Shown: piece by piece, positions 1-64,000 of the stretch | Position numbering within the stretch: the first letter of the stretch is position 1 | Layout: the number at the start of each line of letters is the position of its first letter | Virus record (IMG/VR): IMGVR_UViG_3300017650_000001 | Coordinates: 1-64,000 of that record | DNA: 64,000 bases | From: a virus | Strand: one strand, 5' to 3' | Position numbers and translations under genes: made by a program | Notes under the pieces: generated by a model | What the model saw: the letters and a program-made list of their open reading frames with translations, nothing else | What the model was told of the DNA's origin: nothing | Database searches by the model: none

Positions 1-2
1 AA

Positions 3-530
3 ATCTGCTGTATACGCATCTAACCAGAAATAAGGCACGTTCGCATTACCGGCCTGTCGAATTGTCGCATCTTGTATCTGATTGTACACGTAGTAGTTCA
101 TCGTGTACATAGCTGTGTTGTCGGGTACAGGCCACAGCGTAATAGTAGGCGGGATGATGCGGTTCCACCAAAACGTTGTTGGGAAACCTTGGGTATCAGG
201 ATTAGCAAGGCTTGCGTAGTCGGTACGCGAAAATGGGAAGATCAGTCGATTGGATGATCCATTGTTAATGTAAACATCCAAGACAGAAACGACATTGGCT
301 GGAACCGTATAAGTCGACTGTCCCGCAGTCAAAGGCTGCGATACCAGCTCAACCGTCCACCATGTGATGCCGTCAGCACCCCAAGAAGCTTGAAGGAGGT
401 TCGACTCCATCCAAGCATTCTCCATATGCTCCGCAAGAATTTCAGTCCGCTTGATCTGACAACGCGAGAACGCGTTGAGAGTCAGCATTCCGATAGGGGG
501 ATTGAACGAATAAGTACCAGAGGTACTCAT
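3..530 (-). CDS. Head-tail adaptor protein (runs off the window start)
   Basis: Not in the ORF track. Manual translation from ATG 530 gives MSTSGTYSFNPPIG...SRTDYASLANPDTQGFPTTFWWNR...LWPVPD, typical of phage adaptor proteins; lies downstream of the capsid operon. Confidence 0.7.
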   Translation of the reverse strand, partial: MSTSGTYSFNPPIGMLTLNAFSRCQIKRTEILAEHMENAWMESNLLQASWGADGITWWTVELVSQPLTAGQSTYTVPANVVSVLDVYINNGSSNRLIFPFSRTDYASLANPDTQGFPTTFWWNRIIPPTITLWPVPDNTAMYTMNYYVYNQIQDATIRQAGNANVPYFWLDAYTAD

Positions 531-536
531 AGCAGC

Positions 537-1211
537 TTAGCCGATGCCGACTTGGATGAATCGAGGCCTGACCATGCCATTTCCTGAATTGATTACAACT
601 CGGGTAGCAATGATCGGGGTCGAGATTGTGCTGTCTTGATTAGCTGTAGCGTTAGCCACAATCGTGTTGATTGGGAACGGAGTTGTAACTCCAGGAGGAA
701 GATTGTTGGGATCGTCAAAAGTGTATTGAACAGTATAGTTAATTGTCCCAACCACTTGGACGAAGTACGACAGATTGAAGGGAGGTTCACCCAAGTAATC
801 CCAAGTGATCCAGCGTGACGCTCCGCTTGATGTCGTTCCTACAGTCACCGTACCTGCAACAGAGCCTGTATGCGTAACGCGATTTACCGTAACAAAGCTA
901 ATGTTTGAAGTTGCTGCACCTACATTAGCGCCAGCAAATGTATCCGATACTGTCTGTCCACTTGAGTTGGTGCCATAAACAGTGAATGTGATACTAGAGT
1001 CATCACCACCAGATGTGATTATGACATTGATACCCGGCTCGGAATTGGTCAACTCGTCATAAGTATCAAGAACAGCGACACCGTTTACAACAGCAGAACC
1101 GTTGATTAAGATGGCGCCTGCGCCAGGCGACTGGCTCGCAGCAATGCTGGTAGCACTAGATGCTGGCAAGGTCTTTGTAAAGACGACTGATGTTGCTGCT
1201 GTTGTTGCCAT
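537..1211 (-). CDS. Putative virion structural protein (Thr/Ser/Gly-rich beta protein)
   Basis: Composition and position between capsid and adaptor genes. Confidence 0.5.
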   Translation of the reverse strand: MATTAATSVVFTKTLPASSATSIAASQSPGAGAILINGSAVVNGVAVLDTYDELTNSEPGINVIITSGGDDSSITFTVYGTNSSGQTVSDTFAGANVGAATSNISFVTVNRVTHTGSVAGTVTVGTTSSGASRWITWDYLGEPPFNLSYFVQVVGTINYTVQYTFDDPNNLPPGVTTPFPINTIVANATANQDSTISTPIIATRVVINSGNGMVRPRFIQVGIG

Positions 1212-1213
1212 TC

Positions 1214-1456
1214 TTAACGGCGATGAGCCTTATCCGAGCGTGACCCGGCAGCATCGCCCTCTACTTGAATATTGGGATATCGACGCTTTACAGCAGCTTT
1301 GACCTTGGATACGCCTTCCGGCCCAAGATTCTGGGAAGCGCGTGCTAGTGCGTTGCGTGCATGGGAAGCGTCTTCAATCGGATACTTGCGTTCTTTTGGG
1401 AACACAAACTCGTTCTTGGAAAGACGCTTCCTAGCTGTAGACGATAGCACAGCCAT
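1214..1456 (-). CDS. Small basic phage protein (DUF6582-like)
   Basis: FVFPKERKYPIEDASHARNALAR motif. Confidence 0.55.
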   Translation of the reverse strand: MAVLSSTARKRLSKNEFVFPKERKYPIEDASHARNALARASQNLGPEGVSKVKAAVKRRYPNIQVEGDAAGSRSDKAHRR

Positions 1457-1462
1457 CGGGAA

Positions 1463-1912
1463 TTATCCCTTGATGGACTTATTGCTCTTAGCTTCGTCGA
1501 GAACGCCTTCCTCAGGAGTCTCACCCGGTGTCGTGTGCTTTACACGAGCAGCAGTTGAGAGCGGAGTGAGGTTAGCGCCGATGCGACCGCCACGAGCACG
1601 TCCCTTGTGAAGCATACTGTGCTGCTTGACGCTTTTGTGGACAGCATCGCCATCGACTGAACCGCCGCGCTTGCGCTCTTCCACAGCGCCGCCGTCCTTG
1701 CGTTCAGCGTCCTTCTTCTTGACATGGCCGCCACGAGCACGCTTGTCAGCACGATCCTTGGCCTTGTCGCCTTCAGCCTTAGCGTGTACGCGACCGCCCT
1801 TCTTCTTCTCTTCTGCTTCCTTGGCCGCGTTCTGATCGCCACCAGCGTTCCACTTTGGCTCAGAAGAAAGTCCGCCGCCGCTGGCACGCATCTTATGTCG
1901 AGCTCTTGACAT
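1463..1912 (-). CDS. Lys/Arg-rich protein with repeated basic-GG motifs; possible internal virion protein
   Basis: RASGG, KKKGG, RARGG x2, RKDGG, RKRGG; AAGGA SD. Confidence 0.55.
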   Translation of the reverse strand: MSRARHKMRASGGGLSSEPKWNAGGDQNAAKEAEEKKKGGRVHAKAEGDKAKDRADKRARGGHVKKKDAERKDGGAVEERKRGGSVDGDAVHKSVKQHSMLHKGRARGGRIGANLTPLSTAARVKHTTPGETPEEGVLDEAKSNKSIKG

Positions 1913-1978
1913 ATTGTATTCCTTGTCTACCCGGATCCGTGGGCTCGGTTAGTAGAGCAGAATCTGCTACTAATCAGA

Positions 1979-2680
1979 TTATACAGATTGAGCTGACGTG
2001 CGTTCTGTTGAGCAGAAAACGTTATCAACTAGCAAAGTATTCGTTGCACCCGTACCGTTTGCTACAGCAAGAGTAAGGTTCAGGTTTGTAGCGAAAGGAA
2101 TGTTCGTTGTTGACATTCCAATAGGATTGCCATTCAAGAATCCGCGAACACCCGTGATGCCATCGTACCACCAACCAACACTAACATAGGTTGTATTGGC
2201 CATCGTTCCCGCTGCGACAGTTGTCGTTGTTGACGCGGCAGTGGTCAGCATATTCAAAGTCGTGCTTGCTGCACTCTTACGGAAGTATACACCGTTTGTA
2301 ACGGTAAGTGGTGTGGTTGTGGTCTGGATAAGACCTACAATCAAAGCAGCGTTGGTCGCATTGGACACATTGAAGCGTGCTTTGAACCAAGCTTGCTGAC
2401 CTTGTACAATCTGGAAAGTTGCAGCGGTTAGCTGCAATGAGTCAAGATCGTTGTTTGCTGCGGAGTTTGCAAGCGACAAGATCCCGCCGTCTCCCGCAAC
2501 GATTGAGTTTGTAACCGACCCTGTCGCGGTGTTTGTCCAATCACCTGCGGTATAAGTATCGAAATCGTTGAAGTACTGGTGAAATACAGTGGGGTCATTT
2601 GCGCCGTACGTTGACAGCACTGTATTCAGCTGAGCGTTGGTCTGACCTGAGGGAAGGTTGGTAGTTGAGATGTTTGACAC
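1979..2680 (-). CDS. Putative virion/capsid decoration protein
   Basis: Thr-rich beta-sandwich-like sequence directly after the MCP; GTG start. Confidence 0.5.
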   Translation of the reverse strand: MSNISTTNLPSGQTNAQLNTVLSTYGANDPTVFHQYFNDFDTYTAGDWTNTATGSVTNSIVAGDGGILSLANSAANNDLDSLQLTAATFQIVQGQQAWFKARFNVSNATNAALIVGLIQTTTTPLTVTNGVYFRKSAASTTLNMLTTAASTTTTVAAGTMANTTYVSVGWWYDGITGVRGFLNGNPIGMSTTNIPFATNLNLTLAVANGTGATNTLLVDNVFCSTERTSAQSV

Positions 2681-2709
2681 GTTTCAAACCCTGTGTTTAC
2701 TAGCTTCCC

Positions 2710-2746
2710 AAAAAACTCTGAGAGAGTGGAGGAAGCTCTCTCAGAG
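2710..2746 (-). terminator. Intrinsic terminator after the major capsid gene
   Basis: 11-bp stem CTCTGAGAGAG/CTCTCTCAGAG, 9-nt loop, followed by T6 on the minus strand. Confidence 0.85.
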
Positions 2747-2779
2747 AGTTTAGGCGTCCCGTTGGGAGACTTTGGACGC

Positions 2780-3706
2780 TTAGCTTGTTGGCTGCGAGCC
2801 CCACAGTGAACGCGGATCGTTATAGTTGAAGCTATAACGTTCCCAAGCCTTGACAAGCAAGTTGTCCGTGGTGAAGTCGACTTGCATGTCGATTTCGAAA
2901 GGCTCACGCTCAAGATAAAGCAGACCCGGCTGGTCGGTCTTGATATACCACGCGAATGGGTTGGTGAAGAACACGTCCTTCACATAATCGGTGATACCAC
3001 CCGCGACCGACGGGATAACGTTCGGGTCGTTCATTGCCGTACCCGGACGAAGTTCCGCGCGGAGCAGACGAAGAGCGACAGGTTCGTTGTTCGGATGGAT
3101 AACAAGGGTCTTACCCGTTGCCATCATGCGAAGACCAGCGTTGTCGTACATCCCGGTCTGGATCGAAATCATACCGTTCAAAAGAGTTGACTCGTTCAAG
3201 TCAACTGCGACGGTAGGTGTGTTCGACCAGCTTGCAGGCCCCGAACCACCAGCAGGCAGTGGGTGCGCTGCATTCAGCAAGGATACACCGTCTCCGCCGA
3301 CCGTGCTATCGTAGACACCCGCATTGTTGAATACGGCCGCTGCGTAGATTTCCTTGGTCTGTGCGAACGAACGCTGAAGTCCAAGATTGGAAGGACGGAA
3401 CTGTGCCTTGTACAGGTTGTCCGAAATGGTGTTACGCGTAATCGCGTAACCAAGTCCGATACCAGTGTGCAACTGGTTGTAGACGAAGGCTTCACCCGAG
3501 CTGTTATCGAAAGCGGTCTGACCGCCATCAGTCTTAAGCTGAGCGAGTGGCAGGAAGCGCATCGAAGCGGTGCGTTCCTGTGCCATTTCCGACTTGCCTT
3601 GGTCGAAAAGCTTTGGCCAGATAGCCGGCCATTGCTTGTACTCACCAGTGACGCCGCGAAGGCCCGGGAGTAGCAAGTCACGAATTGCTGCGACGTTAAT
3701 TGCCAT
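2780..3706 (-). CDS. Major capsid protein
   Basis: 308 aa; LLLPGL N-terminus, AAAVFNNA, DGVSLLNAAHP, ERYSFNYNDPR C-terminus; strong codon bias; followed by a terminator. Confidence 0.9.
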   Translation of the reverse strand: MAINVAAIRDLLLPGLRGVTGEYKQWPAIWPKLFDQGKSEMAQERTASMRFLPLAQLKTDGGQTAFDNSSGEAFVYNQLHTGIGLGYAITRNTISDNLYKAQFRPSNLGLQRSFAQTKEIYAAAVFNNAGVYDSTVGGDGVSLLNAAHPLPAGGSGPASWSNTPTVAVDLNESTLLNGMISIQTGMYDNAGLRMMATGKTLVIHPNNEPVALRLLRAELRPGTAMNDPNVIPSVAGGITDYVKDVFFTNPFAWYIKTDQPGLLYLEREPFEIDMQVDFTTDNLLVKAWERYSFNYNDPRSLWGSQPTS

Positions 3707-3712
3707 GACTTG

Positions 3713-4345
3713 TTATACTCCGGTCTGTGTCTTGAAAATCTGATTGTTAAAAGAAACAATCACATAGTTGCCAGCCGATGCTGAATCCGTTCCATTGGAT
3801 GTCGGCGGAGTGGTTACCATGCTGACAATCTTGAATGGAAGCGTTGCGGCAGAAGCTGCGGCTGCGGTTGTGAGTGACATACCAGAAATGCCTGTTACGG
3901 TATTTCCTGACGGTGTAGAAGCAATGTCTACTCCGAAGCCCTGAGTTCCGGGTCCATTGTTAACAGCTGTGTTACACTGAACCTTCCACTCAGAATTGGG
4001 ATCGTCGCAAATGAATGCGTTAACGTCACCCGTTGCATCAGCGCCTGGCCAGTAATTACTCCAAACCATCTTGCGCTGGCTGGTTGAGTAATACGAGCAA
4101 CCGAGGAAGATACCTACCAATTGCTTGGTGGCTGATCCATCACCGGTCGTCCACTGAATGATATAGCCTGCCGATGACGTTCCAGTGTCGCCCGTAATCC
4201 AATAACGGACAGCGTCACCAAAAAAGATCGGTGTAGCATAGGTAGATGCGATTCGGTAAGGTGGGTTGTGTCCTTGCGCAAAGTTCGGCATACCTGATGC
4301 CGTTCCCATCTGCGCAAATCCGAAAGGACCGATAACGTTAGCCAT
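3713..4345 (-). CDS. Conserved pre-capsid protein (minor capsid/cement)
   Basis: MAN..PFGF start, IFFGD, GIFLGC, DDP motifs; immediately upstream of the MCP. Confidence 0.6.
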   Translation of the reverse strand: MANVIGPFGFAQMGTASGMPNFAQGHNPPYRIASTYATPIFFGDAVRYWITGDTGTSSAGYIIQWTTGDGSATKQLVGIFLGCSYYSTSQRKMVWSNYWPGADATGDVNAFICDDPNSEWKVQCNTAVNNGPGTQGFGVDIASTPSGNTVTGISGMSLTTAAAASAATLPFKIVSMVTTPPTSNGTDSASAGNYVIVSFNNQIFKTQTGV

Positions 4346-4349
4346 AAAG

Positions 4350-4527
4350 AATACCTCTGCTAACCTCTGTTAAGCTACCGCAAACCGCGGTAGAAGACGA
4401 TTGTACGAGATTAGGGCGGCGGCTCAAATCCCAGCGCGGGAAGCCTTCCTAGTAGGAGTTGAACTCTATTGAGTTCTATCCTCTTCAACAATGTCTGCGT
4501 GACACGTTGGTAACAACTTCTAGGGAA
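4350..4527 (-). ncRNA. Structured leader of the capsid operon
   Basis: Hairpins at 4486-4509, 4461-4476, 4421-4445, 4375-4393 and 4359-4375; possible closing helix 4446-4452/4520-4527. Confidence 0.55.
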
Positions 4528-4554
4528 ATTAAGGCGGGTTCTACAAATACGCAA
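4526..4554 (-). promoter_or_regulatory. Candidate sigma70-type promoter TTGCGT-N17-TAATTT
   Basis: 17-bp spacing; the same TTGCGT hexamer occurs at 55225-55230 and 14305-14310. Confidence 0.45.
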
Positions 4555-4578
4555 GAATATTGTATCTTGTAGATTAAA

Positions 4579-4791
4579 CTAGTCTTTCAAGTTTGTGGAA
4601 CTCAATTGCTCATCAGCAAGAGCATCCACAATTATTGCTCGTAAATAAACTGATATTTTGACTTTGTTACTTTTGGCTAGTTTGTCAAGAAGAGCGTAGT
4701 CCTGATGCGTAATCCACGTCGCAACAGGACGATGGTTAGCATCATAGGAGTTTTCTTTGGGCTTTTGACGCTCTTCTTTCACAGTGAGCAT
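4579..4791 (-). CDS. Ribbon-helix-helix-like DNA-binding protein
   Basis: PVATWITHQDYALLDKLAKSNKVKISVYLRAII beta-helix-helix pattern. Confidence 0.5.
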   Translation of the reverse strand: MLTVKEERQKPKENSYDANHRPVATWITHQDYALLDKLAKSNKVKISVYLRAIIVDALADEQLSSTNLKD

Positions 4792-5114
4792 TCTACTTCT
4801 TCTTTTCCCAATGTAGGGAATCTACCCGTGATAGAAAGAATACGTAGCTATCTTTGGGCCGAATTGTATGAACGAGAATATCACTAGACTTGGAATCTTC
4901 CGCAGCCTTGTCAGGAATAGTTGAAACTTCAATCGGGGAGTCTGTATAATTACTGACTACGATGCTTCCTGACATCATCATCCTCTTGCTTTTCTTCTTG
5001 GCCTAGCAACGCCAATAGCGCTCGGATAAAGTTTTCCTGAGCGCTATTGTTTGTTGTTTTTGCGTACTCTAGTTGCTGTTGTAAATCACAACGTGAGTAG
5101 AGAGCACCCATCGA

Positions 5115-5663
5115 TCAATCCTCGATAGTGACCGGACGCATCATTTCCTTGATCAGCGTCGGTTTAGTACGCTGGAGCTCGTTGGCTTCAGACTTACCAA
5201 GGCGCTGTTCAGCTTCCCGCACCTGACGGCGCGACAACTGACGAATTTCACGACGAGCTTCTTCTGAAAGCTCCTTCGGACGCTCCATCAAGATCATGCC
5301 GTTCTTGATGATATTGGGCTCAACATATCCTGGAGGAACCCAATTAGGATGTCGCTTGGGATTGACCGGTTCCCAGCCCTGTTCCCGCATTTGCGCGATA
5401 TAGAAAGGATCATGTTGACCGGATACCGACCAACGCTTCCACTCGTACTCACTTCCCTCAGGGATTTCGTCCAAAGGAATGAAAAACACATCCTCGTTTA
5501 CCGTAGCTTTGCGTCGACGTGTGCGTTGACGCGGAGCGTCATGCTCCTCTACATGAGCAGCAGACCGATCCGCCGCGCCCCGACGCTGATGCACAGCCTC
5601 GCGTGGAGTAGCTGTTTCTGCATCATCTTCAATCTGAACACGCGTACCTACTCGTGACATCAT
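5115..5663 (-). CDS. Conserved phage head-module protein
   Basis: YEWKR..GWEPV..ILMERP motifs; between scaffold and capsid operon. Confidence 0.55.
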   Translation of the reverse strand: MMSRVGTRVQIEDDAETATPREAVHQRRGAADRSAAHVEEHDAPRQRTRRRKATVNEDVFFIPLDEIPEGSEYEWKRWSVSGQHDPFYIAQMREQGWEPVNPKRHPNWVPPGYVEPNIIKNGMILMERPKELSEEARREIRQLSRRQVREAEQRLGKSEANELQRTKPTLIKEMMRPVTIED

Positions 5664-5671
5664 CTATCTCC

Positions 5672-6781
5672 TTAGTGCGACGTACGGCCGAGCTTGCCTT
5701 CGGCTTCAAGCTCAAGCAGGTTGCGCGCGTACATTCCGTAAGCCTGTTGTTCAGGCAAATGTGGGAAAGAAACCTTCGCCATCTCTTGCTGATCGCGGGT
5801 CAAGCGAACTTCGCGGATGTTGCGAGCGGCTGGAGTTCCCGATGCAGAAGGAGCATCACGAGAAACAGGAGCAGCAACCGCAGGAGCAGCACGAGTTGGC
5901 TCTGCCGGAGGTTCAACAAGAGGTGCTGTGGCAGGGGTAACAGCAGCCGCAGCAGAAACAGGCTGACGAACACCAACATGCTCCTCAATAATACGGAAGT
6001 AATCAGGAGTATTGAGTTGGGTTCCTGATGCAATAGCTGCGTAATGCCCTTGCATCATCTTATTGTGCTTGACAGAGTCGCCACCCTGCTCAGGAGGCAA
6101 ACAATCAAGATGCATCCGAAGCCAATTCTGAGCTTGTGGAGCAAACTGAGACAAGAAACGTTCTGTCTGAGATGCTACAGGTTGTGGTTCAGCAGTATGG
6201 GTAGCAGTCTGACGAGCTCCCGATTCAAAAGCAGACTTTGCATCTTCAAGACGGTCAATAGCCGCAGCGGCCTTTGACATCTTGATCTGGATGTCTGCCA
6301 TCTTTGAGAATTCGCCCGCTTCCGCAGCGCGAGTATAAGCGTCCCGCTGTGCCTCAAGCTCACGATTAGCAGCTTCAAGACTGCTATCGATCATCGTAAG
6401 CTCGGTGTTAGCAGCGCGCTGTGCTGAGTCTTCCGCTTCCTTTATTGCTCGCTGTCGGTCACGTTCAGCTTGTTCGGCGCGGGTTCGTTCTGCGGCTGCG
6501 GTCGCTTCGGCAGCGACGCGCGCTTCATCAGACCTCTTGGCCTGAGCAATAGCCTCTTCAAGCGCCTTGTCGGGAGTCGTGCTCGGTGTAGCTGCTTCAA
6601 CATCAGGTTCAGGAGAAACGCGCTTGCGAGTTGTCTTGGGCTTTGGTTCTACTTCCGCAGCTGGCGGTGCTGCTACAGCAGCCTGTCCTCCTGCCGGATC
6701 GACAGGATTACCGTCTACTTGAACTTGTACCGTATCAAGATCATCGACTTGAACGGAGATGCTGTCATCATCTTTAGCCAT
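5672..6781 (-). CDS. Capsid scaffolding protein
   Basis: Ala/Glu coiled coil, Pro/Ala linker, C-terminal VRLT..QQEMAK..YARN; located between portal and MCP. Confidence 0.7.
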   Translation of the reverse strand: MAKDDDSISVQVDDLDTVQVQVDGNPVDPAGGQAAVAAPPAAEVEPKPKTTRKRVSPEPDVEAATPSTTPDKALEEAIAQAKRSDEARVAAEATAAAERTRAEQAERDRQRAIKEAEDSAQRAANTELTMIDSSLEAANRELEAQRDAYTRAAEAGEFSKMADIQIKMSKAAAAIDRLEDAKSAFESGARQTATHTAEPQPVASQTERFLSQFAPQAQNWLRMHLDCLPPEQGGDSVKHNKMMQGHYAAIASGTQLNTPDYFRIIEEHVGVRQPVSAAAAVTPATAPLVEPPAEPTRAAPAVAAPVSRDAPSASGTPAARNIREVRLTRDQQEMAKVSFPHLPEQQAYGMYARNLLELEAEGKLGRTSH

Positions 6782-6804
6782 TGTAAGCTCCTATGTTCCA
6801 TTGG

Positions 6805-7197
6805 TTAGTAAACAACGTCCGGAGCTGGCATCTTCAAACGAATATACTGATCTTCCACCAACCGGCAAAGCTGTCCGTTAATAACGATCTGGCGACCGTC
6901 ACTAACAAAGATGGCGACCCATTCGCCAACTTCAGCGTTCTGCCCTTTGAAATCATAATTAGAGTCAGAAACGAATGCTGTAGGACCCTTCTTAAGGACG
7001 AGTCCTGCTTTTCCTTGATATCGATCCTCATTCCGAGTCTGATCTGACAAGTAAACACCCGACTTTGTCTTATTGGGGCGTTCGTATATGCCAATCAGAA
7101 CATGGTTTCCAAAGATCGTAAAATCGTCAAGACTGCCAATTTTGTCCGTAATGGTCTTGGCAGGATCGTCTTCATGCGCCATCAGCATCGCTGGCAT
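6805..7197 (-). CDS. groES: Co-chaperonin GroES-like
   Basis: GNHVLI..E..KTKSGVYL..G.VLKKGP..VGEWV pattern. Confidence 0.8.
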   Translation of the reverse strand: MPAMLMAHEDDPAKTITDKIGSLDDFTIFGNHVLIGIYERPNKTKSGVYLSDQTRNEDRYQGKAGLVLKKGPTAFVSDSNYDFKGQNAEVGEWVAIFVSDGRQIVINGQLCRLVEDQYIRLKMPAPDVVY

Positions 7198-7460
7198 TAA
7201 TCGTCTCCGTCAATTGGTTTCTGTGAACCGTATATTTCTTTATCGATAGACATCCCGATTTCGATGATGTCTTGCAACGCTCGAATGTACGAGACATCCG
7301 AATTGTATCGCATAGCAGTTGCTTCGACGTTCAAAACTCCGTTAGAGCCATGCGTCAAAGAATTCCCATCTGCTACAGCGAACCTCCTCTTCTCTAGTTC
7401 TTCAGCCAGTCTTTTGTATAACTGGTTGAAGAAAGGATCAACGATCCGGTAGTCAGCCAT
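7197..7460 (-). CDS. Hypothetical head-module protein
   Basis: Translationally coupled to groES. Confidence 0.5.
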   Translation of the reverse strand: MADYRIVDPFFNQLYKRLAEELEKRRFAVADGNSLTHGSNGVLNVEATAMRYNSDVSYIRALQDIIEIGMSIDKEIYGSQKPIDGDD

Positions 7461-7469
7461 TGGTAAACC

Positions 7470-8177
7470 TTAAATGGCCTGTGGCTTCATGTCTTTCTTA
7501 TGACGGCGGTGCAGAGAAGCCTTTTCAAGACGTCCCGGACCACTCTCTGCTCCTGACTTAACAGAAGAAATATCAACCATGCCACCGCGAGCACGCTCGC
7601 GCTCAAGACCTTCTTGCTTGAGCACACGATGGATCAACTGCTTATCTTGTGCTTCATCAGGATGGTTAGCACGTCCACCGCGTTTGCGCGGCATCATTGG
7701 AGGTGCACCTGCTCCCATCGGAGGAGCTCCCGGAGGCGGTCCTGGCGGCATCGGAGGCTTTGGACCTGCCGCAGCAGCCAAAGCAGCCAATTGTGGATTT
7801 GCCGGTCCAGCTGGCGGCTGTTGTGCGCCTTGCGGAGCAACAATTACGTTGACGTGGGTAGATCCCTTGCCCTTCCCCTTGAGACGGCCGCCACGAGCAC
7901 GTGTAGCAATCTCAACAGGCTTGATCTTCCCACCCTTCTTATAGGTAGCAACTGGATTAGCTACAACAGCACGACGTGCCGGCTTATCGCTGCGAGCTGT
8001 TGCAGCAGCATAGTCTGCACCGAAACCAACGTGATCTTCAGGACCCTCGTCCTTGAGATTTTCCATTGGCGCTAGTCGGTTGTTTGCCGGACCTGACGCC
8101 GAACCATAGTGTCGCGTCATACGACGTAGCTTTGAATTGTGGGCGTCAGAAGCATCGCGCTTTAGTGGGTGTGCCAT
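7470..8177 (-). CDS. Basic, Pro-rich protein with basic-GG repeats
   Basis: YKKGG, RARGG x2, RKRGG; PPMPPGPPPG stretch. Confidence 0.55.
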   Translation of the reverse strand: MAHPLKRDASDAHNSKLRRMTRHYGSASGPANNRLAPMENLKDEGPEDHVGFGADYAAATARSDKPARRAVVANPVATYKKGGKIKPVEIATRARGGRLKGKGKGSTHVNVIVAPQGAQQPPAGPANPQLAALAAAAGPKPPMPPGPPPGAPPMGAGAPPMMPRKRGGRANHPDEAQDKQLIHRVLKQEGLERERARGGMVDISSVKSGAESGPGRLEKASLHRRHKKDMKPQAI

Positions 8178-8212
8178 ATTCTACTATCCAGTTGTACTCA
8201 ATATCCCGATGC

Positions 8213-10720
8213 TCACTTCTTCTTAGCTTGAGGTTTCGCTTTTGCTTTCGGCTGAGCAGCCTTGCTTTTTTGTGCAGAAGCACGCGATTGACGCTGCAAT
8301 CTCATCTTTTCAAGCTTGAGTTCATGCTCGCGTTGACGTTCCTCTGACTGCGCCTCATGTTCTTTATTCAACAAGTCCGCTTGTGTTTTCTGCTGTGCAA
8401 CACCTTGAGCTTGTATACTATTAGCGATACTGTTCACTTTTGCAAGTGCAACACCTTGAGCACGCTCTTGTGACTGTTGTTTCGATGCTGCGTCACGATC
8501 CAGATGACGATGCAGATTCTCTTGATTGGATTGATCCAAAGCCAATCCGTGCTGATCGTTGTGAACAACCATAGCACGCGCGACACCCAAAGCTGCGATG
8601 TTCTTGCGGGCGTCGAGCTCTTCGCTCTTCATCTGCATTTCTTGAAGATCTTTTTGAGCCTTGAGTCCGGTCTCGCGAGCCTTGTTTTGGCTGTCCGCCA
8701 TACGAGCTTGCGCCGACATTACGTTGGCTTGCGCTGAAATCGCTTGTGGATTCGGAGGTGCTGCTCCAGCAGGCACAGGCGGCTTAAACAAACTATCAGG
8801 ATCGTCAATGCCCATAACTGACAGAGCGCGTTTATCAACCTCATTGAGGTCCATCCCCATAGGGTTGCTCATCGCCATTTGACGCATAGCAACAACTTTG
8901 AGATAACGCTCGGTCTGGCTACTTGTATTTGGGTCAGCACGCGGCGTAAGGTCGGTATCGCTCAATGCAGCAAGGAATAGCTCAATGTGACGACGCTCAC
9001 CCTCAGCCAAAGCAGCCGCAACAGATTCTAAACCAGCTTCTTGAATTAGTATCCCGAGAACTTTACTCTTCTTGTTATGTCGCCATAGAGCAGATGGATC
9101 TTCCATCAACATGCTCTTGAGCATTTCAAACTCTTGACCCTGTGCTTGGTGCAAACGTTTGTGAACAGCTGAAATCAACTTTGTCGCTTGCTCAATCATA
9201 GCAAGCGTGGTGCCAACGGGAGCGTCTTGCTTACCTTCACCAACTTGTAGTTCGGTTGTACCTCCTACGCGCTGAGCAGTCTGAGCGATATTCTCAATCA
9301 GCTGGATAAAGACTGCAGACGGATCTTTGTAAGGTAGCGGCATGATCGAAGCGCGGATATCACCTCCGACCGTATCAACCGGCATACCTCCACCGGGAGG
9401 AACTCTGAACTGGTTGGTAAGTTGTTTCTGAAGCGACTTGACATACAAGAACCCCGGGAAGTTCGAGAACATTCCCGCGTCAATCATCAAGCGCCAAGCT
9501 GCCGTCACAGCCTTAGTTGCGTTACCAAGGATGTTTACAAGACCAATTCCATAGAAGCCCAATCCAGGAATGAAGATATACGCAATGATACGATTGCGTG
9601 CCATACATAGCGGATCGTCTTCTTCCCAATTACGACGAATTTCAAGAATGCGTCGCGCTTCACGATCAATTGTTACCTTATAAGGAAGGGGCAGTCCTGT
9701 CTGATTGCCCTTGTAGGTATGCTCAAAACCAGGAACTTCAATTTCGCAATAGCACTCATAGAGTTCACGATCTTGATCGTCAGGCTCAACGTAACTTGGC
9801 GGCGCGATGCCTTGAACTTGTTGAATCTTAGCATCAACAGGATTGGGTGACATTGGCAATCCTGGAGCTTGTAAATCAATATTTCGATAGGCTCCAACAA
9901 GTTGCATTCGCTTGAAGTCTGAAGGCTTCATTAAAACGCGATGAGTAACACGGACCGCACCGTCAAGAGTTGTCGCAGCATTGCTAACAATCAGATCTTT
10001 TGAGTCAATTGACTCAATAACAGGACGACGCTTTAGCGGGTGGTGATACCCTTTCTTGAAAGAGATGCCCGAGAATCCCAGCATCAACAACATGCGGTCG
10101 GTATCAGGGACGTACTCTTTTGCAACCTTTGTCAAGTAGTAGTTGAGATCTTTCTCAAGAGCATCCGCCAGCTTAGACGACAGCGCATTGGATTCACCAT
10201 CATTGCGAATCTTTACAGGGCCATCTGATGGCAAGAGCTCGCCGCGAGCATTGGCTTGAAATCGCAGTACAGCTTCCAGCAAGAGAGGGTGATCAACCGT
10301 TGATACGCCTTCTGATGGCGTTGCTCCGGCTACTGTTGCGCCACGCGGCTGTTTAACTTCCAAACCAAGAAGGGAAATGCTGTTAGTAACGTTTTCAAGC
10401 CAACCAGCACGCGATTGGATGTCACTGTCGATACCAAGGAGGAGTTTCTCAGCAATCACAGAAAGCTGACTCTCATCTAACAAGTCAGCTAGGTTATCTT
10501 CAAACTTGGAATCTTTTTTCTTGGGCTGCGGAGGACCCATCGAAATAACAACGTCACCATCAGGCAACGCTATTTGTGTTGTATTCGTAGATACGTCGAA
10601 CTGAACAGCTTCAGGAGTATCCGTCGAAACAACAATATCGCCACCCACAGGAGAAGCGGGTGGCGCATCCTTGAAATAATTCTGACCTAAATCGAGAACG
10701 GCAGCGTTTGTCTTGGACAC
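8213..10720 (-). CDS. Portal protein with long Gln-rich C-terminal coil
   Basis: HPLLLEAVLRFQANARGELLP, GLGFYGIGL, APVGTTLAMIEQ motifs. Confidence 0.9.
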   Translation of the reverse strand: MSKTNAAVLDLGQNYFKDAPPASPVGGDIVVSTDTPEAVQFDVSTNTTQIALPDGDVVISMGPPQPKKKDSKFEDNLADLLDESQLSVIAEKLLLGIDSDIQSRAGWLENVTNSISLLGLEVKQPRGATVAGATPSEGVSTVDHPLLLEAVLRFQANARGELLPSDGPVKIRNDGESNALSSKLADALEKDLNYYLTKVAKEYVPDTDRMLLMLGFSGISFKKGYHHPLKRRPVIESIDSKDLIVSNAATTLDGAVRVTHRVLMKPSDFKRMQLVGAYRNIDLQAPGLPMSPNPVDAKIQQVQGIAPPSYVEPDDQDRELYECYCEIEVPGFEHTYKGNQTGLPLPYKVTIDREARRILEIRRNWEEDDPLCMARNRIIAYIFIPGLGFYGIGLVNILGNATKAVTAAWRLMIDAGMFSNFPGFLYVKSLQKQLTNQFRVPPGGGMPVDTVGGDIRASIMPLPYKDPSAVFIQLIENIAQTAQRVGGTTELQVGEGKQDAPVGTTLAMIEQATKLISAVHKRLHQAQGQEFEMLKSMLMEDPSALWRHNKKSKVLGILIQEAGLESVAAALAEGERRHIELFLAALSDTDLTPRADPNTSSQTERYLKVVAMRQMAMSNPMGMDLNEVDKRALSVMGIDDPDSLFKPPVPAGAAPPNPQAISAQANVMSAQARMADSQNKARETGLKAQKDLQEMQMKSEELDARKNIAALGVARAMVVHNDQHGLALDQSNQENLHRHLDRDAASKQQSQERAQGVALAKVNSIANSIQAQGVAQQKTQADLLNKEHEAQSEERQREHELKLEKMRLQRQSRASAQKSKAAQPKAKAKPQAKKK

Positions 10721-10942
10721 TTAATCCGATGGCATTTTTGTGTGCTTGTACACCCCTATGATACCCGAATGCAGATAGCCACCAACGGATTTGGCTCCAG
10801 CAAGTTCGTCAAATGTAGAGCGGTCAATGTCTGCATAATGATACAAAGAACCATCAGAAAAAGCAACCGCTAGAGTTCGTTCTTTAGGATCGTATCCAAT
10901 TTCTTTGATACTACTCGATTTAACAGGCTGCATATCAATCAT
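10721..10942 (-). CDS. KTSC domain protein
   Basis: VKSSSIKEIGYD..L.V.F..G..Y.Y..AKSVGGY. Confidence 0.85.
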   Translation of the reverse strand: MIDMQPVKSSSIKEIGYDPKERTLAVAFSDGSLYHYADIDRSTFDELAGAKSVGGYLHSGIIGVYKHTKMPSD

Positions 10943-11375
10943 TCGTCGTCATCCTCTATACTTGGATTGAAAGAAAGTCCCAATGGCTTCTCTCCCGAAA
11001 CCGTTGATCCTGTAAAGACACCAACAACCCCCGGTCGTGTAGCTGCTTCCTTTTCAGCTTGCTCAGCTGTCTCCGCCTTGACATCAATCCAATCCTCAAG
11101 TCGACGCATTACGCGAACACGCCAAGTCTTTTGTTGATGTTTCATTTCTTCTTCTTTCTTCTGATAATCCGACGCATCTGAGCATCAGATATTCCGCGCT
11201 CCTGCGTATAGCTGCGGCAGATCCTCAATTTGTTTTGACAGAAAGTAACTAAAGCTTGGTTGTCATCCATTGCGACAGTCCAAAGCGTATCATGAGGAGT
11301 TCGCTCTACAAAAAGAGCTCTCCCTGTACCTAAAGGCGTGTCGACAGGGACAGGTTCATAAAATTCCAGAAACAT
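10939..11375 (-). other. Two small coupled hypothetical CDS (10939-11145, 11142-11375)
   Basis: Overlapping start/stop codons within the minus-strand operon. Confidence 0.55.
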
Positions 11376-11826
11376 CGAAGAACTCTTTTTCTAGTACCCC
11401 AAACCTGTTCTTATTATTGAACGAAATAGTCGCCCAACGCAGATTAGAACGACGACAGTTAAATCCATCGCCATCTGCATGATCTACAATGATTTGTTTG
11501 TTAGTCTTAGGCTTGGGGATGCCTGTCCTCTCCATCACAACGGTATGGAGATAAACTGTCCGCGTTATACGATTACGGATACGTTTTCCATCAATGTATT
11601 CATCAGCACCTAGAAACTCAGAATCTGATCGTGCTAGATAAATCTTGGGTTTCTTAGTACCTTTGTGAACACGAGATTGTTTGAGCTTCCAGCACCATTG
11701 TATTAGAAACTGGTAATCGACTTCATCGACAACAGCATAATCGTTGGCATTGTTGTCTGCATAAACGCGATATTCATAATCTTCAAACTCCCAAGTATTG
11801 GGGTCAAAGAAGTCTAATGCGGCCAT
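11356..11826 (-). CDS. HNH endonuclease
   Basis: VDHADGDGFNCRRSNLRWAT...N. Confidence 0.8.
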   Translation of the reverse strand: MAALDFFDPNTWEFEDYEYRVYADNNANDYAVVDEVDYQFLIQWCWKLKQSRVHKGTKKPKIYLARSDSEFLGADEYIDGKRIRNRITRTVYLHTVVMERTGIPKPKTNKQIIVDHADGDGFNCRRSNLRWATISFNNKNRFGVLEKEFFDVSGIL

Positions 11827-12281
11827 TGGAAGCCAAGCAATTGTGCCAGCTTGTCTCTCAGATTGTAGTAGTCCGCTGTACTATGTAACGCTTCAATTTG
11901 TCGTTGATAGTTACGCTCTCGTTGAGTCATCAACTTAACAGACATCGACCATGACCGCTTCACAGCAATGTCAGGATCAAGCGCATGGATATACTGCGCG
12001 CGTTGCCTAAATTCCTTTTCAAGACCTTTAGGCAATCCCATCAACTTTACATAGGCTGATGACTTATTCAAAGCTTGCTGGTAGCTCATACTTGAAGTTG
12101 GAGCGCTCATAGGAGCTGAATTCCCCAGCCCTGACATTGAAGGCGCTCCACCAACAAAAGAAGTTGTGTTCAAACCAACTTGTTTGACAACCTCTTCATC
12201 TAAAGCGGCCTTTGCAGCAAGCGGGGCACTTGCTGCTCCAATCCCCAACAGCGCCAGAAACTTTCTACGATCTGTTTTCAT
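11814..12281 (-). CDS. Hypothetical protein with twin-arginine (Tat) signal
   Basis: MKTDRRKFLALLGIGAASAPLAAKA. Confidence 0.6.
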   Translation of the reverse strand: MKTDRRKFLALLGIGAASAPLAAKAALDEEVVKQVGLNTTSFVGGAPSMSGLGNSAPMSAPTSSMSYQQALNKSSAYVKLMGLPKGLEKEFRQRAQYIHALDPDIAVKRSWSMSVKLMTQRERNYQRQIEALHSTADYYNLRDKLAQLLGFQWPH

Positions 12282-12943
12282 TGAGCTTATCTATTCCGCG
12301 TTTGGTAATACGCGCTCTATAGACTGGAAGTGGTCGAAGTTCAGGTGTCGTGCTGCTCGACCAAATAGCACCCTCAACAGATTGACCCTTTTCAAGGTAG
12401 CCTTTGCAGACAAGGTTATCCACAGACTCTTGAAATTCTTTACTGACAGTCCCTTTTCGCATGTCACCAGTTTGAATTTCAAGTCCAAGAGCAGTAGCTC
12501 CCTCAAAATGCTGCAAAACAGCCTCATCAAACTTAGATATGGGATCGTTCCAGTTTATAACAGTATCCGCAGAACCACGCTTTGCTGAGTTCATTGCGGT
12601 AACAAGATTGTTTATAGCTGACGTGTAGTTCAAATGAGGCTTGACAAAAGGATCGTTCTTGTAAGCTGCAAGTTGCCCCTCTATCTGCTTGATAACTCCC
12701 GTCGCGAATACAAGGGTTTCAAGGTCGGCTAAATCAACTGTGACCTTAGTCATTCCAATAATCCTCTTTGGACTCATAAACCTTGACCCCATTAACATAC
12801 TTGAACTTTGGCTTTGGCCAGCCCATCTCACCCCGAACCCACGACTCTGATTGAGCTTTGTACATGGCTTCTTTTTGTTCGGGAGTCATAGCCTCAACAA
12901 GCTTTCTTGACTCGTCAAGCAGTCGTTTGAGTTCAGGAGTCAT
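12265..12943 (-). other. Two hypothetical CDS (12265-12753, 12746-12943)
   Basis: Coupled ORFs; ATG 12753 has a GAGGA SD. Confidence 0.5.
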
Positions 12944-12944
12944 C

Positions 12945-13187
12945 CTACTTCACCAATTTGATGTTTATTGCCTTGCCGCCCTTGCCAGGAACAGGCATGA
13001 GGTCAAACTCAAGCATGTCATCTTCTTTGACATTACTGATGCCAGCTCTTTCAAGATTCTTAGAGCTAAAGAAGATATCTTGGTCGTGTCGGCTTGCTCC
13101 CTTACAGAAGCCATACCCACGATCACGGCTGTAAAACTTCACAGGAGCAGACATACGCTTGTAAACGAACTGATCTTCTTTTTTCAT
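12945..13187 (-). CDS. Cold-shock domain protein
   Basis: VKFYSRDRGYGF (RNP1), DIFF (RNP2), GKAINI. Confidence 0.85.
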   Translation of the reverse strand: MKKEDQFVYKRMSAPVKFYSRDRGYGFCKGASRHDQDIFFSSKNLERAGISNVKEDDMLEFDLMPVPGKGGKAINIKLVK

Positions 13188-13381
13188 GTTTCACTTTTCT
13201 CGACAAGGATATTCAAAATCTTGGTACCGCGATGAATACGCGATCGAACTGTCCCAATTGGGATATTCAATTCCGTAGAAATCTGTTTGTATGTACTGCC
13301 CAGTGAGCGCATCAACATAGGGCTGAAATACTGCCGCAATTCAACCACATGCGCTGTTATGTCACTTGCAAGAAGTGTCAC
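13184..13381 (-). CDS. Stand-alone sigma-70/ECF region 4 HTH protein
   Basis: TYKQISTELNIPIGTVRSRIHRG. Confidence 0.7.
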   Translation of the reverse strand: MTLLASDITAHVVELRQYFSPMLMRSLGSTYKQISTELNIPIGTVRSRIHRGTKILNILVEKSET

Positions 13382-13538
13382 CTTCTACTCCTCATCAATG
13401 ATTGGATACAATCGTCCGTCACCCTCAACACGTGGATCTACAGCACGCTGATTGTACCACGCGTCTGCTTTAGAGCGTTCCTCGTCAGCAATACGACGCC
13501 GATGCCAATAAGCATGTCCGTGCTTATTGTACGACATA

Positions 13539-14252
13539 CTAGTGAGCGGTTTCTTTGTTGCTTTCTTCGACGTCTTCGTCATCGCGATTCCCCAAAGCTA
13601 CCAAAGACAAGCCCAGTTCACGAGCTTCGGATTCGATCTCCTTGCGAAGCTGAGATGCGGTCTTGTTAACATCATCAATCTTCTCGATGTTCTTGTCACG
13701 CTCGTCAGGAATGTTGAACGCTTGACGTTCAAGTTGGACCCACTGACGTGCTGCGGTAGACAAGTCACGCAGAATGGTTGAACGCGATCCTAGCGAGACA
13801 GCTCGACGAACAGCTTCTTGTCGATGCGGTGATATTGTTGAAGTAATCAATTCCTGAAGCTCGCCCGCATAAGCTGTTGATGCATCTAGCTCATCCAACA
13901 TACGCATCACCAGTTTATGGCCGTGACCAATTGACTTCTGGTGTTCGCGCAAGACTTGGATTTGAGTTCGTGCAGCCTGCTCAACAATCGCTTCATCTGT
14001 CAGGCGATCGAGTTCTTCCGCAGCGTTCTGCCCGCCACCATAATTGTCTGCAAGACTTTCAATCAACTTCATCCGAGTCTTTTCTCGGACAGCATCGGTT
14101 AGGTCGCGCTTCCATCCATGCTTCTTAGCATGGTGTCGGATGTTACCCGAAACCGTTCCTGATTCTCGCGCGATTTCCTCAAGCGATAGCAAGCCTTGCT
14201 TATACAGCTTCTCGATGCGCTTCCAGTCGATGTGTTTCTTGATATTTGCCAT
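13539..14252 (-). CDS. Terminase small subunit (probable)
   Basis: IDWKRIEKLYKQG..SLEEIA..G..IRHHAKKHGWKRDL HTH; C-terminal LERQAFNI; start placed at ATG 14252. Confidence 0.7.
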   Translation of the reverse strand: MANIKKHIDWKRIEKLYKQGLLSLEEIARESGTVSGNIRHHAKKHGWKRDLTDAVREKTRMKLIESLADNYGGGQNAAEELDRLTDEAIVEQAARTQIQVLREHQKSIGHGHKLVMRMLDELDASTAYAGELQELITSTISPHRQEAVRRAVSLGSRSTILRDLSTAARQWVQLERQAFNIPDERDKNIEKIDDVNKTASQLRKEIESEARELGLSLVALGNRDDEDVEESNKETAH

Positions 14253-14313
14253 GCTGCGTACCCAAACTATACCTTCATTGAACTTAGTATAGTTTGCGCT
14301 ACCCACGCAAGAT

Positions 14314-14847
14314 TCAGCTGCTTTTGTGGTGGTCGGGCTCAACACGCTTAGGTAGCGTAGCTAATCTTGCTTTGATTTCATCTAAAGAGACTGGTTTGAA
14401 ATCCCAGCAATCGACACCGACATCACAGCAAGCAGAGTCACCCGGCAAGTTGTCATGACTATGTCCATACAAATGGATAGCACCGTGATGAGACTTGTTC
14501 CAAACACGCAAGCCGTAATGACATAGAACAAGAAACTGCTCATCAACATAAGTTTCGTAGTAAGAGGGCAGCAACAAATCCCATCTTGTTTTTGATACAC
14601 GATTCTTATGATCGTGATTTCCTTTAAGAAGGTACTTGAGTTTACCATTCAATCGCGGAAGATACAAGTCATGATCTGCAAATGCAAAATCACCTAGATG
14701 CCAAACAATATCGTCCTCTCCGACCCGCGCGTTCCAATTGGCAATCATAGCTTCATCCATCTCTTCAACAGACGAGAATGGACGATTGCACAATTCAATG
14801 ATACGCTTATGTCCGAAATGCGTATCCGCAGTAAACCAAGTTTTCAT
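14314..14847 (-). CDS. Calcineurin-like metallophosphoesterase
   Basis: DTHFGH, HLGD, GNHD, GHSH. Confidence 0.9.
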   Translation of the reverse strand: MKTWFTADTHFGHKRIIELCNRPFSSVEEMDEAMIANWNARVGEDDIVWHLGDFAFADHDLYLPRLNGKLKYLLKGNHDHKNRVSKTRWDLLLPSYYETYVDEQFLVLCHYGLRVWNKSHHGAIHLYGHSHDNLPGDSACCDVGVDCWDFKPVSLDEIKARLATLPKRVEPDHHKSS

Positions 14848-15117
14848 TTCTTCTTATCCAGTCGCTTCTGCATAGCAAATACAACACGGCACGCTTCCGC
14901 AGCCATAGCGTAGCAACCACGCTGCACTTTCCCACAGTCGGGATCTTCTTCATACCGAGGACAGTGCAAGCATCCATCTTGATCATCTATTGATCGTCGC
15001 GATCTTGTATAGGGGCAAACTTCCCACACCATTTCAGATGAAGGTTCTTTTTGATCCCAAACTTCCCGTCCCGTCACTATCCTATGATAGGTACGTTTCT
15101 TTGGAAATTTGATGACT

Positions 15118-15492
15118 CTAGGCATTAACTAAACCCATACACAACGCTAAAGTCCCTGCTAGAGTCACTTGGTGTATCAACTGGTCAGCACCAACTACCA
15201 CGAAGAAATTGTGGTATTGTTTTTCTGCAAACATCCTTGATGATATTCGGCTAGTGCAGTAATCCGTGAAGAGATGCAGAATGGCATTAACTAGCAAAAA
15301 CATAGCCCAATCAAAAAATGAATGGAACATAAAAAGAGTACCACTAGCAAGGACTAGCGTGTAAGACCCAACATGATATCCAAGCGCATCCATTCGCTTG
15401 CTTTTATAGGTCGCTTGCCAATCTGTCTGAACAACAAAATCAGCGATATAGTGGATAGCGAGCAGCGCTACATAGGTGAAAAGCAAGCTCAT
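15118..15492 (-). CDS. DUF3307-like membrane protein
   Basis: HYIADFVVQTDWQA..K, H..TD, GADQLIH. Confidence 0.75.
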   Translation of the reverse strand: MSLLFTYVALLAIHYIADFVVQTDWQATYKSKRMDALGYHVGSYTLVLASGTLFMFHSFFDWAMFLLVNAILHLFTDYCTSRISSRMFAEKQYHNFFVVVGADQLIHQVTLAGTLALCMGLVNA

Positions 15493-15694
15493 TTGTTAAC
15501 CTTTAGGAGTTTTGCGGCCTCTTCTGGAGGGATTTGATCAATGGATTGAAGTATAGCGTCCGTGATATCTTCCTTAACCGATTCTAAAGAATCCCCTTCT
15601 GAACATTTTTCAAATGCCAGCTCAACAGAGATGAGCACTAGCTCAATAATCTGAGACAGTGGCATAACAATTGTGGAATCGGGAAGATCAACGT

Positions 15695-16555
15695 TCATTC
15701 AACACCTCTGTATTCGTTCTCAGCCGCCTGCGAAACAGCTTTCACGATATCATACGTGTTGCACGCATACAGTCCTGAACTCGAAAAAGCGTTCATTTCA
15801 ATTATCTTTGCACGGTCACCTGACAACAAAGCGATATCGCAGACGTAGACTGTATCTATTTGAAAATCAGCTTGAGCAACCTTATGTGCCAACGCGTCGC
15901 AGATAGGATGAGTATCAATTCTAACATCAAGAACATTATCCCAACGATACTCACTTTTGGCGACAACATGTCCAGCACAAATCACGTACCTGAACTCAGC
16001 AAGAATGTTCTTGGGAGAGGCAATCACACAAAGCGTTTGCGGATCGACCCCATGCTCATAGGGCGTTAGCTTTTTCAAGTCATCATCAAGCGTTTGTGTG
16101 TTGATAACCTGCCCAACAAAATCCTTCAACCCACTTTCGGGCTTTATAAACCACGACGATTCGAAAAAATCATCAGCATTCGATCTCAACCAACGGATGA
16201 ATTCGCCGTAAGGCATGATGACAAAATCTTCATTTAGAAGCATGTCATCATAGTAGTTTGCATAACGGTAGAAGTTCTTCACAGCATCATTGAAATATAG
16301 AGCAGGTGTCCACCAGCGACCGTAATGACGTTCTACATTTTTGCAGAATTGAATTGTACCATGCGTAACAACACAAGCTCCTCGATGGAAAGGAGCGCCC
16401 TCATCTATAAAAGGATGAGTTGTGAACGGCTTGTGCTTAACTCTGTGAACTTTGTGACCAAGCTCTTCCGCAGCATCTGCTAGAGTTGGAAATCCAGTTT
16501 GATAACGAGATTCATTCAGAGATTCATCAATTAACCAATAAGTTTTGTTGATCAT
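15695..16555 (-). CDS. ATP-grasp protein (R2K/DUF4343-like)
   Basis: FIKP..K.F.G, EFRYVI, DIA, IIEMNAFSSSGLY. Confidence 0.75.
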   Translation of the reverse strand: MINKTYWLIDESLNESRYQTGFPTLADAAEELGHKVHRVKHKPFTTHPFIDEGAPFHRGACVVTHGTIQFCKNVERHYGRWWTPALYFNDAVKNFYRYANYYDDMLLNEDFVIMPYGEFIRWLRSNADDFFESSWFIKPESGLKDFVGQVINTQTLDDDLKKLTPYEHGVDPQTLCVIASPKNILAEFRYVICAGHVVAKSEYRWDNVLDVRIDTHPICDALAHKVAQADFQIDTVYVCDIALLSGDRAKIIEMNAFSSSGLYACNTYDIVKAVSQAAENEYRGVE

Positions 16556-16752
16556 TAACTTTGGAACTCCCCACACCAGTCATGTTCTTTTACCGAAGGC
16601 CATCCCCAAAGCAGCTCTTCATCTCGTTTTCGAGATTGTGGAGTAGCATCAGATGAAAAAGCACGTGGCAGTCGCACAGGAGGCGACTTGTGGCATTCCC
16701 GTTGATGTCGGTCAAAGAAGCGGCAGTCTTTACAATAAAAGCGCATACAGCA

Positions 16753-18498
16753 TCATACGCCGTAGTGCTGCGCGACGCTCTCCTGATTGCCGCGATAAGT
16801 TGCAGCATCATCCATAGCAGCGGACATTTCTTCGGCCATAACCAAGACTTCGTTGTCTCGTGCCCAATTCAAGAATTGAGTGACAGAGTCAACCAAGTCG
16901 TCGTGCGCTGCTTTAGGGAAACTTTCACATTGTGCAATCACCAATTCAGCCCACTTGGTATTTGGTGCATAGATTGCATCGTCCGTGAATAGAGGAACGG
17001 TTGTATGGGCGCGTGAAATCTTGTCCTGTACAGGGTTCAAAAGCTGCACGCCCCAATTCTCGCGCGAGTACTGTCTGCGAATTTCATTGGCGACATCATG
17101 CCCGCGAGTCTTGTCTTCAATCAGCAGACGCTTGACTTTATAGCGCTTACAGGTGTCAGCTACCCACTGAATCAATCCCCAGTTGTCTTGCTGTCGCTGC
17201 TTGAATACGACCGGAAGCTCATTAGGCTGGATGAATACTTCCTTGCCGTTTAAAGGAAGTCGTTTCTGCCAAGCGTACATTAACATCGCTCGACGGTTGC
17301 GTGCACGGTCCAAAAAAATGCCCCAAATGGTCAACGCATTGAAGTCGTTCTCTTCTTTCTCTTTTTGGGCTGTATCCAAGGAAGCTACAATCAATTCACA
17401 GTGTGGGAACTCACGCACTCCGCCTGCCCACTCAAGTCCATAAAGGCGTGCTTCGTTCTCATCCCAAAGCTTCCACCAATCGCGCTGAAGGATGTTACCA
17501 CCCTTCTGTTTCGGACTCTGCTGTAGACGACCAGCCGCAGCATAAGGACCAAGTGCTTTCTCTAGTCCTGCGACTTCGAATTCACCGAAGCGGTCGCCCC
17601 ACATCAAGTCTTCAGAATCCTCATCGCGTGGGTCTTCCCACGGTCCTGCATCATCATATTGTGGAAGCTTGACAGTCACACAATGTCGCGTTGGATCGTG
17701 ACGCATCGGAATCATCAAGTGTGTCACGTCGTCACCACTGTCCAACCAGTGTCCCGAGACATCCTCGTCATGGACGCGCTGCTGAACGTTGATGATTGCA
17801 AACTTACCTTCACGCGGATCGTTACGACGAGTGGATCGGAATTCGTCCCAGAAGGACGATGCTTTAGCACGTTCCGCACCCGTTTCAACAAGCTTTTCTG
17901 TTTCCGTGTTATTCAAATCGTCGCCGATTAGAATGTCACCACCAAGACCGAGCAACGAACCACCAACCGAAGTTGATTGCCGCGAACCGCCTTTGTTGTT
18001 GTCCATGTGACTCTTGGCATCCTGGTCACGACGGAAATTGAGTTCTGGATACAAAGCTTTGTACCATTCACTCTTTACAAGTCGACGGAAACTGTTTGAG
18101 CTCAGCATGGTCAGCTTATCAGAATAGCTGGCGCAAAGGAAACGAACTTGCGGACCAGACAATGGAGCAATGTCGTTCGACCGCAGCCATATCCAAGCTG
18201 GGAACATGATAGATACAATTGTGGTCTTGGAACAGCGCGGCGGAATGTTAATTAACAGTCTCGGAATGTGTCCGAGCATGACTGCTTCTAGATGATCACA
18301 AACAGCCTCAATTGCCCAGTTAGCCATAAAGGGCGATGGATCAACATGAGGCCAAGCATGTTCTACAAATTTGAGCAGCGAGTCTTGACAATCTTCTCGA
18401 ACCTCAGCCAGTTTATATCGGTTGATCTTCTGCTTTAGCGCAACCAACCGTTCATGGTCAGGCCCGCCCCATTTCTGGTTCAGGGAAAGGTCAAACAT
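16753..18498 (-). CDS. terL: Terminase large subunit
   Basis: Walker A NIPPRCSKT, Walker B ILIGDD, QQR, nuclease SLDTA and HDDLVDS. Confidence 0.95.
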   Translation of the reverse strand: MFDLSLNQKWGGPDHERLVALKQKINRYKLAEVREDCQDSLLKFVEHAWPHVDPSPFMANWAIEAVCDHLEAVMLGHIPRLLINIPPRCSKTTIVSIMFPAWIWLRSNDIAPLSGPQVRFLCASYSDKLTMLSSNSFRRLVKSEWYKALYPELNFRRDQDAKSHMDNNKGGSRQSTSVGGSLLGLGGDILIGDDLNNTETEKLVETGAERAKASSFWDEFRSTRRNDPREGKFAIINVQQRVHDEDVSGHWLDSGDDVTHLMIPMRHDPTRHCVTVKLPQYDDAGPWEDPRDEDSEDLMWGDRFGEFEVAGLEKALGPYAAAGRLQQSPKQKGGNILQRDWWKLWDENEARLYGLEWAGGVREFPHCELIVASLDTAQKEKEENDFNALTIWGIFLDRARNRRAMLMYAWQKRLPLNGKEVFIQPNELPVVFKQRQQDNWGLIQWVADTCKRYKVKRLLIEDKTRGHDVANEIRRQYSRENWGVQLLNPVQDKISRAHTTVPLFTDDAIYAPNTKWAELVIAQCESFPKAAHDDLVDSVTQFLNWARDNEVLVMAEEMSAAMDDAATYRGNQESVAQHYGV

Positions 18499-18502
18499 AA
18501 TG

Positions 18503-19438
18503 CTAAGCTGCTCGAATCAAACAGATGCCACTCATAACAGCAGGAGGCATATTCTGAGAGTTACCAGCACCCGTACTTCCCGTTGTAATATTGAAGGTGT
18601 GTGTATGCGTTCTCGACTCTGAATTTGTATCACCCGTGATCAAGGAACCAACAACAGTGAAGGCACCGCCTCCAGTAGTACTTGGAGTTCCACCAACGAC
18701 AACACCGCTGTGACTATGTGTTTGGCTTTCAGTTCCGGTTGTTCCAGATGCGTTGTGCGTGTGACCTTGTATCAGCTCGTTACCTCCCGATGATAGCAAA
18801 GTGTTACCGTCAATACCCGAGTTAGCTGAGGTAATTCGGTTTGTTGTTTGATTCATATAGAAACGCCCACGACCTCTCAGATCAGGTAGGGTTGTTCCTC
18901 CCAAAAAATTTGCCAAAACAGGATAGGTCGCTGAACTAAAAGTTGCTCCTGTACAATTGAGGTAAGGAGGGACTGAACATGATGTAATCCATGAGGGTAC
19001 TGTTGTCGTACACAAGTCCAAATAAGAACCGATTCGGCCTCCCAAACTCATGTATTGAGGGTTGCTAGAATCTCCAATACAAATCTGTGTAAACTCACCC
19101 GGAGGCATAAATATGGCGCTGTTTCCGGTAGCGGACGTGATACCAAAAGTTGCAACTCCTGTTGTAAAGTTGCCAATGGTCCACCAGCCTGTCACGTTAG
19201 CTGGGAAAACAATATAGATTGGATCTACTGTAACATTCCCAGTACACTGAATTGTGCCATATTGGGCTTGCGTTGGAGACAACGAGATCGTTGTATTTGA
19301 CAGCGTCAAAATCAACAACCCGCCAAGATTGTTATCAATCTTGCTGAAATTTTCATTAAGGCTAACGCCCCAAGTCCCTACGTCTGAACCTGTGACTGGA
19401 ACGTTATAAGATCTATTGGTAGTCTGTGGATCGGCCAT
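18503..19438 (-). CDS. Short tail fibre with tail-collar domain
   Basis: YL.C.G..FS...YPVLA..LPDLRGR collar; HTH/HSH metal-binding tip motifs; NMPP. Confidence 0.8.
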   Translation of the reverse strand: MADPQTTNRSYNVPVTGSDVGTWGVSLNENFSKIDNNLGGLLILTLSNTTISLSPTQAQYGTIQCTGNVTVDPIYIVFPANVTGWWTIGNFTTGVATFGITSATGNSAIFMPPGEFTQICIGDSSNPQYMSLGGRIGSYLDLCTTTVPSWITSCSVPPYLNCTGATFSSATYPVLANFLGGTTLPDLRGRGRFYMNQTTNRITSANSGIDGNTLLSSGGNELIQGHTHNASGTTGTESQTHSHSGVVVGGTPSTTGGGAFTVVGSLITGDTNSESRTHTHTFNITTGSTGAGNSQNMPPAVMSGICLIRAA

Positions 19439-19455
19439 ACCTAACCATCCTACGC

Positions 19456-22038
19456 TTAGTTACACGTAGTTACTGACAAGCAATTGTTGAGACCTGTGAA
19501 TTTCACAGTTGTCGAAGCACCAGCATTGTTGACATTGATGCCCATAGAATAAAACTGATTTCCAGATATCATTCCAGAACTTCCAACGTCAACAATGTTC
19601 ACACCATTAGATTGTCCTCCTCCGGCTAAAACCGTATCAATTGAGTTCCCGGATATCATAAAGCTGCGCTCAACACGGTTTGCAGAAATCCCATTTGATC
19701 CACATGCTTGAAGTGAATTCCCTGTGATTGTTACAGCAATAGAGCTGTCAATTGTAATACATCCAGAATTAGTCGGAGAACCTGTTGAGTTTCGATTAAA
19801 CGAAGAAAGCGCGTTTCCTGTCACAGAAACAGCGATAGGAGAAGGAATACCGGGGCCCCCATGTACAGTGATGCCATTGTTGCTGACAGTAGGCAATGTG
19901 TACCCAACACTCGCTTCACATGCATTCCCTGTTATTGAAACATTCGTAATAACATCATTATTGTTGAATGTATTCACACTAACGCACATGCTGACATTTT
20001 GGCCTACATTGTTAGCAATAGTCCCGAACTGACCTGAGTGCACAAGGTAAGCTTGTGAATATGGGAAGTTGATAACAGCATTGTTAGCTATTCGGAAATA
20101 CTTATTGACGCCACAAGGATCACTATCAAGACCGGGGCCAATAGCGAACTGACCTGCAACAGGAGATAACCCTGATGGCGATAGCGATGTCGTTTGGTAC
20201 GTGTTGCCTGTTACATCAATGTAATTTGTGCACAAGAAACGTGGTCCAAAAGCAACCCCATAAGAATAGTTATTGTTTACATGTACTTCCGTTGATCCTT
20301 GAGCATACAGATCATAAAGTCCGAATAGTGTGAAGTAGTTACCCTGACTCCACACCCCAGTCGAATTCACAACCCATAGAGGAACGTCTCCCGAAATGGG
20401 GGCAAGGACTCCTGTCGATGTTGTGTTTCCAATGAATGTGCTAAACAAAAAGCGCACATTAGAAACACCGATAATGTTAAACATATGGCTTCCCTGAGTG
20501 CGTTGTTTGAAACGACACCCAGTGGTAGTTGTATTGGAGCTAACTGTGATTGTGTCTATTGTGTAAAGAACATTTGTAGCACAAGACAGCGTACATCCGC
20601 CAGCAGCGTTACATGCTGTATAAGCTGCTTGAACTCCTGCTGTATCGTTGCTTGTACCTCCAGCACTGTACTGGGCCATCGTGTAGCCAATACAATTTGC
20701 GTTCAGTCCCACGGTTCCTGTAGTCGTAATAGGACCGCCCGTGACACATCCGGATGTCGCTATATTTGTAACAGTACCATTGTTGCCCGCAGCCCAAGTA
20801 CCATCACCACGCCAATATGTAGAAGCAGAAGCTCCTGTCCCTCCATTCAAATTAGCAACAGGAAGGTTGCCTGTTACACCATTTGCGAGATTGACTTGCG
20901 ACCACGACGGACCATTAGAAGTCCCTTGGTTAGACAGGTATCGAGTCGCTGTTGTATTCTTGGGAAGTCCTGCAACCGTATTGGCAGCAGAACCATACAA
21001 TAAGTCTCCTTGTGCAACAGTTGTGGGAGCAGTCCAAGATGCCCAAGAAGGCGCACCACTAGCACCTGATAGAAGTGGCTGATTTGCAGTCGCTGTTCCG
21101 GCTAAGATTGCGCCAGCAGTTGCTGTCGAATAGAAGATACCGCCGTTATTTGCTGTAAGACTCGCGCTAGTCCCACCATGACTTAAAGGGATATTTCCCA
21201 ACAGAGTTGATGTCCCGAAGTCAAGAGAGAATCCCGCTCCTGTTGCTCCTCCAGTCAACGTTCCTGTTTGTGTAATGTTCGACTGTACCGCGCTAGGAAG
21301 CGTCACAGCTACGACAGGACCAGATACAGTAGTAGTAACAACACCGTTGGCTAGGTTATTTGAGCTGCCGAGAACTCCAGCGTTATCATAAAGAACTCCA
21401 CCAGTTGTCCCACCGACAATACCAGTTGTACCTACTGTGATCGAAGAAGCTGCGGAGGTTGGTGTACAAGAACTGCCTACAACACAAATAGTACCATTTA
21501 TCGTTGTAGACATTGTCCCTACAGAGAAAGGACCCCCAGCTGTAGCTTGCTGAACAATCTGATTAGCTCCACCGGTTGCAGATAAATCAGATCCAGTTCC
21601 TCCGAACTCTAAAGGCAATGGAGTCAACAAAGAAAGAGCGCCCGTTGCTGAATTAATAGACAACGGAGACGCTGTATTAGAGACAAGCGTGCCCGATTGT
21701 GTGGGCAACAGCAATACCGAAGCACTACCATCTTGAGGCGATAGCTTTGCACTGCCTGATGTTGCACTTTGGAAAGTCAGCGATCCCGCAGCAGTGCCGT
21801 TCTTGCCTAAGACAGGATCATAAGTTGAAATCCAATCCGCTGCACTTCTATTTAGGATCTGCCCTTGCGATGCGGCAAAAGCTCGATCAATTAGAGCGGA
21901 TTGGGATGCCCATGTGGGCAAGCCTTTTGCGGCGGCTGGATTGCCACAAATGTATCCCGACGCTGGTTGCCCCGAACACTGAGCATTCGCGATCGTTGGA
22001 AAAAGAACTAATGCTGCAAGAAGAAGTAGACGCTTCAT
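19456..22038 (-). CDS. Fibre/spike protein with C-terminal right-handed beta-helix and N-terminal signal peptide
   Basis: LP...GGT repeats; [16 protein letters not shown] beta-helix cap; many V/I-T/S-GN repeats; N-terminus [21 protein letters not shown]. Confidence 0.75.
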
Positions 22039-22490
22039 GTATCTGACCTTTGAGATCAGATACTATAAATTCAACAAGGCATCAATGCGATTGGATGATG
22101 TCGATAGTTTAATCTATGTCAGTTACCAAAGTAGTAGACGCGTCCGTCTTTGTCGTAACAAAACCAATTCTTGGTTGTTATCTTTCCTTGCGTGATAGAT
22201 ACAAATGATGATGACATCTTATGCTCTTCACATAAAGCTCTGTGCTGGGATTCAACACGAGGGGCTTGGATAAAAATTGCCCAAATCAAGAATGCTGCGG
22301 TTCCAACGACAATGGAAGGGAGGAATGCCCAGAATAACAATCGATCAAAAGTCATGGCATGTACCAGATAACGAATGCCAGAAGGGTCACAGCAAGCGTG
22401 AAGGGATTAATAATCCAAACCCACCAAGGGGGACCGTCATCAGGTTCGACTGGTATTATAATCCACCGATGTAATCGATGATTAACATCG

Positions 22491-22835
22491 TCACCATCTA
22501 TCTTCGGATGATTGTTTTCTTGTTGACACATGGCCTAACTGAAGAGGTTGTAGAATCTTCTTGACCTCTTGCTGTCCCTTCTCTGTCAAATAGAAACATT
22601 GACGTCCATAGCTGTTAGTATCGAACATCTTTGTTTCTATCCAGCCATTCCTCTGGAACCTGTACAAGAATTGATAGAGTGCCGCTTTCGACATCGGAAC
22701 TTCCGTAATCAGTTCCGTAACAAAGCATCCACCGTCCTCTAACAGCTTCCGAAGCGTATAGAGGCCGTAAAGCGATGTCATGCCTATCTTAAGCTTCCTG
22801 TTTATCACGCCATTGCTCACAAGCGATAACCGCAT
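22491..22835 (-). CDS. PadR/MarR-like winged-helix protein
   Basis: ELITEVPMSKAALYQFLYRFQRNGWIE...FYLTEKGQ. Confidence 0.6.
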   Translation of the reverse strand: MRLSLVSNGVINRKLKIGMTSLYGLYTLRKLLEDGGCFVTELITEVPMSKAALYQFLYRFQRNGWIETKMFDTNSYGRQCFYLTEKGQQEVKKILQPLQLGHVSTRKQSSEDRW

Positions 22836-23108
22836 CTTCTAAGGAAAGAAAGAGTGGCAGTCCGATTGTGCTGATTCTCTTCGAGTTAGCAAGTGCTTGC
22901 GGATGAACATCTTTCGCAGATGGAAGAACATACGCGGCATATTCATTGAACAGCTTCACAACCACATACTTAGCGACGCTGTCCTCTGCTCGCCAAATAC
23001 CAAGGCCATCGTCGACAACAGGTGATTGTTGAAAGCGCAACGGATTGGGTTGCCACTCATACAATTTGGCATGGAAGATAACAGGATCGGTCACCATTGT
23101 GTTCCCCT

Positions 23109-23624
23109 TTACAAGATGATGAATTGAGTACAGTTCCAACGATCCAAAGCTAGATTTAGATGTCCGAGATGCAAGCCAGCATCAGGGTCGATCCAAATCA
23201 AGTTATCCGCATCTGTGAACCGTGCATCGTCAAAGGCGATCCAGTCCGTTGTTTCTGGATGACGACGCAACCACTCAACAACAGAGTCCCCACGTTCCAA
23301 AGATGGATATAGCGTGACCTTGTCAGGATGAATGTACTCAGGATTCAATCCCGCGTTCACACAAGCGACATCAATATCTGGAGCATCACTCAACGAGATG
23401 TTGTGTGTTGTATTGAATACAATTTTAGCACCAGATCGCTCACACAATCGGTTTAGGACTGCGACTGGGATAGGAGCGATAGTCCTCTTCAAGGAAGCCA
23501 TACGGTCAATCAGGAACAGGCTGAATGGAATCATTGGACCATCGATGTCCACAAATACAACTCGAGATGGCTTTGTCTTGAGTGTGTCAATAACAATTGT
23601 TTTTACTGATTCTATCTGCGTCAT
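23109..23624 (-). CDS. HAD-family phosphatase
   Basis: FVDIDGPM motif I; IAFDD motif IV. Confidence 0.75.
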   Translation of the reverse strand: MTQIESVKTIVIDTLKTKPSRVVFVDIDGPMIPFSLFLIDRMASLKRTIAPIPVAVLNRLCERSGAKIVFNTTHNISLSDAPDIDVACVNAGLNPEYIHPDKVTLYPSLERGDSVVEWLRRHPETTDWIAFDDARFTDADNLIWIDPDAGLHLGHLNLALDRWNCTQFIIL

Positions 23625-25621
23625 AGTGCAATCACCTAAAGTCTTCCGATACTGCTGAAACCGCAGTCACCTTTGTATTCAATATGCGGATAGACTGTCC
23701 AAACCTATCATGTAAAGCGTTCTCAACTGCATTTGCAGCCTCGCGTCCTGCTTGGCGATAGATCTGGTCTAAACTACAAGTTCCTTCCCAGCTACCACCT
23801 ACAGGAATTTCAAGAAGGATCTGAACACGTGCTGTCGCAGATGATGCTTTGAAATGGTCTGTCATTTGCTGCAACTCTTATACATGAATTCAAACTCGCG
23901 TAAGCGTTCAATCTCTTTCATGGCTTCATGAACAACCGACGCTACATAGAAATGACTGTGCTCTGTGATCGCTTGCTTGTGCAAGTCTTCAAGCTTCTCG
24001 AGAATGTCTTTTTTCATTAGAAAAGTATCCCACCAACAATCATGCCAGTGAAAAAAGAAACAAGCAACAACCCAAGTAGAGCTAGGTAACCTTTCATGAT
24101 CCCAATGACATTACCAGCTGACATCAAACCTCCTGTAAGATACATGCCTTGAGAGCAACAATCAGTAGAGCTTTAGTCAAGGTGTCCTGACTTGTGGAAC
24201 GACATCCATGCTTGGTCCATACGCAAGCATATCCCGTCCCGTCTGCGCGCAAGACCATGTCTAGCTTTGTACCATTTGGCAGCACAGACATTGCGTCAAT
24301 TAAAGAGGTCGTGAACTCAGGCAGGTCTGTAACCAATCCGCCCGGATCCAACCAGAGGTTTTCTGCGGGTCGGTCCGGATGCTCATAGGAAGTCCAGCCC
24401 AGCGAATAAGCGATCTGCTCATTAGTTTGAGGCTGGGAAAAGCCCCCAGCCTCAAGAAGCTTGATGCATTGCTCGACTGCGTTGATATTCATCACGCCAG
24501 CTCATTGTGGTTGTTGGGGTTCAGCAGAGCTTGAAGATCTGAAATGTCTGTCTCGCGAGATACAACCGGACGGAAGCGACCGGCGCGGTAGAACAATTCG
24601 CAATTGCGCTTGGGCGACCACAACTTGATCTCCATCAGCATGATACCCAGACCACCGTAAACGGTCGGACCGACCGCGCGAACTGTATAGACTGTGTCAA
24701 GCGATGGCTGCGATCCCGCTTCCCAGTCGAAGCCGATCGTCGGATGATTATCAATGCAGACGACCTTACGACCCGGACTTACCCAATCCAAAGAACCCAG
24801 CATAGCTACACCTCTAATGGTTGAATTAACAATTCATACGTCATCTTTTGACGGATACACAAATCCTATTGGCTCGGATCGAACAGATACCATCAACTTA
24901 TTGCCGTTTGCATCATACAACCCTGAGAATTGTTGAGAATCTTCTGCTTCGTAGACAGTGCAAGAGGGTACATGGACCCTAATATCATCATGCCAGCTTG
25001 CTACAGGAGTATACACGCGACGCTTAGACATTGTCTTGTTTAACATCCATATGCGGTTTGGAGTAGTACCAAGCATTAGAGATATGGTAACCTGCCCAAG
25101 CTACCTTTGCTCCTGCCTTATACAATTGGTAACATAGCTTGGGACGGTCTCGCTCAGCATCTGCAGCCGCATCATCTAGTAGCTTATCAGACAACAATTG
25201 TAGAAACATATCTAAATGATCATAACGAAGATCACCTAGCTTGATCGCAAGTTCCTCCAAACTGTATCCGGGAATACCCAGCGCGTGCTTCTCACAGCTC
25301 ATTCTACAATTCCTTATGGGACGATACCAACATCCCAACTGTAGGTATCCGGACCGTCTTTGCCCATCTTGTAATCAGCAATCAATTTCTTGTAAGCTTC
25401 AGACTCTCCGAACGTCTCATACTCATACGGATTGCCTCTGCTATCTTCCGCCGTAGCTTTCACAATGGGACAGTCTGTCAACGCGCGTACCATCTGATCG
25501 ATAACCCACGCTTTGTGATGCGCGCCATCGATCTGTCCGAAGTAGGTTGCAACGTCAAGCGCGCGTTCAATAGGCGTCATGCTGAAGATAGAGTCCGACA
25601 TTCGTACATCCTTTTAGTTAA

Positions 25622-25978
25622 CTAAGATACCAATGCAGACAAACAAGAACGGTTGTCACCATCTACTATAACACTCCCCATAAAAGCCACATGATGCACA
25701 ATCATAGTTGTATTTGGAATAGTGAGGTCTATAGGAGAACCAACAAATAAACAATCATCAAATGCAAGGTAGCCTGCATTGTCCCATTGAAACGTACAAC
25801 ACTTAAAAGTACAACACAGGTACAGAGTGTAGTGGTCTTTATCTCTGAAATCAAACGTTTGATTTGCGTACTCTTTACGTTCAATGATCTGTTTTGGTGT
25901 AAATCCGTAACTCCAAGACAATGCAGGTGTTGCAAATAAACACCCAATACCACACAGAAAAGAACGTCGTGTTAGCAT
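25622..25978 (-). CDS. Hypothetical protein with Tat-like signal
   Basis: MLTRRSFLCGIGCLFATPALS. Confidence 0.5.
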   Translation of the reverse strand: MLTRRSFLCGIGCLFATPALSWSYGFTPKQIIERKEYANQTFDFRDKDHYTLYLCCTFKCCTFQWDNAGYLAFDDCLFVGSPIDLTIPNTTMIVHHVAFMGSVIVDGDNRSCLSALVS

Positions 25979-27983
25979 CTACTCTTTGCTGCACTTTACA
26001 ACGAATTGTTTCCGTTTGAGATGTAGCGCTGCAATCCTATCCCATACCATCTGGTGACACGCCCTGTCGTCCATTGCGCTGACCTTTATCTTAAAAGGAG
26101 ATGTCAATGGACAGGACGAGACATACGCGCAGGTCACCATTACCAAGAACGTGCTCACTTGCTTTCCTTCTTTGGTTCTTTTGGACAGGGATCAGCAAGC
26201 TTGCCCCAGCCACCAGGAACGATATCTGTTGCTCCACAATGAATACAAATCTCGTCATAGTAGGACGAGTCTGAATACCGCGTCTTATGCGATGGATGCT
26301 TTTGTGTCACAGACTGCTTCCTGTCGTCAAGAACTGACGTAGACGCTTTGTGATCATTTCATGACTGTCTCGATGTGACATAAACAAATGCCAAAGCGTG
26401 TAAGGAATACGCTTTTGCATATCCTTTGCAACAGAAATGTAAGCCCGTGCCCAATCGTCAACATCACGAGAGCCACGACGGGAAAACAATCCCAATTCTG
26501 GGAAAGCTTCACCATTCGTCTGGATATGAGCAGTCCCAGCAAGACATCCGACTGTTCCACATTCATGACGCGTAAACCATTTATCCATTCGAATTGAGTT
26601 GTTGTTCAGCGGAATGTCAACAAACTCACCTTGGATAAGCTCTACCTGAGGTCCATTCTCGATCTTTAGTTCTCCGCACTCGAGACGGTGCAAAATGTCG
26701 ATAAGGGCATTCCGCTCGACTTCCTTGATGCCCAAGTCATCAGCTGTCTTATAGCTATTTGCCAGCATTGTAGTCTCCTTTGAATGAAAACTCTCTAATC
26801 TTGCCTGTCCAGAAGTCTTGTGCGCGTGCTGCCGCTGCACAATCTTCCTTTGTCTTGCCATACGTCACAATATGGACGCGATCGCCATCGTAGCCAATAA
26901 GCAATACCTGCGTTAGGTCATGCTTCTCTGCGACTTCTTTTGCAGTCTTGATTGGAATACGCTTTGGCATATCAATCTTTTGTCCCTGTCTGCTTATTGA
27001 GGCAAACGCTCTTGATGCGCGAATCTACTTCAGACGCAATGCTCAGTTGAGCTTGCTGACAAGCTTCACGACTTTCAAATTCTGCTGTTGCAGGACCGCC
27101 GTAACCGACCATCCCTCTTGTAGAGAACATCAGGAATACAAGAACATACTTCATAGCTTCACTTGACTCATAACAGACAACAATATCTCAGATGCAATCT
27201 TTGTAGCTATTGCATCACGCAACTTGCATACAAATGCTTCTCGAGCTTCTTTGGTATCTCGTAGAATGAAAGAGCTCTCAGTCACGTCTACAATTAGACG
27301 CTTGCCATTCAACGAAAAGATTGCCTTAAGATACAATTCTCCAGACAGCGCATCAGTCCCTTGATGGATGACTGCTTCAAAAGTTGTATCTTTGACCTTT
27401 ATAGAATTGTGGATTTCTTTGATTGCTGCTTCTTGTAATTCACGCAAAAGCTGAACAGATGCATCTGTCGGAGCTCTTATCTCTGTCATTGTTGAATTGT
27501 TAACAGATGACTGATTGACAGTCATCGTTCCATAATACTGATGACTTGTAAAACGCTTTCCAAACATGCTCATTGTTGAACTCTATTATTGACTTGTTTC
27601 TTCAGTTTTCTGTTCCAATGTCTTCTTTAGTTCGGCAATTCCAATGTACAGTCCTCTTGGTTGTATCATAACTATAATACAATTGCTGACTGTTTCCCAA
27701 AGGCAACTTACATTCGCAACATAGCGCTCCTCTAACAGCATCTTGTAACGCATCAACCAATTTAAATCTTGTCATTCTATCACCTACTAAACAGCTAAGT
27801 AATAGCCATCAATGCTGCTTTCGCATCTATTCCACTCTATACGTATTTCGCACATAGCAAAACAACATACAATTATTCACATATTACATACGCTATCGTT
27901 GCATTGTTCTTCTAGGATTTCCTCTGCTTTCCTCATTCCTCAATTCATATTGCAGTTTGCTACGTCAAATCTTTTTGTCTTTA

Positions 27984-28015
27984 TGCTTGCAATTGTAGTA
28001 ATATCCGTCTATACA
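27984..28015 (+). promoter_or_regulatory. Early promoter copy 1 (TTGCAA-N17-TATACA)
   Basis: TGCTTGCAATTGTA...CCGTCTATAC; motif present 8 times in intergenic gaps. Confidence 0.8.
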
Positions 28016-28049
28016 ATTCAGTGTCAGTTTTTGCAAAGGAGTTTAGCAG

Positions 28050-31000
28050 ATGAGCAATCCGGAAATCATTGAAATCGGAAAAGACCTCGTCCTGCTCAAA
28101 AAAGACAACAAATTTACTCCTTACAGGAAATCTCAAACGGGTCTGCATCCTACTCGCGGCAAAAACAAAAATGGCCATCTTGTTTGGCGCACCTACAAAT
28201 CAGTCGCAGAAGCTAAGGAAAATCTTGGACTCTTGGAGGACTAATCATGTTCACAGAGAAGCAGATCTATCAGCGTCAGCGTGCTTTCATCAAAAAGACC
28301 TTTGGTGAGAAAGCTGTCGAGTCCGCCAACTATGGTTGGTATGTAGATGACGTTGCTGTCACAACCAAAGTCTATGGATATGGCGTCATCGAGACTGCTT
28401 TCGAGGATGGTCGCACACTCGTCATTTCGTGAGGATTAGTCATGAAAAGCTTCGTCGTCATTTATGCCTATGCAGCCGCTGACAACAATTGTCACATCTT
28501 TCGAATGGATGATCGTATTGGTCAGCATCTCGATGTTCGCCCTCTTGCTGAATGCATAGCGCCGCTCGCGAACACATTTAAGTCTCCTAGTGACTGCATT
28601 CGCATCTTCCCAATCGCTGAGGACTGATCATGTTCTTTGTATACTTCACCAATTTCGGCTACGGTGCAGATCAAGCTTTCCTGACCGCTGAAGCTGCTTT
28701 GGAATTCGCCAAAAACAAGGGATTCGCAGCTGTTATTACGGACGGTCCGCCCGCAGCTATGTCTAAAGAAGATTCAATCATCAGCAAATGCAAGATCATG
28801 GGGTACTGGTCACCTATCGGTGGTTGGCGGCCGACCCGCTTCTGAAAGGTTGTGCTATGTTCACCCATAGAGAAATCTTTGATGCTCAGCATCAATTCAT
28901 CGAGCACCAATGCGGCAAAAAAGCCGCTCAAAAAGCCAATTATGGCTGGTTTATGGATGCAGATACAGTTTATACCAAGGTCTATGGGTTTGGAATCATC
29001 GCTACAGACTATGACGACAATTTAACAATTTGGATAGCTGGAGCAGCTCATGTTTAATGCCACAATCCAATTGTTGGTAACTCTTGAAACCTTGTTTTGG
29101 CGAGTTATTATCGGCTACATTGTCATCAAAACAGCCTTGTTCTGTTATCTCTACCTTCCTGCAATACCGTATCTGGGATTTTAGCCATGAAGAATCTCAT
29201 TCCGGAACTTCCCTACCGAAAACAATTCGCCTACCTGGCGCAAGACAGTGTCTACAAAGGTCTGCGTATTGTTAAAATGGAATGGGTGCCTAGCAAACAA
29301 TGCTGGCGGTGGGACAGATATTTCTACAATCCTTCCCAACTGCAACTAAATCATTGGGAATTTGTTTCGGACGCCGACAAAAACGATCCAGATACAATTT
29401 AGAGGTTACCATGAAAAAAGAATATGCTGACTTGTGGGTTGCTGAACTCCGTTCTGGTCGCCATGAGCAGGGGAATTATCTTTTACACAGAAAGGACGGT
29501 CGCAAGTGTTGCTTAGGTGTTGCTTGTTACCTGGAGCGCGACAACCTTAAAATCACACGCATTCCCAACCACGGTGATATCGAATACAATGGATTTTCAA
29601 GTAAACTACCTCCGTTCATGCTGGATAAATGGGGAATCCAAAGCGGTAATGGAAAGCTTTTATTTGAACACAATGGAAAGGTATACAAATCACTTACTCA
29701 TGCTAACGATTTAGGTGTGACATTCGAGGAAATCGCAGACATTATCGAAAAGAATTACGAACAACTGTGAGTTAATGCTTGCAATTGTATTTCAACCCGT
29801 CTAATACAATTGTACCGTAAGCAGGAGATTTCACATGTTGACCATCGAACAAATCCGCTGGGCGTCGCGTCACGATTGGTTCTACTGCGATAAGGGCGAC
29901 GGCACAATTCTCGTCTTCGATCGCTATACCCAAAAGCATCCGGACGGAACTGTCTCATCGCATGAAGATACCGTCCATTGGACCCAAAGCTTCAAAGCGT
30001 TGCGCGACTGGGCAGGATATTGACATGACACGCTACCGCTGCATCAATCACGCTTTCTTCTGGTTGACAGTCTTCGGATTAGCCGCTGGCGTGTACCTCA
30101 ACGCAATCGGACATTGATCTATGGAAAAATTAGCCAAGGGTGCGGTTATCTGCGTATTGTTTCTATGTTCGGCTGGATGTGTCATCTACGGGCATAAAGA
30201 TGAAGCGGGATACTTCGCTATGGGTGCTGTTTTTCTCTTATTCTGGGACTGAATCATGGACGCAAATCTGAAGAAGGCTTGGGTCGAAGCTCTCCGCAGC
30301 GGCGAATACAAGCAAGGGAATGGCCAGCTCTTGGACAGACAGGGTCGTTACTGTTGTCTTGGTGTTTTAGCCAAAGTGGCTGGCTGGAAAATCGGCGCGG
30401 ATGGGATCAGTATTTATGGAGAAGGATCTCATGACGACGGCTACAACGTGTTCTACAGAACTGTTGGAGGCCCCTATGTTTCAACACTCTGGTGGTGGAA
30501 CGACTCTGGTACGAAATCGTTCAAAGAAATCGCTGACTACATCGAGGAAAACATCCATGCCGATACGTGAACTTGTTGAACGTTTCGAAGCTGCTTTCCT
30601 CCTTGCGGGGTTTGCTCTGCTTGGATATCTCATCTACTACGGAGCGTCACAGCTCTAAGGAGGGATCAATGTCTGTTGCTGACATGGTCGGGCTTGGGCC
30701 CGAACGAAAAGAAACTGTCAATGATGATGGTAGCGTGACTATCATTGTTACGCCTCCCCCAATATTCGGCATCAAACCTAGCCGCCCTGAAGGTTTGACG
30801 CTGACTGCAAATCAATACGCTTGGTACAAGGTATGGCTTGCAGGCCACGGACTGATTCAAGACGTGTTGACAACACTTTCTGCAGAAGATCGCGAATATC
30901 TGATGTCAGGAACCTCTTGGGTCGACGATGAATCAGACTACGGATGGAATGCTGAAGAATGGGACAACGAATGAAAAAAGTTTACTGCTACCGCCTGCAC

Positions 31001-31434
31001 GCTCGCGATGGATCGACCGGACCATGGTCTGTTGTCGATCCTGATTCCACGCTTGCTTATGAGGTGTCAATCAGCCTCAAAAACAAAGCTTCTTACACCT
31101 TCAACAGCATGGTTGACCCCAACTTGCTGCAATGGTGCAAAGTCCGAGAATTGAATGTTGAAACAACATCAATCCATCTTCATACACTTGAAGATTCTGC
31201 AAAGGAGAAGGACGGATGAAAACCATCAATATCTGCGGAATGCCTTACCGCGTACATTCTCCCAGCCTCTTTGAATCAACAGAAGAACCCATTGCGATCG
31301 GCTACAATGGATACGGATGGGTCATTGCAGTCCACAACAAGTGGGGCAAGCGTGAATTCACAACGCGCAATGACGCTGGGCAGTTCATCTTAGACAAATT
31401 CCTGAATAGCTGGAACGTTGTCAATCAGTGCTGA
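28050..31434 (+). other. Early/host-takeover cluster of small genes
   Basis: Plus-strand ORFs with good SD sites: 28050-28244, 28247-28432, 28442-28627, 28630-28845, 28857-29057, 29411-29770, 29835-30023, 30256-30570, 30669-30974, 31216-31434. Confidence 0.65.
29776..29814 (+). promoter_or_regulatory. Early promoter copy 2 (TTGCAA-N17-TAATAC) with a second CAATTG
   Basis: TGCTTGCAATTGTATTTCAACCCGTCTAATACAATTGTA. Confidence 0.75.
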
Positions 31435-31915
31435 TGCTCTCAACATCAGTCTCGTCAATCAAGACTTTGATTTTGTTATCAAGTAAAGACAACAAAACCT
31501 TCTGACGCTCTTTTGCTGACATGCGATCAACAAGAGCTACTTGCTGAGCAAATGGCCCCGTTTGTATCTTGACTTTGTCGCCGACCGACAATCTCGAAGC
31601 AGGAAGCTTGATATATCCATTGATCTCGCGTGAGCGAAGGCTGCTGATGACTTCATCACGGACTACCGCAGGATTGTTACCTGTCATCAATAAAGCTGCG
31701 ACGCCGTGCGTATTGTTTAAGCAAGCCCAGCGTGAAACGATTTCTACGAAGAGGTAGTTAGGGAAAAGTGGGATTTCTACATTAACCCAGCGCTTCTGTC
31801 GAAGTTTACGTTCTAAAAGCTTGGGCTGGTAATACAAGAAGCCTTGATTTTCAAGATTTCTAATAGCCATTTTCTCGCAGTTTGGATGAGTTCGTAGTGC
31901 TGTCCAGAAAGCCAT
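31421..31915 (-). CDS. NusG/RfaH-family transcription antiterminator
   Basis: NGN domain W..L.T.P..E..A..NL..QG, PLFPNYLFV, T.GV; KOW motif GDKVKIQTGPF. Confidence 0.9.
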   Translation of the reverse strand: MAFWTALRTHPNCEKMAIRNLENQGFLYYQPKLLERKLRQKRWVNVEIPLFPNYLFVEIVSRWACLNNTHGVAALLMTGNNPAVVRDEVISSLRSREINGYIKLPASRLSVGDKVKIQTGPFAQQVALVDRMSAKERQKVLLSLLDNKIKVLIDETDVESISTD

Positions 31916-31980
31916 AACAAATCCTCCTGCTTGTTGTTACGATAAAAAATTGCGCTTCTTATTGCAATACTGCATTTTTA

Positions 31981-32012
31981 TGCTTGCAATTGTAGAGCAA
32001 CCCGTCTACAAG
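31981..32012 (+). promoter_or_regulatory. Early promoter copy 3 (TTGCAA-N17-TACAAG)
   Basis: TGCTTGCAATTGTAGAGCAACCCGTCTACAAG. Confidence 0.75.
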
Positions 32013-32043
32013 AGCATTGTCGGCGAGCAAAAGGGGTTTTGCA

Positions 32044-33054
32044 ATGGCACATTTCGATCACACTTATGGTATTGAAATCGAGTGCTACCTTCCGGAAGGG
32101 ACTTCACGAGAAGACCTCGCCACTGCAATCAATTCTCGCCTCGGCGGACTGGGCACTTGTTCAGCTGAGCATTACAATCACAATACGTCGCGCAATTGGA
32201 AGATTGTCACGGACGGGTCGCTGGGCGATTATGCTCGCGGTGTTGAAATTGTCTCGCCGGTCTTATCGGGTGCAGCGTCACTCACTACCGTTGAAGTTGT
32301 CTGCCGCGCCTTGAACGATTTTGGTTGTTCCGTCAATAAGAAGTGCGGATTGCATGTTCATGTTGGTGTCGGTGCTGCTCCGTTGTCATTCTGGAAAAAC
32401 ATTGTATCGATGTACAGCGTCTTCGAGGGTGTTATTGACAGCATGATGCCCGCTTCGCGTCGCGGATCAGCAAATGCGTATTCCCGCACGATGACGGGAG
32501 TCCGCGTCAGCGATATCACAACCGCTGATTCTTTCGATCGCATCTATGGATTGCTGGGACGCGGACGCTACTCAAAGGTAAATATGGCTGCCTATCTGCG
32601 CCATAACACGGTTGAGTTCCGTCAGCATTCTGGAACGACCGATGCTAACAAGGTCACAAAGTGGACGGTCATGTGCTTGAAGATGGTCGATACCGCAATG
32701 GGTGCCCGCTTTAATCCTTTCGACTATGCGGTCGCTCCGCAGAATCGCGCGCGGATGGGAACCAAGAATTATCAGGTTGGCTCCATGCTGCTCCGTCCTG
32801 ACGGTGTCACTCCGCAGGAAGCAATGGCAGCGACTGGTTGGACGAGCATTTCAATGCCTGAGATGGCGCGTCTCTGCGGGATTGAGTATACAACTCAGAA
32901 GACTGGACGCATCACTCGTTACTTTGCACGCCAGTCTGCTTCTGAAGTCTCGGTTGATGCTTTCGCAACGCTGATTCAACTGACTGCAGAAGAGAAGTCT
33001 TATATGGAGTCTCGTATTAACGATCTGTCCAGTCATATCGCCTGGGCTGCATAA
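32044..33054 (+). CDS. Putative amidoligase (COOH-NH2 ligase) with a C-terminal HTH-like insert
   Basis: GIEIE, W.IVTDGSL, EIVSP, CGLHVHVG, RY.KVN, TVEFRQHSGT. Confidence 0.85.
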   Translation: MAHFDHTYGIEIECYLPEGTSREDLATAINSRLGGLGTCSAEHYNHNTSRNWKIVTDGSLGDYARGVEIVSPVLSGAASLTTVEVVCRALNDFGCSVNKKCGLHVHVGVGAAPLSFWKNIVSMYSVFEGVIDSMMPASRRGSANAYSRTMTGVRVSDITTADSFDRIYGLLGRGRYSKVNMAAYLRHNTVEFRQHSGTTDANKVTKWTVMCLKMVDTAMGARFNPFDYAVAPQNRARMGTKNYQVGSMLLRPDGVTPQEAMAATGWTSISMPEMARLCGIEYTTQKTGRITRYFARQSASEVSVDAFATLIQLTAEEKSYMESRINDLSSHIAWAA

Positions 33055-33064
33055 GGAGGGTAAG

Positions 33065-33271
33065 ATGGGAATTAAGTTCGAGAATGGAAATGCGCACGCG
33101 CCTGTAGACTTGCTAACCTGGCGGGAGTCTATGGGCTACTCGCTCGACGACGCAAGTCAGATGCTGGGGGTCACTCCCGCAGAACTGGTTCGCTGGGAAA
33201 AGCATAGCACACCGACGCCTCGCTACATCACGCTGGCTTGCGCTGCTCTGGCGCTGGGAATCAAGGCATAA
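33065..33271 (+). CDS. XRE-family HTH regulator
   Basis: WRESMGYSLDDASQMLGVT..LVRWE...PRYITLAC. Confidence 0.75.
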   Translation: MGIKFENGNAHAPVDLLTWRESMGYSLDDASQMLGVTPAELVRWEKHSTPTPRYITLACAALALGIKA

Positions 33272-33294
33272 GAAAATACCAGCTTCTTAAAAGA

Positions 33295-33343
33295 ATGCTT
33301 GCAATTGTATTTGTGGACCTCTATAAATAACAATTGCAAGCAT
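33295..33343 (+). promoter_or_regulatory. Early promoter copy 4 (TTGCAA-N17-TATAAA) inside a perfect 14-bp inverted repeat
   Basis: ATGCTTGCAATTGT-N21-ACAATTGCAAGCAT. Confidence 0.8.
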
Positions 33344-33362
33344 CACCAAAGGAAAAACACCA

Positions 33363-33869
33363 ATGCTCTACTTTGCTTATGGCAGCAACCTGAACGTCAA
33401 GCAGATGAAGTATCGCTGCCCGAAAGCTGTCCCGCTGGGCAACTTCTACTTGCGCGATGCTCGTCTACTATTCCGCGGTGTTGCGGATTGCATCTATCTT
33501 CCGGGTGCGGTCTGCCCGGGAGGGATCTGGTCAATCACGGGTGATTGCGAGCGCGCTCTTGACCGTTACGAGGGATTCAAGAAAGGCGATCCCAAAAGTG
33601 GAATGTATTACAAACAGATCATCAAGATTCGCAATGCGGATGGCGACGTCTCGACGGAGCTCATGATCTATCGCATGAACTCAACCGGGATCATGCCGCC
33701 GTCTCAGATGTATCTCGATACGATCGCTGAAGGCTATCGTAACTTTCGTCTTCCGATCAAGCGTCTGCGTCAAGCTGTGAAGCGATCTTACGACGACAAG
33801 AATCCGAGCGAGGTTGAGCGTGCTCGGTATATCCGCAACGGCAAGCCGCGTCTGGCTCGCATCGCATAG
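33363..33869 (+). CDS. Gamma-glutamylcyclotransferase-like protein
   Basis: YFAYGSNL..QM..RCP, LDRYEG, PS..Y...I..GY. Confidence 0.85.
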   Translation: MLYFAYGSNLNVKQMKYRCPKAVPLGNFYLRDARLLFRGVADCIYLPGAVCPGGIWSITGDCERALDRYEGFKKGDPKSGMYYKQIIKIRNADGDVSTELMIYRMNSTGIMPPSQMYLDTIAEGYRNFRLPIKRLRQAVKRSYDDKNPSEVERARYIRNGKPRLARIA

Positions 33870-34159
33870 GTTCAATCATGCGTCGATTCATTAACACACA
33901 TCCGATCGCGTATAAGATGGCAGCACCGGAAGCTATCGCTTTCGTCTACGTCTTGTGCGTGATTGGTTACCTTGTAACTTTTATTCGGTGAGGTCTGCTA
34001 TGTCAAATATTACGTTTGAACCTGCTGAATGCTGGGCAGGATGCACGTCAAGCGACTGTCCTTACAGTCACTTTGACACCTATCGCTGTGATGATGGATC
34101 AGCTCACTTCACAAGGAGAGACGCTGAATCTTGGATTTCAGATTCGAAAGGTCAAAGCA

Positions 34160-34297
34160 ATGGTAAAAAAGAAGAAACCAAAACAGCGCTCGGCAGAAGC
34201 TAAGGCACTGTCCCAGCCCATCTTCCGTCAACGAATAGTCAAGAATAAAAAAGCTTACACGCGAAAGGGCCGACGTAAATCGGCCCTTTCTTTTTGA
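34160..34297 (+). CDS. ArfA-like small basic protein
   Basis: ALSQPIFRQRIVKNKKAYTRKGR resembles the E. coli ArfA core [32 protein letters not shown] SD. Confidence 0.6.
   Translation: MVKKKKPKQRSAEAKALSQPIFRQRIVKNKKAYTRKGRRKSALSF
34263..34295 (+). terminator. Intrinsic terminator ending the plus-strand island
   Basis: GAAAGGGCCGA-cgtaaa-TCGGCCCTTTC-TTTTT. Confidence 0.85.
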
Positions 34298-34513
34298 CTA
34301 TCGGATTGTAGGAATGTGGACAGGTCCCACCGCACCAATCAATCCCAACAAAGCGTAAACGACAATCAAGACCAGTATAACGATCAAGATTACATTGATA
34401 ACTTGCTTGATGGGTTCAGGTAGCGGGATGAGTCCCAGAATTGTTGTTACTGCCCAGTAGATAACACCTACAATCAGCAAGTACACAACTAGCGAAATAA
34501 GAGCGCTTATCAT
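34298..34513 (-). CDS. Small two-TM membrane protein
   Basis: Two hydrophobic helices joined by IPLPEPIK. Confidence 0.7.
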   Translation of the reverse strand: MISALISLVVYLLIVGVIYWAVTTILGLIPLPEPIKQVINVILIVILVLIVVYALLGLIGAVGPVHIPTIR

Positions 34514-34567
34514 GCAAACACCTCTCTACAGGTAATGCAGAGAGGTGTCTTTTAGCTGCGGGCTTGT

Positions 34568-34822
34568 TTAATCTGGGTTCTTCCGAGTATGCCAGCTCCG
34601 CATCTCTTCCGCGATAGCATGAGCTTCAAGCACCTTGTCGTGGTTACATCCAACAGAGCGTGCATGAATAGCCCACTTCTCTACAAGATCCGCAGCTAAA
34701 GCATCTTGTGCACGAAGGATGAACACAGGCTCATCCGCTGGGACTTTCTCGTTGATGTAAGTAAAGCGATCAATCATCCTGATACCCCTTGATAGAACGT
34801 CGCTGATGCGTTCTTTATGCAC
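34568..34822 (-). CDS. Conserved phage hypothetical protein
   Basis: DEPVFILRAQD.LA...V..W motif. Confidence 0.6.
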   Translation of the reverse strand: MHKERISDVLSRGIRMIDRFTYINEKVPADEPVFILRAQDALAADLVEKWAIHARSVGCNHDKVLEAHAIAEEMRSWHTRKNPD

Positions 34823-35273
34823 CGCGTGAGTGATAGGGCCTGATCTGGTTCAAGCTAAGAGGGACGCATCGCTCGGGCAACTGTCCTTCTTCCCAGACAA
34901 CATCGATGCTGATGCCGCCACGGCTGTTCCAGAATCCTGCAATCCGCAGCCATTTGGGCTGGAGTTCGTCATAGAGACGCTTTCCAATATGGACAGTTAC
35001 GTCTTCATGAAAGCTTCCATGTCCACGGAAAGCAAAAGTCCACAGCTTGAGAGCTTTGGACTCGACAAGATAACGATCCGGAACATAATCAATCAGCAGC
35101 GTTGCAAAGTCAGGCTGACCCGTTACAGGACACAAAGATGTAAACTCAGGAATGGAAAACCGAGAAACGTAGTTCAATCCAAAATGGGGGTTGTCAATCT
35201 TGTCCAGAACGACCTTGTGGGGGTTAGTTTCTGCAACAGCCGATTGTTTTCCCAAATGCGTTAAAGCAGTCAT
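34815..35273 (-). CDS. queF: NADPH-dependent preQ0 reductase (type I)
   Basis: PEFTSLCPVTGQPDFA; QueF motif ESKALKLW; FHED; RGGI. Confidence 0.93.
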   Translation of the reverse strand: MTALTHLGKQSAVAETNPHKVVLDKIDNPHFGLNYVSRFSIPEFTSLCPVTGQPDFATLLIDYVPDRYLVESKALKLWTFAFRGHGSFHEDVTVHIGKRLYDELQPKWLRIAGFWNSRGGISIDVVWEEGQLPERCVPLSLNQIRPYHSRGA

Positions 35274-35279
35274 TAATCC

Positions 35280-35432
35280 TCACTTTGCTTGTGTCTTACC
35301 TGCCCAGCGCTTAGCCGCTGCTTTGACAGCGATCTCACGGCGACGCTCGGGCGTCAACTTACTAGCCCGCGCATGTGCGCCAGGCTTACCATCGTAGTGA
35401 CCTCTACGCTTCTTCTGCATACGCTCTGCCAT
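35280..35432 (-). CDS. 50-aa basic protein (not in ORF track)
   Basis: MAERMQKKRRGHYDGKPGAHARASKLTPERRREIAVKAAAKRWAGKTQAK; AGGAG SD. Confidence 0.65.
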   Translation of the reverse strand: MAERMQKKRRGHYDGKPGAHARASKLTPERRREIAVKAAAKRWAGKTQAK

Positions 35433-35500
35433 TTGATACTCCTATACAAAGATCAGGAGGAGCTGTTACACTCCTCCCAACCCATCCACCCGCGACAAAA

Positions 35501-36487
35501 TCAAGCTACTTGAAGAATCGCAAAAGCACGTTTCTTCATTGCAGCGCCTTCACCAAACTGTGCAGACAGCCGGCGCTTATTGTCGTTTGCGATGCGATCA
35601 TGATCGACATAGCGCGTAACCGCCTGGAGAGCAGCCCACGCTGAATTGCGTCGAGCACCCTCATTGGTTGTCGTGTTGTAGGCGGCGAACAACGCAGTCA
35701 GCTGATTCTGCTTCCGCGTAGAAACCTCCGAGCTTTCCGCAGCGGAGTCATCCACATTCAGGATCTTCTTGAAGAAAGCCTCCACCTGATTTGCAGACAG
35801 ATGCACGCTCGACATTGCCTCACCCATCGCCTTGTAATCTTCGAAGCTCTGAGTAATGCGAGCCAGTTCTTCGCTGACCGCATCCGCATCGAACGTCGAG
35901 CAATGACGCGTCCGGATCACAGCACGCTTGTCCATCAAGCTGACATCCAACGTGTTATTGCAGACAGTGCGCGTCATCGATCCCTGATTAATGGTCGCGT
36001 AGGTGCCGTCATAAGATGTGCTCATCAGCAGACGCGCTGTGTGATGTTCGCCTGCAATGAACATCGGGTCGCGGAACAGTGCGGTTGCCCAGATGACGCG
36101 GCCGCCGAGAAGCGATCCGGCGACATCCAGCTGAAAACGCTCATCCACCGAAATGTAACGCTTGAACCAATCGAGAACCTCTGCCGGCTGCACCGGCTTG
36201 TAGCGATTCGAAACATAACCCAGCGGGGCGCCGTTGTCCGAACGTACAATGAAATTCTTGTTGGGGACTTGATGCATCCGCTGATCAAGATGGCCGAACT
36301 TTTCAGTGTCAAGAAAAGCGAAAGCCGGAACCTTGACAGCTTCCCATTCGAGGCCGGCTGCGGCAGCCCATTCCTCGATCGACTGACCCGGAAGCATCTC
36401 CTGCCCGAGGTGATGCCAGACATTCTGGCGCGAACCCAGGAAAGCGATGTTCGCGCGGTTGTTGGACATATCAATGTTGTGCGACAT
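35501..36487 (-). CDS. DUF932-family phage/plasmid protein
   Basis: WH.LG, AGL.WE, V..RY..VQ, AGSL.GG..IWA, SYDG, R.VCNNT, RH, DH. Confidence 0.85.
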   Translation of the reverse strand: MSHNIDMSNNRANIAFLGSRQNVWHHLGQEMLPGQSIEEWAAAAGLEWEAVKVPAFAFLDTEKFGHLDQRMHQVPNKNFIVRSDNGAPLGYVSNRYKPVQPAEVLDWFKRYISVDERFQLDVAGSLLGGRVIWATALFRDPMFIAGEHHTARLLMSTSYDGTYATINQGSMTRTVCNNTLDVSLMDKRAVIRTRHCSTFDADAVSEELARITQSFEDYKAMGEAMSSVHLSANQVEAFFKKILNVDDSAAESSEVSTRKQNQLTALFAAYNTTTNEGARRNSAWAALQAVTRYVDHDRIANDNKRRLSAQFGEGAAMKKRAFAILQVA

Positions 36488-36524
36488 TCTATTCTCCTAC
36501 GGATGAAATTTAATTCGCTCCGAA

Positions 36525-36556
36525 TTTATAGACGGCCACACATACAATTGCAAGCA
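36525..36556 (-). promoter_or_regulatory. Early promoter copy 5 (TTGCAA-N17-TATAAA)
   Basis: Minus strand TGCTTGCAATTGTATGTGTGGCCGTCTATAAA. Confidence 0.8.
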
Positions 36557-36946
36557 CTATTTTAGCTTCTTTCCTTTTCGAAGATACTTGCCGGGATTGT
36601 TTGCCCAAACATACTGTACAAGATCCGGGTATAAGGGATCGTCAACTAAGTTGATCGGCAATTTCTTATCCATGTCACTGATAAGCTCATGCCCCAAAGA
36701 AACAGTCACAGCCTTTATATTTGGGTGCATATCATTAGTATCAAATGAAATGTAGTATTTTGACATCTCAATCTTTCTGTGCAATATTCACTTGATGCGT
36801 AGTTCCCCACACTTGGGAAGACTTGATATAACGATTTCCCACACAAATAATAGCGTAATCATTTGATATCACAGCTTCTTGCAGGAGCTCATCCGTTTCA
36901 GGATCACGAATTTGGATCTTCACACGGGATTTTTCTTTAATGCTGC

Positions 36947-37927
36947 TCATGTCAGATCAATGATCTCCTGCCCTGTGCGTATCGTTTTCTCATCTAATCC
37001 ATTTCGACTAGAATACGACTCAAAATACTGCTTATCCGATTTACGTTCGCTCTTTACAACTTTAGCGTGATCGCCTTGGACATAATGCACAATAGGCTGA
37101 ATTGTATTTACAACAAACCCACGATCAACTCCCCAAGCTTGGACTTTATCTCGAATCTTATCCCAGCTTGCAGTATGCTCACGATCGATGTTGACTTTGA
37201 TCTTAATGATATCGCCCTCATACAAGCCTTTAGGCTGGTGGTATTGAGGATCGTCACTCCAATCGCATTCAACTACACGTTTCTGTGGCCCATAAACTTT
37301 GATTGACTTTACTTTCAAATCATCAATCAGCAGGACGCGGGGCTGAAAATCATCGCCAAAGTCACAAAGAAAAGGCGACCCTGCATAAGTCACACAATCA
37401 ACTGTCTGCGGATCATGCACGTCTCCTGCGACGACAAAAGCATCATCAGGGAAGATATTCGTGGGAATGCCTGTTAGCGTCTGTCCATTGGACTTCACGC
37501 CTGTAAAGATGTTGTGAGCAAAGATGAAATCGTGACCATTAAAGTCAACGTCTGCCCAATCTTTCTTGTGATTCCGAGTATGCGGAAGATACAAGCAGCG
37601 CTCAAGGACAGTCGGTTTGGAAATCCAGATGACACCAAACTTCTGCACAAATCGAAAGTAAGGATGTTGCGCGTGCAAGCGGTCGTGGTTGCCTTCCAAA
37701 AATATCACCTGACACATTTTAGTCAAGTTATGGAAGATATCCACAATTTCATTGACAAGCGGAGCTGGGTGGTTGTCTTTCAGCTCGGTCAAGTCACCAA
37801 GGATTAACAACTGATCGGGCTGATGTTTCTCAATCAGCTTTGGAAACTCATTGATAATAAAGTCTGTTCGATAACGATCGCGCGCGTTGTCACAAAGCTG
37901 CCAGTCACCCGTAACAAGTCGACGCAT
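36947..37927 (-). CDS. SbcD/Mre11-like recombination nuclease subunit
   Basis: GDWQL, LGDL, GNHD, FAH, GDVH, YAGSP. Confidence 0.8.
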   Translation of the reverse strand: MRRLVTGDWQLCDNARDRYRTDFIINEFPKLIEKHQPDQLLILGDLTELKDNHPAPLVNEIVDIFHNLTKMCQVIFLEGNHDRLHAQHPYFRFVQKFGVIWISKPTVLERCLYLPHTRNHKKDWADVDFNGHDFIFAHNIFTGVKSNGQTLTGIPTNIFPDDAFVVAGDVHDPQTVDCVTYAGSPFLCDFGDDFQPRVLLIDDLKVKSIKVYGPQKRVVECDWSDDPQYHQPKGLYEGDIIKIKVNIDREHTASWDKIRDKVQAWGVDRGFVVNTIQPIVHYVQGDHAKVVKSERKSDKQYFESYSSRNGLDEKTIRTGQEIIDLT

Positions 37928-38352
37928 TAGCCTCTCCAAAGCCAAGAAAACCGACGTTCAAACTTAGCACACCACGCCCAATGTGCTTGCGTTGCTGCTT
38001 CCTGCTCTTCGGAAGCTAAGCACTTGTCAATATAACTTTGTGCCAAGTCTTTATCTGTGAACACAAAGTGATCGTTGTAAGCATTACGAACAGCAATGTT
38101 ACTATCAACAAGACTGAAATGACATTCATTGTTGAAGTCACCAAACTTCAAGAATTCGACAAAACCAGCCTTGATGCAGGATTTATCAGTTACTTCGTAC
38201 GGTTGTCCCACAGAAGAATGTTTCCCCAACCCGTGCGCGTAGTACAAAAATGTACCAACCCCTCGGTCCAAAATAGCTTGGAACTCGTCGAGAGACGAGA
38301 TTGCACCTTCCGGGTATTCCTTGAAAACAACTCCAATAGACATGATAACCCC

Positions 38353-38847
38353 CTAAAGCTTATACGAAAATGACATCAAATCATCAAACTTGATGATCTG
38401 CATCCCAGTCTTGAGACTCTTCAAACATACGACAGAATGAGCTTGGAGCTTCTGGACGCCTTTATAAGTTGTCGCAAAAGCTACAGGCCATCGATTCTGT
38501 TTGAAAATTAAGACTGGTATTCGATCGTACTTAGCAGCTTCAACAATAGTCTTGTCCCAAATAGTTACAAGGCTACCTTTGCCTGTTATCAAACTATCAA
38601 GTGATATGTCTTTTAGATGCTTGAGTTCAAGATAGAAAGCATTAGTAAGAGTGTGTCCTTCTGGTGCAACAGCAGTGATATCACCCGCTTGCCGAACAAG
38701 ACCTTTCTTGATCGTAGCACGTCCGCCACTCATAGCAGAACGCCAGAATACGTCAATGCTTTTGCCAGAAGTCACCCAAAGGGAAAGACTCTTGCAGATT
38801 ACACGTTCAAACTCGCTGCCTTTGCCTTTCCCTCCGCCTGCTTTCAT
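38353..38847 (-). CDS. PD-(D/E)xK nuclease, probable Holliday junction resolvase
   Basis: KGSEFER, SGG, GDI, LELK. Confidence 0.75.
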   Translation of the reverse strand: MKAGGGKGKGSEFERVICKSLSLWVTSGKSIDVFWRSAMSGGRATIKKGLVRQAGDITAVAPEGHTLTNAFYLELKHLKDISLDSLITGKGSLVTIWDKTIVEAAKYDRIPVLIFKQNRWPVAFATTYKGVQKLQAHSVVCLKSLKTGMQIIKFDDLMSFSYKL

Positions 38848-39792
38848 TTAGAACATCCTATCAATGATCTCCACAAGATAGGCTGTATCCACCTTCTCGG
38901 GATCGTTTTCCTTCAAGCGCCCCATCAACTGAACAAAGTAAGCTGCATCCACACCGGTCAGCTGATCTTGCAAAGTCTCATGGTTTGTCAAATCAAGTTC
39001 ACTGATCTGCATCAGCATCTTCAAAATCTGTCCTGCATTGATAGTCCAACCGCGACGGATAAACTTCCGCAACCGAATGACCGAACAGACTGGATATTTG
39101 CTGCCGACGTAACGAAGTTCACGCGACAGTAAAGCTTCAAGAGCTTCCGGACGCAAGGTCAATTCGTCGTTCCAGCTTGACCAATAGTTTGTGCAATGCA
39201 CAAAATCATAGTTCTTGTGGATTTCTTCAGGCTCTCCATAGAACCTAAGTACAATCTGAACGCGATGACTCAACGTGATTGCATTAGTCGACATAAAAAC
39301 AGGACGGAACTTAGGCTTGTTGTCATCCTCGACTGCTAATGCCTTTTCTTCAATTTCGTTGTATGTCTCTTCAATCTCGCCGGGATCGTTCATTACTTCG
39401 CCAACGAAAGCAGTACCGCGCTCGTCTGGTCCGCCTTCAAAATAGCTGTAAGGCTCATTGACCTCTTCATCTTTTGCGATGCCAGCAGATTTGACAACGA
39501 TCCGAACCCGATCTTCCTTGGCTTTATCAACGTAAATAGCACAAGGAATACCCTTCGCATTCACAGACGTAAACCGCGCAACATAGTATTCTGCGACAGC
39601 TAGAGCAGCTTCTCGAGTCTTGAGATAAAGGTCAAAGTCGTTGACCGGTTCACCAAGCAGCATGGAAGCAAGGCAACCGCCAGTGACAATTGTGTCCTTA
39701 GCTGCGAGATTACGGACAGTCTCGTCTTCGATCGATGCCAGCCAAGCATCAATCTTCTGCCGAATTACCTTCTTGATTGTCTTGGCTTTCAT
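38848..39792 (-). CDS. Pol-beta superfamily nucleotidyltransferase
   Basis: VTGGCLASMLLGEPVNDFDLY; YDFVHC; RLRKFIRRGW. Confidence 0.75.
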   Translation of the reverse strand: MKAKTIKKVIRQKIDAWLASIEDETVRNLAAKDTIVTGGCLASMLLGEPVNDFDLYLKTREAALAVAEYYVARFTSVNAKGIPCAIYVDKAKEDRVRIVVKSAGIAKDEEVNEPYSYFEGGPDERGTAFVGEVMNDPGEIEETYNEIEEKALAVEDDNKPKFRPVFMSTNAITLSHRVQIVLRFYGEPEEIHKNYDFVHCTNYWSSWNDELTLRPEALEALLSRELRYVGSKYPVCSVIRLRKFIRRGWTINAGQILKMLMQISELDLTNHETLQDQLTGVDAAYFVQLMGRLKENDPEKVDTAYLVEIIDRMF

Positions 39793-40747
39793 TCCGCGGT
39801 GAAACACGTCCACGAGATTTCTCCTTCACAACCCCATATTTTGGTTCTTTTGGCAAGAAATCGTTTTCGATCTCCCACCAGCGTCGCTTTACTTCTGCTC
39901 GAAGCTCCTCAAGTGGTGTACCTTTTTCGGGAGGCTTTTTATTCACCTCTTTGAGAAACTCAAAGCAAGCGTCGTAATCATCAATACCATACCCAAATAG
40001 TATCTTGAACTCTGCTGAGCGATAGGGCAGTCCTACCTTGTTTTTATCTAGTTGAGCCTTCACCCAAGTACCGGTCGTTCGCTCAACACCTTTGATAGAT
40101 CGTTTGACCTTCTCGATTTGTGCTAACCATACGATCTGACTTGAATAGAAATCGAGAGCTTTGCCGCCCGAACGCTGATGCTTCTTAGCAAACATCGCAG
40201 CACCGATGTTGTCTCGAATCTGCGATATCACGAACAGAGTAATATCTTTTTCTGCAAGCCCGCGTACTTGGCGACGGAAAAGCTCTGATAGCTTCTTGGC
40301 CTTAGCAGCGCCATAAGTGCCGTCATCTATATCGCGCTTCATCTCCGCTCTATCGCTGAGAGAATCTAAAGAGTCAACAACATAGAATTCAGGACCACGC
40401 GCTCCTTTGATGACACGCTCAAGATCTTCAAATAGATCCTCAATTGTGTCTACAGGATCACCAAAATCAACTTTTTCAACAGGGAATCCCAATGCAGCCG
40501 CGTAGTCATTATCAAAAGCAGATTCAGCTTCTCGATAACGTATCTTTGCCTTGGGCAGAATCATATTGAAGTTGGCACAAGCTTCAATAGCCAGAAGCGT
40601 TTTGCCAACAGCTTTATCGGCAACGACATTTGCGATACGAGATCGTGCCCACCCACCTCCAAGTGCGAGGTCGAGTGTTGTGCATCCACTGGGAATGAAT
40701 TTCACATCTTTCTTTGGAGTACCAAAGTATAATCCGCCACCCGACAT
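39749..40747 (-). CDS. recA: RecA/UvsX-like recombinase
   Basis: SG...LDLALGGG, Walker A AVGKT, VVDS, SQIRDNIG, SGGKALDFYSS, KNK. Confidence 0.9.
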   Translation of the reverse strand: MSGGGLYFGTPKKDVKFIPSGCTTLDLALGGGWARSRIANVVADKAVGKTLLAIEACANFNMILPKAKIRYREAESAFDNDYAAALGFPVEKVDFGDPVDTIEDLFEDLERVIKGARGPEFYVVDSLDSLSDRAEMKRDIDDGTYGAAKAKKLSELFRRQVRGLAEKDITLFVISQIRDNIGAAMFAKKHQRSGGKALDFYSSQIVWLAQIEKVKRSIKGVERTTGTWVKAQLDKNKVGLPYRSAEFKILFGYGIDDYDACFEFLKEVNKKPPEKGTPLEELRAEVKRRWWEIENDFLPKEPKYGVVKEKSRGRVSPRNESQDNQEGNSAED

Positions 40748-40914
40748 TTACTTCGCTTGACCTTCATTGTGAGCAAGCCAAATGGTTCCAAATAACAAAA
40801 CAGGAACGATAAGGATGTGGAGGACGAGGCTTGCAAAACTTGGCTGCGACATAAATCCCGTCGCTCCCCATGTTACAAGCGCACCATAAGTCGATAGATT
40901 CTTATGACTGATCA

Positions 40915-41610
40915 TCATGACAGTTTCATCACTTTGAGGAAATCGCGCCGCCACAGGAATCCAAGCAGTAGAACAGACAGAGCACCCGCAGCGGCTGCGG
41001 TATAGAGGTGCCCATCTCCGATCACAGATAAAACAACAGCATCCGTTGAAATTGTCTCTCCCGCGATCCAGCCTAGCAAACCAGCACCCAGCCAGATCAA
41101 AATTGGAAGCCTATCCAAGACCTCTACAATAAAGGAAGCACCTGCGATAATCAAAGGAATACTAAGCGCAAGACCGATTCCCAGCAACAACAAGCTTCCA
41201 TTCGCAGCGGCCGCAACAGCAATGATGTTATCAAGGCTCATAGTCGCATCTGCGATCAGCACAGTGACAATAGCTGAAAAGAGTGTAGCTGCTTCCGATA
41301 CCTTTGAATCTTCTTCTTTAGGCGGAGCGAGCAGCTTAACTGCAATAATAAACAGGAGGAAACCACCGATAGCCTTAGCGTAAGGCCATTCCATCACTGT
41401 TGATGCGAATCCTGTTAGGACAACCCGCATCGCAACAGCAGCAACGGCGCCAAAGACCATACCCAAAGCACGCTGCCGATGTGGAAGATTGCGGCACACC
41501 ATAGCAATAACAAGAGCGTTATCGCCAGATAGAAAGATATCAATCCAAACAATTTTGCTGAATGCCAGCCAAAATAAAGGATGCGAAATCTCGTTGTACA
41601 AATATTCCAC
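40915..41610 (-). CDS. terC: TerC-family (YjbE-like) membrane protein
   Basis: IDIFLSGDNALVIAMVCRNLP; ADATMSLDNIIAVAAAA. Confidence 0.9.
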   Translation of the reverse strand: MEYLYNEISHPLFWLAFSKIVWIDIFLSGDNALVIAMVCRNLPHRQRALGMVFGAVAAVAMRVVLTGFASTVMEWPYAKAIGGFLLFIIAVKLLAPPKEEDSKVSEAATLFSAIVTVLIADATMSLDNIIAVAAAANGSLLLLGIGLALSIPLIIAGASFIVEVLDRLPILIWLGAGLLGWIAGETISTDAVVLSVIGDGHLYTAAAAGALSVLLLGFLWRRDFLKVMKLS

Positions 41611-41631
41611 GGAAACCCCCTATAAGAACAT

Positions 41632-41729
41632 CAGGAGGAGTAGGTCTGTTTGCTTCTCTAGCTGACTAGGCCAGGATATCCGTATAGTCTTATACGGCCA
41701 AAGCTACCACAGGTTGCTTACTCCTCCTG
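41632..41729 (-). ncRNA. Structured terC leader (yybP-ykoY-like position)
   Basis: 11-bp closing helix 41719-41729/41632-41642; UAGCU/AGCUA helix; CCGUAUA/UAUACGG hairpin at 41680-41697. Confidence 0.55.
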
Positions 41730-41736
41730 TAACCGA

Positions 41737-42192
41737 TTAGAACTCGAACTTGGACGGGTCGACGCCGAGACGGTCAGCGATCTTCTTCAGGACTGCTTCT
41801 TCCTCCGGAGCGACGGAACCATCTGCCGAAGCGATGTCCGCAGCGACGAGGTAGACATCTTCCGACATCGCCTTGCCGTTCTCCAACCCGCGTACCTTGT
41901 CAATGTAGCGAGCCAATTCCTGGCGCCCAGACTTGTCCTTCGACAGCTTCAGCATCCGGTCCGTGGTTTCTTCGATCTTGTCGCCGCTATACAGCTTCGA
42001 AAGTGTCGAGTGATTGCGGATTAGCGAAATTGCCTTGGTACGCTCGCTGTCCTCGATCACACCATCCGCGTTAGCCACAAGAGCAGATGACGAACAGACC
42101 GCATTCAAGAAATCATCTGTCTTGCCGTATTCCGACGACACTTCCTTGACGCCGGACGCAATAGCCTTCTTCAAGGCTCCGAAAATGCTCAT
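41737..42192 (-). CDS. terB: TerB-family protein
   Basis: ALVANADGVIEDSE; DIASADGSVAPEEEAVLKKIADRLGV. Confidence 0.85.
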   Translation of the reverse strand: MSIFGALKKAIASGVKEVSSEYGKTDDFLNAVCSSSALVANADGVIEDSERTKAISLIRNHSTLSKLYSGDKIEETTDRMLKLSKDKSGRQELARYIDKVRGLENGKAMSEDVYLVAADIASADGSVAPEEEAVLKKIADRLGVDPSKFEF

Positions 42193-42221
42193 ATAGTATC
42201 TCCCAAAATGAGCTATAGATT

Positions 42222-42266
42222 GGCGCTGATGAAACGGTTTGGGCCGCGCCGAAAACCCAAACCGTT
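42222..42266 (-). ncRNA. H-type pseudoknot upstream of terB
   Basis: 11-bp stem 42233-42243/42256-42266; loop GGCGC complementary to downstream GCGCC (42222-42226). Confidence 0.5.
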
Positions 42267-42273
42267 CGCAAAC

Positions 42274-43392
42274 TTAGCGAGTCCGTCCACGACGCGTAGG
42301 ACGCTCCTCAACTTCCTCTTCCTCAGGATCTTCTTCGACCACACGACGACCAGCAGACCGACGCGGCGGCGGAGTCTCTTCAGCTTCCTCGTCGACTTCC
42401 TCGTCAACCGGGGCAGGACGACGCGAAGTCGAGCGCCGTGGAGCAGGGGTTTCCTCCTCCTCTTCCTCTACAGGAGCGGCGCGGCGACCACGTCCACGAG
42501 GTGCTTCTTCCTCTTCCGGATCAGCATCTGCGGGGTCGTTATCCCGACGTGGTCCACGACGCGCAGGACGCTCGTCTGCGTCAAACGGAGGATCTTCTTC
42601 CTCCTCTGCACCGCGACGCGAACTTGAACGACGCGGACGATCTTCATCATCGTCATCGTTCTTGATATCCTTGTCGCCCTTCTCAATCGTACCTGAAAGC
42701 ACACCCTTCAGATAATCATAATCGTAGAAGTTGAGAGTGTCTGGGATGGGATTTTCACGGACGTAATCAAGGATCTCGTCCTGAACCTTCTCATTCTCGT
42801 GCAATGGCGTGTCGTTGCGATCGATCTGCCAGCCGTAATACTTGGTCTTGAGCCCAGTTCCTTGGCGCTTGAACGACACATCAAATCCCTTGTCCGGATG
42901 ATCGATCATCAAGACTTCACCCGTGCGCTCATTCACGCAAAGAGCAGAGACATCGCGATCTTGCGTCCAAGACTGATTCCAAAGAACCGGCTTGTCAGGA
43001 TCGTCACCCTCACGGTCGAGGATCCAAGAAACAATGCGCTCACTCGTTCCAAGCGCTTTCGCTTCTTCAGCCTCGCCCGCATCCTTCGCGTCTTTTGCAG
43101 CGTCGCAAATGGCGCAAGGCTTGCCCAACATCTTACGCGGGCACAAGTAGGTCGAATTGTCGGGACCGATATTGTTGTGCACAAAAATCGTGTACCCGTA
43201 ATGATCACTATCATCCCAAGTCGGAGGGATGTATCGGGTTAAGTTGTCACCCGTACGAGCAGTGAAGGTATCATATCCCTGCTTGAAGATCGAGTCAAAG
43301 TTGCCAACCTTGCGATTAGCACGACCCTTGACCTGTTCTGCTGTCCGCGGCTTGTACACAAAGCCGCTCTTCTTTGTACTCTTTAGCGCCAT
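42274..43392 (-). CDS. Single-stranded DNA-binding protein (gp32-like) with long acidic/Arg tail
   Basis: H..CP...CAIC zinc site; D.DKG.DV...RQG.G..T.Y; EEEE/RR tail repeats. Confidence 0.75.
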   Translation of the reverse strand: MALKSTKKSGFVYKPRTAEQVKGRANRKVGNFDSIFKQGYDTFTARTGDNLTRYIPPTWDDSDHYGYTIFVHNNIGPDNSTYLCPRKMLGKPCAICDAAKDAKDAGEAEEAKALGTSERIVSWILDREGDDPDKPVLWNQSWTQDRDVSALCVNERTGEVLMIDHPDKGFDVSFKRQGTGLKTKYYGWQIDRNDTPLHENEKVQDEILDYVRENPIPDTLNFYDYDYLKGVLSGTIEKGDKDIKNDDDDEDRPRRSSSRRGAEEEEDPPFDADERPARRGPRRDNDPADADPEEEEAPRGRGRRAAPVEEEEEETPAPRRSTSRRPAPVDEEVDEEAEETPPPRRSAGRRVVEEDPEEEEVEERPTRRGRTR

Positions 43393-43565
43393 ATACGCCT
43401 ATCCTCCTAGAGTGCTTCTGCGAGTGCCATCAAATTCTCTGAAGAACTTGACTTGGTACTCAATTTTGGATCGAAAGAATGCTTTGCTGCATAGGCGCGA
43501 CAAAACATACAAATACGCGGGAAATCCCGCAATTGCCCAAAAGAGCAAAAATAAAGTTTCGGAAC

Positions 43566-44054
43566 TCATGGACGGACTCTCCTTGAAGCATTCACAGACT
43601 TCGCAGTATCTGCCCGCATTGTTTTGATGTCAGCATGACCGGTCCGAACTTCGGTCTTGTCGCTGTAGTAGTTTGCGAGATAGAGATCAACCAGCTTAGA
43701 CAATGCATAGGAACGCTGATCAAAAGCTTCTTTCAACACAGACCACTGTGATGCATCAAGCTTTCTATTCAGGTAGTCTTGATTTGCTGCTTTGACTCGA
43801 TTATCGACTTTCTTTTGGCTCTCAACTTCCTTTTCTGTGATCTTGTCACCATTTTGAGAAGCTGTACCTCGAATTTCAGCATCTACAAACGCCTCAACCT
43901 CTTCAAGGGTTTGCTTGGCCGCATCACGATCAGAAATCGCAAACGCGAGTTCCATACCGACATCAAAAACAAAATCAGGATGGTCGCGTAAAGCAAATTC
44001 CAAGCCGTGCTCGTCAATGGCTAGTTTCTTTTTGAATTCTAGTAATTTACTCAT
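43566..44054 (-). CDS. UvsY-like recombination mediator
   Basis: Helical protein with KITEKEVE and AFDQRSYAL; next to SSB and near RecA. Confidence 0.65.
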   Translation of the reverse strand: MSKLLEFKKKLAIDEHGLEFALRDHPDFVFDVGMELAFAISDRDAAKQTLEEVEAFVDAEIRGTASQNGDKITEKEVESQKKVDNRVKAANQDYLNRKLDASQWSVLKEAFDQRSYALSKLVDLYLANYYSDKTEVRTGHADIKTMRADTAKSVNASRRVRP

Positions 44055-44072
44055 GCAACTACATACGCAACG

Positions 44073-45011
44073 CTATTCCGAAAATAGCGCCCTTCCTATT
44101 GATAGGAGTAGAGGCGCTTGTCCTTCGGTTCCTGTGTAGGACTGCATGAACGCATCCAGTTTCTGCATGAAGCCAACAGCCGTTTTATCATCTTTTGAAT
44201 TCCTCAAGCATGAAGCTAGATAGTTAGCAACGAGGATACGAACGCCCTCAGGGTTTTCACCCTCAAGCTTTTTCAAAATGGTCATAGCCTTAGACCATGA
44301 TCCATTCCCTTGCGCGATAAACTGACACAATTCAAGTGTTGCATCACTTTCAACTGCTGTTTTTAACAATTCAGCAGCTTCTTTCTTATTGCGAGCTGTC
44401 CGCGCTACAACAAGATTAGATAAGAGTTGTCTTGGAGACCCTTTTGCTTCACGAATTAGAAGGTCAAAGACCTCTTGATCAATATCGATTTTCTCGTCAG
44501 CACAAACGTCATCCAGCAACAAAGCAAGATCCTTATCGGACACAGGCTTGAGTTCAAACTTAGCACATCGCGACTTAATTGTCGTCGGAATCTTCGCTGG
44601 ATTGGTTGTGCAGAAACACCAAACAACATGCTTTGGAGGTTCTTCAAGCGTCTTCAGCAAACTATCCAAAGCTTGCTTGGATAGTGAATGTGCCTCGTCC
44701 AGGATGATGGCTCGCATCCCAGAAGCACCAAAGGGACGATATCGGAGAATTTCTTGAATGTTACGCATGGAATCGATGCCGGTAAAGGTCGCAGCATCGA
44801 TTTCAACAATTGCGCTTTGTGTGTCTTCACAGCCGTACGACTTAGCTACAATTCGTGCTAAGGTAGTCTTTCCCGTCCCTGCCGGACCGGTGAAAAGGAA
44901 GATCTGACTGTCTTTCTTTTTGCAGACTGCTTGAAGCGATCGAACGACCGCAGACTGCCCAACAACATCAGCAAAGTTCTGCGGTCGGTACTTTGTTATG
45001 AGATTTGTCAA
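44073..45011 (-). CDS. dnaX: Clamp loader, DnaX (gamma/tau)-like
   Basis: KYRPQNFADVVGQ, GPAGTGKTT, DEAH, LLKTLEEPP, SRC, GSPR. Confidence 0.9.
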   Translation of the reverse strand: MTNLITKYRPQNFADVVGQSAVVRSLQAVCKKKDSQIFLFTGPAGTGKTTLARIVAKSYGCEDTQSAIVEIDAATFTGIDSMRNIQEILRYRPFGASGMRAIILDEAHSLSKQALDSLLKTLEEPPKHVVWCFCTTNPAKIPTTIKSRCAKFELKPVSDKDLALLLDDVCADEKIDIDQEVFDLLIREAKGSPRQLLSNLVVARTARNKKEAAELLKTAVESDATLELCQFIAQGNGSWSKAMTILKKLEGENPEGVRILVANYLASCLRNSKDDKTAVGFMQKLDAFMQSYTGTEGQAPLLLSIGRALFSE

Positions 45012-45337
45012 ATGTTTTTCTCGATATAGTCAGCGATTTCTTTGAATGACTTCTTTTCAGTGTCATTCATTTCCATGAGCAAATCCGTTTCTTCTTCACC
45101 CAATCCAACCTCATCCAAAATATCTGGTCCTAAAGTCCCTGTATTCGTCAGATTACCAGATGGAAACTCCGCGCACCCTGAATACAGTGAAAACTTCGCA
45201 CCCGAAACTCGACAAAGAACACCAAGACAACAATATCGTGCACGTGATCCTGATCGATCAATCAACGATTCTCGAGCTTGTCGATAGTTACCACTACGCA
45301 AAGCAGCTACCCAACGCTTCTTCAGCTTCTTATCCAT
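45008..45337 (-). CDS. Hypothetical protein, ALRSG/CCLGV family copy 3
   Basis: WVAALRSGNYRQ, YCCLGVL, ND..SFKEIADYIE. Confidence 0.7.
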   Translation of the reverse strand: MDKKLKKRWVAALRSGNYRQARESLIDRSGSRARYCCLGVLCRVSGAKFSLYSGCAEFPSGNLTNTGTLGPDILDEVGLGEEETDLLMEMNDTEKKSFKEIADYIEKNI

Positions 45338-45349
45338 GACAACAACCCC

Positions 45350-45688
45350 TTAAAGATTCTTTTCGACCCAGTCTGCGATTTCCTTGAAAGAGTTTCCGTA
45401 ATTATCGTTCATTCCCATAAGCTTATCAGCAACAACATGTGAAAGACCAAGCTCATCAAGGACGGGAATGCTCAAAGTACAAACATTAGTTATGTTTCCT
45501 GAAGGGAAAACAGCGCGACCCGTTATATCAAACTGAGCACCAGCTACTCGACAGAGTACACCCAAGCAACAGTAGGTTGACCGTTTGCCAGCCTTTCGGT
45601 TACCTTTTCTATTTAGAACTTTCCTTGTTTGACGATAGCCACGACCACGAAGTGCTTTTACCCAAGCACGTTTCAGATCACCTTTCAT
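45350..45688 (-). CDS. Hypothetical protein, ALRSG/CCLGV family copy 4
   Basis: WVKALRG..YRQ, YCCLGVL, ND..SFKEIADWVE. Confidence 0.7.
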   Translation of the reverse strand: MKGDLKRAWVKALRGRGYRQTRKVLNRKGNRKAGKRSTYCCLGVLCRVAGAQFDITGRAVFPSGNITNVCTLSIPVLDELGLSHVVADKLMGMNDNYGNSFKEIADWVEKNL

Positions 45689-45726
45689 TGTAAACCCCTA
45701 ATAGAAATAGATGTGGAAACATACGC

Positions 45727-46218
45727 TCAACTAAAATCGCGCACATACCGTGTAGCAACTTCAGGTATTGCTAAGTTATCTACGCGAATGTCGTATTCTT
45801 TCGCGATACGCAGAGCTTGTCCCGTCCCACCTCCCATCAATCCTGCTTTGGTCCAACAGATAATCAACATAGTAGGAGTCTTGAGATCGTGTCCCAAAAC
45901 TTGGTGGCAATTGCGCGCATGGAAAGCGCGGGCTGTTTCATTACAATTATGCCATGCAGGATGAAATTGTGCAGCCATCTTGAAAGCAGCTTCGGTCGGA
46001 AGCAGTTTTGACTTGGAACCATTAAATCCCAGCCAGGGGAGATAAATCTCCTTCTGGTCACCAGCTCCTTTTTCAAAGGCGGTATCAGCGCCCTTAGCTC
46101 CTCCAGAACGCAAAGTATAACCAGAAATAGCCATCTTCTTAGCCGTTCTGGTCATAAGGCGCATGACTGCTTCAGGAGTTTCTCGACTACCTATTCCTGT
46201 ATAAATGAAGTCAACCAT
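45727..46218 (-). CDS. SLOG/DprA-like Rossmann-fold protein
   Basis: YTGIGSRETP, LRSGGAKGADTAFE, ARN, GGTGQA. Confidence 0.75.
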   Translation of the reverse strand: MVDFIYTGIGSRETPEAVMRLMTRTAKKMAISGYTLRSGGAKGADTAFEKGAGDQKEIYLPWLGFNGSKSKLLPTEAAFKMAAQFHPAWHNCNETARAFHARNCHQVLGHDLKTPTMLIICWTKAGLMGGGTGQALRIAKEYDIRVDNLAIPEVATRYVRDFS

Positions 46219-48767
46219 TACACACCCTTAATTTCAACAATTCCATTCCATTTATCGTTCGCAAACTTACCGACTTCCTCCATATGGATCCAATCTTCAC
46301 CAACACTCATTTCAACTTCAATTGGGACAATGTTGGCCCATTCAAAAGGAACAGTAATCATGTTGTGGACAACAATCTCTGCTCGCTTTTCAATTTCATC
46401 CTTTGGCCAGCAGAAAGTCAAATCGTCGTGGACCATCAGCATAGGTTGGTAACGCGGATCCTCCCGCTCAGACAGTCGCGCCATAGCATCCATGACAATT
46501 ATGCTCTCATCGCTCTGGATTGGCGTGTTGATGCGTTCATTTGGCGAGACTGGGGCATAGCGCCGGAAACCTGACAACCCTGTGACATAGCCATTTTTGA
46601 AATAGAACTTCTCAAGCGCTTTATGCCACTTGGCAATATCATGGAATTGATCGAAGAATTCTTCTTGAATACCCTCAATCACATTCTTTGGGATACTCAA
46701 ACTTTCAGATATTGAGAAGGCTTGTGCTCCAAAGAACGATGGGAATACAAATTTGTTTTTTGCAAGGTGTCGGAAAGACTTCAAAGCAGCTTTGTCTTGT
46801 AACGCTGACTTAGGTATCCATCGTGGGTAATGTTTGTTGATTGTCTCCATCCACGTCGTGTGGATATCATAATTGTGCCAATAAGCATCGACCAAAGCTT
46901 GATCTTTTGATTCCATGGCCACATTTCGAGCTTGAATACCCGAGTAGTCAAAAGATACAATTCGCATGTTTGCATCGGGATGCTTAACTTGCGCGCGAAC
47001 TTCTTTCTGTTCCTCGTGGCGTTTAGGCCAATTCTGAATATTGGGGTCACTTGATCCCGTCCGCCATGAAATTGTAACAGTCGATGAAATGATCGGATGC
47101 ATCATTCCATCTGGGAAAACAACATTATCCTCTTCTTCCTCGTCAACAGGAAGAATATAGGTGCTCAAAACCTTGTTAACTTCACGCCATCGCACAATCT
47201 TCTTGGCAATAGGATGATCGACATGGTCAAGATCACCTTTAGTTGATTTTTCAATGTTCTGTTTGAGAACATCGCGCATCAAGAAGTTGACATCAGGTAC
47301 GGATGATGGATTGAACGCTCGTCCTTTTAATTCTTCAAACTTCCGGACAGCATCTTCTTCGTTAATTTCCGCAGCGATTTTTGCAGCTCGCTTTTTATAC
47401 TTCTTCTTAAAGTCCTGTACAACATCTTGCGAGACAGGAACACCCTCCAACTGACCGAGTACAAGTGATGGAAGTCGTCGTAATTGTTGCCTGTAAACAC
47501 TAACTAACTTTCGATCTTTGATCAAAGGAACTTGCGCGAGGTACAGATTGCGATGGTACCGCGCGTCAATCGCATTGTATTTCAAAACTTGAGGAAGTGG
47601 GGACTTCTCAAGATTCTTGCGGTCGAGACCTGAAATAGCTTTCAGATTGAGTCCAAAATGGAGTAAGCAGAGGAAGTCCAAAGATAGACCACCGCGGCGA
47701 GCATCAAGAACGTAAGCTTGAGACTCACTATCTTCCCAACGTCCTGCATAGAAACAGCCGCGTCCATAGAAATAGCCAAACCACTCCAGCTCAAATGGTA
47801 AGTGATGGACGATTTTCCTGCACTTCGATTCATATAAGAAGCGTTTGATCAAAACATCAAGCTGCTTTCGCTCTAAAACAGTCCAAGTCGCTTGTGGATG
47901 ATCTACTGGAAAAGCAAACGTCATCGACTTTGACGATACTGCAATACTTAGAATCTTGGCTTTTTTCTGGAAAGGTCGAAGGCAATTTGTTTCGATATCA
48001 ACGCCTGCTGACGGCTCGTTTGCTGCAATATCCAACAATTCAGCAATACGACCGATATCTTCTACCAGTTCAATATCAGATGTTGCGTAGTCAACAGTGT
48101 GAATATCAGGTTCTGGAAGTTTTTCAACTTCTGAGAAGGCTCTTGCGACATCAAGCGCAAACGCAAACTCCTCTTCACTACCGTAAGAATTAGCATCACG
48201 CGGTTCAAACTTCCGCAGACATTGAATGTACGAAGGATGATGCATTGGGTAGTACCAACAATCGTGGTTCCCAATGCGGACAGGCAAGCGACGCCCACGC
48301 CAAAGACCAATGCTTCGATACTTTGAATCAGGATTTACAATCTGATACAAAGGAATTGAACCGAACCCAAAAATGGCTCGAGGCTTGTGCTGCTCAACAT
48401 CACGCACAAGTCTCGGATAGCAACATGTGAATTCGACAACTTCTGGGGTTCGATTATCAGGAGGTCGGCAGTTTACCGCATTCGTCCAACGAATATCACG
48501 ATCATCCCAGTCTTCCGGGATCCGCATCCGCAACACGCGGCCCGCTTTACCTACAAACTGGCGACCTTTTTCATCCTCGTTACGTCCGGGAGCTTCTCCA
48601 ACGATAAGAACTGTGGGACTCTTGCTTCCCGTAGGTTCCATCTTTGGAGACAAATTTTGGACTTGGTTCAGCGGGCAGACTGAACACTCATGACGCTTCA
48701 AGAAGTCTGGAGATAAGCCTTTGAGGTTTTTGTCAGCTTTCTTGCTTTCGGTGAAAAAGAATCCCAT
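46218..48767 (-). CDS. Family A DNA polymerase with N-terminal family-4 UDG-like domain
   Basis: C..CPL, GEAPG..E, FVG.AG, CRPPDNRTP, HPS; exonuclease DIET and YNAIDA; PNIQN; motifs A DYSGIQAR, B RHLAK..FPSFFG, C VHDD. Confidence 0.92.
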   Translation of the reverse strand: MGFFFTESKKADKNLKGLSPDFLKRHECSVCPLNQVQNLSPKMEPTGSKSPTVLIVGEAPGRNEDEKGRQFVGKAGRVLRMRIPEDWDDRDIRWTNAVNCRPPDNRTPEVVEFTCCYPRLVRDVEQHKPRAIFGFGSIPLYQIVNPDSKYRSIGLWRGRRLPVRIGNHDCWYYPMHHPSYIQCLRKFEPRDANSYGSEEEFAFALDVARAFSEVEKLPEPDIHTVDYATSDIELVEDIGRIAELLDIAANEPSAGVDIETNCLRPFQKKAKILSIAVSSKSMTFAFPVDHPQATWTVLERKQLDVLIKRFLYESKCRKIVHHLPFELEWFGYFYGRGCFYAGRWEDSESQAYVLDARRGGLSLDFLCLLHFGLNLKAISGLDRKNLEKSPLPQVLKYNAIDARYHRNLYLAQVPLIKDRKLVSVYRQQLRRLPSLVLGQLEGVPVSQDVVQDFKKKYKKRAAKIAAEINEEDAVRKFEELKGRAFNPSSVPDVNFLMRDVLKQNIEKSTKGDLDHVDHPIAKKIVRWREVNKVLSTYILPVDEEEEDNVVFPDGMMHPIISSTVTISWRTGSSDPNIQNWPKRHEEQKEVRAQVKHPDANMRIVSFDYSGIQARNVAMESKDQALVDAYWHNYDIHTTWMETINKHYPRWIPKSALQDKAALKSFRHLAKNKFVFPSFFGAQAFSISESLSIPKNVIEGIQEEFFDQFHDIAKWHKALEKFYFKNGYVTGLSGFRRYAPVSPNERINTPIQSDESIIVMDAMARLSEREDPRYQPMLMVHDDLTFCWPKDEIEKRAEIVVHNMITVPFEWANIVPIEVEMSVGEDWIHMEEVGKFANDKWNGIVEIKGV

Positions 48768-49844
48768 TTAGTGCGCCGCTGATACAAGATACAAACTGCT
48801 TCCCTTTGCCATAATCAGACAATTTTCAGTAAGCAAGAAGTCGGTGAAGTATCCATACCCATTCTTGAATAACCTCGGGTCGATAGCAAGACTCACATCT
48901 GGGTGGTTCTCTCCCACCTGCATCTGATCACGCACCTCGCCCTTTTCAGACTGTGAGAAGAACTTAGCGATGCCTTCACTCAAAGAAATTTCAGTCCGCG
49001 GCCGATCTGCTTTCGATTCTGTGATGATGATTGCACGATCTAGAATCAGTTCAAGCTTGCTGGGAACAGGGACCAATCCCTTCTGTGCAGCTTTCGGGAA
49101 CTGCGAAGCAATAACACCATCGAAATCCAGAGGTCGCGGAATATCAACAAGACGCCCAAACAACTTGTTGTCACCACACTGGAAAAGAGAATAGCCTTCA
49201 GGATTGATTTCAAAATGCTTCGTCCCCGACCCCTTAGCTAAAGAAAGCATCTCGCGACAGAAAGCTCCCGAAATAACAACGCGGAAGTCATCCATTTCTT
49301 TCTTGGTAGAAACACGCGCATACGAAATAGTAGCATCATTGGTCGCGTAAAGATCGATTCCCTTATTCTTGTAGGAGAGCGTGATGCCAAGAGAGTCTGG
49401 CATCGAAGTATCCTCTTTCAAAGAACGCGTGCACGAATCCAAAGCTTCCAAGAAGGCTGCCATATCAATCGGCAAAGCAGATTCAGCATCTGCTTCTGGC
49501 ATCTCAAAGATGTTTGTATCTTCGACATTCAAGTAAGGAAGCTTGAGGCGTGACGACGCCGCTTTAACTAGCAACTGACCCGCAGGCAAAGCTTTTCCAT
49601 CAGGGCCTTTCCCTGTCATGAACTCAACTTCTTTCGCTTTGGAAACCGAAAGCAAAGAAATCAATGTATCAGGGATGGCGCCTTCAAAATCAGCTGCAAG
49701 TTTTGTGCTGATTGCAATCTGGTCATTGTACGCAAGAAGCGTGTCATCACGGAACCAGAAATGGCTTAGAATGGGTACGAGGTTGTTATTGCTCAACGCA
49801 GGAGCAACACGCTCAAGCTTATCCAGTAGTTCTTTTCTAATCAT
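48768..49844 (-). CDS. DNA sliding clamp, beta/DnaN-like
   Basis: 358 aa; RKELL..L..V....S....PILS N-terminus, LLAYND and LYATND repeats, FGRL; adjacent to the polymerase. Confidence 0.75.
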   Translation of the reverse strand: MIRKELLDKLERVAPALSNNNLVPILSHFWFRDDTLLAYNDQIAISTKLAADFEGAIPDTLISLLSVSKAKEVEFMTGKGPDGKALPAGQLLVKAASSRLKLPYLNVEDTNIFEMPEADAESALPIDMAAFLEALDSCTRSLKEDTSMPDSLGITLSYKNKGIDLYATNDATISYARVSTKKEMDDFRVVISGAFCREMLSLAKGSGTKHFEINPEGYSLFQCGDNKLFGRLVDIPRPLDFDGVIASQFPKAAQKGLVPVPSKLELILDRAIIITESKADRPRTEISLSEGIAKFFSQSEKGEVRDQMQVGENHPDVSLAIDPRLFKNGYGYFTDFLLTENCLIMAKGSSLYLVSAAH

Positions 49845-50956
49845 GCCTCAAACTCATCCACTCTTGCGATTCTTTGTAGCGTAGCTTGAACTCGTTTGAC
49901 ACGATAAGCCTCGCTGCTCAATACTTTCAGGGTTGTTTTCCGCGGACGCGAAGTAGTCTGCTCAGGAAGACCTGTAGCCAGGTATCTTCCCAAGAAATCA
50001 TCAGGCAGGTCCTTCAAAAAAGCATACGACAGCAATCGATTTCGAATACCTTGCTCATTCAAGAAGATATTGTGGTGCTTGGTATGGAGTACCGTCGCAA
50101 AGTACATTCGAAGCGGTTCGGGCTGATACCCTTTCTTCTTTGAAGTCTCTTGCTCAAACATGCTACGAATACGATTTTTGAACAAACGACCGTCACATGT
50201 CGCAGCCATTCCCAAATGATATCTGATATTGAACTTCCAACGCCCGATAAACGTGTTGCGAAGCTCGCTCATTGGGACTCCAGCGTCCTCAGCAGCTTTG
50301 CGTACGAAATCTTGTTGCGCCTCTGATAGCCCATCAAAACCGTTTGATTGGTCCATCTTACGAGCAGAGATTCGCATAGTCTGAGGTGGCTTGGTAAAGT
50401 CGGGGATCCCGTTCACATATCGCGGGACCAGAATCGATCCATAGCCTCCTCCCACAGACCAGCTCGTGCTGTCAACTGAGTACCATGGATATCGACGGCA
50501 CAGTGCTGAAGCAGTAACTCCAAATCCGTGGGTCTTGATGAATGGTTTTCCTTCACGGTCTGTGATCCTTGTGAAGCATTTGTCCATCCACTCGATGATT
50601 TCGTTTTGATGGGCACGCATATAAGGCGAAATTCCGACATAGGTTTCTCCATCCGCAACCATCTTGTCCAACCACTCAAAGCGCTCACCTTGGTGAAAGA
50701 CCGGGATTGGGTGCAAGCCTTCAGACTTCATCGATTGAAGATTGTCATAAGATTTCGCAGCGGAATTCTCAATCGAGGCTTGCGTGTGGTCCATCTTCCC
50801 GTTCTCGCCGGGAATACAATCGAGGTTGACGTAAGCATCAACCTCGTCTTGATGATTCTTGCAATAGGTGATATAATCTTTCAGCGGAATTTCGCCACCA
50901 CGACGCCATGCGCTGAACGCACCAGAATCAAGCAGAACTCCACAGATAGTAGTCAT
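49841..50956 (-). CDS. TGT-fold transglycosylase, DpdA-like (7-deazaguanine insertion into DNA)
   Basis: LLDSGAFS, NLD.I, PVFH, HGFG, YSVDSTSW; coupled to folE. Confidence 0.75.
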   Translation of the reverse strand: MTTICGVLLDSGAFSAWRRGGEIPLKDYITYCKNHQDEVDAYVNLDCIPGENGKMDHTQASIENSAAKSYDNLQSMKSEGLHPIPVFHQGERFEWLDKMVADGETYVGISPYMRAHQNEIIEWMDKCFTRITDREGKPFIKTHGFGVTASALCRRYPWYSVDSTSWSVGGGYGSILVPRYVNGIPDFTKPPQTMRISARKMDQSNGFDGLSEAQQDFVRKAAEDAGVPMSELRNTFIGRWKFNIRYHLGMAATCDGRLFKNRIRSMFEQETSKKKGYQPEPLRMYFATVLHTKHHNIFLNEQGIRNRLLSYAFLKDLPDDFLGRYLATGLPEQTTSRPRKTTLKVLSSEAYRVKRVQATLQRIARVDEFEA

Positions 50957-51561
50957 CAGATTTTTACAAGACCATGTGACGCTGTTGTTACCATTTGCAT
51001 GAACTCAGCACGACAATCAGGTTCATCTTTGATGCATCCACGCAGCGCTGAACTCATAGTCACAGTACCAACTCGCTGGATACCTCGAGACTCCATACAC
51101 AAATGGCGAAGCTGCATAACAACACCAACTCCCTTGGGGTGTAGGTTGTCCATGAGTGCATCAGCAATTTGTTGAGTCATACGCTCCTGCACTTGTAAAC
51201 GGCGCGCAAAGATATCTGCAAGACGTGAAAGTTTCGAAAGCCCAACAACTCGACCATTCGGGACATAAGCGATATGAGCAATTCCAAACATACCCGCTAA
51301 GTGATGTTCGCAATGGCTATAGATTGGGATGTTTGCTTGGAACAGGAGTTCGTCGTATTTCTCGCCGCCGTCATCAAATGTTTTGAGAACGTCTTTGGGA
51401 TCCTGCTCATAACCTGAGCACCAGAACTTCCAAGCTTTCGTAGCGCGGTCAGGAGTTTCTTTCAAACCTCCACGATCGGGATCTTCCCCAAACCGTTTTA
51501 AAAGCTGCGTAAACAGCTCTGCCTCTGAAAGAACTTCTTTTTCTGACAACAATTTATTCAT
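50956..51561 (-). CDS. folE: GTP cyclohydrolase I
   Basis: GL.ETP.R, SHCEHH, GLSKL.R, RRLQVQERMT, HLCM..RG. Confidence 0.95.
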   Translation of the reverse strand: MNKLLSEKEVLSEAELFTQLLKRFGEDPDRGGLKETPDRATKAWKFWCSGYEQDPKDVLKTFDDGGEKYDELLFQANIPIYSHCEHHLAGMFGIAHIAYVPNGRVVGLSKLSRLADIFARRLQVQERMTQQIADALMDNLHPKGVGVVMQLRHLCMESRGIQRVGTVTMSSALRGCIKDEPDCRAEFMQMVTTASHGLVKI

Positions 51562-51581
51562 TCTATCCTTCCAACAGAAGT

Positions 51582-51665
51582 GTGGACGCGAGCCTACGCA
51601 TCACTGAAAGCTCGCGTCCACTAGCAACGCAAAGAGGGGGCTGGGGGACTGGCCTCTGCGTGCTA
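51582..51665 (-). ncRNA. Two-hairpin leader of folE
   Basis: 12-bp stem 51582-51593/51610-51621 plus adjoining bulged hairpin 51622-51665. Confidence 0.5.
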
Positions 51666-51668
51666 TCA

Positions 51669-52337
51669 CTACATACGCGCAAAGCTCCATAGCTTTGTTG
51701 AAAATGACAAATCACGAGTTCGTGATTGGGGACGACTCGCCCAATCAAGAATATCGTCTACTCGATGCTTCAAACCAAAGTGCTCGCACCATTCTTTCAA
51801 ACGTTTGAGTTTTCGAATTGTATCTTGTACAGATTCTTCTGATATAGGCGTGATCTCGCAAAGTGCTCCACGCTCACCATCTACACGGAGCATAGCCCAA
51901 CCGCGACCAAACAACTTTGTCGTGAGTCTATTTGCTCTGTCCGGGTTATCAAATTTGATAGATCGAATCAACTCAAAATCACAAGAGAAAGGCTGCTTTC
52001 CATGTACACCGCAACGACCATTTGACATATTCAGATTTCTACAATGGTGATTGTTGTGGTCTAGTTGCATATCTGAATAGAGTTCGATTGATCGACCATC
52101 AAATTCAACTACTCGTTTCGACATAGTATACGGCATAAGTTCTGAAGGCAAGTAGTCAAGCGAAAATCGTGGGCAACACCCCCCACATTTTGCAGGACAT
52201 GTAAATCCTCGAAAAATGGTAGATCGAACTGTTAGGGATCGTCGCGCGTATTGCTTCTTCTTGTAAACAAAAGGCTCGTCAGCTACCACCGAAAAGTAAC
52301 TGTCTACAATTTTGTCTACAGAATCAACGAGAGGCAT
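51669..52337 (-). CDS. YkgJ/FliB-like cysteine-cluster (Fe-S/Zn) protein
   Basis: CPAKCGGCC...C..L....CGVH..QPFSC. Confidence 0.7.
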   Translation of the reverse strand: MPLVDSVDKIVDSYFSVVADEPFVYKKKQYARRSLTVRSTIFRGFTCPAKCGGCCPRFSLDYLPSELMPYTMSKRVVEFDGRSIELYSDMQLDHNNHHCRNLNMSNGRCGVHGKQPFSCDFELIRSIKFDNPDRANRLTTKLFGRGWAMLRVDGERGALCEITPISEESVQDTIRKLKRLKEWCEHFGLKHRVDDILDWASRPQSRTRDLSFSTKLWSFARM

Positions 52338-53601
52338 AGGCGGTCAATTCAGGAACAGATATCGAACAAATATGCTGATTCTTGCCAAACATCCTCACCG
52401 CGCACAACATAAGACGGTAGGGCTTTCCCAAGTTCAAAATGTTGTTGTAGCGCTGCAACGCTTCTTGTGCTGTGAATCGAGCAGAGTCAATCCAACCATA
52501 TTCTTGTTGAAAGACTCGAATCAAGAAGAAATCAGGAGCGTTCAAGATTTCTTTATCCGAATCGCTCCTGAAGTCGGCCGCCGGCTTTGCCATCGTAGTC
52601 TCCCATTGACTTATTGTTTATAGACGGCAAAGTATACAATTGCAAGCATTATTTGTCAGATAGATGGAAGGTTCCCAAATCGAGTTCGTTCAAAACCCGC
52701 AAGGTATCACGCGTATCAGACCGGATAGTTGCAATGGTAACATCAGAAACTTTCAAGTTCTTAGACTTGAGCTTTTCTGAAAGATCTTGAACTGAAATCG
52801 AAGGCTTCTTGACCACCATCGTCTTGATGACATGACAAGCACTCGTGCGCTTTGTCACGCGAGTAGGACGCTCAGTCTTGGGAGGAGGGGCTTCTTCAGG
52901 CTCTTCCTCAGGGACGTCAACGTCCAAATCAGGGAAGTCAGCGATCGAAGAACCAGTCTTTACAGACTCCGCAGCATCGTTGTTCCAGTCCTGAGCTTCG
53001 CCAGAAAGTTCTGCCCAACTATCATCGTCTAGCTTAGACACAGCCTTCATCAAACGCTTCAAGTGACTCTGACGCGCTTCGTCCTTTTTCAACTTGAAAT
53101 TGGTCGCTGTAACCAATTCCTGCTCGATAACAGATGTTGTCATTGTAAACTCCTACAAACTCAGAACTGAGCGATCGTCACAACGACCATCTTCAAATCG
53201 CGAATCTTCGCGGGTTCGAGGTACTCAGTCCTATCCTTCACACGCTTGTCAATGATCTTGACACGCTTTTCATTGTGGGTCTTGAGCAATTCTTGAATAC
53301 TGATATCAAAGAATAGTTCTTGATCAGTTAGATCGGTGAGCAATTCGTCACCCTTGTAAATTACAGAATCACTCAGCGGGATATTCTCGTTAGGGTCAAC
53401 AACAAGAACTCGAACTAAACGACGAGTAGGAAGAGCAACCATAGTAACATTCCTTACTTTAGGCAAACTTGATGCTTGATTTGCTGCTGTTGTCGCTTGC
53501 AACACCTGGGCTGTAAACTCATTCGGGTTATACACCGTATGCGTATGCGCGGACGACGCAAATGTTGGGTAGTCTAGAGGATCTAGCGGACCATTGAGCA
53601 T
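52324..53601 (-). other. Three hypothetical CDS (52324-52593, 52649-53143, 53161-53601)
   Basis: SD-preceded ORFs; 52649-53143 ends in an HTH-like segment. Confidence 0.6.
52617..52648 (-). promoter_or_regulatory. Early promoter copy 6 (TTGCAA-N17-TATAAA)
   Basis: Minus strand TGCTTGCAATTGTATACTTTGCCGTCTATAAA. Confidence 0.8.
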
Positions 53602-53606
53602 TATGC

Positions 53607-54416
53607 TTACACCTCTGCTGAATCTTGATAGATAGTTGGATCATCAATACCAGCTTCAAGAAAAGCTTCACGTCGTGAACGACATGTAGGGCAAACGCCG
53701 CAATGGAATTCGTCTCCTTTGTAACAAGACCACGTATCCTCAAACCGGACACCTAGTTCATCACCAAGAGAAACAACTCCTGTTTTATTGAGCCATTCAA
53801 GAGGCGTGTGCAAACGGATTTGCATATACGACCCAATGTAGATCGCGTTTGCCATCGCTCCGATAAATTCGGGAGTGCAATCAGGATAAGCCCAATTGTG
53901 AGCATCTTCGGAATGAGCCCCGAAGTAAATCCCTGCTGACACACTGCGGTCATCGGGGTGGTATTTGCCCGGGATTTCAACCTCTTTATTCTTCTCATTC
54001 ACCCACTTCTGGGCATGAGCAGTCAATGCTGAAAGCATAAGGCCATTGCGGAATGGGACATAGGTAGGAGAGACACCTTTGATTTGATCGTAACTGATGT
54101 CAGGCACGTCAACCTTGCCCCGGGAGTCATCTGTGAGCATGACAGCATCGCCGCGAAGAAGAGCGCCAACATCTAAGATAGTGTGCTTGATACGCAGACG
54201 CTCACAAGTCTTCGCAGCGTAATCCATTTCCTTCTTATGTCGCTGTCCGTAGTAAACACTAACAGCCTCGACCCAAAAGACAGGATCTTGCGCGTTGTTT
54301 CTGACAATGCTGCTCAAAGATTGAGTTGTATACTCAGGCGCATAGTCAAAGATTGCCTTGTGCAGGCAAGTTGTTGAATCAAGTCCTCCGGACAAGAGCA
54401 CAAAAGCTTTACGCAT
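53607..54416 (-). CDS. queC: 7-cyano-7-deazaguanine synthase
   Basis: LLSGGLDSTT, YGQRH..E, TYVPFRN, YPDC, TWSCY..HCGVCPTC. Confidence 0.95.
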   Translation of the reverse strand: MRKAFVLLSGGLDSTTCLHKAIFDYAPEYTTQSLSSIVRNNAQDPVFWVEAVSVYYGQRHKKEMDYAAKTCERLRIKHTILDVGALLRGDAVMLTDDSRGKVDVPDISYDQIKGVSPTYVPFRNGLMLSALTAHAQKWVNEKNKEVEIPGKYHPDDRSVSAGIYFGAHSEDAHNWAYPDCTPEFIGAMANAIYIGSYMQIRLHTPLEWLNKTGVVSLGDELGVRFEDTWSCYKGDEFHCGVCPTCRSRREAFLEAGIDDPTIYQDSAEV

Positions 54417-54434
54417 CTAGTCTCCCAAAAATAC

Positions 54435-54541
54435 TCGAGGGTTGATAGCCTTGAACCTGTTATGCCTCGAACGCTACCCGAGGCAGGCTATCTCTCTTTT
54501 CTGACGCCCTCGATCGCCAGTAAGGACAAACCGGGTAGCGT
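54435..54541 (-). ncRNA. Pseudoknotted multi-helix leader of queC
   Basis: Three nested perfect helices plus a 5' strand complementary to the terminal loop. Confidence 0.65.
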
Positions 54542-54545
54542 AGCT

Positions 54546-55073
54546 CTAAGCACTTCGCAGATACATACGCACCTCTTTGATGACATCAACATCTTTAGAG
54601 TTCAAACCCAAAAGCTTGCAGATGCGGTCATTCAAAGTTTCACGGCGTCCGTTTGCATAGCGTTCCAGCGGCTTTGAAACTTCTTCGCTACGCTGATCGC
54701 TGACCAACAAAGCAATTGTATCTTTAATGATCTTTGGAGCTTTGATCATCAAAACCTGAAAATCAGAATAGTCCGGGATGACCGCAGCATCACCTTCATA
54801 GACTTCAACAATATCACTGCGAGCATCATCCTGCTGTTTTGTTTTCTTGCGGGACAAGTCTGTGATGATGCAAGAGTAACAAAGCTTGAAGAGGCTCATA
54901 ATATGAGCTGGTTCAACAGCAGTGGGGTAGCGCCAACGAACTTCGTAGTAGGCAGCATAGCCCTCTTGTATCAGATCATCGTAGTCCATCCACGCAGCAA
55001 CACGCCAGTAGTTTTTTCGAGCGTAAGAGTGCATCCACGCCACCGCACCAGCGTCGGGAAGAACATCTGCCAT
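54546..55073 (-). CDS. Phage sigma-70-like factor (region 2 clear, region 4 degenerate)
   Basis: DYDDLIQEGYAAYYE...F......IITDLSRK; C-terminal ICKLLGL; start placed at ATG 55073. Confidence 0.6.
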   Translation of the reverse strand: MADVLPDAGAVAWMHSYARKNYWRVAAWMDYDDLIQEGYAAYYEVRWRYPTAVEPAHIMSLFKLCYSCIITDLSRKKTKQQDDARSDIVEVYEGDAAVIPDYSDFQVLMIKAPKIIKDTIALLVSDQRSEEVSKPLERYANGRRETLNDRICKLLGLNSKDVDVIKEVRMYLRSA

Positions 55074-55080
55074 TGTTGTG

Positions 55081-55192
55081 ATGCCTTTTGGTAACTTACG
55101 GAAAATTCCGGGGTCTGGACGGCCCCCGGCGCCGCCGTAAGAGGCATAGGTCCTAAGGGGTGAAGGAACTATGCAGCCCACCAGACTTGGGC
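55081..55192 (-). ncRNA. Three-hairpin leader with kissing loops, upstream of the sigma-like gene
   Basis: Hairpins 55176-55192, 55144-55174, 55096-55140; loop UCUGG complementary to loop CCAGA. Confidence 0.6.
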
Positions 55193-55201
55193 GAGATACA
55201 A

Positions 55202-55230
55202 ACTATAGCGCTACGGGAACGCCTACGCAA
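55202..55230 (-). promoter_or_regulatory. Promoter TTGCGT-N17-TATAGT
   Basis: Exact 17-bp spacing, directly before the structured leader. Confidence 0.7.
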
Positions 55231-55475
55231 TACTACTTTTGTCCGTCGTTGACACCTTTGATAAATCCGCCCACAGCTTTCCCCAAAGCTTGTGAAGCAT
55301 TCGGATCGGTAACTCCTTTGTACATACCGTAACCGACAATTCCCCATACGGATATGATTGCGAAGAAGATAACAACCCAAACAACCATGAACAGGCGAAA
55401 ACCAATGCTCATGGAACGTTGGTGGCGATCAAAGTCAAAGCCCATTGTGTCCTCCTACGGTTGCTAACAAAGAGC

Positions 55476-55507
55476 AACATAGATGGACGTCAATACAATT
55501 GCAAGCA
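55476..55507 (-). promoter_or_regulatory. Early promoter copy 7 (TTGCAA-N17-TATGTT)
   Basis: Minus strand TGCTTGCAATTGTATTGACGTCCATCTATGTT; precedes membrane ORF 55233-55445. Confidence 0.75.
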
Positions 55508-55951
55508 TTATCTATAGAATACAGCGCTATTGCCAGAATGTTCAGATACTTCAACCGACTTCAGGGTAACACGTGGAGCGTACCCAGCGTCTTGCAACCA
55601 TTGCTCAGCACACTCAAACACCATTTCCGCTACCTTCTCACAACCTGTAGCAGGAACAGTAATCAATTTGATGATGTTGCGTTTCTGAGCTTCTAAGAAC
55701 CAATCAAGGTGTGGATCGTCTTGAGCCACAAGCGTGACGTGGTCAAAGTTATCTTCAAGGATATTTTTCAAGGACTTGAGACTGCCAAAGTCAACAACCC
55801 AATTCCGAATATCGAGATCACGCGATTCAAATACAAACTTGAAAGCAAGGCTGTACCCATGCAGTTGTGCACAATGACTGTCAGCCCGCCACTGTCGGAA
55901 GCAGCAAGAAAGTCCAACATTGTGGTCATATTTCTTTGTTGACTGATACAT
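55508..55951 (-). CDS. queD: 6-carboxy-5,6,7,8-tetrahydropterin synthase
   Basis: HCAQLHGY, WVVDFG.LK, FDH, CEKVAE, VEVSE..NSA; start ATG 55951. Confidence 0.9.
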   Translation of the reverse strand: MYQSTKKYDHNVGLSCCFRQWRADSHCAQLHGYSLAFKFVFESRDLDIRNWVVDFGSLKSLKNILEDNFDHVTLVAQDDPHLDWFLEAQKRNIIKLITVPATGCEKVAEMVFECAEQWLQDAGYAPRVTLKSVEVSEHSGNSAVFYR

Positions 55952-56172
55952 ATCAGATTCCCTTATACACAGGCTTCTTTGAGCAACGCAGCGGTATTGG
56001 ATAGCACCAGTGCTGATCATGGTTCAAAGGCAAGCCTGTGAACTTCCCATTACGACCATCTGTGATCAAACTTGTAGGATCAAGTCCTCGATTTCGAGCA
56101 ATCTTTCCCCAGAAAAACAAAGCTTCGCCTTGTACAGGTCGAAGCTTCCAGAATTGACGCTGTTCAAAAGGT

Positions 56173-57189
56173 TCAAGTTGGTAGGTCTGTCGCATACAAC
56201 ACCTTTAGGAGTTCTCTTGTTGTCGTAATTTCGCCCGGGTCTTTAAATTGTTTAGGTAGCTTCTTTGCATCAACACCCAAAGTGACCAAGTCAGATCGAA
56301 TTCTAGCTGCTTTAGAAAAAGTATTCTGGTCCAGCAAAAGATATCGATTTTCAAACTTGGGCAAAATAGCATGAAGCAGGTTTAGTTGTTCATTTGATAA
56401 CATACTTGTGAAAAAGCAAGTAGCTACAATTCCATGAACTTCACCCAAAAGATTTACGCGCCACGCATCGAAAGGACCTTCGCACAAAACAATGGTGTGA
56501 GCTGGCGTATAAAGCAGCCTGTCATGGAATAGGAGGTAATGGCTAATGGGATTGGGCGCTGGAATTTCACCGCGCTCAGAAGCCTTCTCTAGATCGTGTG
56601 TCAGTGTTTTGTATCGGACCATCTGGTCTTTGTAAATCGTCCGACCAGTCCAGCCTACAATTTCACCGTACTCTCTGACGACAAAAATAATGCGACCCTT
56701 GTATAACCCACGTGAGGCGTAGTAAACGTCATAACCCTTTGATCGCGATATATCGCGATCAAGAAAGCCTCGATCATGCAAATAAGCAATGTAAGGACGT
56801 GCTGAAGGCAATCCCGAAAATTGCTTGAATTCAGAAGGCAGACGTAATTCAGGACGCTTCTCTTCAACTTCTTCTGTTTTGAAGAACTTTGACTTCAATT
56901 TATTCAAAAAGTCATCCGGGACCGAACGTTCATTACCAGCTAACCGGGAAGCTTGTTCCCACGAACATCCTAAGAGGGCTTGGATAAGTTTGGCCGGGTT
57001 CTTGCCCGAATGCTGTCTCGGATTTCTCCAACAGCGAAACCCTTTGCCGTTCAGGTTGACCGACAAATGCTGAGAGTGGTCGTCCACTCCGCACCATGGA
57101 CACTGTAAAGATATTTGTCCGCGCGACGTGTTTGGACCTGACGTCACATAGTGGATATGATGACGATCAAGGAACTCTACCCAGTCCAT
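56173..57189 (-). CDS. DNA primase (zinc finger + TOPRIM)
   Basis: CPWC..H..C; GRIIF, GR, RY; LCEGPFDA; LLD; KDPGE. Confidence 0.85.
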   Translation of the reverse strand: MDWVEFLDRHHIHYVTSGPNTSRGQISLQCPWCGVDDHSQHLSVNLNGKGFRCWRNPRQHSGKNPAKLIQALLGCSWEQASRLAGNERSVPDDFLNKLKSKFFKTEEVEEKRPELRLPSEFKQFSGLPSARPYIAYLHDRGFLDRDISRSKGYDVYYASRGLYKGRIIFVVREYGEIVGWTGRTIYKDQMVRYKTLTHDLEKASERGEIPAPNPISHYLLFHDRLLYTPAHTIVLCEGPFDAWRVNLLGEVHGIVATCFFTSMLSNEQLNLLHAILPKFENRYLLLDQNTFSKAARIRSDLVTLGVDAKKLPKQFKDPGEITTTRELLKVLYATDLPT

Positions 57190-57786
57190 TTAATCGAATA
57201 CACGCTGGAACATCACACCATTCCAAACACCCGGGATACCTTGGAAAGAGACCCAATGATCCCACGGCTCAACTGCACAACCAGTCACTGTATAAATTTT
57301 GTTCATATCGAATACTTTTGCTGCGGCTTCACGCTGAGAGTCGTAACCGTTCGCATTCAAGAATTTCATTCGATCGCCTCGTATCGGAAAATCTTGAAAA
57401 CGAGAAGGCTCACCTTCTTTAACCAGAGTGTAGCGACTGTTTTTGGTTTCAATCTCGCCTGTTGCATCATCGTGATGCAACACCAAACTGGTATGACCCT
57501 CGCCTCGGTGGTATGGGTGGTCTAAAAACACACCACGGATAACATCACCGTCTCGGTACCAATCTTTGATGCGACCATAATGCGGCTTTTCGCTCTTGGT
57601 CATGCTTTTTCTCCAGTTTCAACAGACTTAGTTCTGTTTCAGCATCTTTGTTGCTGTAACCACAAAAGGTCAGGGACAACACATATGTAGCATCGCCAAT
57701 CAGGCCACGTTTCCATTCAGCATCTCGGAGGAGCTTTCGCTCCTCCAAGTCTTGCTTTGCTTCAGGATCTGAAAAGTGAGGTTGCA

Positions 57787-58485
57787 TTATACCCGCTTCC
57801 ACCACCCACGCATGGGCGAAACAATGTAGCCACCGTGATGCAGTCGATGCAAAACAACATACACAGCTTTAACATTCATATCCAACTTTTCTGCAAGCTG
57901 CTTCGCATGAGCGGCTTTTCCATCCGAAGGAATCTCAGCCAAAAGTTGATAAGGTCGGGTTCCTGGCTTCAAAACCCAAGTAGGAGTGTGACGAGTCTCA
58001 TGCGAGACTTTCAAATCAGGAGCAGCGGCCAATTCTTGGATTGAATCTTGCACCTGTCGCGGGGTCGCTACGGTCCCAAATTCAACTCGAGAAGTAACCG
58101 TCACACTTGAAAGTTTACCCTCAAGATCTCTGATCTGACTTTGCAGATCAAAAACAAGATCACACAAAGTTTCAAAATCTTTGTGGTGAATACTTTCTTG
58201 AGCAGCGACGGGAATTCGTGGAGCTTTCGGCAAAGACATTGCTTTGTCAAAAGATGTTGGCTCTTTAAGAGTAACCCCATCCTCTTTTAGAAATTGACGG
58301 AGTTGAGATCGAGCATTCATTCCAGCGCGCCAGTCGCTGGATGTTCTTGATGTGAACAATTGACGAAGTCGACTTCCGACTTGCCAAACAACTGCAAGAT
58401 GCTTCCCTCGATCCGACACTGTACCCTCAATGCCGTATTTATCAAGTTCATCAAGCAGAAGATCTGTTATCTCGTTCCTTGACAT
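57787..58485 (-). CDS. HicA-like N-domain plus coiled coil and C-terminal winged HTH
   Basis: RGKHLAV...SRTSSDWRAGMNARSQLRQ; AKQLAEKLDMNVKAVYVVLHRL...GYI..RGWW. Confidence 0.45.
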   Translation of the reverse strand: MSRNEITDLLLDELDKYGIEGTVSDRGKHLAVVWQVGSRLRQLFTSRTSSDWRAGMNARSQLRQFLKEDGVTLKEPTSFDKAMSLPKAPRIPVAAQESIHHKDFETLCDLVFDLQSQIRDLEGKLSSVTVTSRVEFGTVATPRQVQDSIQELAAAPDLKVSHETRHTPTWVLKPGTRPYQLLAEIPSDGKAAHAKQLAEKLDMNVKAVYVVLHRLHHGGYIVSPMRGWWKRV

Positions 58486-58514
58486 GTAGTCTCCTTGCTT
58501 ACGGTAGCAGGACT

Positions 58515-58546
58515 ACTATAGCGGTTTGTTTATTCAATTGCAAGCA
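58515..58546 (-). promoter_or_regulatory. Early promoter copy 8 (TTGCAA-N17-TATAGT)
   Basis: Minus strand TGCTTGCAATTGAATAAACAAACCGCTATAGT. Confidence 0.75.
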
Positions 58547-58548
58547 TT

Positions 58549-60090
58549 TTATTTACCACGTATAATAGCTTCGAACAAATCTCCACCCTCTTTGTGGAAT
58601 TGCAAAATCTGCTCATCAACAGTCCCACGCATCAACAAATCATAGATAAAAACGGTAGAATGTTCTGAATGCTGGCGTTCAACACGACGCTGACACTGTT
58701 TACGCATCAAAGCAGAGACAGGACTCTCGTAAAAGAATCCATATTTTGCCACTTGAATATTGAGTCCTGCTCCCATCTTGTTCTGTAATAACAATACGCG
58801 CGTCTTTGGATTCTTCATAAACTGACGCTTAGCTGCTTCAACATCTTTGGTTTTTCCGTAGATGATTTCAGCACCAATTTTCAATTTCTTGAGTTCCTTA
58901 AGGATGCGCTCCCCACTGAAGTTAAACTCGAAGAATACAATTGATTTGTGTTGTTGATACACCGTCTGCAGAATAGAAGTCAGCAACTCAAGCTTGGGGT
59001 TATCAGGGAACTCAATCTTTGCTTTTTCACCAGTCTCATCGTCTTCAAATCCGATAAAACCAGAAGATATCTGACGCATTCGAACGAATGCATTTTGACT
59101 TTCTTGGAAGTTTCCACGTGCAGCAACAAGAGTATCTTTGAATCGCTGGTAGTAGGTATCAGCATCTGTTCCCAATGAAATATACTTTGGGACAAGGACG
59201 CATTCAGGAAGTGATCCCTCATCAGCTGGAAAGGATATTGATTGATTTGCGATAAACTGATTCAGCAAACTCTTCTGTTTTTTACTGAACTTGTATTCCG
59301 GCATCCCGCTGAAATAATTGATAGATTCATTACAGAAAATAGAACGAAATAGACCTAATGTCTCTCCTAGAGTATACCCACCGTCAATCAGGAACATTTG
59401 CGACCACAGCACTGTAGGATCGCGGTTGAATGGAGTTCCTGTCAATTCAAAGAAAACTTCAGATGTTTTAGACAGTTGCCGACAAACACGAAAGGGCAAA
59501 GCTTGGTGGTTACTCAGAGCTACAGATTCATCGCAAACAACACCTTGAAAATGCTTTTGTAGTTTCTTGATTTTCTTGCTGCTTATGACAAAACGATTCT
59601 TCCCTTTTTTGTTGGGCTCAACATCACAAACCATGTTGAAAAGGCCAGCATAAGTCTCAACAACAAAAAGATGATTTGACGTTTCTAACGTTGACCACTT
59701 CTTTTCAATTTCGCTGGGAAGGACAAGATAGGAGGAATTGGGAGAATGCTTAACAAGTTCGTCCGGCCACTCAACCTTGTTTGGTCGATTCGGGACCAAA
59801 ATCAAACAATGTTTCAGTATTCCCAATCTACGGAAGTAACGCACAAGAGCAATAGAAAGAAGACTCTTTCCTGTACCCGTATCATTCAAAAACATGAATC
59901 GTTGCGTTTCCGCACCGATGATAAAACATACCTTTTGAAGATAAGTCAGTTTATAATAGATGGGAGGCTGCACAGGAAGCTTGAGCATCCGCGCATCAAG
60001 TTCGTCTTCCGTTAGGTTTTTGTACTCACGGAAGTCAACACGAGGGCGCTCTAGAAATGCTTTCTTTGCACTATGTGCTATGATACCCAT
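58549..60090 (-). CDS. SNF2-like SF2 helicase
   Basis: DTGTGKS, CDES, LTGTP, RQISSG, NPKL, GLNIQ, Q..RVER. Confidence 0.85.
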   Translation of the reverse strand: MGIIAHSAKKAFLERPRVDFREYKNLTEDELDARMLKLPVQPPIYYKLTYLQKVCFIIGAETQRFMFLNDTGTGKSLLSIALVRYFRRLGILKHCLILVPNRPNKVEWPDELVKHSPNSSYLVLPSEIEKKWSTLETSNHLFVVETYAGLFNMVCDVEPNKKGKNRFVISSKKIKKLQKHFQGVVCDESVALSNHQALPFRVCRQLSKTSEVFFELTGTPFNRDPTVLWSQMFLIDGGYTLGETLGLFRSIFCNESINYFSGMPEYKFSKKQKSLLNQFIANQSISFPADEGSLPECVLVPKYISLGTDADTYYQRFKDTLVAARGNFQESQNAFVRMRQISSGFIGFEDDETGEKAKIEFPDNPKLELLTSILQTVYQQHKSIVFFEFNFSGERILKELKKLKIGAEIIYGKTKDVEAAKRQFMKNPKTRVLLLQNKMGAGLNIQVAKYGFFYESPVSALMRKQCQRRVERQHSEHSTVFIYDLLMRGTVDEQILQFHKEGGDLFEAIIRGK

Positions 60091-60118
60091 AAAACCTAAT
60101 CAGAAGCTTGATGATGCT

Positions 60119-61558
60119 TTAATCAGCATCGTCGCTACCATCGCCGCTATCATCGTCATGCATTTGCTCTAGCAGCTTCGCATACGAGTCATCAAGGCGG
60201 ATAGATTCCAATACGAACTGTCCTGCTTTATAAGTTTGCGTGATCAAAACACCAAACTTGTCACTCTCAGATCGAGCTTTATCAACAAACAAACGCGCTA
60301 AGCCTAAGGCTTTCTCAGCCGCTGTTTGGGAATAGGTAAGAACGAAATCAGCCGAGCCAATAACAGACCAAGCTTCAGAAGCATGAGTCGCTCGTACCAA
60401 TTCAGCACTTGCTGATTCGCGATTGCCTTGATGTGCAGCTACAAGAGCAAAATTACGTCGCTGAGAAAGACCGCGTAGATCTTCAATCAAAGTTCCTAGC
60501 GATATGCGTAGATTCTTTTCATCAGTTTTCATGATTCCCGGGTAGTCTAAGATAACCATATCCGGGACAAAGTTGTCCAAAGCTTCTAGCGATTCAAGGT
60601 AAGCTTCTAGTTGATTCATCGTCAACGATCGCATCGGGAAACGTTTGACGATCAAATTCTCAGCACGAGTTCCAAAATGTTTGATTCGAGTATTGAGTTC
60701 CTCTCGAATAGCAGGAGAACTAAAGGTAAAGGGAACCTCAACAGTTTGACTAACAAACTGGTCAAGATTACCTTTTCGATCAAGCTTCAGCGTAGTGATT
60801 TTATTGAGATCATCACGTTTGGTAACCCCAAACAAAGCTTGATAGTAACGCTGGATAACTTCTTCGCTTTCTATTTCAAGCGAAATATGAACAATCTTCT
60901 TGCGCTGCAAGTAGGCCATCTTGCCCACTTCAATCAAGAACCAAGTTTTGCCTAAACCTGTAGGTGCAAGAATGAAATATATCTTCCCGCGCATGGGAAC
61001 GATATTTGCTTCGTCAAGGACGCGAATGCCTGTCTTGAATTCGTTTTGAGAGGTCGATAAAAACTCAAGGACGCGATCGATTTCACTTAGACGTATACCA
61101 CGATCCAGTGTGATATCGCGATCACGCAAGAACTTGCTGATGAGAACTTCAGCATTGCCATTTCCATGAATACCTTCAGCATCGAGGATTTCAGCTGCTT
61201 CAACAATAACGGATTTGAATTGCTGATGTCGAATGAACTGAGTCATCGAACGCAGAACAAACTCCGTATTGATCTGGTCTTTCATCTCCATCATTTGGAC
61301 CAGAATACGGGTAAAGGTTTGAGCGCGACGATCGCGCTTATCCTCCAAAATATCTGAGAGCAAATCAGCAACGTGTTGCTTGGGCGCTACTCCGTACTGT
61401 TGCCAAAACGGCAAAGCACGATCAACAATTGTTCTGTAGTCGCCTTCAAACAACAAAGAACTTACCGTCTTAGCAACAGTCTTTCCGTGCTTGTCGTCAT
61501 GCACCAACAAAGTAATCAAGTCTTGCTGGAGCGATATCGCGAATTTTTCTTGTATCAT
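60119..61558 (-). CDS. Replicative DnaB-like helicase
   Basis: APTGLGKT, ISLE, ILDYP, AHQGNR, SEA..ADF, KAR. Confidence 0.85.
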   Translation of the reverse strand: MIQEKFAISLQQDLITLLVHDDKHGKTVAKTVSSLLFEGDYRTIVDRALPFWQQYGVAPKQHVADLLSDILEDKRDRRAQTFTRILVQMMEMKDQINTEFVLRSMTQFIRHQQFKSVIVEAAEILDAEGIHGNGNAEVLISKFLRDRDITLDRGIRLSEIDRVLEFLSTSQNEFKTGIRVLDEANIVPMRGKIYFILAPTGLGKTWFLIEVGKMAYLQRKKIVHISLEIESEEVIQRYYQALFGVTKRDDLNKITTLKLDRKGNLDQFVSQTVEVPFTFSSPAIREELNTRIKHFGTRAENLIVKRFPMRSLTMNQLEAYLESLEALDNFVPDMVILDYPGIMKTDEKNLRISLGTLIEDLRGLSQRRNFALVAAHQGNRESASAELVRATHASEAWSVIGSADFVLTYSQTAAEKALGLARLFVDKARSESDKFGVLITQTYKAGQFVLESIRLDDSYAKLLEQMHDDDSGDGSDDAD

Positions 61559-61962
61559 TTGTAAGTCATATCCAAGACGCGTCGACAAGTCTCGATCAAT
61601 TCAAAGAGTTTAGGAGCACGTTTTGGCAATTGAGCCAATCCTGTCCCTATCCCATCCTGCGGCCAAACAATCAAACGCCCTGCCGTAGCTTCGTTATAAA
61701 CCCGGAGGATATCCGGCATCATAATGAAGAAAACATGACTGTAATCACGATCCGAGAAGAAAGCATCGGGATTATTAGACGGATACCATTTTGTCACGAT
61801 GCCGATCGCATTAGGCTCGCCTCGCATTTCAGCAGCCTGACCACCCAATCCACGACGCTCTACGTTATCACCGAAGACAAATATGTCATCCGGGAATCTC
61901 TGGAGCATCTTTCGTGTAACAAATTTCTCGTATCTCAGAATCTTTCTCTGACAAGAGATCAT
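61555..61962 (-). CDS. Conserved phage protein
   Basis: IFVFGDN..R.G.GGQA..RGEPNAIGI.TK; GIGTGLA.L. Confidence 0.65.
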   Translation of the reverse strand: MISCQRKILRYEKFVTRKMLQRFPDDIFVFGDNVERRGLGGQAAEMRGEPNAIGIVTKWYPSNNPDAFFSDRDYSHVFFIMMPDILRVYNEATAGRLIVWPQDGIGTGLAQLPKRAPKLFELIETCRRVLDMTYK

Positions 61963-62283
61963 ACTGCTTCACAGGCTCCCAACAATGGCACCAACTACCA
62001 TCCTTATTCACCAGTCTATATTGAAATTGATCCCAAAGAATCTTTCGCAGGATGGGTGGACATTTCCATTCACAGTATCCTGTTGGATAACCTCCAATAT
62101 CACTATGATTTGATGTATCTATGTAAGCTGGGCTTTTGTAGTTTTTGCAGTAAGCTCGACCGAATTCTTTGCCTTGAATCTGACATTCACAACGGTCCAA
62201 CTTGCAGGTTGAATTCCATTCTTCTTCTTTCGAAGTGTAGTGGACACATGTTCCGCATTTACGCGGACCTCGATTAGGTGCAC

Positions 62284-62673
62284 TCACAGGGACATCCGAG
62301 TCAAAAGTCCAAGCTTTTCAGATGACTTGTTGAACTTAGCTACGAGGGCGGCGTTAAGATCAATGCCTTGATGAATAGCTATCAAGTCGATACATATCAA
62401 AACATCAGCCAATTCTTCTGCAAGAGCATCGTTCGTAGTCCGTGATCCGGCAAGACCAAGGGCTTCTCGATCCAATTTCTTGATATGGTTTGAAGCACGA
62501 CCGCCCGCAGAAGCGATTGCTGCGGAGTAACCTAATAAATCGATGATAACCTCGATGGCCTCTCCAAGCTCCCCAAAAGCCTCATTTCCTTTGAATGAAA
62601 GCGAAAGTTCTCCTTTGGAATCCCACTCTTTCTGACGTGCTAGATTAGCTTCTCGTAAATCTCTGAACATCAA
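62284..62673 (-). CDS. MazG-like nucleotide pyrophosphohydrolase
   Basis: GELGEA, KK, EELADVLI, KFN. Confidence 0.8.
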   Translation of the reverse strand: MMFRDLREANLARQKEWDSKGELSLSFKGNEAFGELGEAIEVIIDLLGYSAAIASAGGRASNHIKKLDREALGLAGSRTTNDALAEELADVLICIDLIAIHQGIDLNAALVAKFNKSSEKLGLLTRMSL

Positions 62674-63491
62674 GCAATACTCGCATACAGTTGCATTTGT
62701 AACGTTAAATACACTCCCTTTCGTAGAGCATATTTTGCTGCATAGTTGTGATTAATACGGTTCTTCTCACGATCAAGGATGTTGTCATCCCAAGCCGAGA
62801 TAACTTCATCTACCGTTGAACGATAATCGAGGTCATGCTCACGACGCTCTTTGATACGATCACGAGCTTTCTGCAAAAACTCTTCCCGATACATATTCAT
62901 CGGACTGATATAAATAGGTTTGTCAGTCGCGCGTTGCCACTCAAAAGCCCATGCTGGAATTGAGTGGTAGGGACTTTCAATATCTGCAGATACAACAAAC
63001 TTAAGGCAGGATGCTATTTCGAGCGTCTTTTTGTTTGGCTCGTAATACTTATGAGCCCGCTCATTGCACTTGGGTGATACAACGATTTGCGTAGCGCTGG
63101 GAAGTCGATTGATCGGTAAAATTCCGTTGGTTTCAATTTGTGTGTATTTAACACCCAGCGCATGACAGTTCAACAAGAAATCAGCGATGTTTTCTTGCAG
63201 GGAGGGCTCACCTCCAGTAATTACGATGCCACATTTTGATAGCGTCCCATATTGGGTTCGAATCATCCCAATTGCGCGTGTCAGCAAAGCATGATGCGTA
63301 AACCAGTTGCCCTCGTCAAAGAAGGTGTCGCACATCGCGCAACGAAGCTGGCACCCTGTCAATCGAATGAATAAAGCAGGTTGTCCTTGGAATGGACCTT
63401 CACCTTGTAGTGTTAGAAAAATCGATGTCACAAGAAGGCTGTCTGCTTCTTTGTAGTCTGATCGACCATAGACCCGATTGGTCCCAAACAT
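62670..63491 (-). CDS. queE: 7-carboxy-7-deazaguanine synthase (radical SAM)
   Basis: TLQGEG, FIRLTGCQLRCAMCDT, ITGGEP, IETNG, VSPK. Confidence 0.93.
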   Translation of the reverse strand: MFGTNRVYGRSDYKEADSLLVTSIFLTLQGEGPFQGQPALFIRLTGCQLRCAMCDTFFDEGNWFTHHALLTRAIGMIRTQYGTLSKCGIVITGGEPSLQENIADFLLNCHALGVKYTQIETNGILPINRLPSATQIVVSPKCNERAHKYYEPNKKTLEIASCLKFVVSADIESPYHSIPAWAFEWQRATDKPIYISPMNMYREEFLQKARDRIKERREHDLDYRSTVDEVISAWDDNILDREKNRINHNYAAKYALRKGVYLTLQMQLYASIA

Positions 63492-63492
63492 T

Positions 63493-63969
63493 TCAGATAC
63501 CTTTCACAACCTTGGTCAGCAAGCCAGCGGCAGCATAACCCGGAAAATGACGATTCAGAGTCGCAGGAATACGATGCAGTTGCTGTAGCACGGTATGTGC
63601 ACTGATAGTGACATTCTGCCAATGAAGCAAATCGTCAAACAGAAGGCTGATAGCAAGGCGTAAAATGCGCTCCTGCACTAGCTTTGATGATGATATCTGT
63701 TCGAAGAATTGAGACAGCGATGCAACCTTCTCTTTCGAAGATGCATACGCAGAGCTTTTCCGGAGCATATTGTAACTAGGCGTGTCAACATGCTTCTTAC
63801 GCAAAACATCGACGACCGCGACTAGAACACGATCGCCGAAATCTTGCTTACCTGAAAAATCGGTTCGAATATTAGAGAGTATTTTTATTCGATTTGACAG
63901 GTCTTTAATCTGTGGAGCGGTCAAAGAAGTTAAACCTTTGACCCACTCGCGGTATTGTTCGTCATTCAC
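63493..63969 (-). CDS. Hypothetical protein
   Basis: 158-aa ORF coupled to queE; FPGY motif. Confidence 0.55.
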   Translation of the reverse strand: MNDEQYREWVKGLTSLTAPQIKDLSNRIKILSNIRTDFSGKQDFGDRVLVAVVDVLRKKHVDTPSYNMLRKSSAYASSKEKVASLSQFFEQISSSKLVQERILRLAISLLFDDLLHWQNVTISAHTVLQQLHRIPATLNRHFPGYAAAGLLTKVVKGI

Positions 63970-64000
63970 TTCTTGGTAGCGCGTTTCTTCTTTGGAGTGT

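Follow-up and report, generated by a model that had tools for sequence, protein, structure and literature searches.

Do the structured intergenic gaps of a densely packed phage genome belong to one regulatory system, or are they a set of separate elements? The question is raised by an uncultured phage of ~104 kb from soil, whose genome (103,620 bp with terminal repeats) was analysed over its left 64 kb, a stretch of 64,000 nucleotides referred to here as the window. The genes lie in one-directional blocks that span 27–30 kb and, as the preliminary description had stated, are tightly packed: in the curated gene map, 77 of 116 junctions overlap or are no longer than 10 nt, and 25 gaps are at least 40 nt long. 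Nine gaps, all present where they had been placed and named here by position (4350, 14255, 34514, 35441, 41632, 42222, 51582, 54435 and 55081), were said to hold strong structure next to a start codon and, together with phage-encoded regulatory proteins, to form a coordinated post-initiation control system. This global claim fails as stated, and the analysis instead singles out one well-supported pseudoknotted RNA, the leader of the sigma-like gene (Table 1).

Table 1. Features of the window considered in this analysis.
Feature	Position	Strand	Remark
Scaffold/major-capsid operon leader	4346–4578	−	z −2.6; 3′ half kept in L122
KTSC-domain protein	10721–10942	−	65.6 bits
Cold-shock-domain protein, 80 aa	12945–13187	−	PF00313, 30.6 bits (cut-off 27)
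terS leader, TTGCGT box within an imperfect palindrome	14253–14313	−	z −3.55 sense, −3.8 antisense
RfaH-like NusG paralogue, NGN + KOW	31421–31915	−	Pfam NusG 2.3e-15
15-bp hairpin, then UUUGC; GAGG Shine-Dalgarno of a 71-aa ORF within the 3′ arm	34514–34567	−	z −5.7
14-bp GGAGGAG/CUCCUCC hairpin, then U-rich tail; 5′ of a 50-aa ORF and queF	35433–35500	−	z −3.6
terC leader, 11-bp closing helix CAGGAGGAGUA/UACUCCUCCUG around ~80 nt	41611–41736	−	z −1.3/−1.1
Hairpin in the spacer from the 372-aa gene to terB, stem AACGGUUUGGG/CCCAAACCGUU, without U-tract	42193–42273	−	z −1.7; not in terminator scan
folE (GTP cyclohydrolase I) leader, two hairpins	51562–51668	−	z −4.4/−4.1; likeness to L078
queC leader, 129 nt, lineage-specific	54417–54545	−	whole-gap z −0.4
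Sigma-like protein, 175 aa	54546–55073	−	fold similarity only
Structured leader of the sigma-like gene	55075–55195	−	nine-sequence comparison, covariance model
Sigma-70-type promoter-like site TTGCGT-N17-TATAGT	55202–55230	−	just upstream of the sigma leader

Whole-gap fold stability was compared, on the sense strand, with 200 dinucleotide shuffles per gap, and three gaps were rechecked in a second folding run. Five of the nine gaps beat their shuffles (z −2.6 to −5.7), namely 4350 (−2.6), 14255 (−3.55, with −3.8 on the antisense strand), 34514 (−5.66, with −2.3 antisense), 35441 (−3.6) and 51582 (−4.39, second value −4.1, antisense about equal), and for these the proposed strong structure stands. 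It does not for 41632 (−1.26, second value −1.1), 42222 (−1.73), 54435 (−0.40, best 80-nt window −3.7) and 55081 (−0.91), which as whole gaps are no better than shuffles (z −0.4 to −1.7), an outcome that the preliminary description had itself named as counting against it. In an 80-nt scan across the window, mean z was −0.52 in coding sequence (3.0% below −3), −0.96 in all intergenic sequence (11%) and −1.45 in the nine gaps (24%; Mann-Whitney p = 0.002 versus coding); the enrichment of stable folds in the gaps is real but modest. The majority of the 45 best-folding windows lie inside genes (9 of 45 are intergenic), and the top intergenic signal of the window, at 33272–33362 (z −5.9), consists of two divergent promoter copies. 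Because 14255 and 51582 are about as stable on the antisense strand as on the sense strand, stability alone cannot tell RNA hairpins from DNA palindromes, and because 55081 falls within the shuffle range yet is the best-supported RNA, stability is the wrong discriminator. As a guide, shuffle z-scores performed poorly: the RNA with the best conservation is non-significant, and some very stable gaps are promoter palindromes.

The leader of the sigma-like gene adopts a common fold in nine distinct phage sequences, always directly upstream of that gene. It consists of a P1 hairpin with an AGUCUGG loop, a P2 hairpin with a CCCC loop and a P3 element that combines the outer stem CUUACGG/CCGUAAG with a covarying inner stem; loops 1 and 3 pair (GUCUGG/CCAGAC) to form a pseudoknot, and the tail AAGGCAUCACA precedes the AUG. 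In the alignment, 82% of cells are paired and two-sided changes occur in 17 of 34 pairs, with G:C replaced by A:U in the pseudoknot of L076 and L091; none of 500 shuffles attains these values, and slid controls fall well below them. A covariance model of the leader (R1) gives 73–115 bits, including for L091, which lies outside the seed, and matches the genome a single time. Of the three pseudoknots claimed earlier, this is the one open to test, and covariation supports it. G-U wobbles and leader lengths of 118–132 nt, whose differences are not multiples of three, argue for an RNA on the sense strand and against coding sequence or a DNA element. Structure is kept via compensatory changes in independent sequences, as expected of a conserved cis-regulatory RNA. 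A search of 4,227 Rfam families gave no match, and preQ1 classes I–III were unmatched both across the window and in 54400–55250 (cmscan, E ≤ 10), where only chance miRNA, snoRNA and nrdJ rows were returned. As an RNA, the sigma leader is conserved, selected for structure and apparently undescribed.

The sequence ATTGCG-N16/17-CTAT(A/G) is kept in relatives 5′ of the leader, and the sigma-like gene is probably transcribed from its own sigma-70-type promoter into a leader of ~120 nt with three hairpins and the pseudoknot, which most likely sets the amount and timing of translation of the sigma-like protein. In seven of the nine sequences the CCCC(U)U loop is complementary to the purine-rich ribosome-binding site, and the compact fold, including this loop, probably hinders ribosome entry until some factor or condition unfolds it. 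Post-transcriptional control of sigma level by a structured 5′ leader is known from the rpoS leader and the rpoH mRNA thermosensor. These are likewise long folded leaders directly 5′ of a sigma gene, placed to limit ribosome access, but they share no known sequence or structure homology with the RNA described here, a three-hairpin loop-loop pseudoknot in a phage that is known from sequence alone. The T4 gene 32 leader pseudoknot and the T4 regA sites offer a parallel for a pseudoknot near the start site in the leader of a phage mRNA; however, the gene 32 pseudoknot is of the small H-type and is bound by a single-stranded DNA-binding protein, whereas the downstream gene here is sigma-like. By analogy, autoregulation of the leader by the encoded protein is plausible.

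The sigma-like protein itself, which has 50 homologues in metagenomes, has no Pfam or NCBIfam match; sigma region 2 (PF04542) is unmatched anywhere in the genome, and PF08281 matches just one protein, of 65 aa, at 13184–13381. Its AF2 model (pLDDT 80) has almost exclusively sigma factors as best matches in Foldseek and VIA, and residues 1–78 align with domain 2 of sigma-28, sigma-E and SigW (Z 7.8–8.1, rmsd 2.6 Å, 76 residues), although Z values below 8 are common for helical models. Judged by its model, the protein appears to have a sigma-2-like and a C-terminal helical domain, and the earlier assignment as a phage sigma factor has support from fold similarity, with no match of the protein to the sequence profiles of regions 2 and 4.

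The nine gaps had also been set apart as not being promoter copies, which is correct for the early-promoter family (10 copies) only, as a second such element, a promoter-like TTGCGT / GCGTATG box, lies in 4350, 14255, 51582 and 55081. With 6.3 copies of GCGTATG expected on either strand, the minus strand has 23 and the plus strand 6, and promoter and ribosome-binding-site words lead a k-mer screen of the gaps. The sigma-like factor would probably read this strand-specific box. The combination of a short, strand-specific box at gene boundaries with a small and divergent sigma-like protein resembles T4 gp55 and TATAAATA, a phage sigma with −35-less promoters; the differences are that the assignment of box to protein is inferred here and that the protein is apparently two-domain.

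The folE and capsid-operon leaders are probably 5′ UTRs that start at this second box; the role of their conserved hairpins is probably to stabilise abundant middle/late transcripts or to meter them. The folE leader carries a GCGTATGTAG box at 51669–51678, and its second hairpin (51582–51621) has the loop GUGAUGCGU; in one relative, L078, the two-hairpin layout and the loop are kept while the stem differs. The capsid-operon leader contains a promoter-like TTGCGTATTTGTAG box at about 4541–4554 and several hairpins, the terminal one of which (4375–4393) contains GCGGTAGC; this hairpin and the 3′ half of the leader are conserved in one relative, L122, with two compensatory pairs. The major capsid gene (2780–3706) encodes a product 91% identical to that of G001. 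None of the relatives examined carries the queC leader at this position: the spacer between the sigma-like gene and queC is 21 nt in L076 and L077, and queD lies directly 5′ of queC in L078, L082 and L006. The terS leader is absent from L039, whose terS is 54% identical. By sequence comparison, gaps 54435, 41632 and 14255 are lineage-specific, with no detectable conservation in the relatives compared; these are 45–66% identical, and every such call is limited to that range. Logan assemblies contain nearer relatives, whose sigma-like proteins are 82% and 77% identical. The comparison across the clade that had been suggested bears out the sigma leader in nine sequences; a folE hairpin and the 3′ half of the capsid leader recur in one relative each, and the queC and terS leaders were not seen in the relatives compared. 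Three or four structured gaps lie ahead of 7-deazaguanine pathway genes (queC, folE, queF), which could mean common control.

The remaining gaps (34514, 35441, 41632 and 42222) had no comparator in searches for relatives. The hairpins at 34514, 35441 and 42222 lie at gene boundaries and are most likely weak terminators, processing sites or 3′-end barriers, and that at 34514 would also occlude the Shine-Dalgarno of the next gene. As GC-rich strong hairpins right after stop codons they resemble, with 2681–2779, intrinsic terminators and stabilising 5′/3′ hairpins, but their U-runs are short or absent. A terminator scan (GC-rich stem and at least 5 U in 8) reported none of the nine gaps; its canonical calls were 34263–34290 on the plus strand and 2681–2779 on the minus strand, the latter 3′ of the capsid gene with a U-tract. 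The terB/terC pair is an insertion for which the searches gave no comparator. A 27-nt element, CTCCTCCTGAT-N-TT-NN-TATAGG, is common to 35441 and 41632 at an equal distance from the start codon, which amounts to some reuse of a module; no other sequence or structure motif was found across the leaders.

The RfaH-like factor is encoded as claimed: besides the NGN domain, it has a PHROG antiterminator match, and the best of the NusG-family models is TIGR01955 (RfaH), at 99.7 bits over its full length (positions 1–159), below the equivalog cut-off of 144.5; NCBIfam NusG gives 43.7 bits, also below its equivalog cut-off. The probable role of the factor is to sustain RNA polymerase processivity over the long one-directional blocks. 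In E. coli, the ops12 element is GGCGGTAGCGTG, in which C3, G4, G5, A7 and G8 are needed for RfaH recruitment (PMC5995543). Target operons were taken to be those with GGCGGTAGnnTG in the transcribed leader. The capsid leader carries tGCGGTAGCtTa, kept in L122, which matches ops positions 2–9 and 11 (PMC5995543) and lacks G1 and the G12 pause base. The arrangement is like that of E. coli RfaH-ops in having both an NGN+KOW RfaH-like protein and a long late operon whose leader bears GCGGTAGC on its non-template strand, but the protein is sub-cut-off, the word is at chance frequency (GCGGTAGC occurs 4 times genome-wide, about 3 expected) and doubles as a hairpin arm, and any recruitment here is putative. 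GGTAGC is found on the sense strand in four of the nine gaps; over the whole genome it has 51 copies where about 51 are expected, and it is not enriched in gaps beyond other 6-mers. As the ops-like bases form the 3′ arm of the conserved hairpin in the capsid leader and part of the TTGCGT box in 14255, their conservation has other explanations. With GGTAG(C) in four leaders and the capsid copy kept, the RfaH-like factor may be linked to the leaders.

The cold-shock-domain and KTSC proteins are likewise present, the former with RNP1-like RGYGFC and DIFFS motifs and within PF00313 membership. Their genes lie in the packaging module beside terS and portal, as in L039, and no link between them and the structured leaders was seen in this analysis.

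Taken together, the nine gaps are probably a mixed set of independent cis elements (promoters, 5′-UTR structures and boundary hairpins) rather than one regulatory layer, since whole-gap z spans −5.7 to −0.4 and conservation varies gap by gap. A coordinated system, in which the RfaH-like factor loads at GGTAG(C), the cold-shock protein melts or chaperones the leaders and the sigma-like factor completes a middle/late layer, would draw on the encoded RfaH-like, sigma-like, cold-shock-domain and KTSC proteins, on the four gaps with GGTAGC, on the module common to two leaders and on the capsid GCGGTAGC, which fits ops 2–9 including the bases needed for recruitment (PMC5995543) and is kept in L122. 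Against it, GGTAGC is unremarkable in frequency, the conservation of ops-like bases has other explanations and G12 is lacking, the genes for the cold-shock-domain and KTSC proteins belong to the packaging module, and the leaders are unlike in structure and conservation, with a single match to R1; we consider it distinctly unlikely. That the leaders, GGTAG(C) and the RfaH-like, sigma-like and cold-shock-domain proteins make up one post-initiation circuit, with the sigma leader as master switch of late transcription, is very unlikely.

Alternatively, most of the structures could be DNA palindromes (operators or promoter-associated inverted repeats) or chance folds in GC-rich spacers, with only the sigma leader a real RNA. 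The equal antisense stability of 14255 and 51582, the promoter pair at 33272–33362, the four gaps within shuffle range and the coding origin of most extreme z values fit this reading, but 34514 is far more stable in sense, the folE loop is kept while the stem sequence changes and the capsid leader has compensatory pairs, which makes it unlikely. New metabolite sensors, of preQ0/preQ1 type before queC, folE and queF and of Mn2+ type before terC, are suggested by the position of these genes directly downstream of structured gaps, and the ends of the terC leader resemble what we take to be the GGAGUAGC and AGCAAGACC strands of yybP-ykoY. However, Rfam searches found no known riboswitch in any of the nine gaps, with no match to preQ1 classes or RF00080 even at E ≤ 10 on short stretches (the latter, yybP-ykoY Mn2+, gathering 45 bits, was unmatched on a 231-nt stretch and genome-wide); relatives that retain queC lack its leader, neither a riboswitch nor a similar leader accompanies the nearest bacterial terC genes, and whole-gap z is non-significant for both the queC and terC leaders. 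Such sensors are highly improbable, and the mixed set of independent elements remains the preferred reading.

Within this set, the sigma leader provides a handle on how an uncultured phage times its own sigma factor, in a clade with ~100-kb genomes that is known from metagenomes of soil and peat, and it is accessible to reporters and structure probing without phage culture.

The phage record (103,620 bp with direct terminal repeats, of which the window is the left 64 kb) carries its genes on the minus strand, except for an early block at ~27.8-34.3 kb. As the preliminary description had stated, genes are tightly packed, with 77 of 116 junctions in the curated gene map at 10 nt or less and 25 gaps of at least 40 nt. 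Megablast found no near relative among GenBank phages, where the best large-terminase match has 35% identity. The major capsid protein shares 91% identity with the one encoded at 81245-82168 of G001, an IMG/VR phage of 103,891 bp; beyond this protein, what G001 has in common with the phage is confined to the structural module (40-64% identity), an indication of mosaic exchange.

Nine gaps, designated by position, had been described as strongly structured: 4350 (upstream of the capsid operon), 14255 (terS), 34514 (a 71-aa ORF), 35441 (a 50-aa ORF and queF), 41632 (terC), 42222 (terB), 51582 (folE), 54435 (queC) and 55081 (the sigma-like gene). Compared with 200 dinucleotide shuffles, and with three gaps rechecked by repeat folding, this holds for 4350, 14255, 34514, 35441 and 51582, which have significant whole-gap z-scores (-2.6 to -5.7), but not for 41632, 42222, 54435 and 55081 (-0.4 to -1.7). 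In an 80-nt scan of the window the mean z is -1.45 for the nine gaps versus -0.52 for coding sequence (p = 0.002), a modest enrichment; only 9 of the 45 best-folding windows are intergenic, and equally structured gaps are present outside the nine. Promoters aside, the most stable 80-nt windows are intragenic (1361-1440, 19521-19600 and 57681-57760 (-); z -6.1 to -6.75).

Features of the phage genome and of the sigma leader (window positions unless marked)
Feature	Position	Strand	Remarks
Canonical intrinsic terminator	2681-2779	-	10-bp stem, then UUUUUUGG; directly 3' of major capsid gene; outside the nine gaps
Major capsid protein	2780-3706	-	
Portal	8213-10720		
TerS	13539-14252		
TerL	16753-18498		
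11-bp hairpin GUAUCUGAUCU/AGGUCAGAUAC	22039-22118	-	z -3.6; ends at start codon of 860-aa gene; outside the nine gaps
amidoligase_2 gene	32044-33054	+	early block
Two divergent early-promoter copies	33272-33362		z -5.9; outside the nine gaps
Gamma-glutamyl cyclotransferase-like gene	33363-33869	+	early block
queF	34815-35273	-	7-deazaguanine pathway set
terB-terC pair	40915-42192	-	
Family A DNA polymerase	46218-48767		
folE	50956-51561	-	7-deazaguanine pathway set
queC	53607-54416	-	7-deazaguanine pathway set
queD-like	55508-55951	-	7-deazaguanine pathway set
Early promoter copies	27985(+), 29777(+), 31982(+), 33297(+), 33341(-), 36555(-), 52647(-), 55506(-), 58545(-); genome 65836(-)		
GCGTATG examples	44068, 45726, 51678, 54570; genome 78877-83926		
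Promoter-like site ATTGCG-N16/17-CTAT(A/G)	upstream of sigma-like gene		conserved in compared loci
P1 hairpin	sigma leader		loop AGUCUG(G/A), invariant
P2 hairpin	sigma leader		CCCC loop, sequence variable
P3 helix CUUACGG/CCGUAAG	sigma leader		encloses variable inner stem and (C/U)CAG(A/G)(C/U) loop
Tail AAGGCAUCACA	sigma leader		precedes AUG

Despite a shuffle z of -0.9, the leader of the sigma-like gene (55081) is a real, conserved RNA. Fifty homologues of the sigma-like protein were found in metagenomes, the nearest two (82% and 77% identity) being encoded on contigs from Logan, and several of the closest ones are on contigs of 75-108 kb; loci for comparison of the leader were taken from IMG/VR and JGI metagenomes via an alignment of these homologues (A1), at 45-66% identity of the sigma-like protein. 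A common set of elements occupies the 120 nt upstream of the gene in every compared locus, and the leaders are alike when each is folded separately. A covariance model of the leader (R1) recovers them at 73-115 bits, including that of L091, a locus outside its seed; its alignment has 82% of cells in pairs and both-sided changes at 17 pairs, values that none of 500 shuffles reached and that lie far above those of slid controls. The differences in leader length are not multiples of three, and the region is therefore not coding. Pairing between loops 1 and 3 is present in nine of nine sequences; at its last pair five sequences have G:C, two have G:U and the other two (L076 and L091) have A:U. The R1 motif occurs once in the phage genome. 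Searches with R1 gave no match in five 100-kb relatives at greater distance, or in 151 genomes from the order of a Xanthobacteraceae MAG whose terC is close to that of the phage; the leader is apparently new to description.

As for known RNA families, Rfam gave zero matches in the window at gathering thresholds and nothing relevant at permissive thresholds (whole window, terC leader, and queC and sigma leaders), and RF00080 has no match anywhere in the genome. The terC leader has what we take to be a likeness to the Mn riboswitch; this assignment was rejected, there being no Rfam match and the nearest bacterial terC genes having neither the riboswitch nor a similar leader. These genes, from Alphaproteobacteria/Xanthobacteraceae, are 44-50% identical, and the sequence upstream of the alphaproteobacterial ones is unrelated to the phage leader. 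The terB-terC pair is an insertion and is missing from distant syntenic relatives; a terC search in viral contigs gave nothing useful, leaving 41632 and 42222 without a comparator. A preQ1-type queC leader was likewise discarded, with no Rfam match and no such leader in relatives, where the sigma-queC spacer is 21 nt (L076 and L077) or queD directly precedes queC (L078 and L082). The queD/queC/folE cluster beside the sigma-like gene is kept across the clade, and queF exceeds its NCBIfam cut-off; a queF search in viral contigs gave nothing useful, and no relatives of 34514 or 35441 were found. The terS leader is absent in L039.

Two further leaders are partly conserved. The folE leader of L078 has the two-hairpin layout of the phage, with loop GUGAUGCGU retained in the second hairpin on a different stem sequence. 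The capsid-operon leader keeps several sequence blocks in L122, where the downstream protein is 62% identical, namely one hairpin with two compensatory pairs and an identical terminal hairpin, CUACCGCG-NUUU-GCGGUAG; a pattern search for the capsid hairpin gave no match beyond the L122 contig.

The gaps had also been set apart from promoter copies, which stands for the early promoter GCTTGCAATTGTA-N-CGTCTATAnAAT, whose ten copies are those meant; gaps with this promoter alone are unstructured (z -0.5 to +1.1). Its shape is like that of alphaproteobacterial CTTGAC-N17-CTATAT promoters, which would fit the alphaproteobacterial origin of the nearest terC homologues. The distinction fails for a second box, TTGCGT(ATGTAG), forms of which occur in 4350, 14255, 51582 and 55081, and also where the sigma-like gene ends and the queC leader follows. 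Its core GCGTATG has a strong strand bias in the whole genome, with 23 minus-strand and 6 plus-strand occurrences (6.3 expected per strand); it is also present within the non-coding tRNA/Y-RNA region, and in relatives too lies at the 3' end of the sigma gene. Because forms of this box occur in them, several of the 'non-promoter' gaps are probably a promoter plus a 5' UTR. GCGTATG may serve the sigma-like factor as a promoter.

The proteins invoked as partners were confirmed in part. The cold-shock-domain (12945-13187(-)) and KTSC (10721-10942(-)) proteins are real but encoded in the packaging module, and the cold-shock-domain gene adjoins terS in L039 also. The NusG paralogue (31421-31915(-)) aligns full-length with the RfaH model at 99.7 bits, under the cut-off but well over its own NusG score. 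The 175-aa protein (54546-55073(-)) has zero profile matches in Pfam and NCBIfam; nearly all structural matches to its AF2 model (pLDDT 80) are sigma factors, the stretch that aligns with sigma domain 2 (Z ~8, rmsd 2.6 A) comprises residues 1-78, and a DDLIQEGY motif is like region 2.2, making a sigma-like identity probable, not proven. Between the cold-shock-domain gene and terS, a 65-aa protein (13184-13381(-)) matches sigma-70 region 4_2 only (32.8 bits).

That all leaders form one coordinated post-initiation system is unsupported. Their only repeated element, CTCCTCCTGAT-N-TT-NN-TATAGG, occurs in 35441 and 41632, where in each case it lies 30 nt upstream of the start codon and provides the 3' strand of a GGAGGAG/CUCCUCC helix; a search of the fetched loci for this 27-nt element gave nothing useful. 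GGTAGC is at chance frequency genome-wide (51 copies versus ~51 expected) and, lying outside the top enriched 6-mers, is no more enriched in gaps than others; the copy in 4350 forms one arm of a hairpin, and that in 14255 belongs to the TTGCGT box. The 12-mer AGCTACGCTACC, common to 14255 and 54435, was dropped, since by our own arithmetic a sequence of 104 kb should contain hundreds of such repeats by chance. Trans pairing of the folE hairpin loop (GUGAUGC) with the sigma-leader tail (GCAUCAC) was also dropped; the 7-mer is common genome-wide (27 copies versus ~13 expected), and the tail sequence is absent in L078 and L091, although L078 retains the folE loop. The capsid-leader word GCGGTAGC matches ops positions 2-9 of GGCGGTAGCGTG, a match that includes the bases reported as required for RfaH recruitment (PMC5995543) and may serve as a lead rather than a result.

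The preliminary description is therefore partly confirmed, and the leaders are best read as a set of independent elements: three lineage-specific sequences, three boundary hairpins, two 5' UTR structures with partial conservation (those of folE and the capsid operon) and one new conserved regulatory leader, that of the sigma-like gene, whose compact fold would, judging from its position and the complementarity of loop 2 to the SD, limit translation initiation.

Follow-up and report, generated by a model that had tools for sequence, protein, structure and literature searches.

The expression of arfA and brfA from non-stop mRNA is textbook knowledge, and the full-length product of E. coli ArfA is unstable. 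ArfA (YhdL; Pfam PF03889; PDB 5MGP, 5MDV, 5U4I, 5H5U, and 7OJ0) is known from gamma- and some betaproteobacteria. The mRNAs of both arfA and brfA are cut short by a stem-loop or terminator that lies in frame, and it is from these shortened messages that the proteins are made (PMC8012679, PMC3989581). BrfA depends on RF2 for rescue and is under the control of trans-translation (PMC8012679, PMC6881298). The tails of ArfA and SmpB share one site (PMC4245945). Among phages, g10 of Citromicrobium phage vB_CbaS-RXM has been annotated as ArfA (PMC8953757), and gp30 of the pelagiphage HTVC027P, also annotated as ArfA, has been reported to be transcribed during infection (PMC12753301); Brevundimonas phage Kikimora likewise has a gene annotated as ArfA. 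In the literature, we found no paper that tests a phage ArfA gene or discusses its mRNA end. The annotation of arfA in phages and the non-stop design of arfA and brfA are therefore already known, and the gene described here, P0001, adds a member of a loop-less subfamily.

P0001 lies in the window, the first 64 kb of a complete virus record of 103,620 bp with direct terminal repeats, and is the final gene of a plus-strand island. The island also encodes an amidoligase (Amidoligase_2 protein, 32017-33054), an HTH protein, and a gamma-glutamyl cyclotransferase-like protein (GGACT/AIG2-like, 33363-33869). Around it, the minus strand carries genes for a NusG-domain protein (31421-31915), QueF of the 7-deazaguanine pathway (34815-35273), and a DUF932 protein (35501-36487). 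The amidoligase and GGACT pair, together with QueF, suggests modules for peptide tagging and DNA modification. Outside the window, ARAGORN located 24 tRNA genes on the minus strand at 79322-85088 of the whole genome, and the phage puts heavy investment into translation and RNA upkeep. ARAGORN found no tmRNA in the whole genome, and no genes for SmpB or for RF-1-domain proteins (release factor/ArfB) were found in the phage genome; for all of these, the phage would therefore depend on its host. Megablast of the region against phage records gave no match, and the best protein match of the phage helicase gene, in an Edwardsiella phage, is 33% identical. A search of 33500-35000 with Rfam recovered no known RNA family. 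Near-identical DNA is present in 24 runs from soil, sludge, and wastewater, as contigs that carry neither RNA ends nor strand, and a single metatranscriptome contig of low depth covers 34261-34446, its end being not informative on the RNA end.

The immediate flanks of P0001 are both occupied. On the upstream side, a plus-strand ORF of uncertain status encoding a Cys-rich protein of 66 aa (34001-34203) overlaps the start of P0001 by 44 nt, and no Pfam family matched it. In a related strain, represented by a DNA contig, positions 33982-34183 (202 nt) are swapped for 173 different letters, with flanks that are about 95-100% alike. The swapped stretch corresponds to the Cys-rich ORF and the first 8 codons of P0001, forming a small swap cassette directly 5' of the conserved part of the gene. 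On the downstream side, a convergent minus-strand gene (34298-34513) encodes a hydrophobic, membrane-like protein of 71 aa, which matched no Pfam family. This gene is real because all six strain-variant differences within it are synonymous. Its stop abuts that of P0001 (TGA followed directly by CTA), so its transcript would cross the hairpin described below in antisense; on the minus strand, the stem is followed by just TTTC, with a T6 run 12 nt further on. In E. coli, arfA is also convergent with a membrane-protein gene, mscL, and antisense crosstalk has been reported there (PMC10070815). This shared convergence is probably a coincidence.

The P0001 reading frame occupies 34160-34297 on the plus strand and consists of 45 codons, from the ATG at 34160, followed by a TGA stop codon at 34295-34297; the encoded peptide is MVKKKKPKQRSAEAKALSQPIFRQRIVKNKKAYTRKGRRKSALSF. 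An earlier sequence-only reading of this DNA had given the same length of 45 aa but had placed the start at 34146, a position that belongs to the SD-like sequence GAAAGG (34146-34151, plus strand) lying 8 nt 5' of the ATG. Searching 1.84 billion representative proteins exhaustively with HMMER retrieved 28 homologues at E ≤ 1e-3 (best 1.1e-7), all of them 43-101 aa in length. The family shares the consensus K..R...AKALA.P.FRQR.V...K.Y.RKGR, after which the tails vary in both length and sequence, and the start methionine is near-invariant in the alignment. P0001 also matches PHROG 20887 (E 3.7e-8). A strain variant from a DNA run differs at six positions within the ORF, comprising five synonymous third positions and the substitution V27I; one of these differences falls in the loop of the hairpin and none in its stem arms. 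These comparisons indicate that P0001 is a real and conserved gene.

Comparison of P0001 with known structures and families pointed to ArfA. The segment from L17 to R39 (34208-34276, plus strand) matches positions 18-43 of PF03889, and the core reads P20-x-F-R-Q-R-x-x-K-N-K-K-x-Y-x-R-K-G. Among all PDB chains, E. coli ArfA is the sole match of P0001 (phmmer, E 0.004). A profile built from 29 family members matches ArfA in the PDB at E 6e-6, with the next match at 0.12 (HMMER), and alignment of the family to enterobacterial ArfA with hhalign gave a probability of 95.7% (E 8.4e-9). Individually, 11 of the 29 members match Pfam ArfA (best 1.6e-9) and 8 match DUF7230 (PF23876, best 7.3e-8), so that the family sits between two Pfam models. 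P0001 itself scored 17.6 bits against Pfam ArfA (E 0.0026), below the cut-off of 25.5, and gave no match to any NCBIfam model or, at E ≤ 1, to DUF7230. To our knowledge, DUF7230 and PHROG 20887 are families of no known function, and our literature search found no paper on DUF7230. The resemblance to an ArfA core proposed by the sequence-only reading is thus upheld by the PDB, profile, and hhalign comparisons; as an HMM comparison, it holds for the family profile and hhalign and not for the single sequence, which stays under the Pfam threshold.

Several differences from canonical ArfA were also seen. Both the HMMER and the hhalign alignments place a gap of three residues (GKG), relative to E. 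coli ArfA, between KNKK and Y.RKG, in agreement with the missing loop insert noticed earlier, and the spacing between KNKK and the tyrosine, previously given as two residues, is only one. The KGKGS loop conserved in canonical ArfA is absent from the whole short-loop subfamily to which P0001 belongs, a subfamily as yet without a name among curated models. The N-terminus of P0001 is unlike that of ArfA, and the counterpart of A18 is ambiguous, since HMMER pairs it with the family-invariant A14 and hhalign with K15. The Lys/Arg-rich second half, KNKKAYTRKGRRK, is present, and the tail after RKG has 7-8 residues, versus about 12 in active E. coli ArfA. On the basis of these alignments, we regard P0001 as a remote, non-canonical homologue of ArfA.

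Analysis of the 3' part of the gene revealed a hairpin of 11 bp with a 6-nt loop at 34263-34290 on the plus strand, which starts in the R35 codon and covers K36-G37. Its arms, GAAAGGGCCGA and TCGGCCCTTTC, enclose the loop CGTAAA; 7 of the 11 pairs are G-C, and the G+C core is formed by 34267-34273 and 34280-34286. The U-tract TTTCTTTTT (34287-34295, plus strand) has 8 U in 9 positions and overlaps the stop codon, its last T being the first base of the TGA. The RNA fold has a computed energy of -20.5 kcal/mol (z -5.14), and 0 of 200 shuffles were as stable; the hairpin ranks first of 26 terminator-like sites in 24-43 kb. With a G+C-rich stem, a short loop, and a U-tract, the predicted structure has the features by which an intrinsic (rho-independent) terminator is recognized. 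We rejected the alternative that the hairpin serves as an RNase III site of the kind present in E. coli arfA: at only 11 bp and with a U-tract, the hairpin fits better with a terminator. In a crude and noisy genome-wide scan, one other clean canonical terminator (at about 76596, minus strand) lies past its stop.

The position of this terminator relative to the stop codon determines whether the message would be non-stop. The sequence-only reading had set the terminator inside the ORF, with the core ending at 34286, the U-tract at 34287-34295, and the TGA at 34295-34297, and these coordinates proved exact. By sequence arithmetic, a 3' end located 7-9 nt beyond the G+C stem would fall at 34293-34295, without a complete UGA. 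Counting the four GAAA/UUUC pairs as part of the stem could instead move the ends to 34297-34299, so that the stop would be included. Moreover, the stop lies just 0-2 nt past the U-tract, which speaks against a non-stop reading, as a scatter of 2 nt would put the UGA on many transcripts. The claim of a non-stop mRNA is strengthened in one respect, the recurrence of a terminator before the stop in relatives, and weakened in another, the reach of the ends when the extended stem is counted; overall, the P0001 locus probably yields non-stop mRNA.

To place this arrangement in context, we compared the position of the terminator among relatives. In Sinorhizobium phage phiM12, a 10-bp stem and a T6 run finish 10 nt before the stop, and phages M7, M19, and N3 show the same arrangement according to the hit table. 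In L018, which is 67% identical to P0001, the stem AAAAGGCCGC/GCGGCCTTTT and a T-run coincide with the R-K-G codons, with about 41 further codons of open frame beyond the terminator. The viral and metagenomic loci L010, L012, L013, and L022 hardly differ between the ATG and the end of TTTTCACT, a stretch that includes the hairpin; beyond it they diverge completely, with in-frame stops at differing distances. In these four loci, it is the terminator and not the stop that closes the conserved unit. Across the family as a whole, the tails past RKGR are unconserved. A hairpin on the same codons, without a clear U-tract, is found in Citromicrobium phage RXM g10 and in an Alphaproteobacteria MAG. 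No in-frame terminator is present in Caulobacter phage Cr30, Brevundimonas phages Kikimora and Bajun, Roseobacter phage CRP-212, a Polynucleobacter-type group, three A+T-rich viral contigs (L049-L051), or several genome hits. In most of these, including Cr30, Kikimora, Bajun, and L049-L051, the stop comes immediately past RKG. The family uses two designs, one pre-truncated and constitutive and the other with the terminator in frame, and P0001 looks like the latter, with the first downstream stop falling at the end of the U-tract. Because several relatives, phage ones among them, stop normally after RKG, the family as a whole does not require gating by tmRNA.

From the observed ORF, its homology to ArfA, and the geometry and recurrence of the hairpin, we propose, at somewhat better than even confidence, that P0001 encodes a mini ArfA-type rescue peptide that recruits RF2, is made from mostly non-stop mRNA, and is gated by tmRNA. 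The mode of action would follow that of ArfA, on which the analogy is based (PMC4245945, PMC3989581, PMC8012679). Transcription would stop within the U-tract, at about 34293-34295, leaving the UGA incomplete and the mRNA mostly non-stop. The product of 44-45 aa would be tagged by the host tmRNA and degraded as long as trans-translation has spare capacity. Saturation of tmRNA, which could arise from a flood of cut mRNAs produced by infection or by host RNases, would let the peptide build up. On a ribosome that has stalled at the 3' end of an mRNA, the basic half could then occupy the empty channel, with host RF2 recruited by the peptide to free the nascent chain. Read-through of the terminator meets the UGA at once and would give the same 45-aa peptide; therefore, the gating would be only as tight as the terminator, and the switch is leakier here than in E. 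coli.

Three other explanations of the locus were weighed. That P0001 is no gene, and its frame a chance ORF over an operon terminator, is scarcely credible: a length of just 45 codons and a start overlapped by the upstream ORF would suit such a frame, yet it is already contradicted by the 28 homologues in the 1.8-billion-protein library, by the match of the family profile to ArfA, and by the strain differences, five of six being synonymous in the P0001 frame, and the near-invariance of the aligned start methionine across the family adds to this. It is unlikely, though still of appreciable probability, that an ArfA-like rescue peptide is made constitutively from normal mRNA, with the terminator serving as the end of the plus-strand operon, the stop read on most transcripts, and no regulation by tmRNA. 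The TGA at the extreme end of the U-tract fits this explanation, as would transcript ends near 34297-34299 if the extended 11-bp stem to 34290 is used. The same explanation is favored by Cr30, Kikimora, Bajun, and L049-L051, which stop directly past RKG without an in-frame hairpin, so that phages are evidently able to use an ungated, pre-truncated version, and by the stop of the minus-strand gene, which adjoins at 34298; as the convergent genes have no spacer, genome compaction alone could explain the overlap. However, the closest relatives with DNA (L018, the L010 group, and phiM12) have their terminator on the R-K-G codons, well ahead of the stop. Furthermore, judging from the general behavior of intrinsic terminators, the rU:dA-rich hybrid would favor release at 34293-34295, and 3' exonucleases usually trim transcripts back toward the stem.

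A loss of the rescue function itself appears distinctly improbable. According to this explanation, P0001 would be an ArfA homologue that no longer rescues and acts as a channel-occupying competitor of SmpB/tmRNA or of ArfA, or in another ribosome- or RNA-binding role. The absence of the GKG loop and of the ArfA N-terminus, the score under the Pfam ArfA cut-off, and the matches of 8 of the 29 relatives to DUF7230 are in line with such a change, and ArfA and SmpB tails do use the same site (PMC4245945). In contrast, neither the FRQR..K..K.Y.RKG core nor the basic tail has been lost, and the persistence of an arfA-style in-frame terminator in several branches is best understood if rescue capacity gates the factor. 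A phage would, in addition, lose ribosomes if rescue were blocked. We keep the tmRNA-gated, RF2-recruiting peptide as the preferred explanation.

The distribution of the family bears on its possible role. Searches of a phage collection with P0001 and the RXM ArfA (tblastn) gave matches almost all in phages of Alphaproteobacteria. A survey reported arfA in 0 of 2,376 Alphaproteobacteria (PMC11633108). Matches to the family profile occur in 24 of the 301 genomes sampled (about 8%) from the class of an Alphaproteobacteria MAG. Because the matched genomes belong to a class said to be without arfA, RF2-dependent rescue may be under-counted. One hit in a genome of this class, L039, has a clean terminator inside the ORF, about 25 codons before the stop. 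It is possible, though on balance doubtful, that the loop-less mini-ArfA, present in phages of several lineages, many on Alphaproteobacteria, is a phage-owned sensor of tmRNA saturation and a translational counter-defence, with the family perhaps also serving as an alphaproteobacterial rescue factor. In its form with the terminator in frame, such a sensor would activate RF2-dependent rescue just as non-stop messages accumulate through host RNases, abortive-infection toxins, or mRNA decay induced by the phage. The counter-defence purpose is one that we purely infer.

If the proposed mechanism is true, the phage carries its own back-up rescue factor, and the host tmRNA decides when the peptide accumulates. 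Ribosome rescue would then join the phage-borne translation functions, among them the 24 tRNA genes of the same genome, and the gene would offer a way to ask whether phage growth is held back by non-stop stalling, or whether host defence acts on such stalling. Being tiny, the gene can be synthesised, and every step of the mechanism is open to existing E. coli assays.

Comparison with the known systems shows both likenesses and differences between P0001 and ArfA. DUF7230 and PHROG 20887 resemble it as short basic peptides with the same core. The RXM g10 protein is likewise a phage-borne ArfA relative, about 51% identical, with a hairpin on the K-G codons inside the ORF; unlike P0001, RXM g10 and the Kikimora protein keep the canonical KG(K/R)GS loop, and the Kikimora gene differs further by an ordinary stop directly past RKG, as in Bajun and Cr30. 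BrfA (YqkK) of Bacillus subtilis is similar in that a rho-independent terminator before the stop gives a non-stop mRNA, but it belongs to a Firmicute chromosome; ArfA was the sole rescue factor recovered when the PDB was searched with the peptide and the family profile. An arfA that is unannotated on a Salmonella enterica subsp. houtenae contig (L026), a bacterial sequence filed among the phage records, has a frame open to about 90 codons and a hairpin of roughly 20 bp that starts about 8 codons past RKG, whereas in the phage gene the hairpin lies directly on the R-K-G codons. P0001 and ArfA are both small, basic peptides that contain the core L..P.FRQR..KNKK..Y.RKG(K/R), with one residue before the tyrosine in P0001, and both genes carry a stem-loop within the reading frame, for which a non-stop mRNA is established in arfA; RF2 dependence and tmRNA gating would be further likenesses. 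In contrast, the phage gene has 45 codons versus 72 in arfA, and its peptide lacks the GKG loop and has an unrelated, Lys/Arg-rich N-terminus. The RNase III substrate of roughly 20 bp in arfA is replaced by an 11-bp intrinsic terminator, and the peptide has no hydrophobic tail, so that the predicted read-through product would be the active peptide itself. Finally, the gene described here is phage-borne.

Follow-up and report, generated by a model that had tools for sequence, protein, structure and literature searches.

Base pairing between the first and last hairpin tips in a conserved, non-coding RNA that precedes a sigma-like gene in uncultured soil phages

Phages that encode their own sigma factors use them to switch to middle or late transcription; to our knowledge, the timing of sigma factor synthesis is mostly unknown outside a few model phages. 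The locus described here raises the question of whether the stretch in front of one sigma-like phage gene is a functional RNA and, if so, what that RNA does for the gene. The DNA analyzed (the window, 64,000 nt) is the first 64 kb of the 103.6-kb virus record IMGVR_UViG_3300017650_000001, which has direct terminal repeats. All genes around the locus lie on the minus strand, in the order primase (57189-56173), an 80-aa open reading frame, QueD/PTPS (56020-55508), a DUF7248 small membrane protein (55445-55233), a gap of 159 nt (55232-55074), the sigma-like gene (175 aa; 54546-55073, with the start set by an alignment of 26 proteins), a gap of 129 nt (54417-54545), and QueC (54416-53607). The 7-deazaguanine pathway (QueC, QueD) is thus encoded beside the sigma-like gene. 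The 159-nt gap bears the leader, a folded RNA of about 100 nt that follows a promoter within 55230-55074 (minus strand) and has a GC content of 0.57, compared with approximately 0.45 in its surroundings.

The preliminary description of this locus called the downstream gene sigma-like, and comparison of the protein sustains that label. Fifty homologues were found in a large protein collection, and a Pfam domain was assigned in 0/50. Below-threshold matches to Pfam Sigma70_r2 occurred in 12 of 26 homologues (best E, 0.003), and the protein contains the motif DLIQEGY. An AlphaFold model (mean pLDDT, 80.5) consists of two helical domains, and the Foldseek list obtained with it was made up almost entirely of sigma factors, at E values of at least 0.008. 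With VIA-align, residues 1 to 78 were superposed on region 2 of sigma-28, SigE, RpoE, and SigW (Z, 7.5 to 8.1; root mean square deviation [rmsd], 2.8 to 3.0 Å over 73 to 79 residues). The N-terminal domain as modeled therefore has the sigma region 2 fold, which is a statement about fold and not proof of function. Whole-chain alignments to ECF sigma factors span residues 1 to 175 but with an rmsd of 12 to 14 Å, and no Pfam region 4 match was found in the protein or in the 26 homologues. Among cultured phages, only remote Vibrio and Edwardsiella phage proteins (25 to 33% identity) were recovered, and some depositors annotated the Vibrio phage relatives as putative sigma factors; no relative of the protein was found in the species-genome collection. 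We consider the name "sigma-like" fair for this 175-aa protein. Separately, the heptamer GCGTATG shows a strong strand bias across the phage genome: against an expectation of about 6 copies per strand, the minus strand has 23 and the plus strand has 6. One copy (54564-54570) falls within the 3′ end of the sigma-like gene, shortly ahead of the queC leader. This bias fits a phage-specific promoter element, which the sigma-like protein may perhaps read.

An upstream true start would make the leader a coding region. Conservation of the sigma-like protein starts at residues 5 to 7 of the 26-protein alignment, which identifies the ATG at 55073 as the start, and in-frame stops occur 12 to 144 nt upstream of the start in all relatives. 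A coding leader was rejected on these two grounds, namely the in-frame stops that every relative has in its leader and the beginning of the protein alignment at the ATG at 55073; the same evidence rules out a true start upstream.

The promoter and the three hairpins that the preliminary description placed directly behind it match the sequence at all coordinates. The −35-like hexamer, TTGCGT (55225-55230), is followed after 17 nt by the −10-like hexamer, TATAGT (55202-55207). In all seven lineages with upstream sequence, TTGC(G/A)N is found at the same place; the −10 reads TATAGT, TATGTA, TATGAT, TAGGCT, or TAGATT, so that TTGC, TA...T, and the spacer of 16 to 17 nt are kept in 7/7. A simple promoter scan did not flag this promoter (8/12 matches, with TTGCGT agreeing at 3/6 positions). 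The predicted promoter is nonetheless sigma-70-like and is conserved at the positions that matter for promoters of the sigma-70 type. Given that the first hairpin begins 7 to 10 nt 3′ of the conserved −10 in every lineage with upstream sequence, the RNA would begin almost at that hairpin, and from this spacing we infer a transcript start 0 to 4 nt before it. A search for TTGCG-N16-18-TAnnnT as a repeated promoter class gave about ten scattered matches with no clear pattern, and this candidate was dropped. A copy of a repeated early promoter (TGCTTGCAATTG..., TTGCAA-N17-TATGTT) is located at 55480-55505 on the minus strand, before the DUF7248 gene; it is a different promoter, approximately 260 nt upstream of the leader's own.

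The spacer between the two hexamers itself contains a hairpin, P0 (55207-55223, minus strand), which was reported as terminator-like in the terminator scan. A spacer hairpin of this type is present at the same place in L002, L004, L007, L008, L010, and L054 (relatives are given by locus number), and L002, L007, L010, and L054 form clean 6-bp hairpins with compensatory and G-U changes. The P0 loop contains CCGUAG, a degenerate copy of the CCGUAAG found in the 3′ strand of the outer stem P3 described below, and complementary to the CUUACGG of its 5′ strand; the degenerate copy is kept in a promoter spacer that is otherwise variable. Pairing of the P0 loop with CUUACGG was rejected, being weak against shuffled sequences (p, 0.02 to 0.66 per sequence). 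Judging from its position, only transcripts that read through from the early promoter farther upstream (approximately 55494) would contain P0, and these could fold differently from locally started ones.

The leader itself comprises two consecutive hairpins, a composite third one, and a single-stranded tail (all coordinates on the minus strand). HP1 (55176-55192) has the stem GCCCA/UGGGC around the loop AGUCUGG; changes on both sides were observed at 5/5 pairs, and 45/45 alignment cells are paired. HP2 (55144-55174) has a stem of 6 plus 4 bp and the loop UCACCCCUU. Its stem letters differ in every lineage, a perfect hairpin of 9 to 13 bp is present throughout, and the CCCC in its loop is invariant (alignment A7). 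P3, a 7-bp outer stem that encloses the last hairpin and that the preliminary description missed, pairs CUUACGG (55135-55141; invariant in 9/9) with CCGUAAG (55095-55101). It is paired in 63/63 cells and is invariant except in L006 and L010, where the 3′ strand reads CCGUAGG and forms a U-G pair. HP3 (55108-55129), nested in P3, has the stem CCGGGG/CCCCGG around the loop GCCGUCCAGA; the stem is swapped in every lineage and the hairpin is perfect throughout. The internal loop between P3 and HP3 has U-rich 3′ sides (AAUUUU in the window, 55102-55107) and G/C-rich 5′ sides in 9/9 sequences. Across the relatives, HP3 has loops of 10 to 17 nt, a folding energy of −9 to −18 kcal/mol, and 2 to 4 U in the 8 nt 3′ of the stem. 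The unpaired tail (55074-55094) carries the ribosome site AAGG (55087-55084) and the conserved GGCAUCAC. From P3 to the AUG it measures 8 to 26 nt in relatives, with the ribosome site overlapping the end of P3 in L006, and neither RNAalifold nor pairing checks on the nine sequences found a conserved pairing partner for it.

The tips of the first and last hairpins are complementary. The preliminary description had reported UCUGG/CCAGA between loops 1 and 3; this complementarity is confirmed and extends to 6 bp, GUCUGG in the HP1 loop (55181-55186) with CCAGAC in the HP3 loop (55113-55118), whose final C belongs to the stem, as its first base, in the window copy. The kissing sequence is almost invariant among relatives, and the HP3 loop bases beside it vary freely. 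L008 and L009 give a local view of this variation: these near-identical contigs differ by a complete compensatory swap of the HP3 stem, which is GGCCGG/CCGGCC in L008 versus GGGGAG/CUCCCC in L009. This patch (L008:343-365 versus L009:555-577) is a local hypervariable stretch in a conserved RNA, with the loop core CCAGA kept.

To what extent do relatives support this fold? Scans with the 26-protein alignment yielded 2 viral and 60 metagenomic loci, the relatives coming from soil-type metagenomes. A covariance model built from eight leaders gave one match each, at E < 1e-20, in the window, L002 (= L011 = L111), L004/L005, L006, L007, L008, L009, L010, and L054; eight metagenomic relatives besides the window thus carry the leader RNA. 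The model found no leader in 91 unrelated IMG/VR loci, where chance pattern matches were rejected. DNA-pattern and protein scans of IMG/VR for family members gave only one other contig, and no second leader copy was found in the 103.6-kb genome; the leader occurs once per genome. The structural comparison covers these nine sequences, representing about eight lineages; about 40 closer homologues (Logan, ENA) lie outside it.

The evidence from the window alone is modest, with z values of −1.23 for a 141-nt fold and −2.37 for the 104-nt core, whose minimum free energy structure is the proposed one. With the relatives added, the evidence is strong. Folded singly, all nine sequences gave HP1, HP2, and P3 around HP3, with z values of −2.5 to −5.3 (mean, −3.7). 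In alignment A4, HP1, the kissing helix, and P3 together are paired in 162/162 cells with 6 pairs changed on both sides; 0/500 shuffles reached the observed pairing values, and sliding the partners by 1 to 3 columns lowered pairing to 32 to 42%. HP2 and HP3 stems show 2 to 5 pair types per position; these pairs were counted by script, and the trimmed-hairpin alignments (A7 and A8) are not end-flush. The check by covariation among homologues that the preliminary description had proposed therefore turned out in favor of the fold: the stems covary, and the six pairs of the kissing helix are paired in 54/54 cells. The loop complementarity is conserved, and the helix is never broken in the nine sequences. 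Within it, one pair is GC in five sequences, GU in two, and AU in two, and two further pairs have one-sided G-U changes. The G-U pairs in P3, HP2, and the kissing helix indicate an RNA on the gene strand only. The leader is thus a real, conserved, non-coding folded RNA in which the tips of the first and last hairpins pair.

Two remote homologues may share the layout with other letters, which is suggestive only. L035 gave a weak covariance-model match (E, 0.039) and keeps GUCUGG/CCAGAC in a changed context. The leader of the remote sigma-like homologue in L024 (L024:2330-2480) has three hairpins, with GUAGAG in the loop of the first complementary to CUCUGC in the loop of the last; the chance probability of this match is roughly 0.04. 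The remote sigma-like homologues in L018 (L018:330-480) and L021 (L021:2260-2400) have structured leaders of another kind, in which a GGGGC-loop-GCCCC hairpin is enclosed by the outer stem UCUCC/GGAGA, the ribosome site being part of that stem.

The leader is located directly 5′ of the sigma-like gene in every relative carrying it, and both flanking genes change. Its upstream neighbor is the 80-aa open reading frame in L111, L007, L008, L009, and L010, QueD in L004, L005, and L054, and the DUF7248 gene in the window; downstream of the sigma-like gene, QueD, QueC, or a 164-aa protein is found. Because the pair stays together while the neighbors vary, leader and gene form a conserved module. The 80-aa open reading frame is directly followed by the leader in most relatives, and in the window (55953-56195) it is separated from the leader by QueD and the DUF7248 gene (55233-56020). 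Some relatives have QueD after the sigma-like gene instead; since QueD precedes the leader or follows the sigma-like gene depending on the relative, the que genes move around the module.

The preliminary description had further proposed that the sigma-like gene is bracketed by two pseudoknotted RNAs, the second being the queC leader (54417-54545, minus strand). This did not hold up: no gap separates the sigma-like gene from the one that follows it in L111 and L006, and the queC leader has a z value of −0.37 in the window and is absent from the fetched relatives. The queC leader can form mutually exclusive folds, among them a long-range stem UCGAGGG/CCCUCGA followed by GUAUUUUU, which is terminator-like; its minimum free energy is no better than that of shuffled sequences. 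In L006, queD and queC abut.

Catalogues of known RNAs offered no counterpart. With gathering scores applied to the whole window, Rfam 15 gave 0 matches, and at E ≤ 10 on 54380-55300 none overlapped the leader; no tRNA or tmRNA was found. Models of preQ1 riboswitch classes I to III likewise gave no match at E ≤ 10, and a preQ1 riboswitch was rejected, as it is the sigma-like gene that invariably follows the leader and the que neighbors vary. A hammerhead was also rejected: the CUGAUGA that it needs is found in L004 and L054 and is replaced by CUGGUGG in the window. Full-text literature searches gave no description of the leader, which may be present among the ~10,000 viral structured-RNA candidates of PMC10690425. 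We class the leader as a new RNA family among structured, pseudoknotted phage mRNA leaders. An intramolecular kissing helix that holds two hairpins side by side is also seen in the purine riboswitch (L2-L3) and the hammerhead; unlike these, the leader has no three-way junction, no hammerhead core, and no Rfam match.

What, then, does this RNA do? The leader probably controls the amount of sigma-like protein. The best explanation of the observations jointly, with a probability of about 0.45, is that the non-coding folded 5′ leader is a cis-acting control that sets the level of the sigma-like protein after transcription start. The sequence-fixed parts comprise AGUCUG at the core of loop 1, CAG at the core of loop 3 together with the pairing bases beside it, both P3 strands, the CCCC of the HP2 loop, and GGCAUCAC of the tail. 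Since the helices vary and the letters of the kissing helix, P3, and CCCC are fixed, the latter resemble a recognition surface, as would be expected of an operator for a trans-acting factor. From the structure, we infer the following course of events. HP1, HP2 with its C-rich loop, and then the composite P3/HP3 hairpin would fold from near the 5′ end, and the kissing helix would tie this end to the last hairpin. The ribosome site, 8 to 26 nt after P3, would be left unpaired in the conserved fold. The fold would act as the operator for a trans-acting factor, for which a protein is likelier than a small molecule; with the factor bound, the fold at the 5′ edge of the 30S footprint would gate translation initiation, and the 5′-terminal HP1 may protect the mRNA. 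That the fold borders the 30S footprint is what points to translation. The variable distance from P3 to the AUG counts against the operator reading, and no expression platform is visible, with the ribosome site free in the conserved fold.

Known phage operators provide a partial parallel. The 5′ pseudoknot of T4 gene 32 and the T4 regA and gp43 operators are translational operators in phage mRNA leaders. The present leader resembles them as a folded, partly pseudoknotted element that precedes a regulatory or replication gene of a phage, just upstream of its free ribosome site, and in the reading by a protein that we propose. It differs in that its three hairpins and loop-loop helix make a larger fold, in that there is no sequence relation, and in that a binding protein is only proposed. 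A resemblance to preQ1-II and SAM-II, in which pseudoknots sequester the ribosome site, lies in the C/U-rich HP2 loop, which could pair with the purine-rich ribosome site. This pairing (3 to 6 bp, possible in all sequences) was rejected because it is no better than with shuffled tails (combined p, 0.12); in contrast to those riboswitches, it is without statistical support, the leader has no Rfam match, and no ligand is implied.

Control could instead be exerted on transcription or on the RNA itself. In the former case, HP3 and the U-rich tract would be a weak terminator or pause site, set by the HP1-HP3 loops or by a phage antiterminator, and read-through would close P3. In favor of this, a U-rich stretch comes after the GC-rich HP3 (−9 to −18 kcal/mol) in every sequence, with G/C-rich sequence on the opposite side of the internal loop, and the 5′-terminal hairpin base-pairs with the tip of the hairpin nearest the gene. 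Only 2 to 4 U are found in the 8 nt after the stem, however, and the loops are 10 to 17 nt long, so that HP3 could be at best a weak terminator or pause. Moreover, HP3 is absent from the terminator-scan list, no conserved alternative (antiterminator) pairing with the HP3 stem was found, and the invariant P3 and HP2 loop are left unexplained; we regard attenuation as doubtful. The position after the promoter also fits, by analogy, the HK022 put RNA, whose promoter-proximal stem-loops act on RNA polymerase and suppress downstream terminators. An effect on stability or processing is unlikely. Here HP1 would block 5′-end-dependent decay, and P3, the internal loop, and HP3 would form an RNase III-type site that frees an RNA of about 100 nt. 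HP1 lies 7 to 10 nt after the −10 in all lineages, leaving 0 to 4 unpaired 5′ bases, and the composite hairpin has an asymmetric internal loop between its lower and upper stems. At T7 R1.1-type sites, RNase III cleaves within the internal loop of a composite hairpin, to which that of the leader may be likened by shape alone. Neither a conserved loop-loop helix nor an invariant P3 or CCCC loop would be needed for such a function, though, and the stems are shorter than those of typical RNase III substrates.

The remaining readings make the leader a sensor, a source of small RNA, or a switch at the ribosome site. As a riboswitch-like sensor, the kissing-loop fold would be a small-molecule aptamer through which a metabolic signal is coupled to sigma synthesis. 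The leader shows the pattern typical of aptamers, a pseudoknot and variable helices combined with loops and junctions that do not change, and the 7-deazaguanine pathway adjoins the gene; on the other hand, no riboswitch model matched at E ≤ 10, no switchable platform was seen, the downstream gene is a regulator and not one for metabolism or transport, and the que neighbors vary between relatives, so that a metabolite sensor appears quite improbable. A broader version, in which a new sensor RNA (an aptamer or a dedicated phage-protein operator) times sigma synthesis and with it the early-to-late switch, for example via the pool of 7-deazaguanine precursors that are presumably built into the DNA of this phage, strikes us as a long shot. 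It is highly improbable that an RNA ending after HP3 acts in trans or as a same-strand antisense, by exposing CUUACGG or the C-rich loop; the same low estimate covers, jointly with it, the supposed targets, which would be CCGUAAG-like sites in the P0 loop and the P3 3′ strand or the ribosome sites of other mRNAs. Such a role would account for the conservation of the degenerate CCGUAAG copy in the variable promoter spacer, and HP2 does present a C-rich hairpin loop, C-rich hairpin loops being classical anti-Shine-Dalgarno seeds. However, the match of the P0-loop copy to CUUACGG stands out little from shuffled sequences, this copy precedes the inferred start, and the genome shows no enrichment of CCGTAAG. 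The P4 CI RNA (seqA/seqC) and the P1/P7 c4 RNA are same-strand antisense immunity RNAs; CUUACGG likewise has same-strand complements on either side, the upstream one in the P0 loop and the downstream one in the P3 3′ strand, but the upstream copy of the leader is degenerate and precedes the inferred start, and the downstream copy is an ordinary local stem. Least probable of all is the switch put forward in the preliminary description, in which the 3′ strand of HP2, AUGCCU, leaves HP2, pairs with AGGCAU, and covers the ribosome site. The two strands are indeed complementary over 6 bp in the window (55147-55142 with 55086-55081), and 4 to 5 bp are possible in L002, L010, L007, and L054. Conservation of the pairing did not stand: the register and sequence differ between relatives (4 to 6 nt in differing registers), compensatory changes are absent, L004, L008, and L009 have lost the pairing with the tail unchanged, and RNAalifold finds no conserved tail pairing. 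Ranked by decreasing probability, the mechanisms are a protein-read translational operator, a weak attenuator or pause, a stability or RNase III-type element, a small-molecule sensor, a trans-acting RNA, and the anti-Shine-Dalgarno switch.

The leader is a delimited, covariation-supported RNA with a tertiary loop-loop contact, tied to a sigma-like gene and found in uncultured soil phages that form a clade with genomes of about 100 kb. If it sets the level of the sigma-like protein as proposed, loop 1, loop 3, P3, and the CCCC loop would be mutable targets for the study of post-initiation control of a phage sigma factor.
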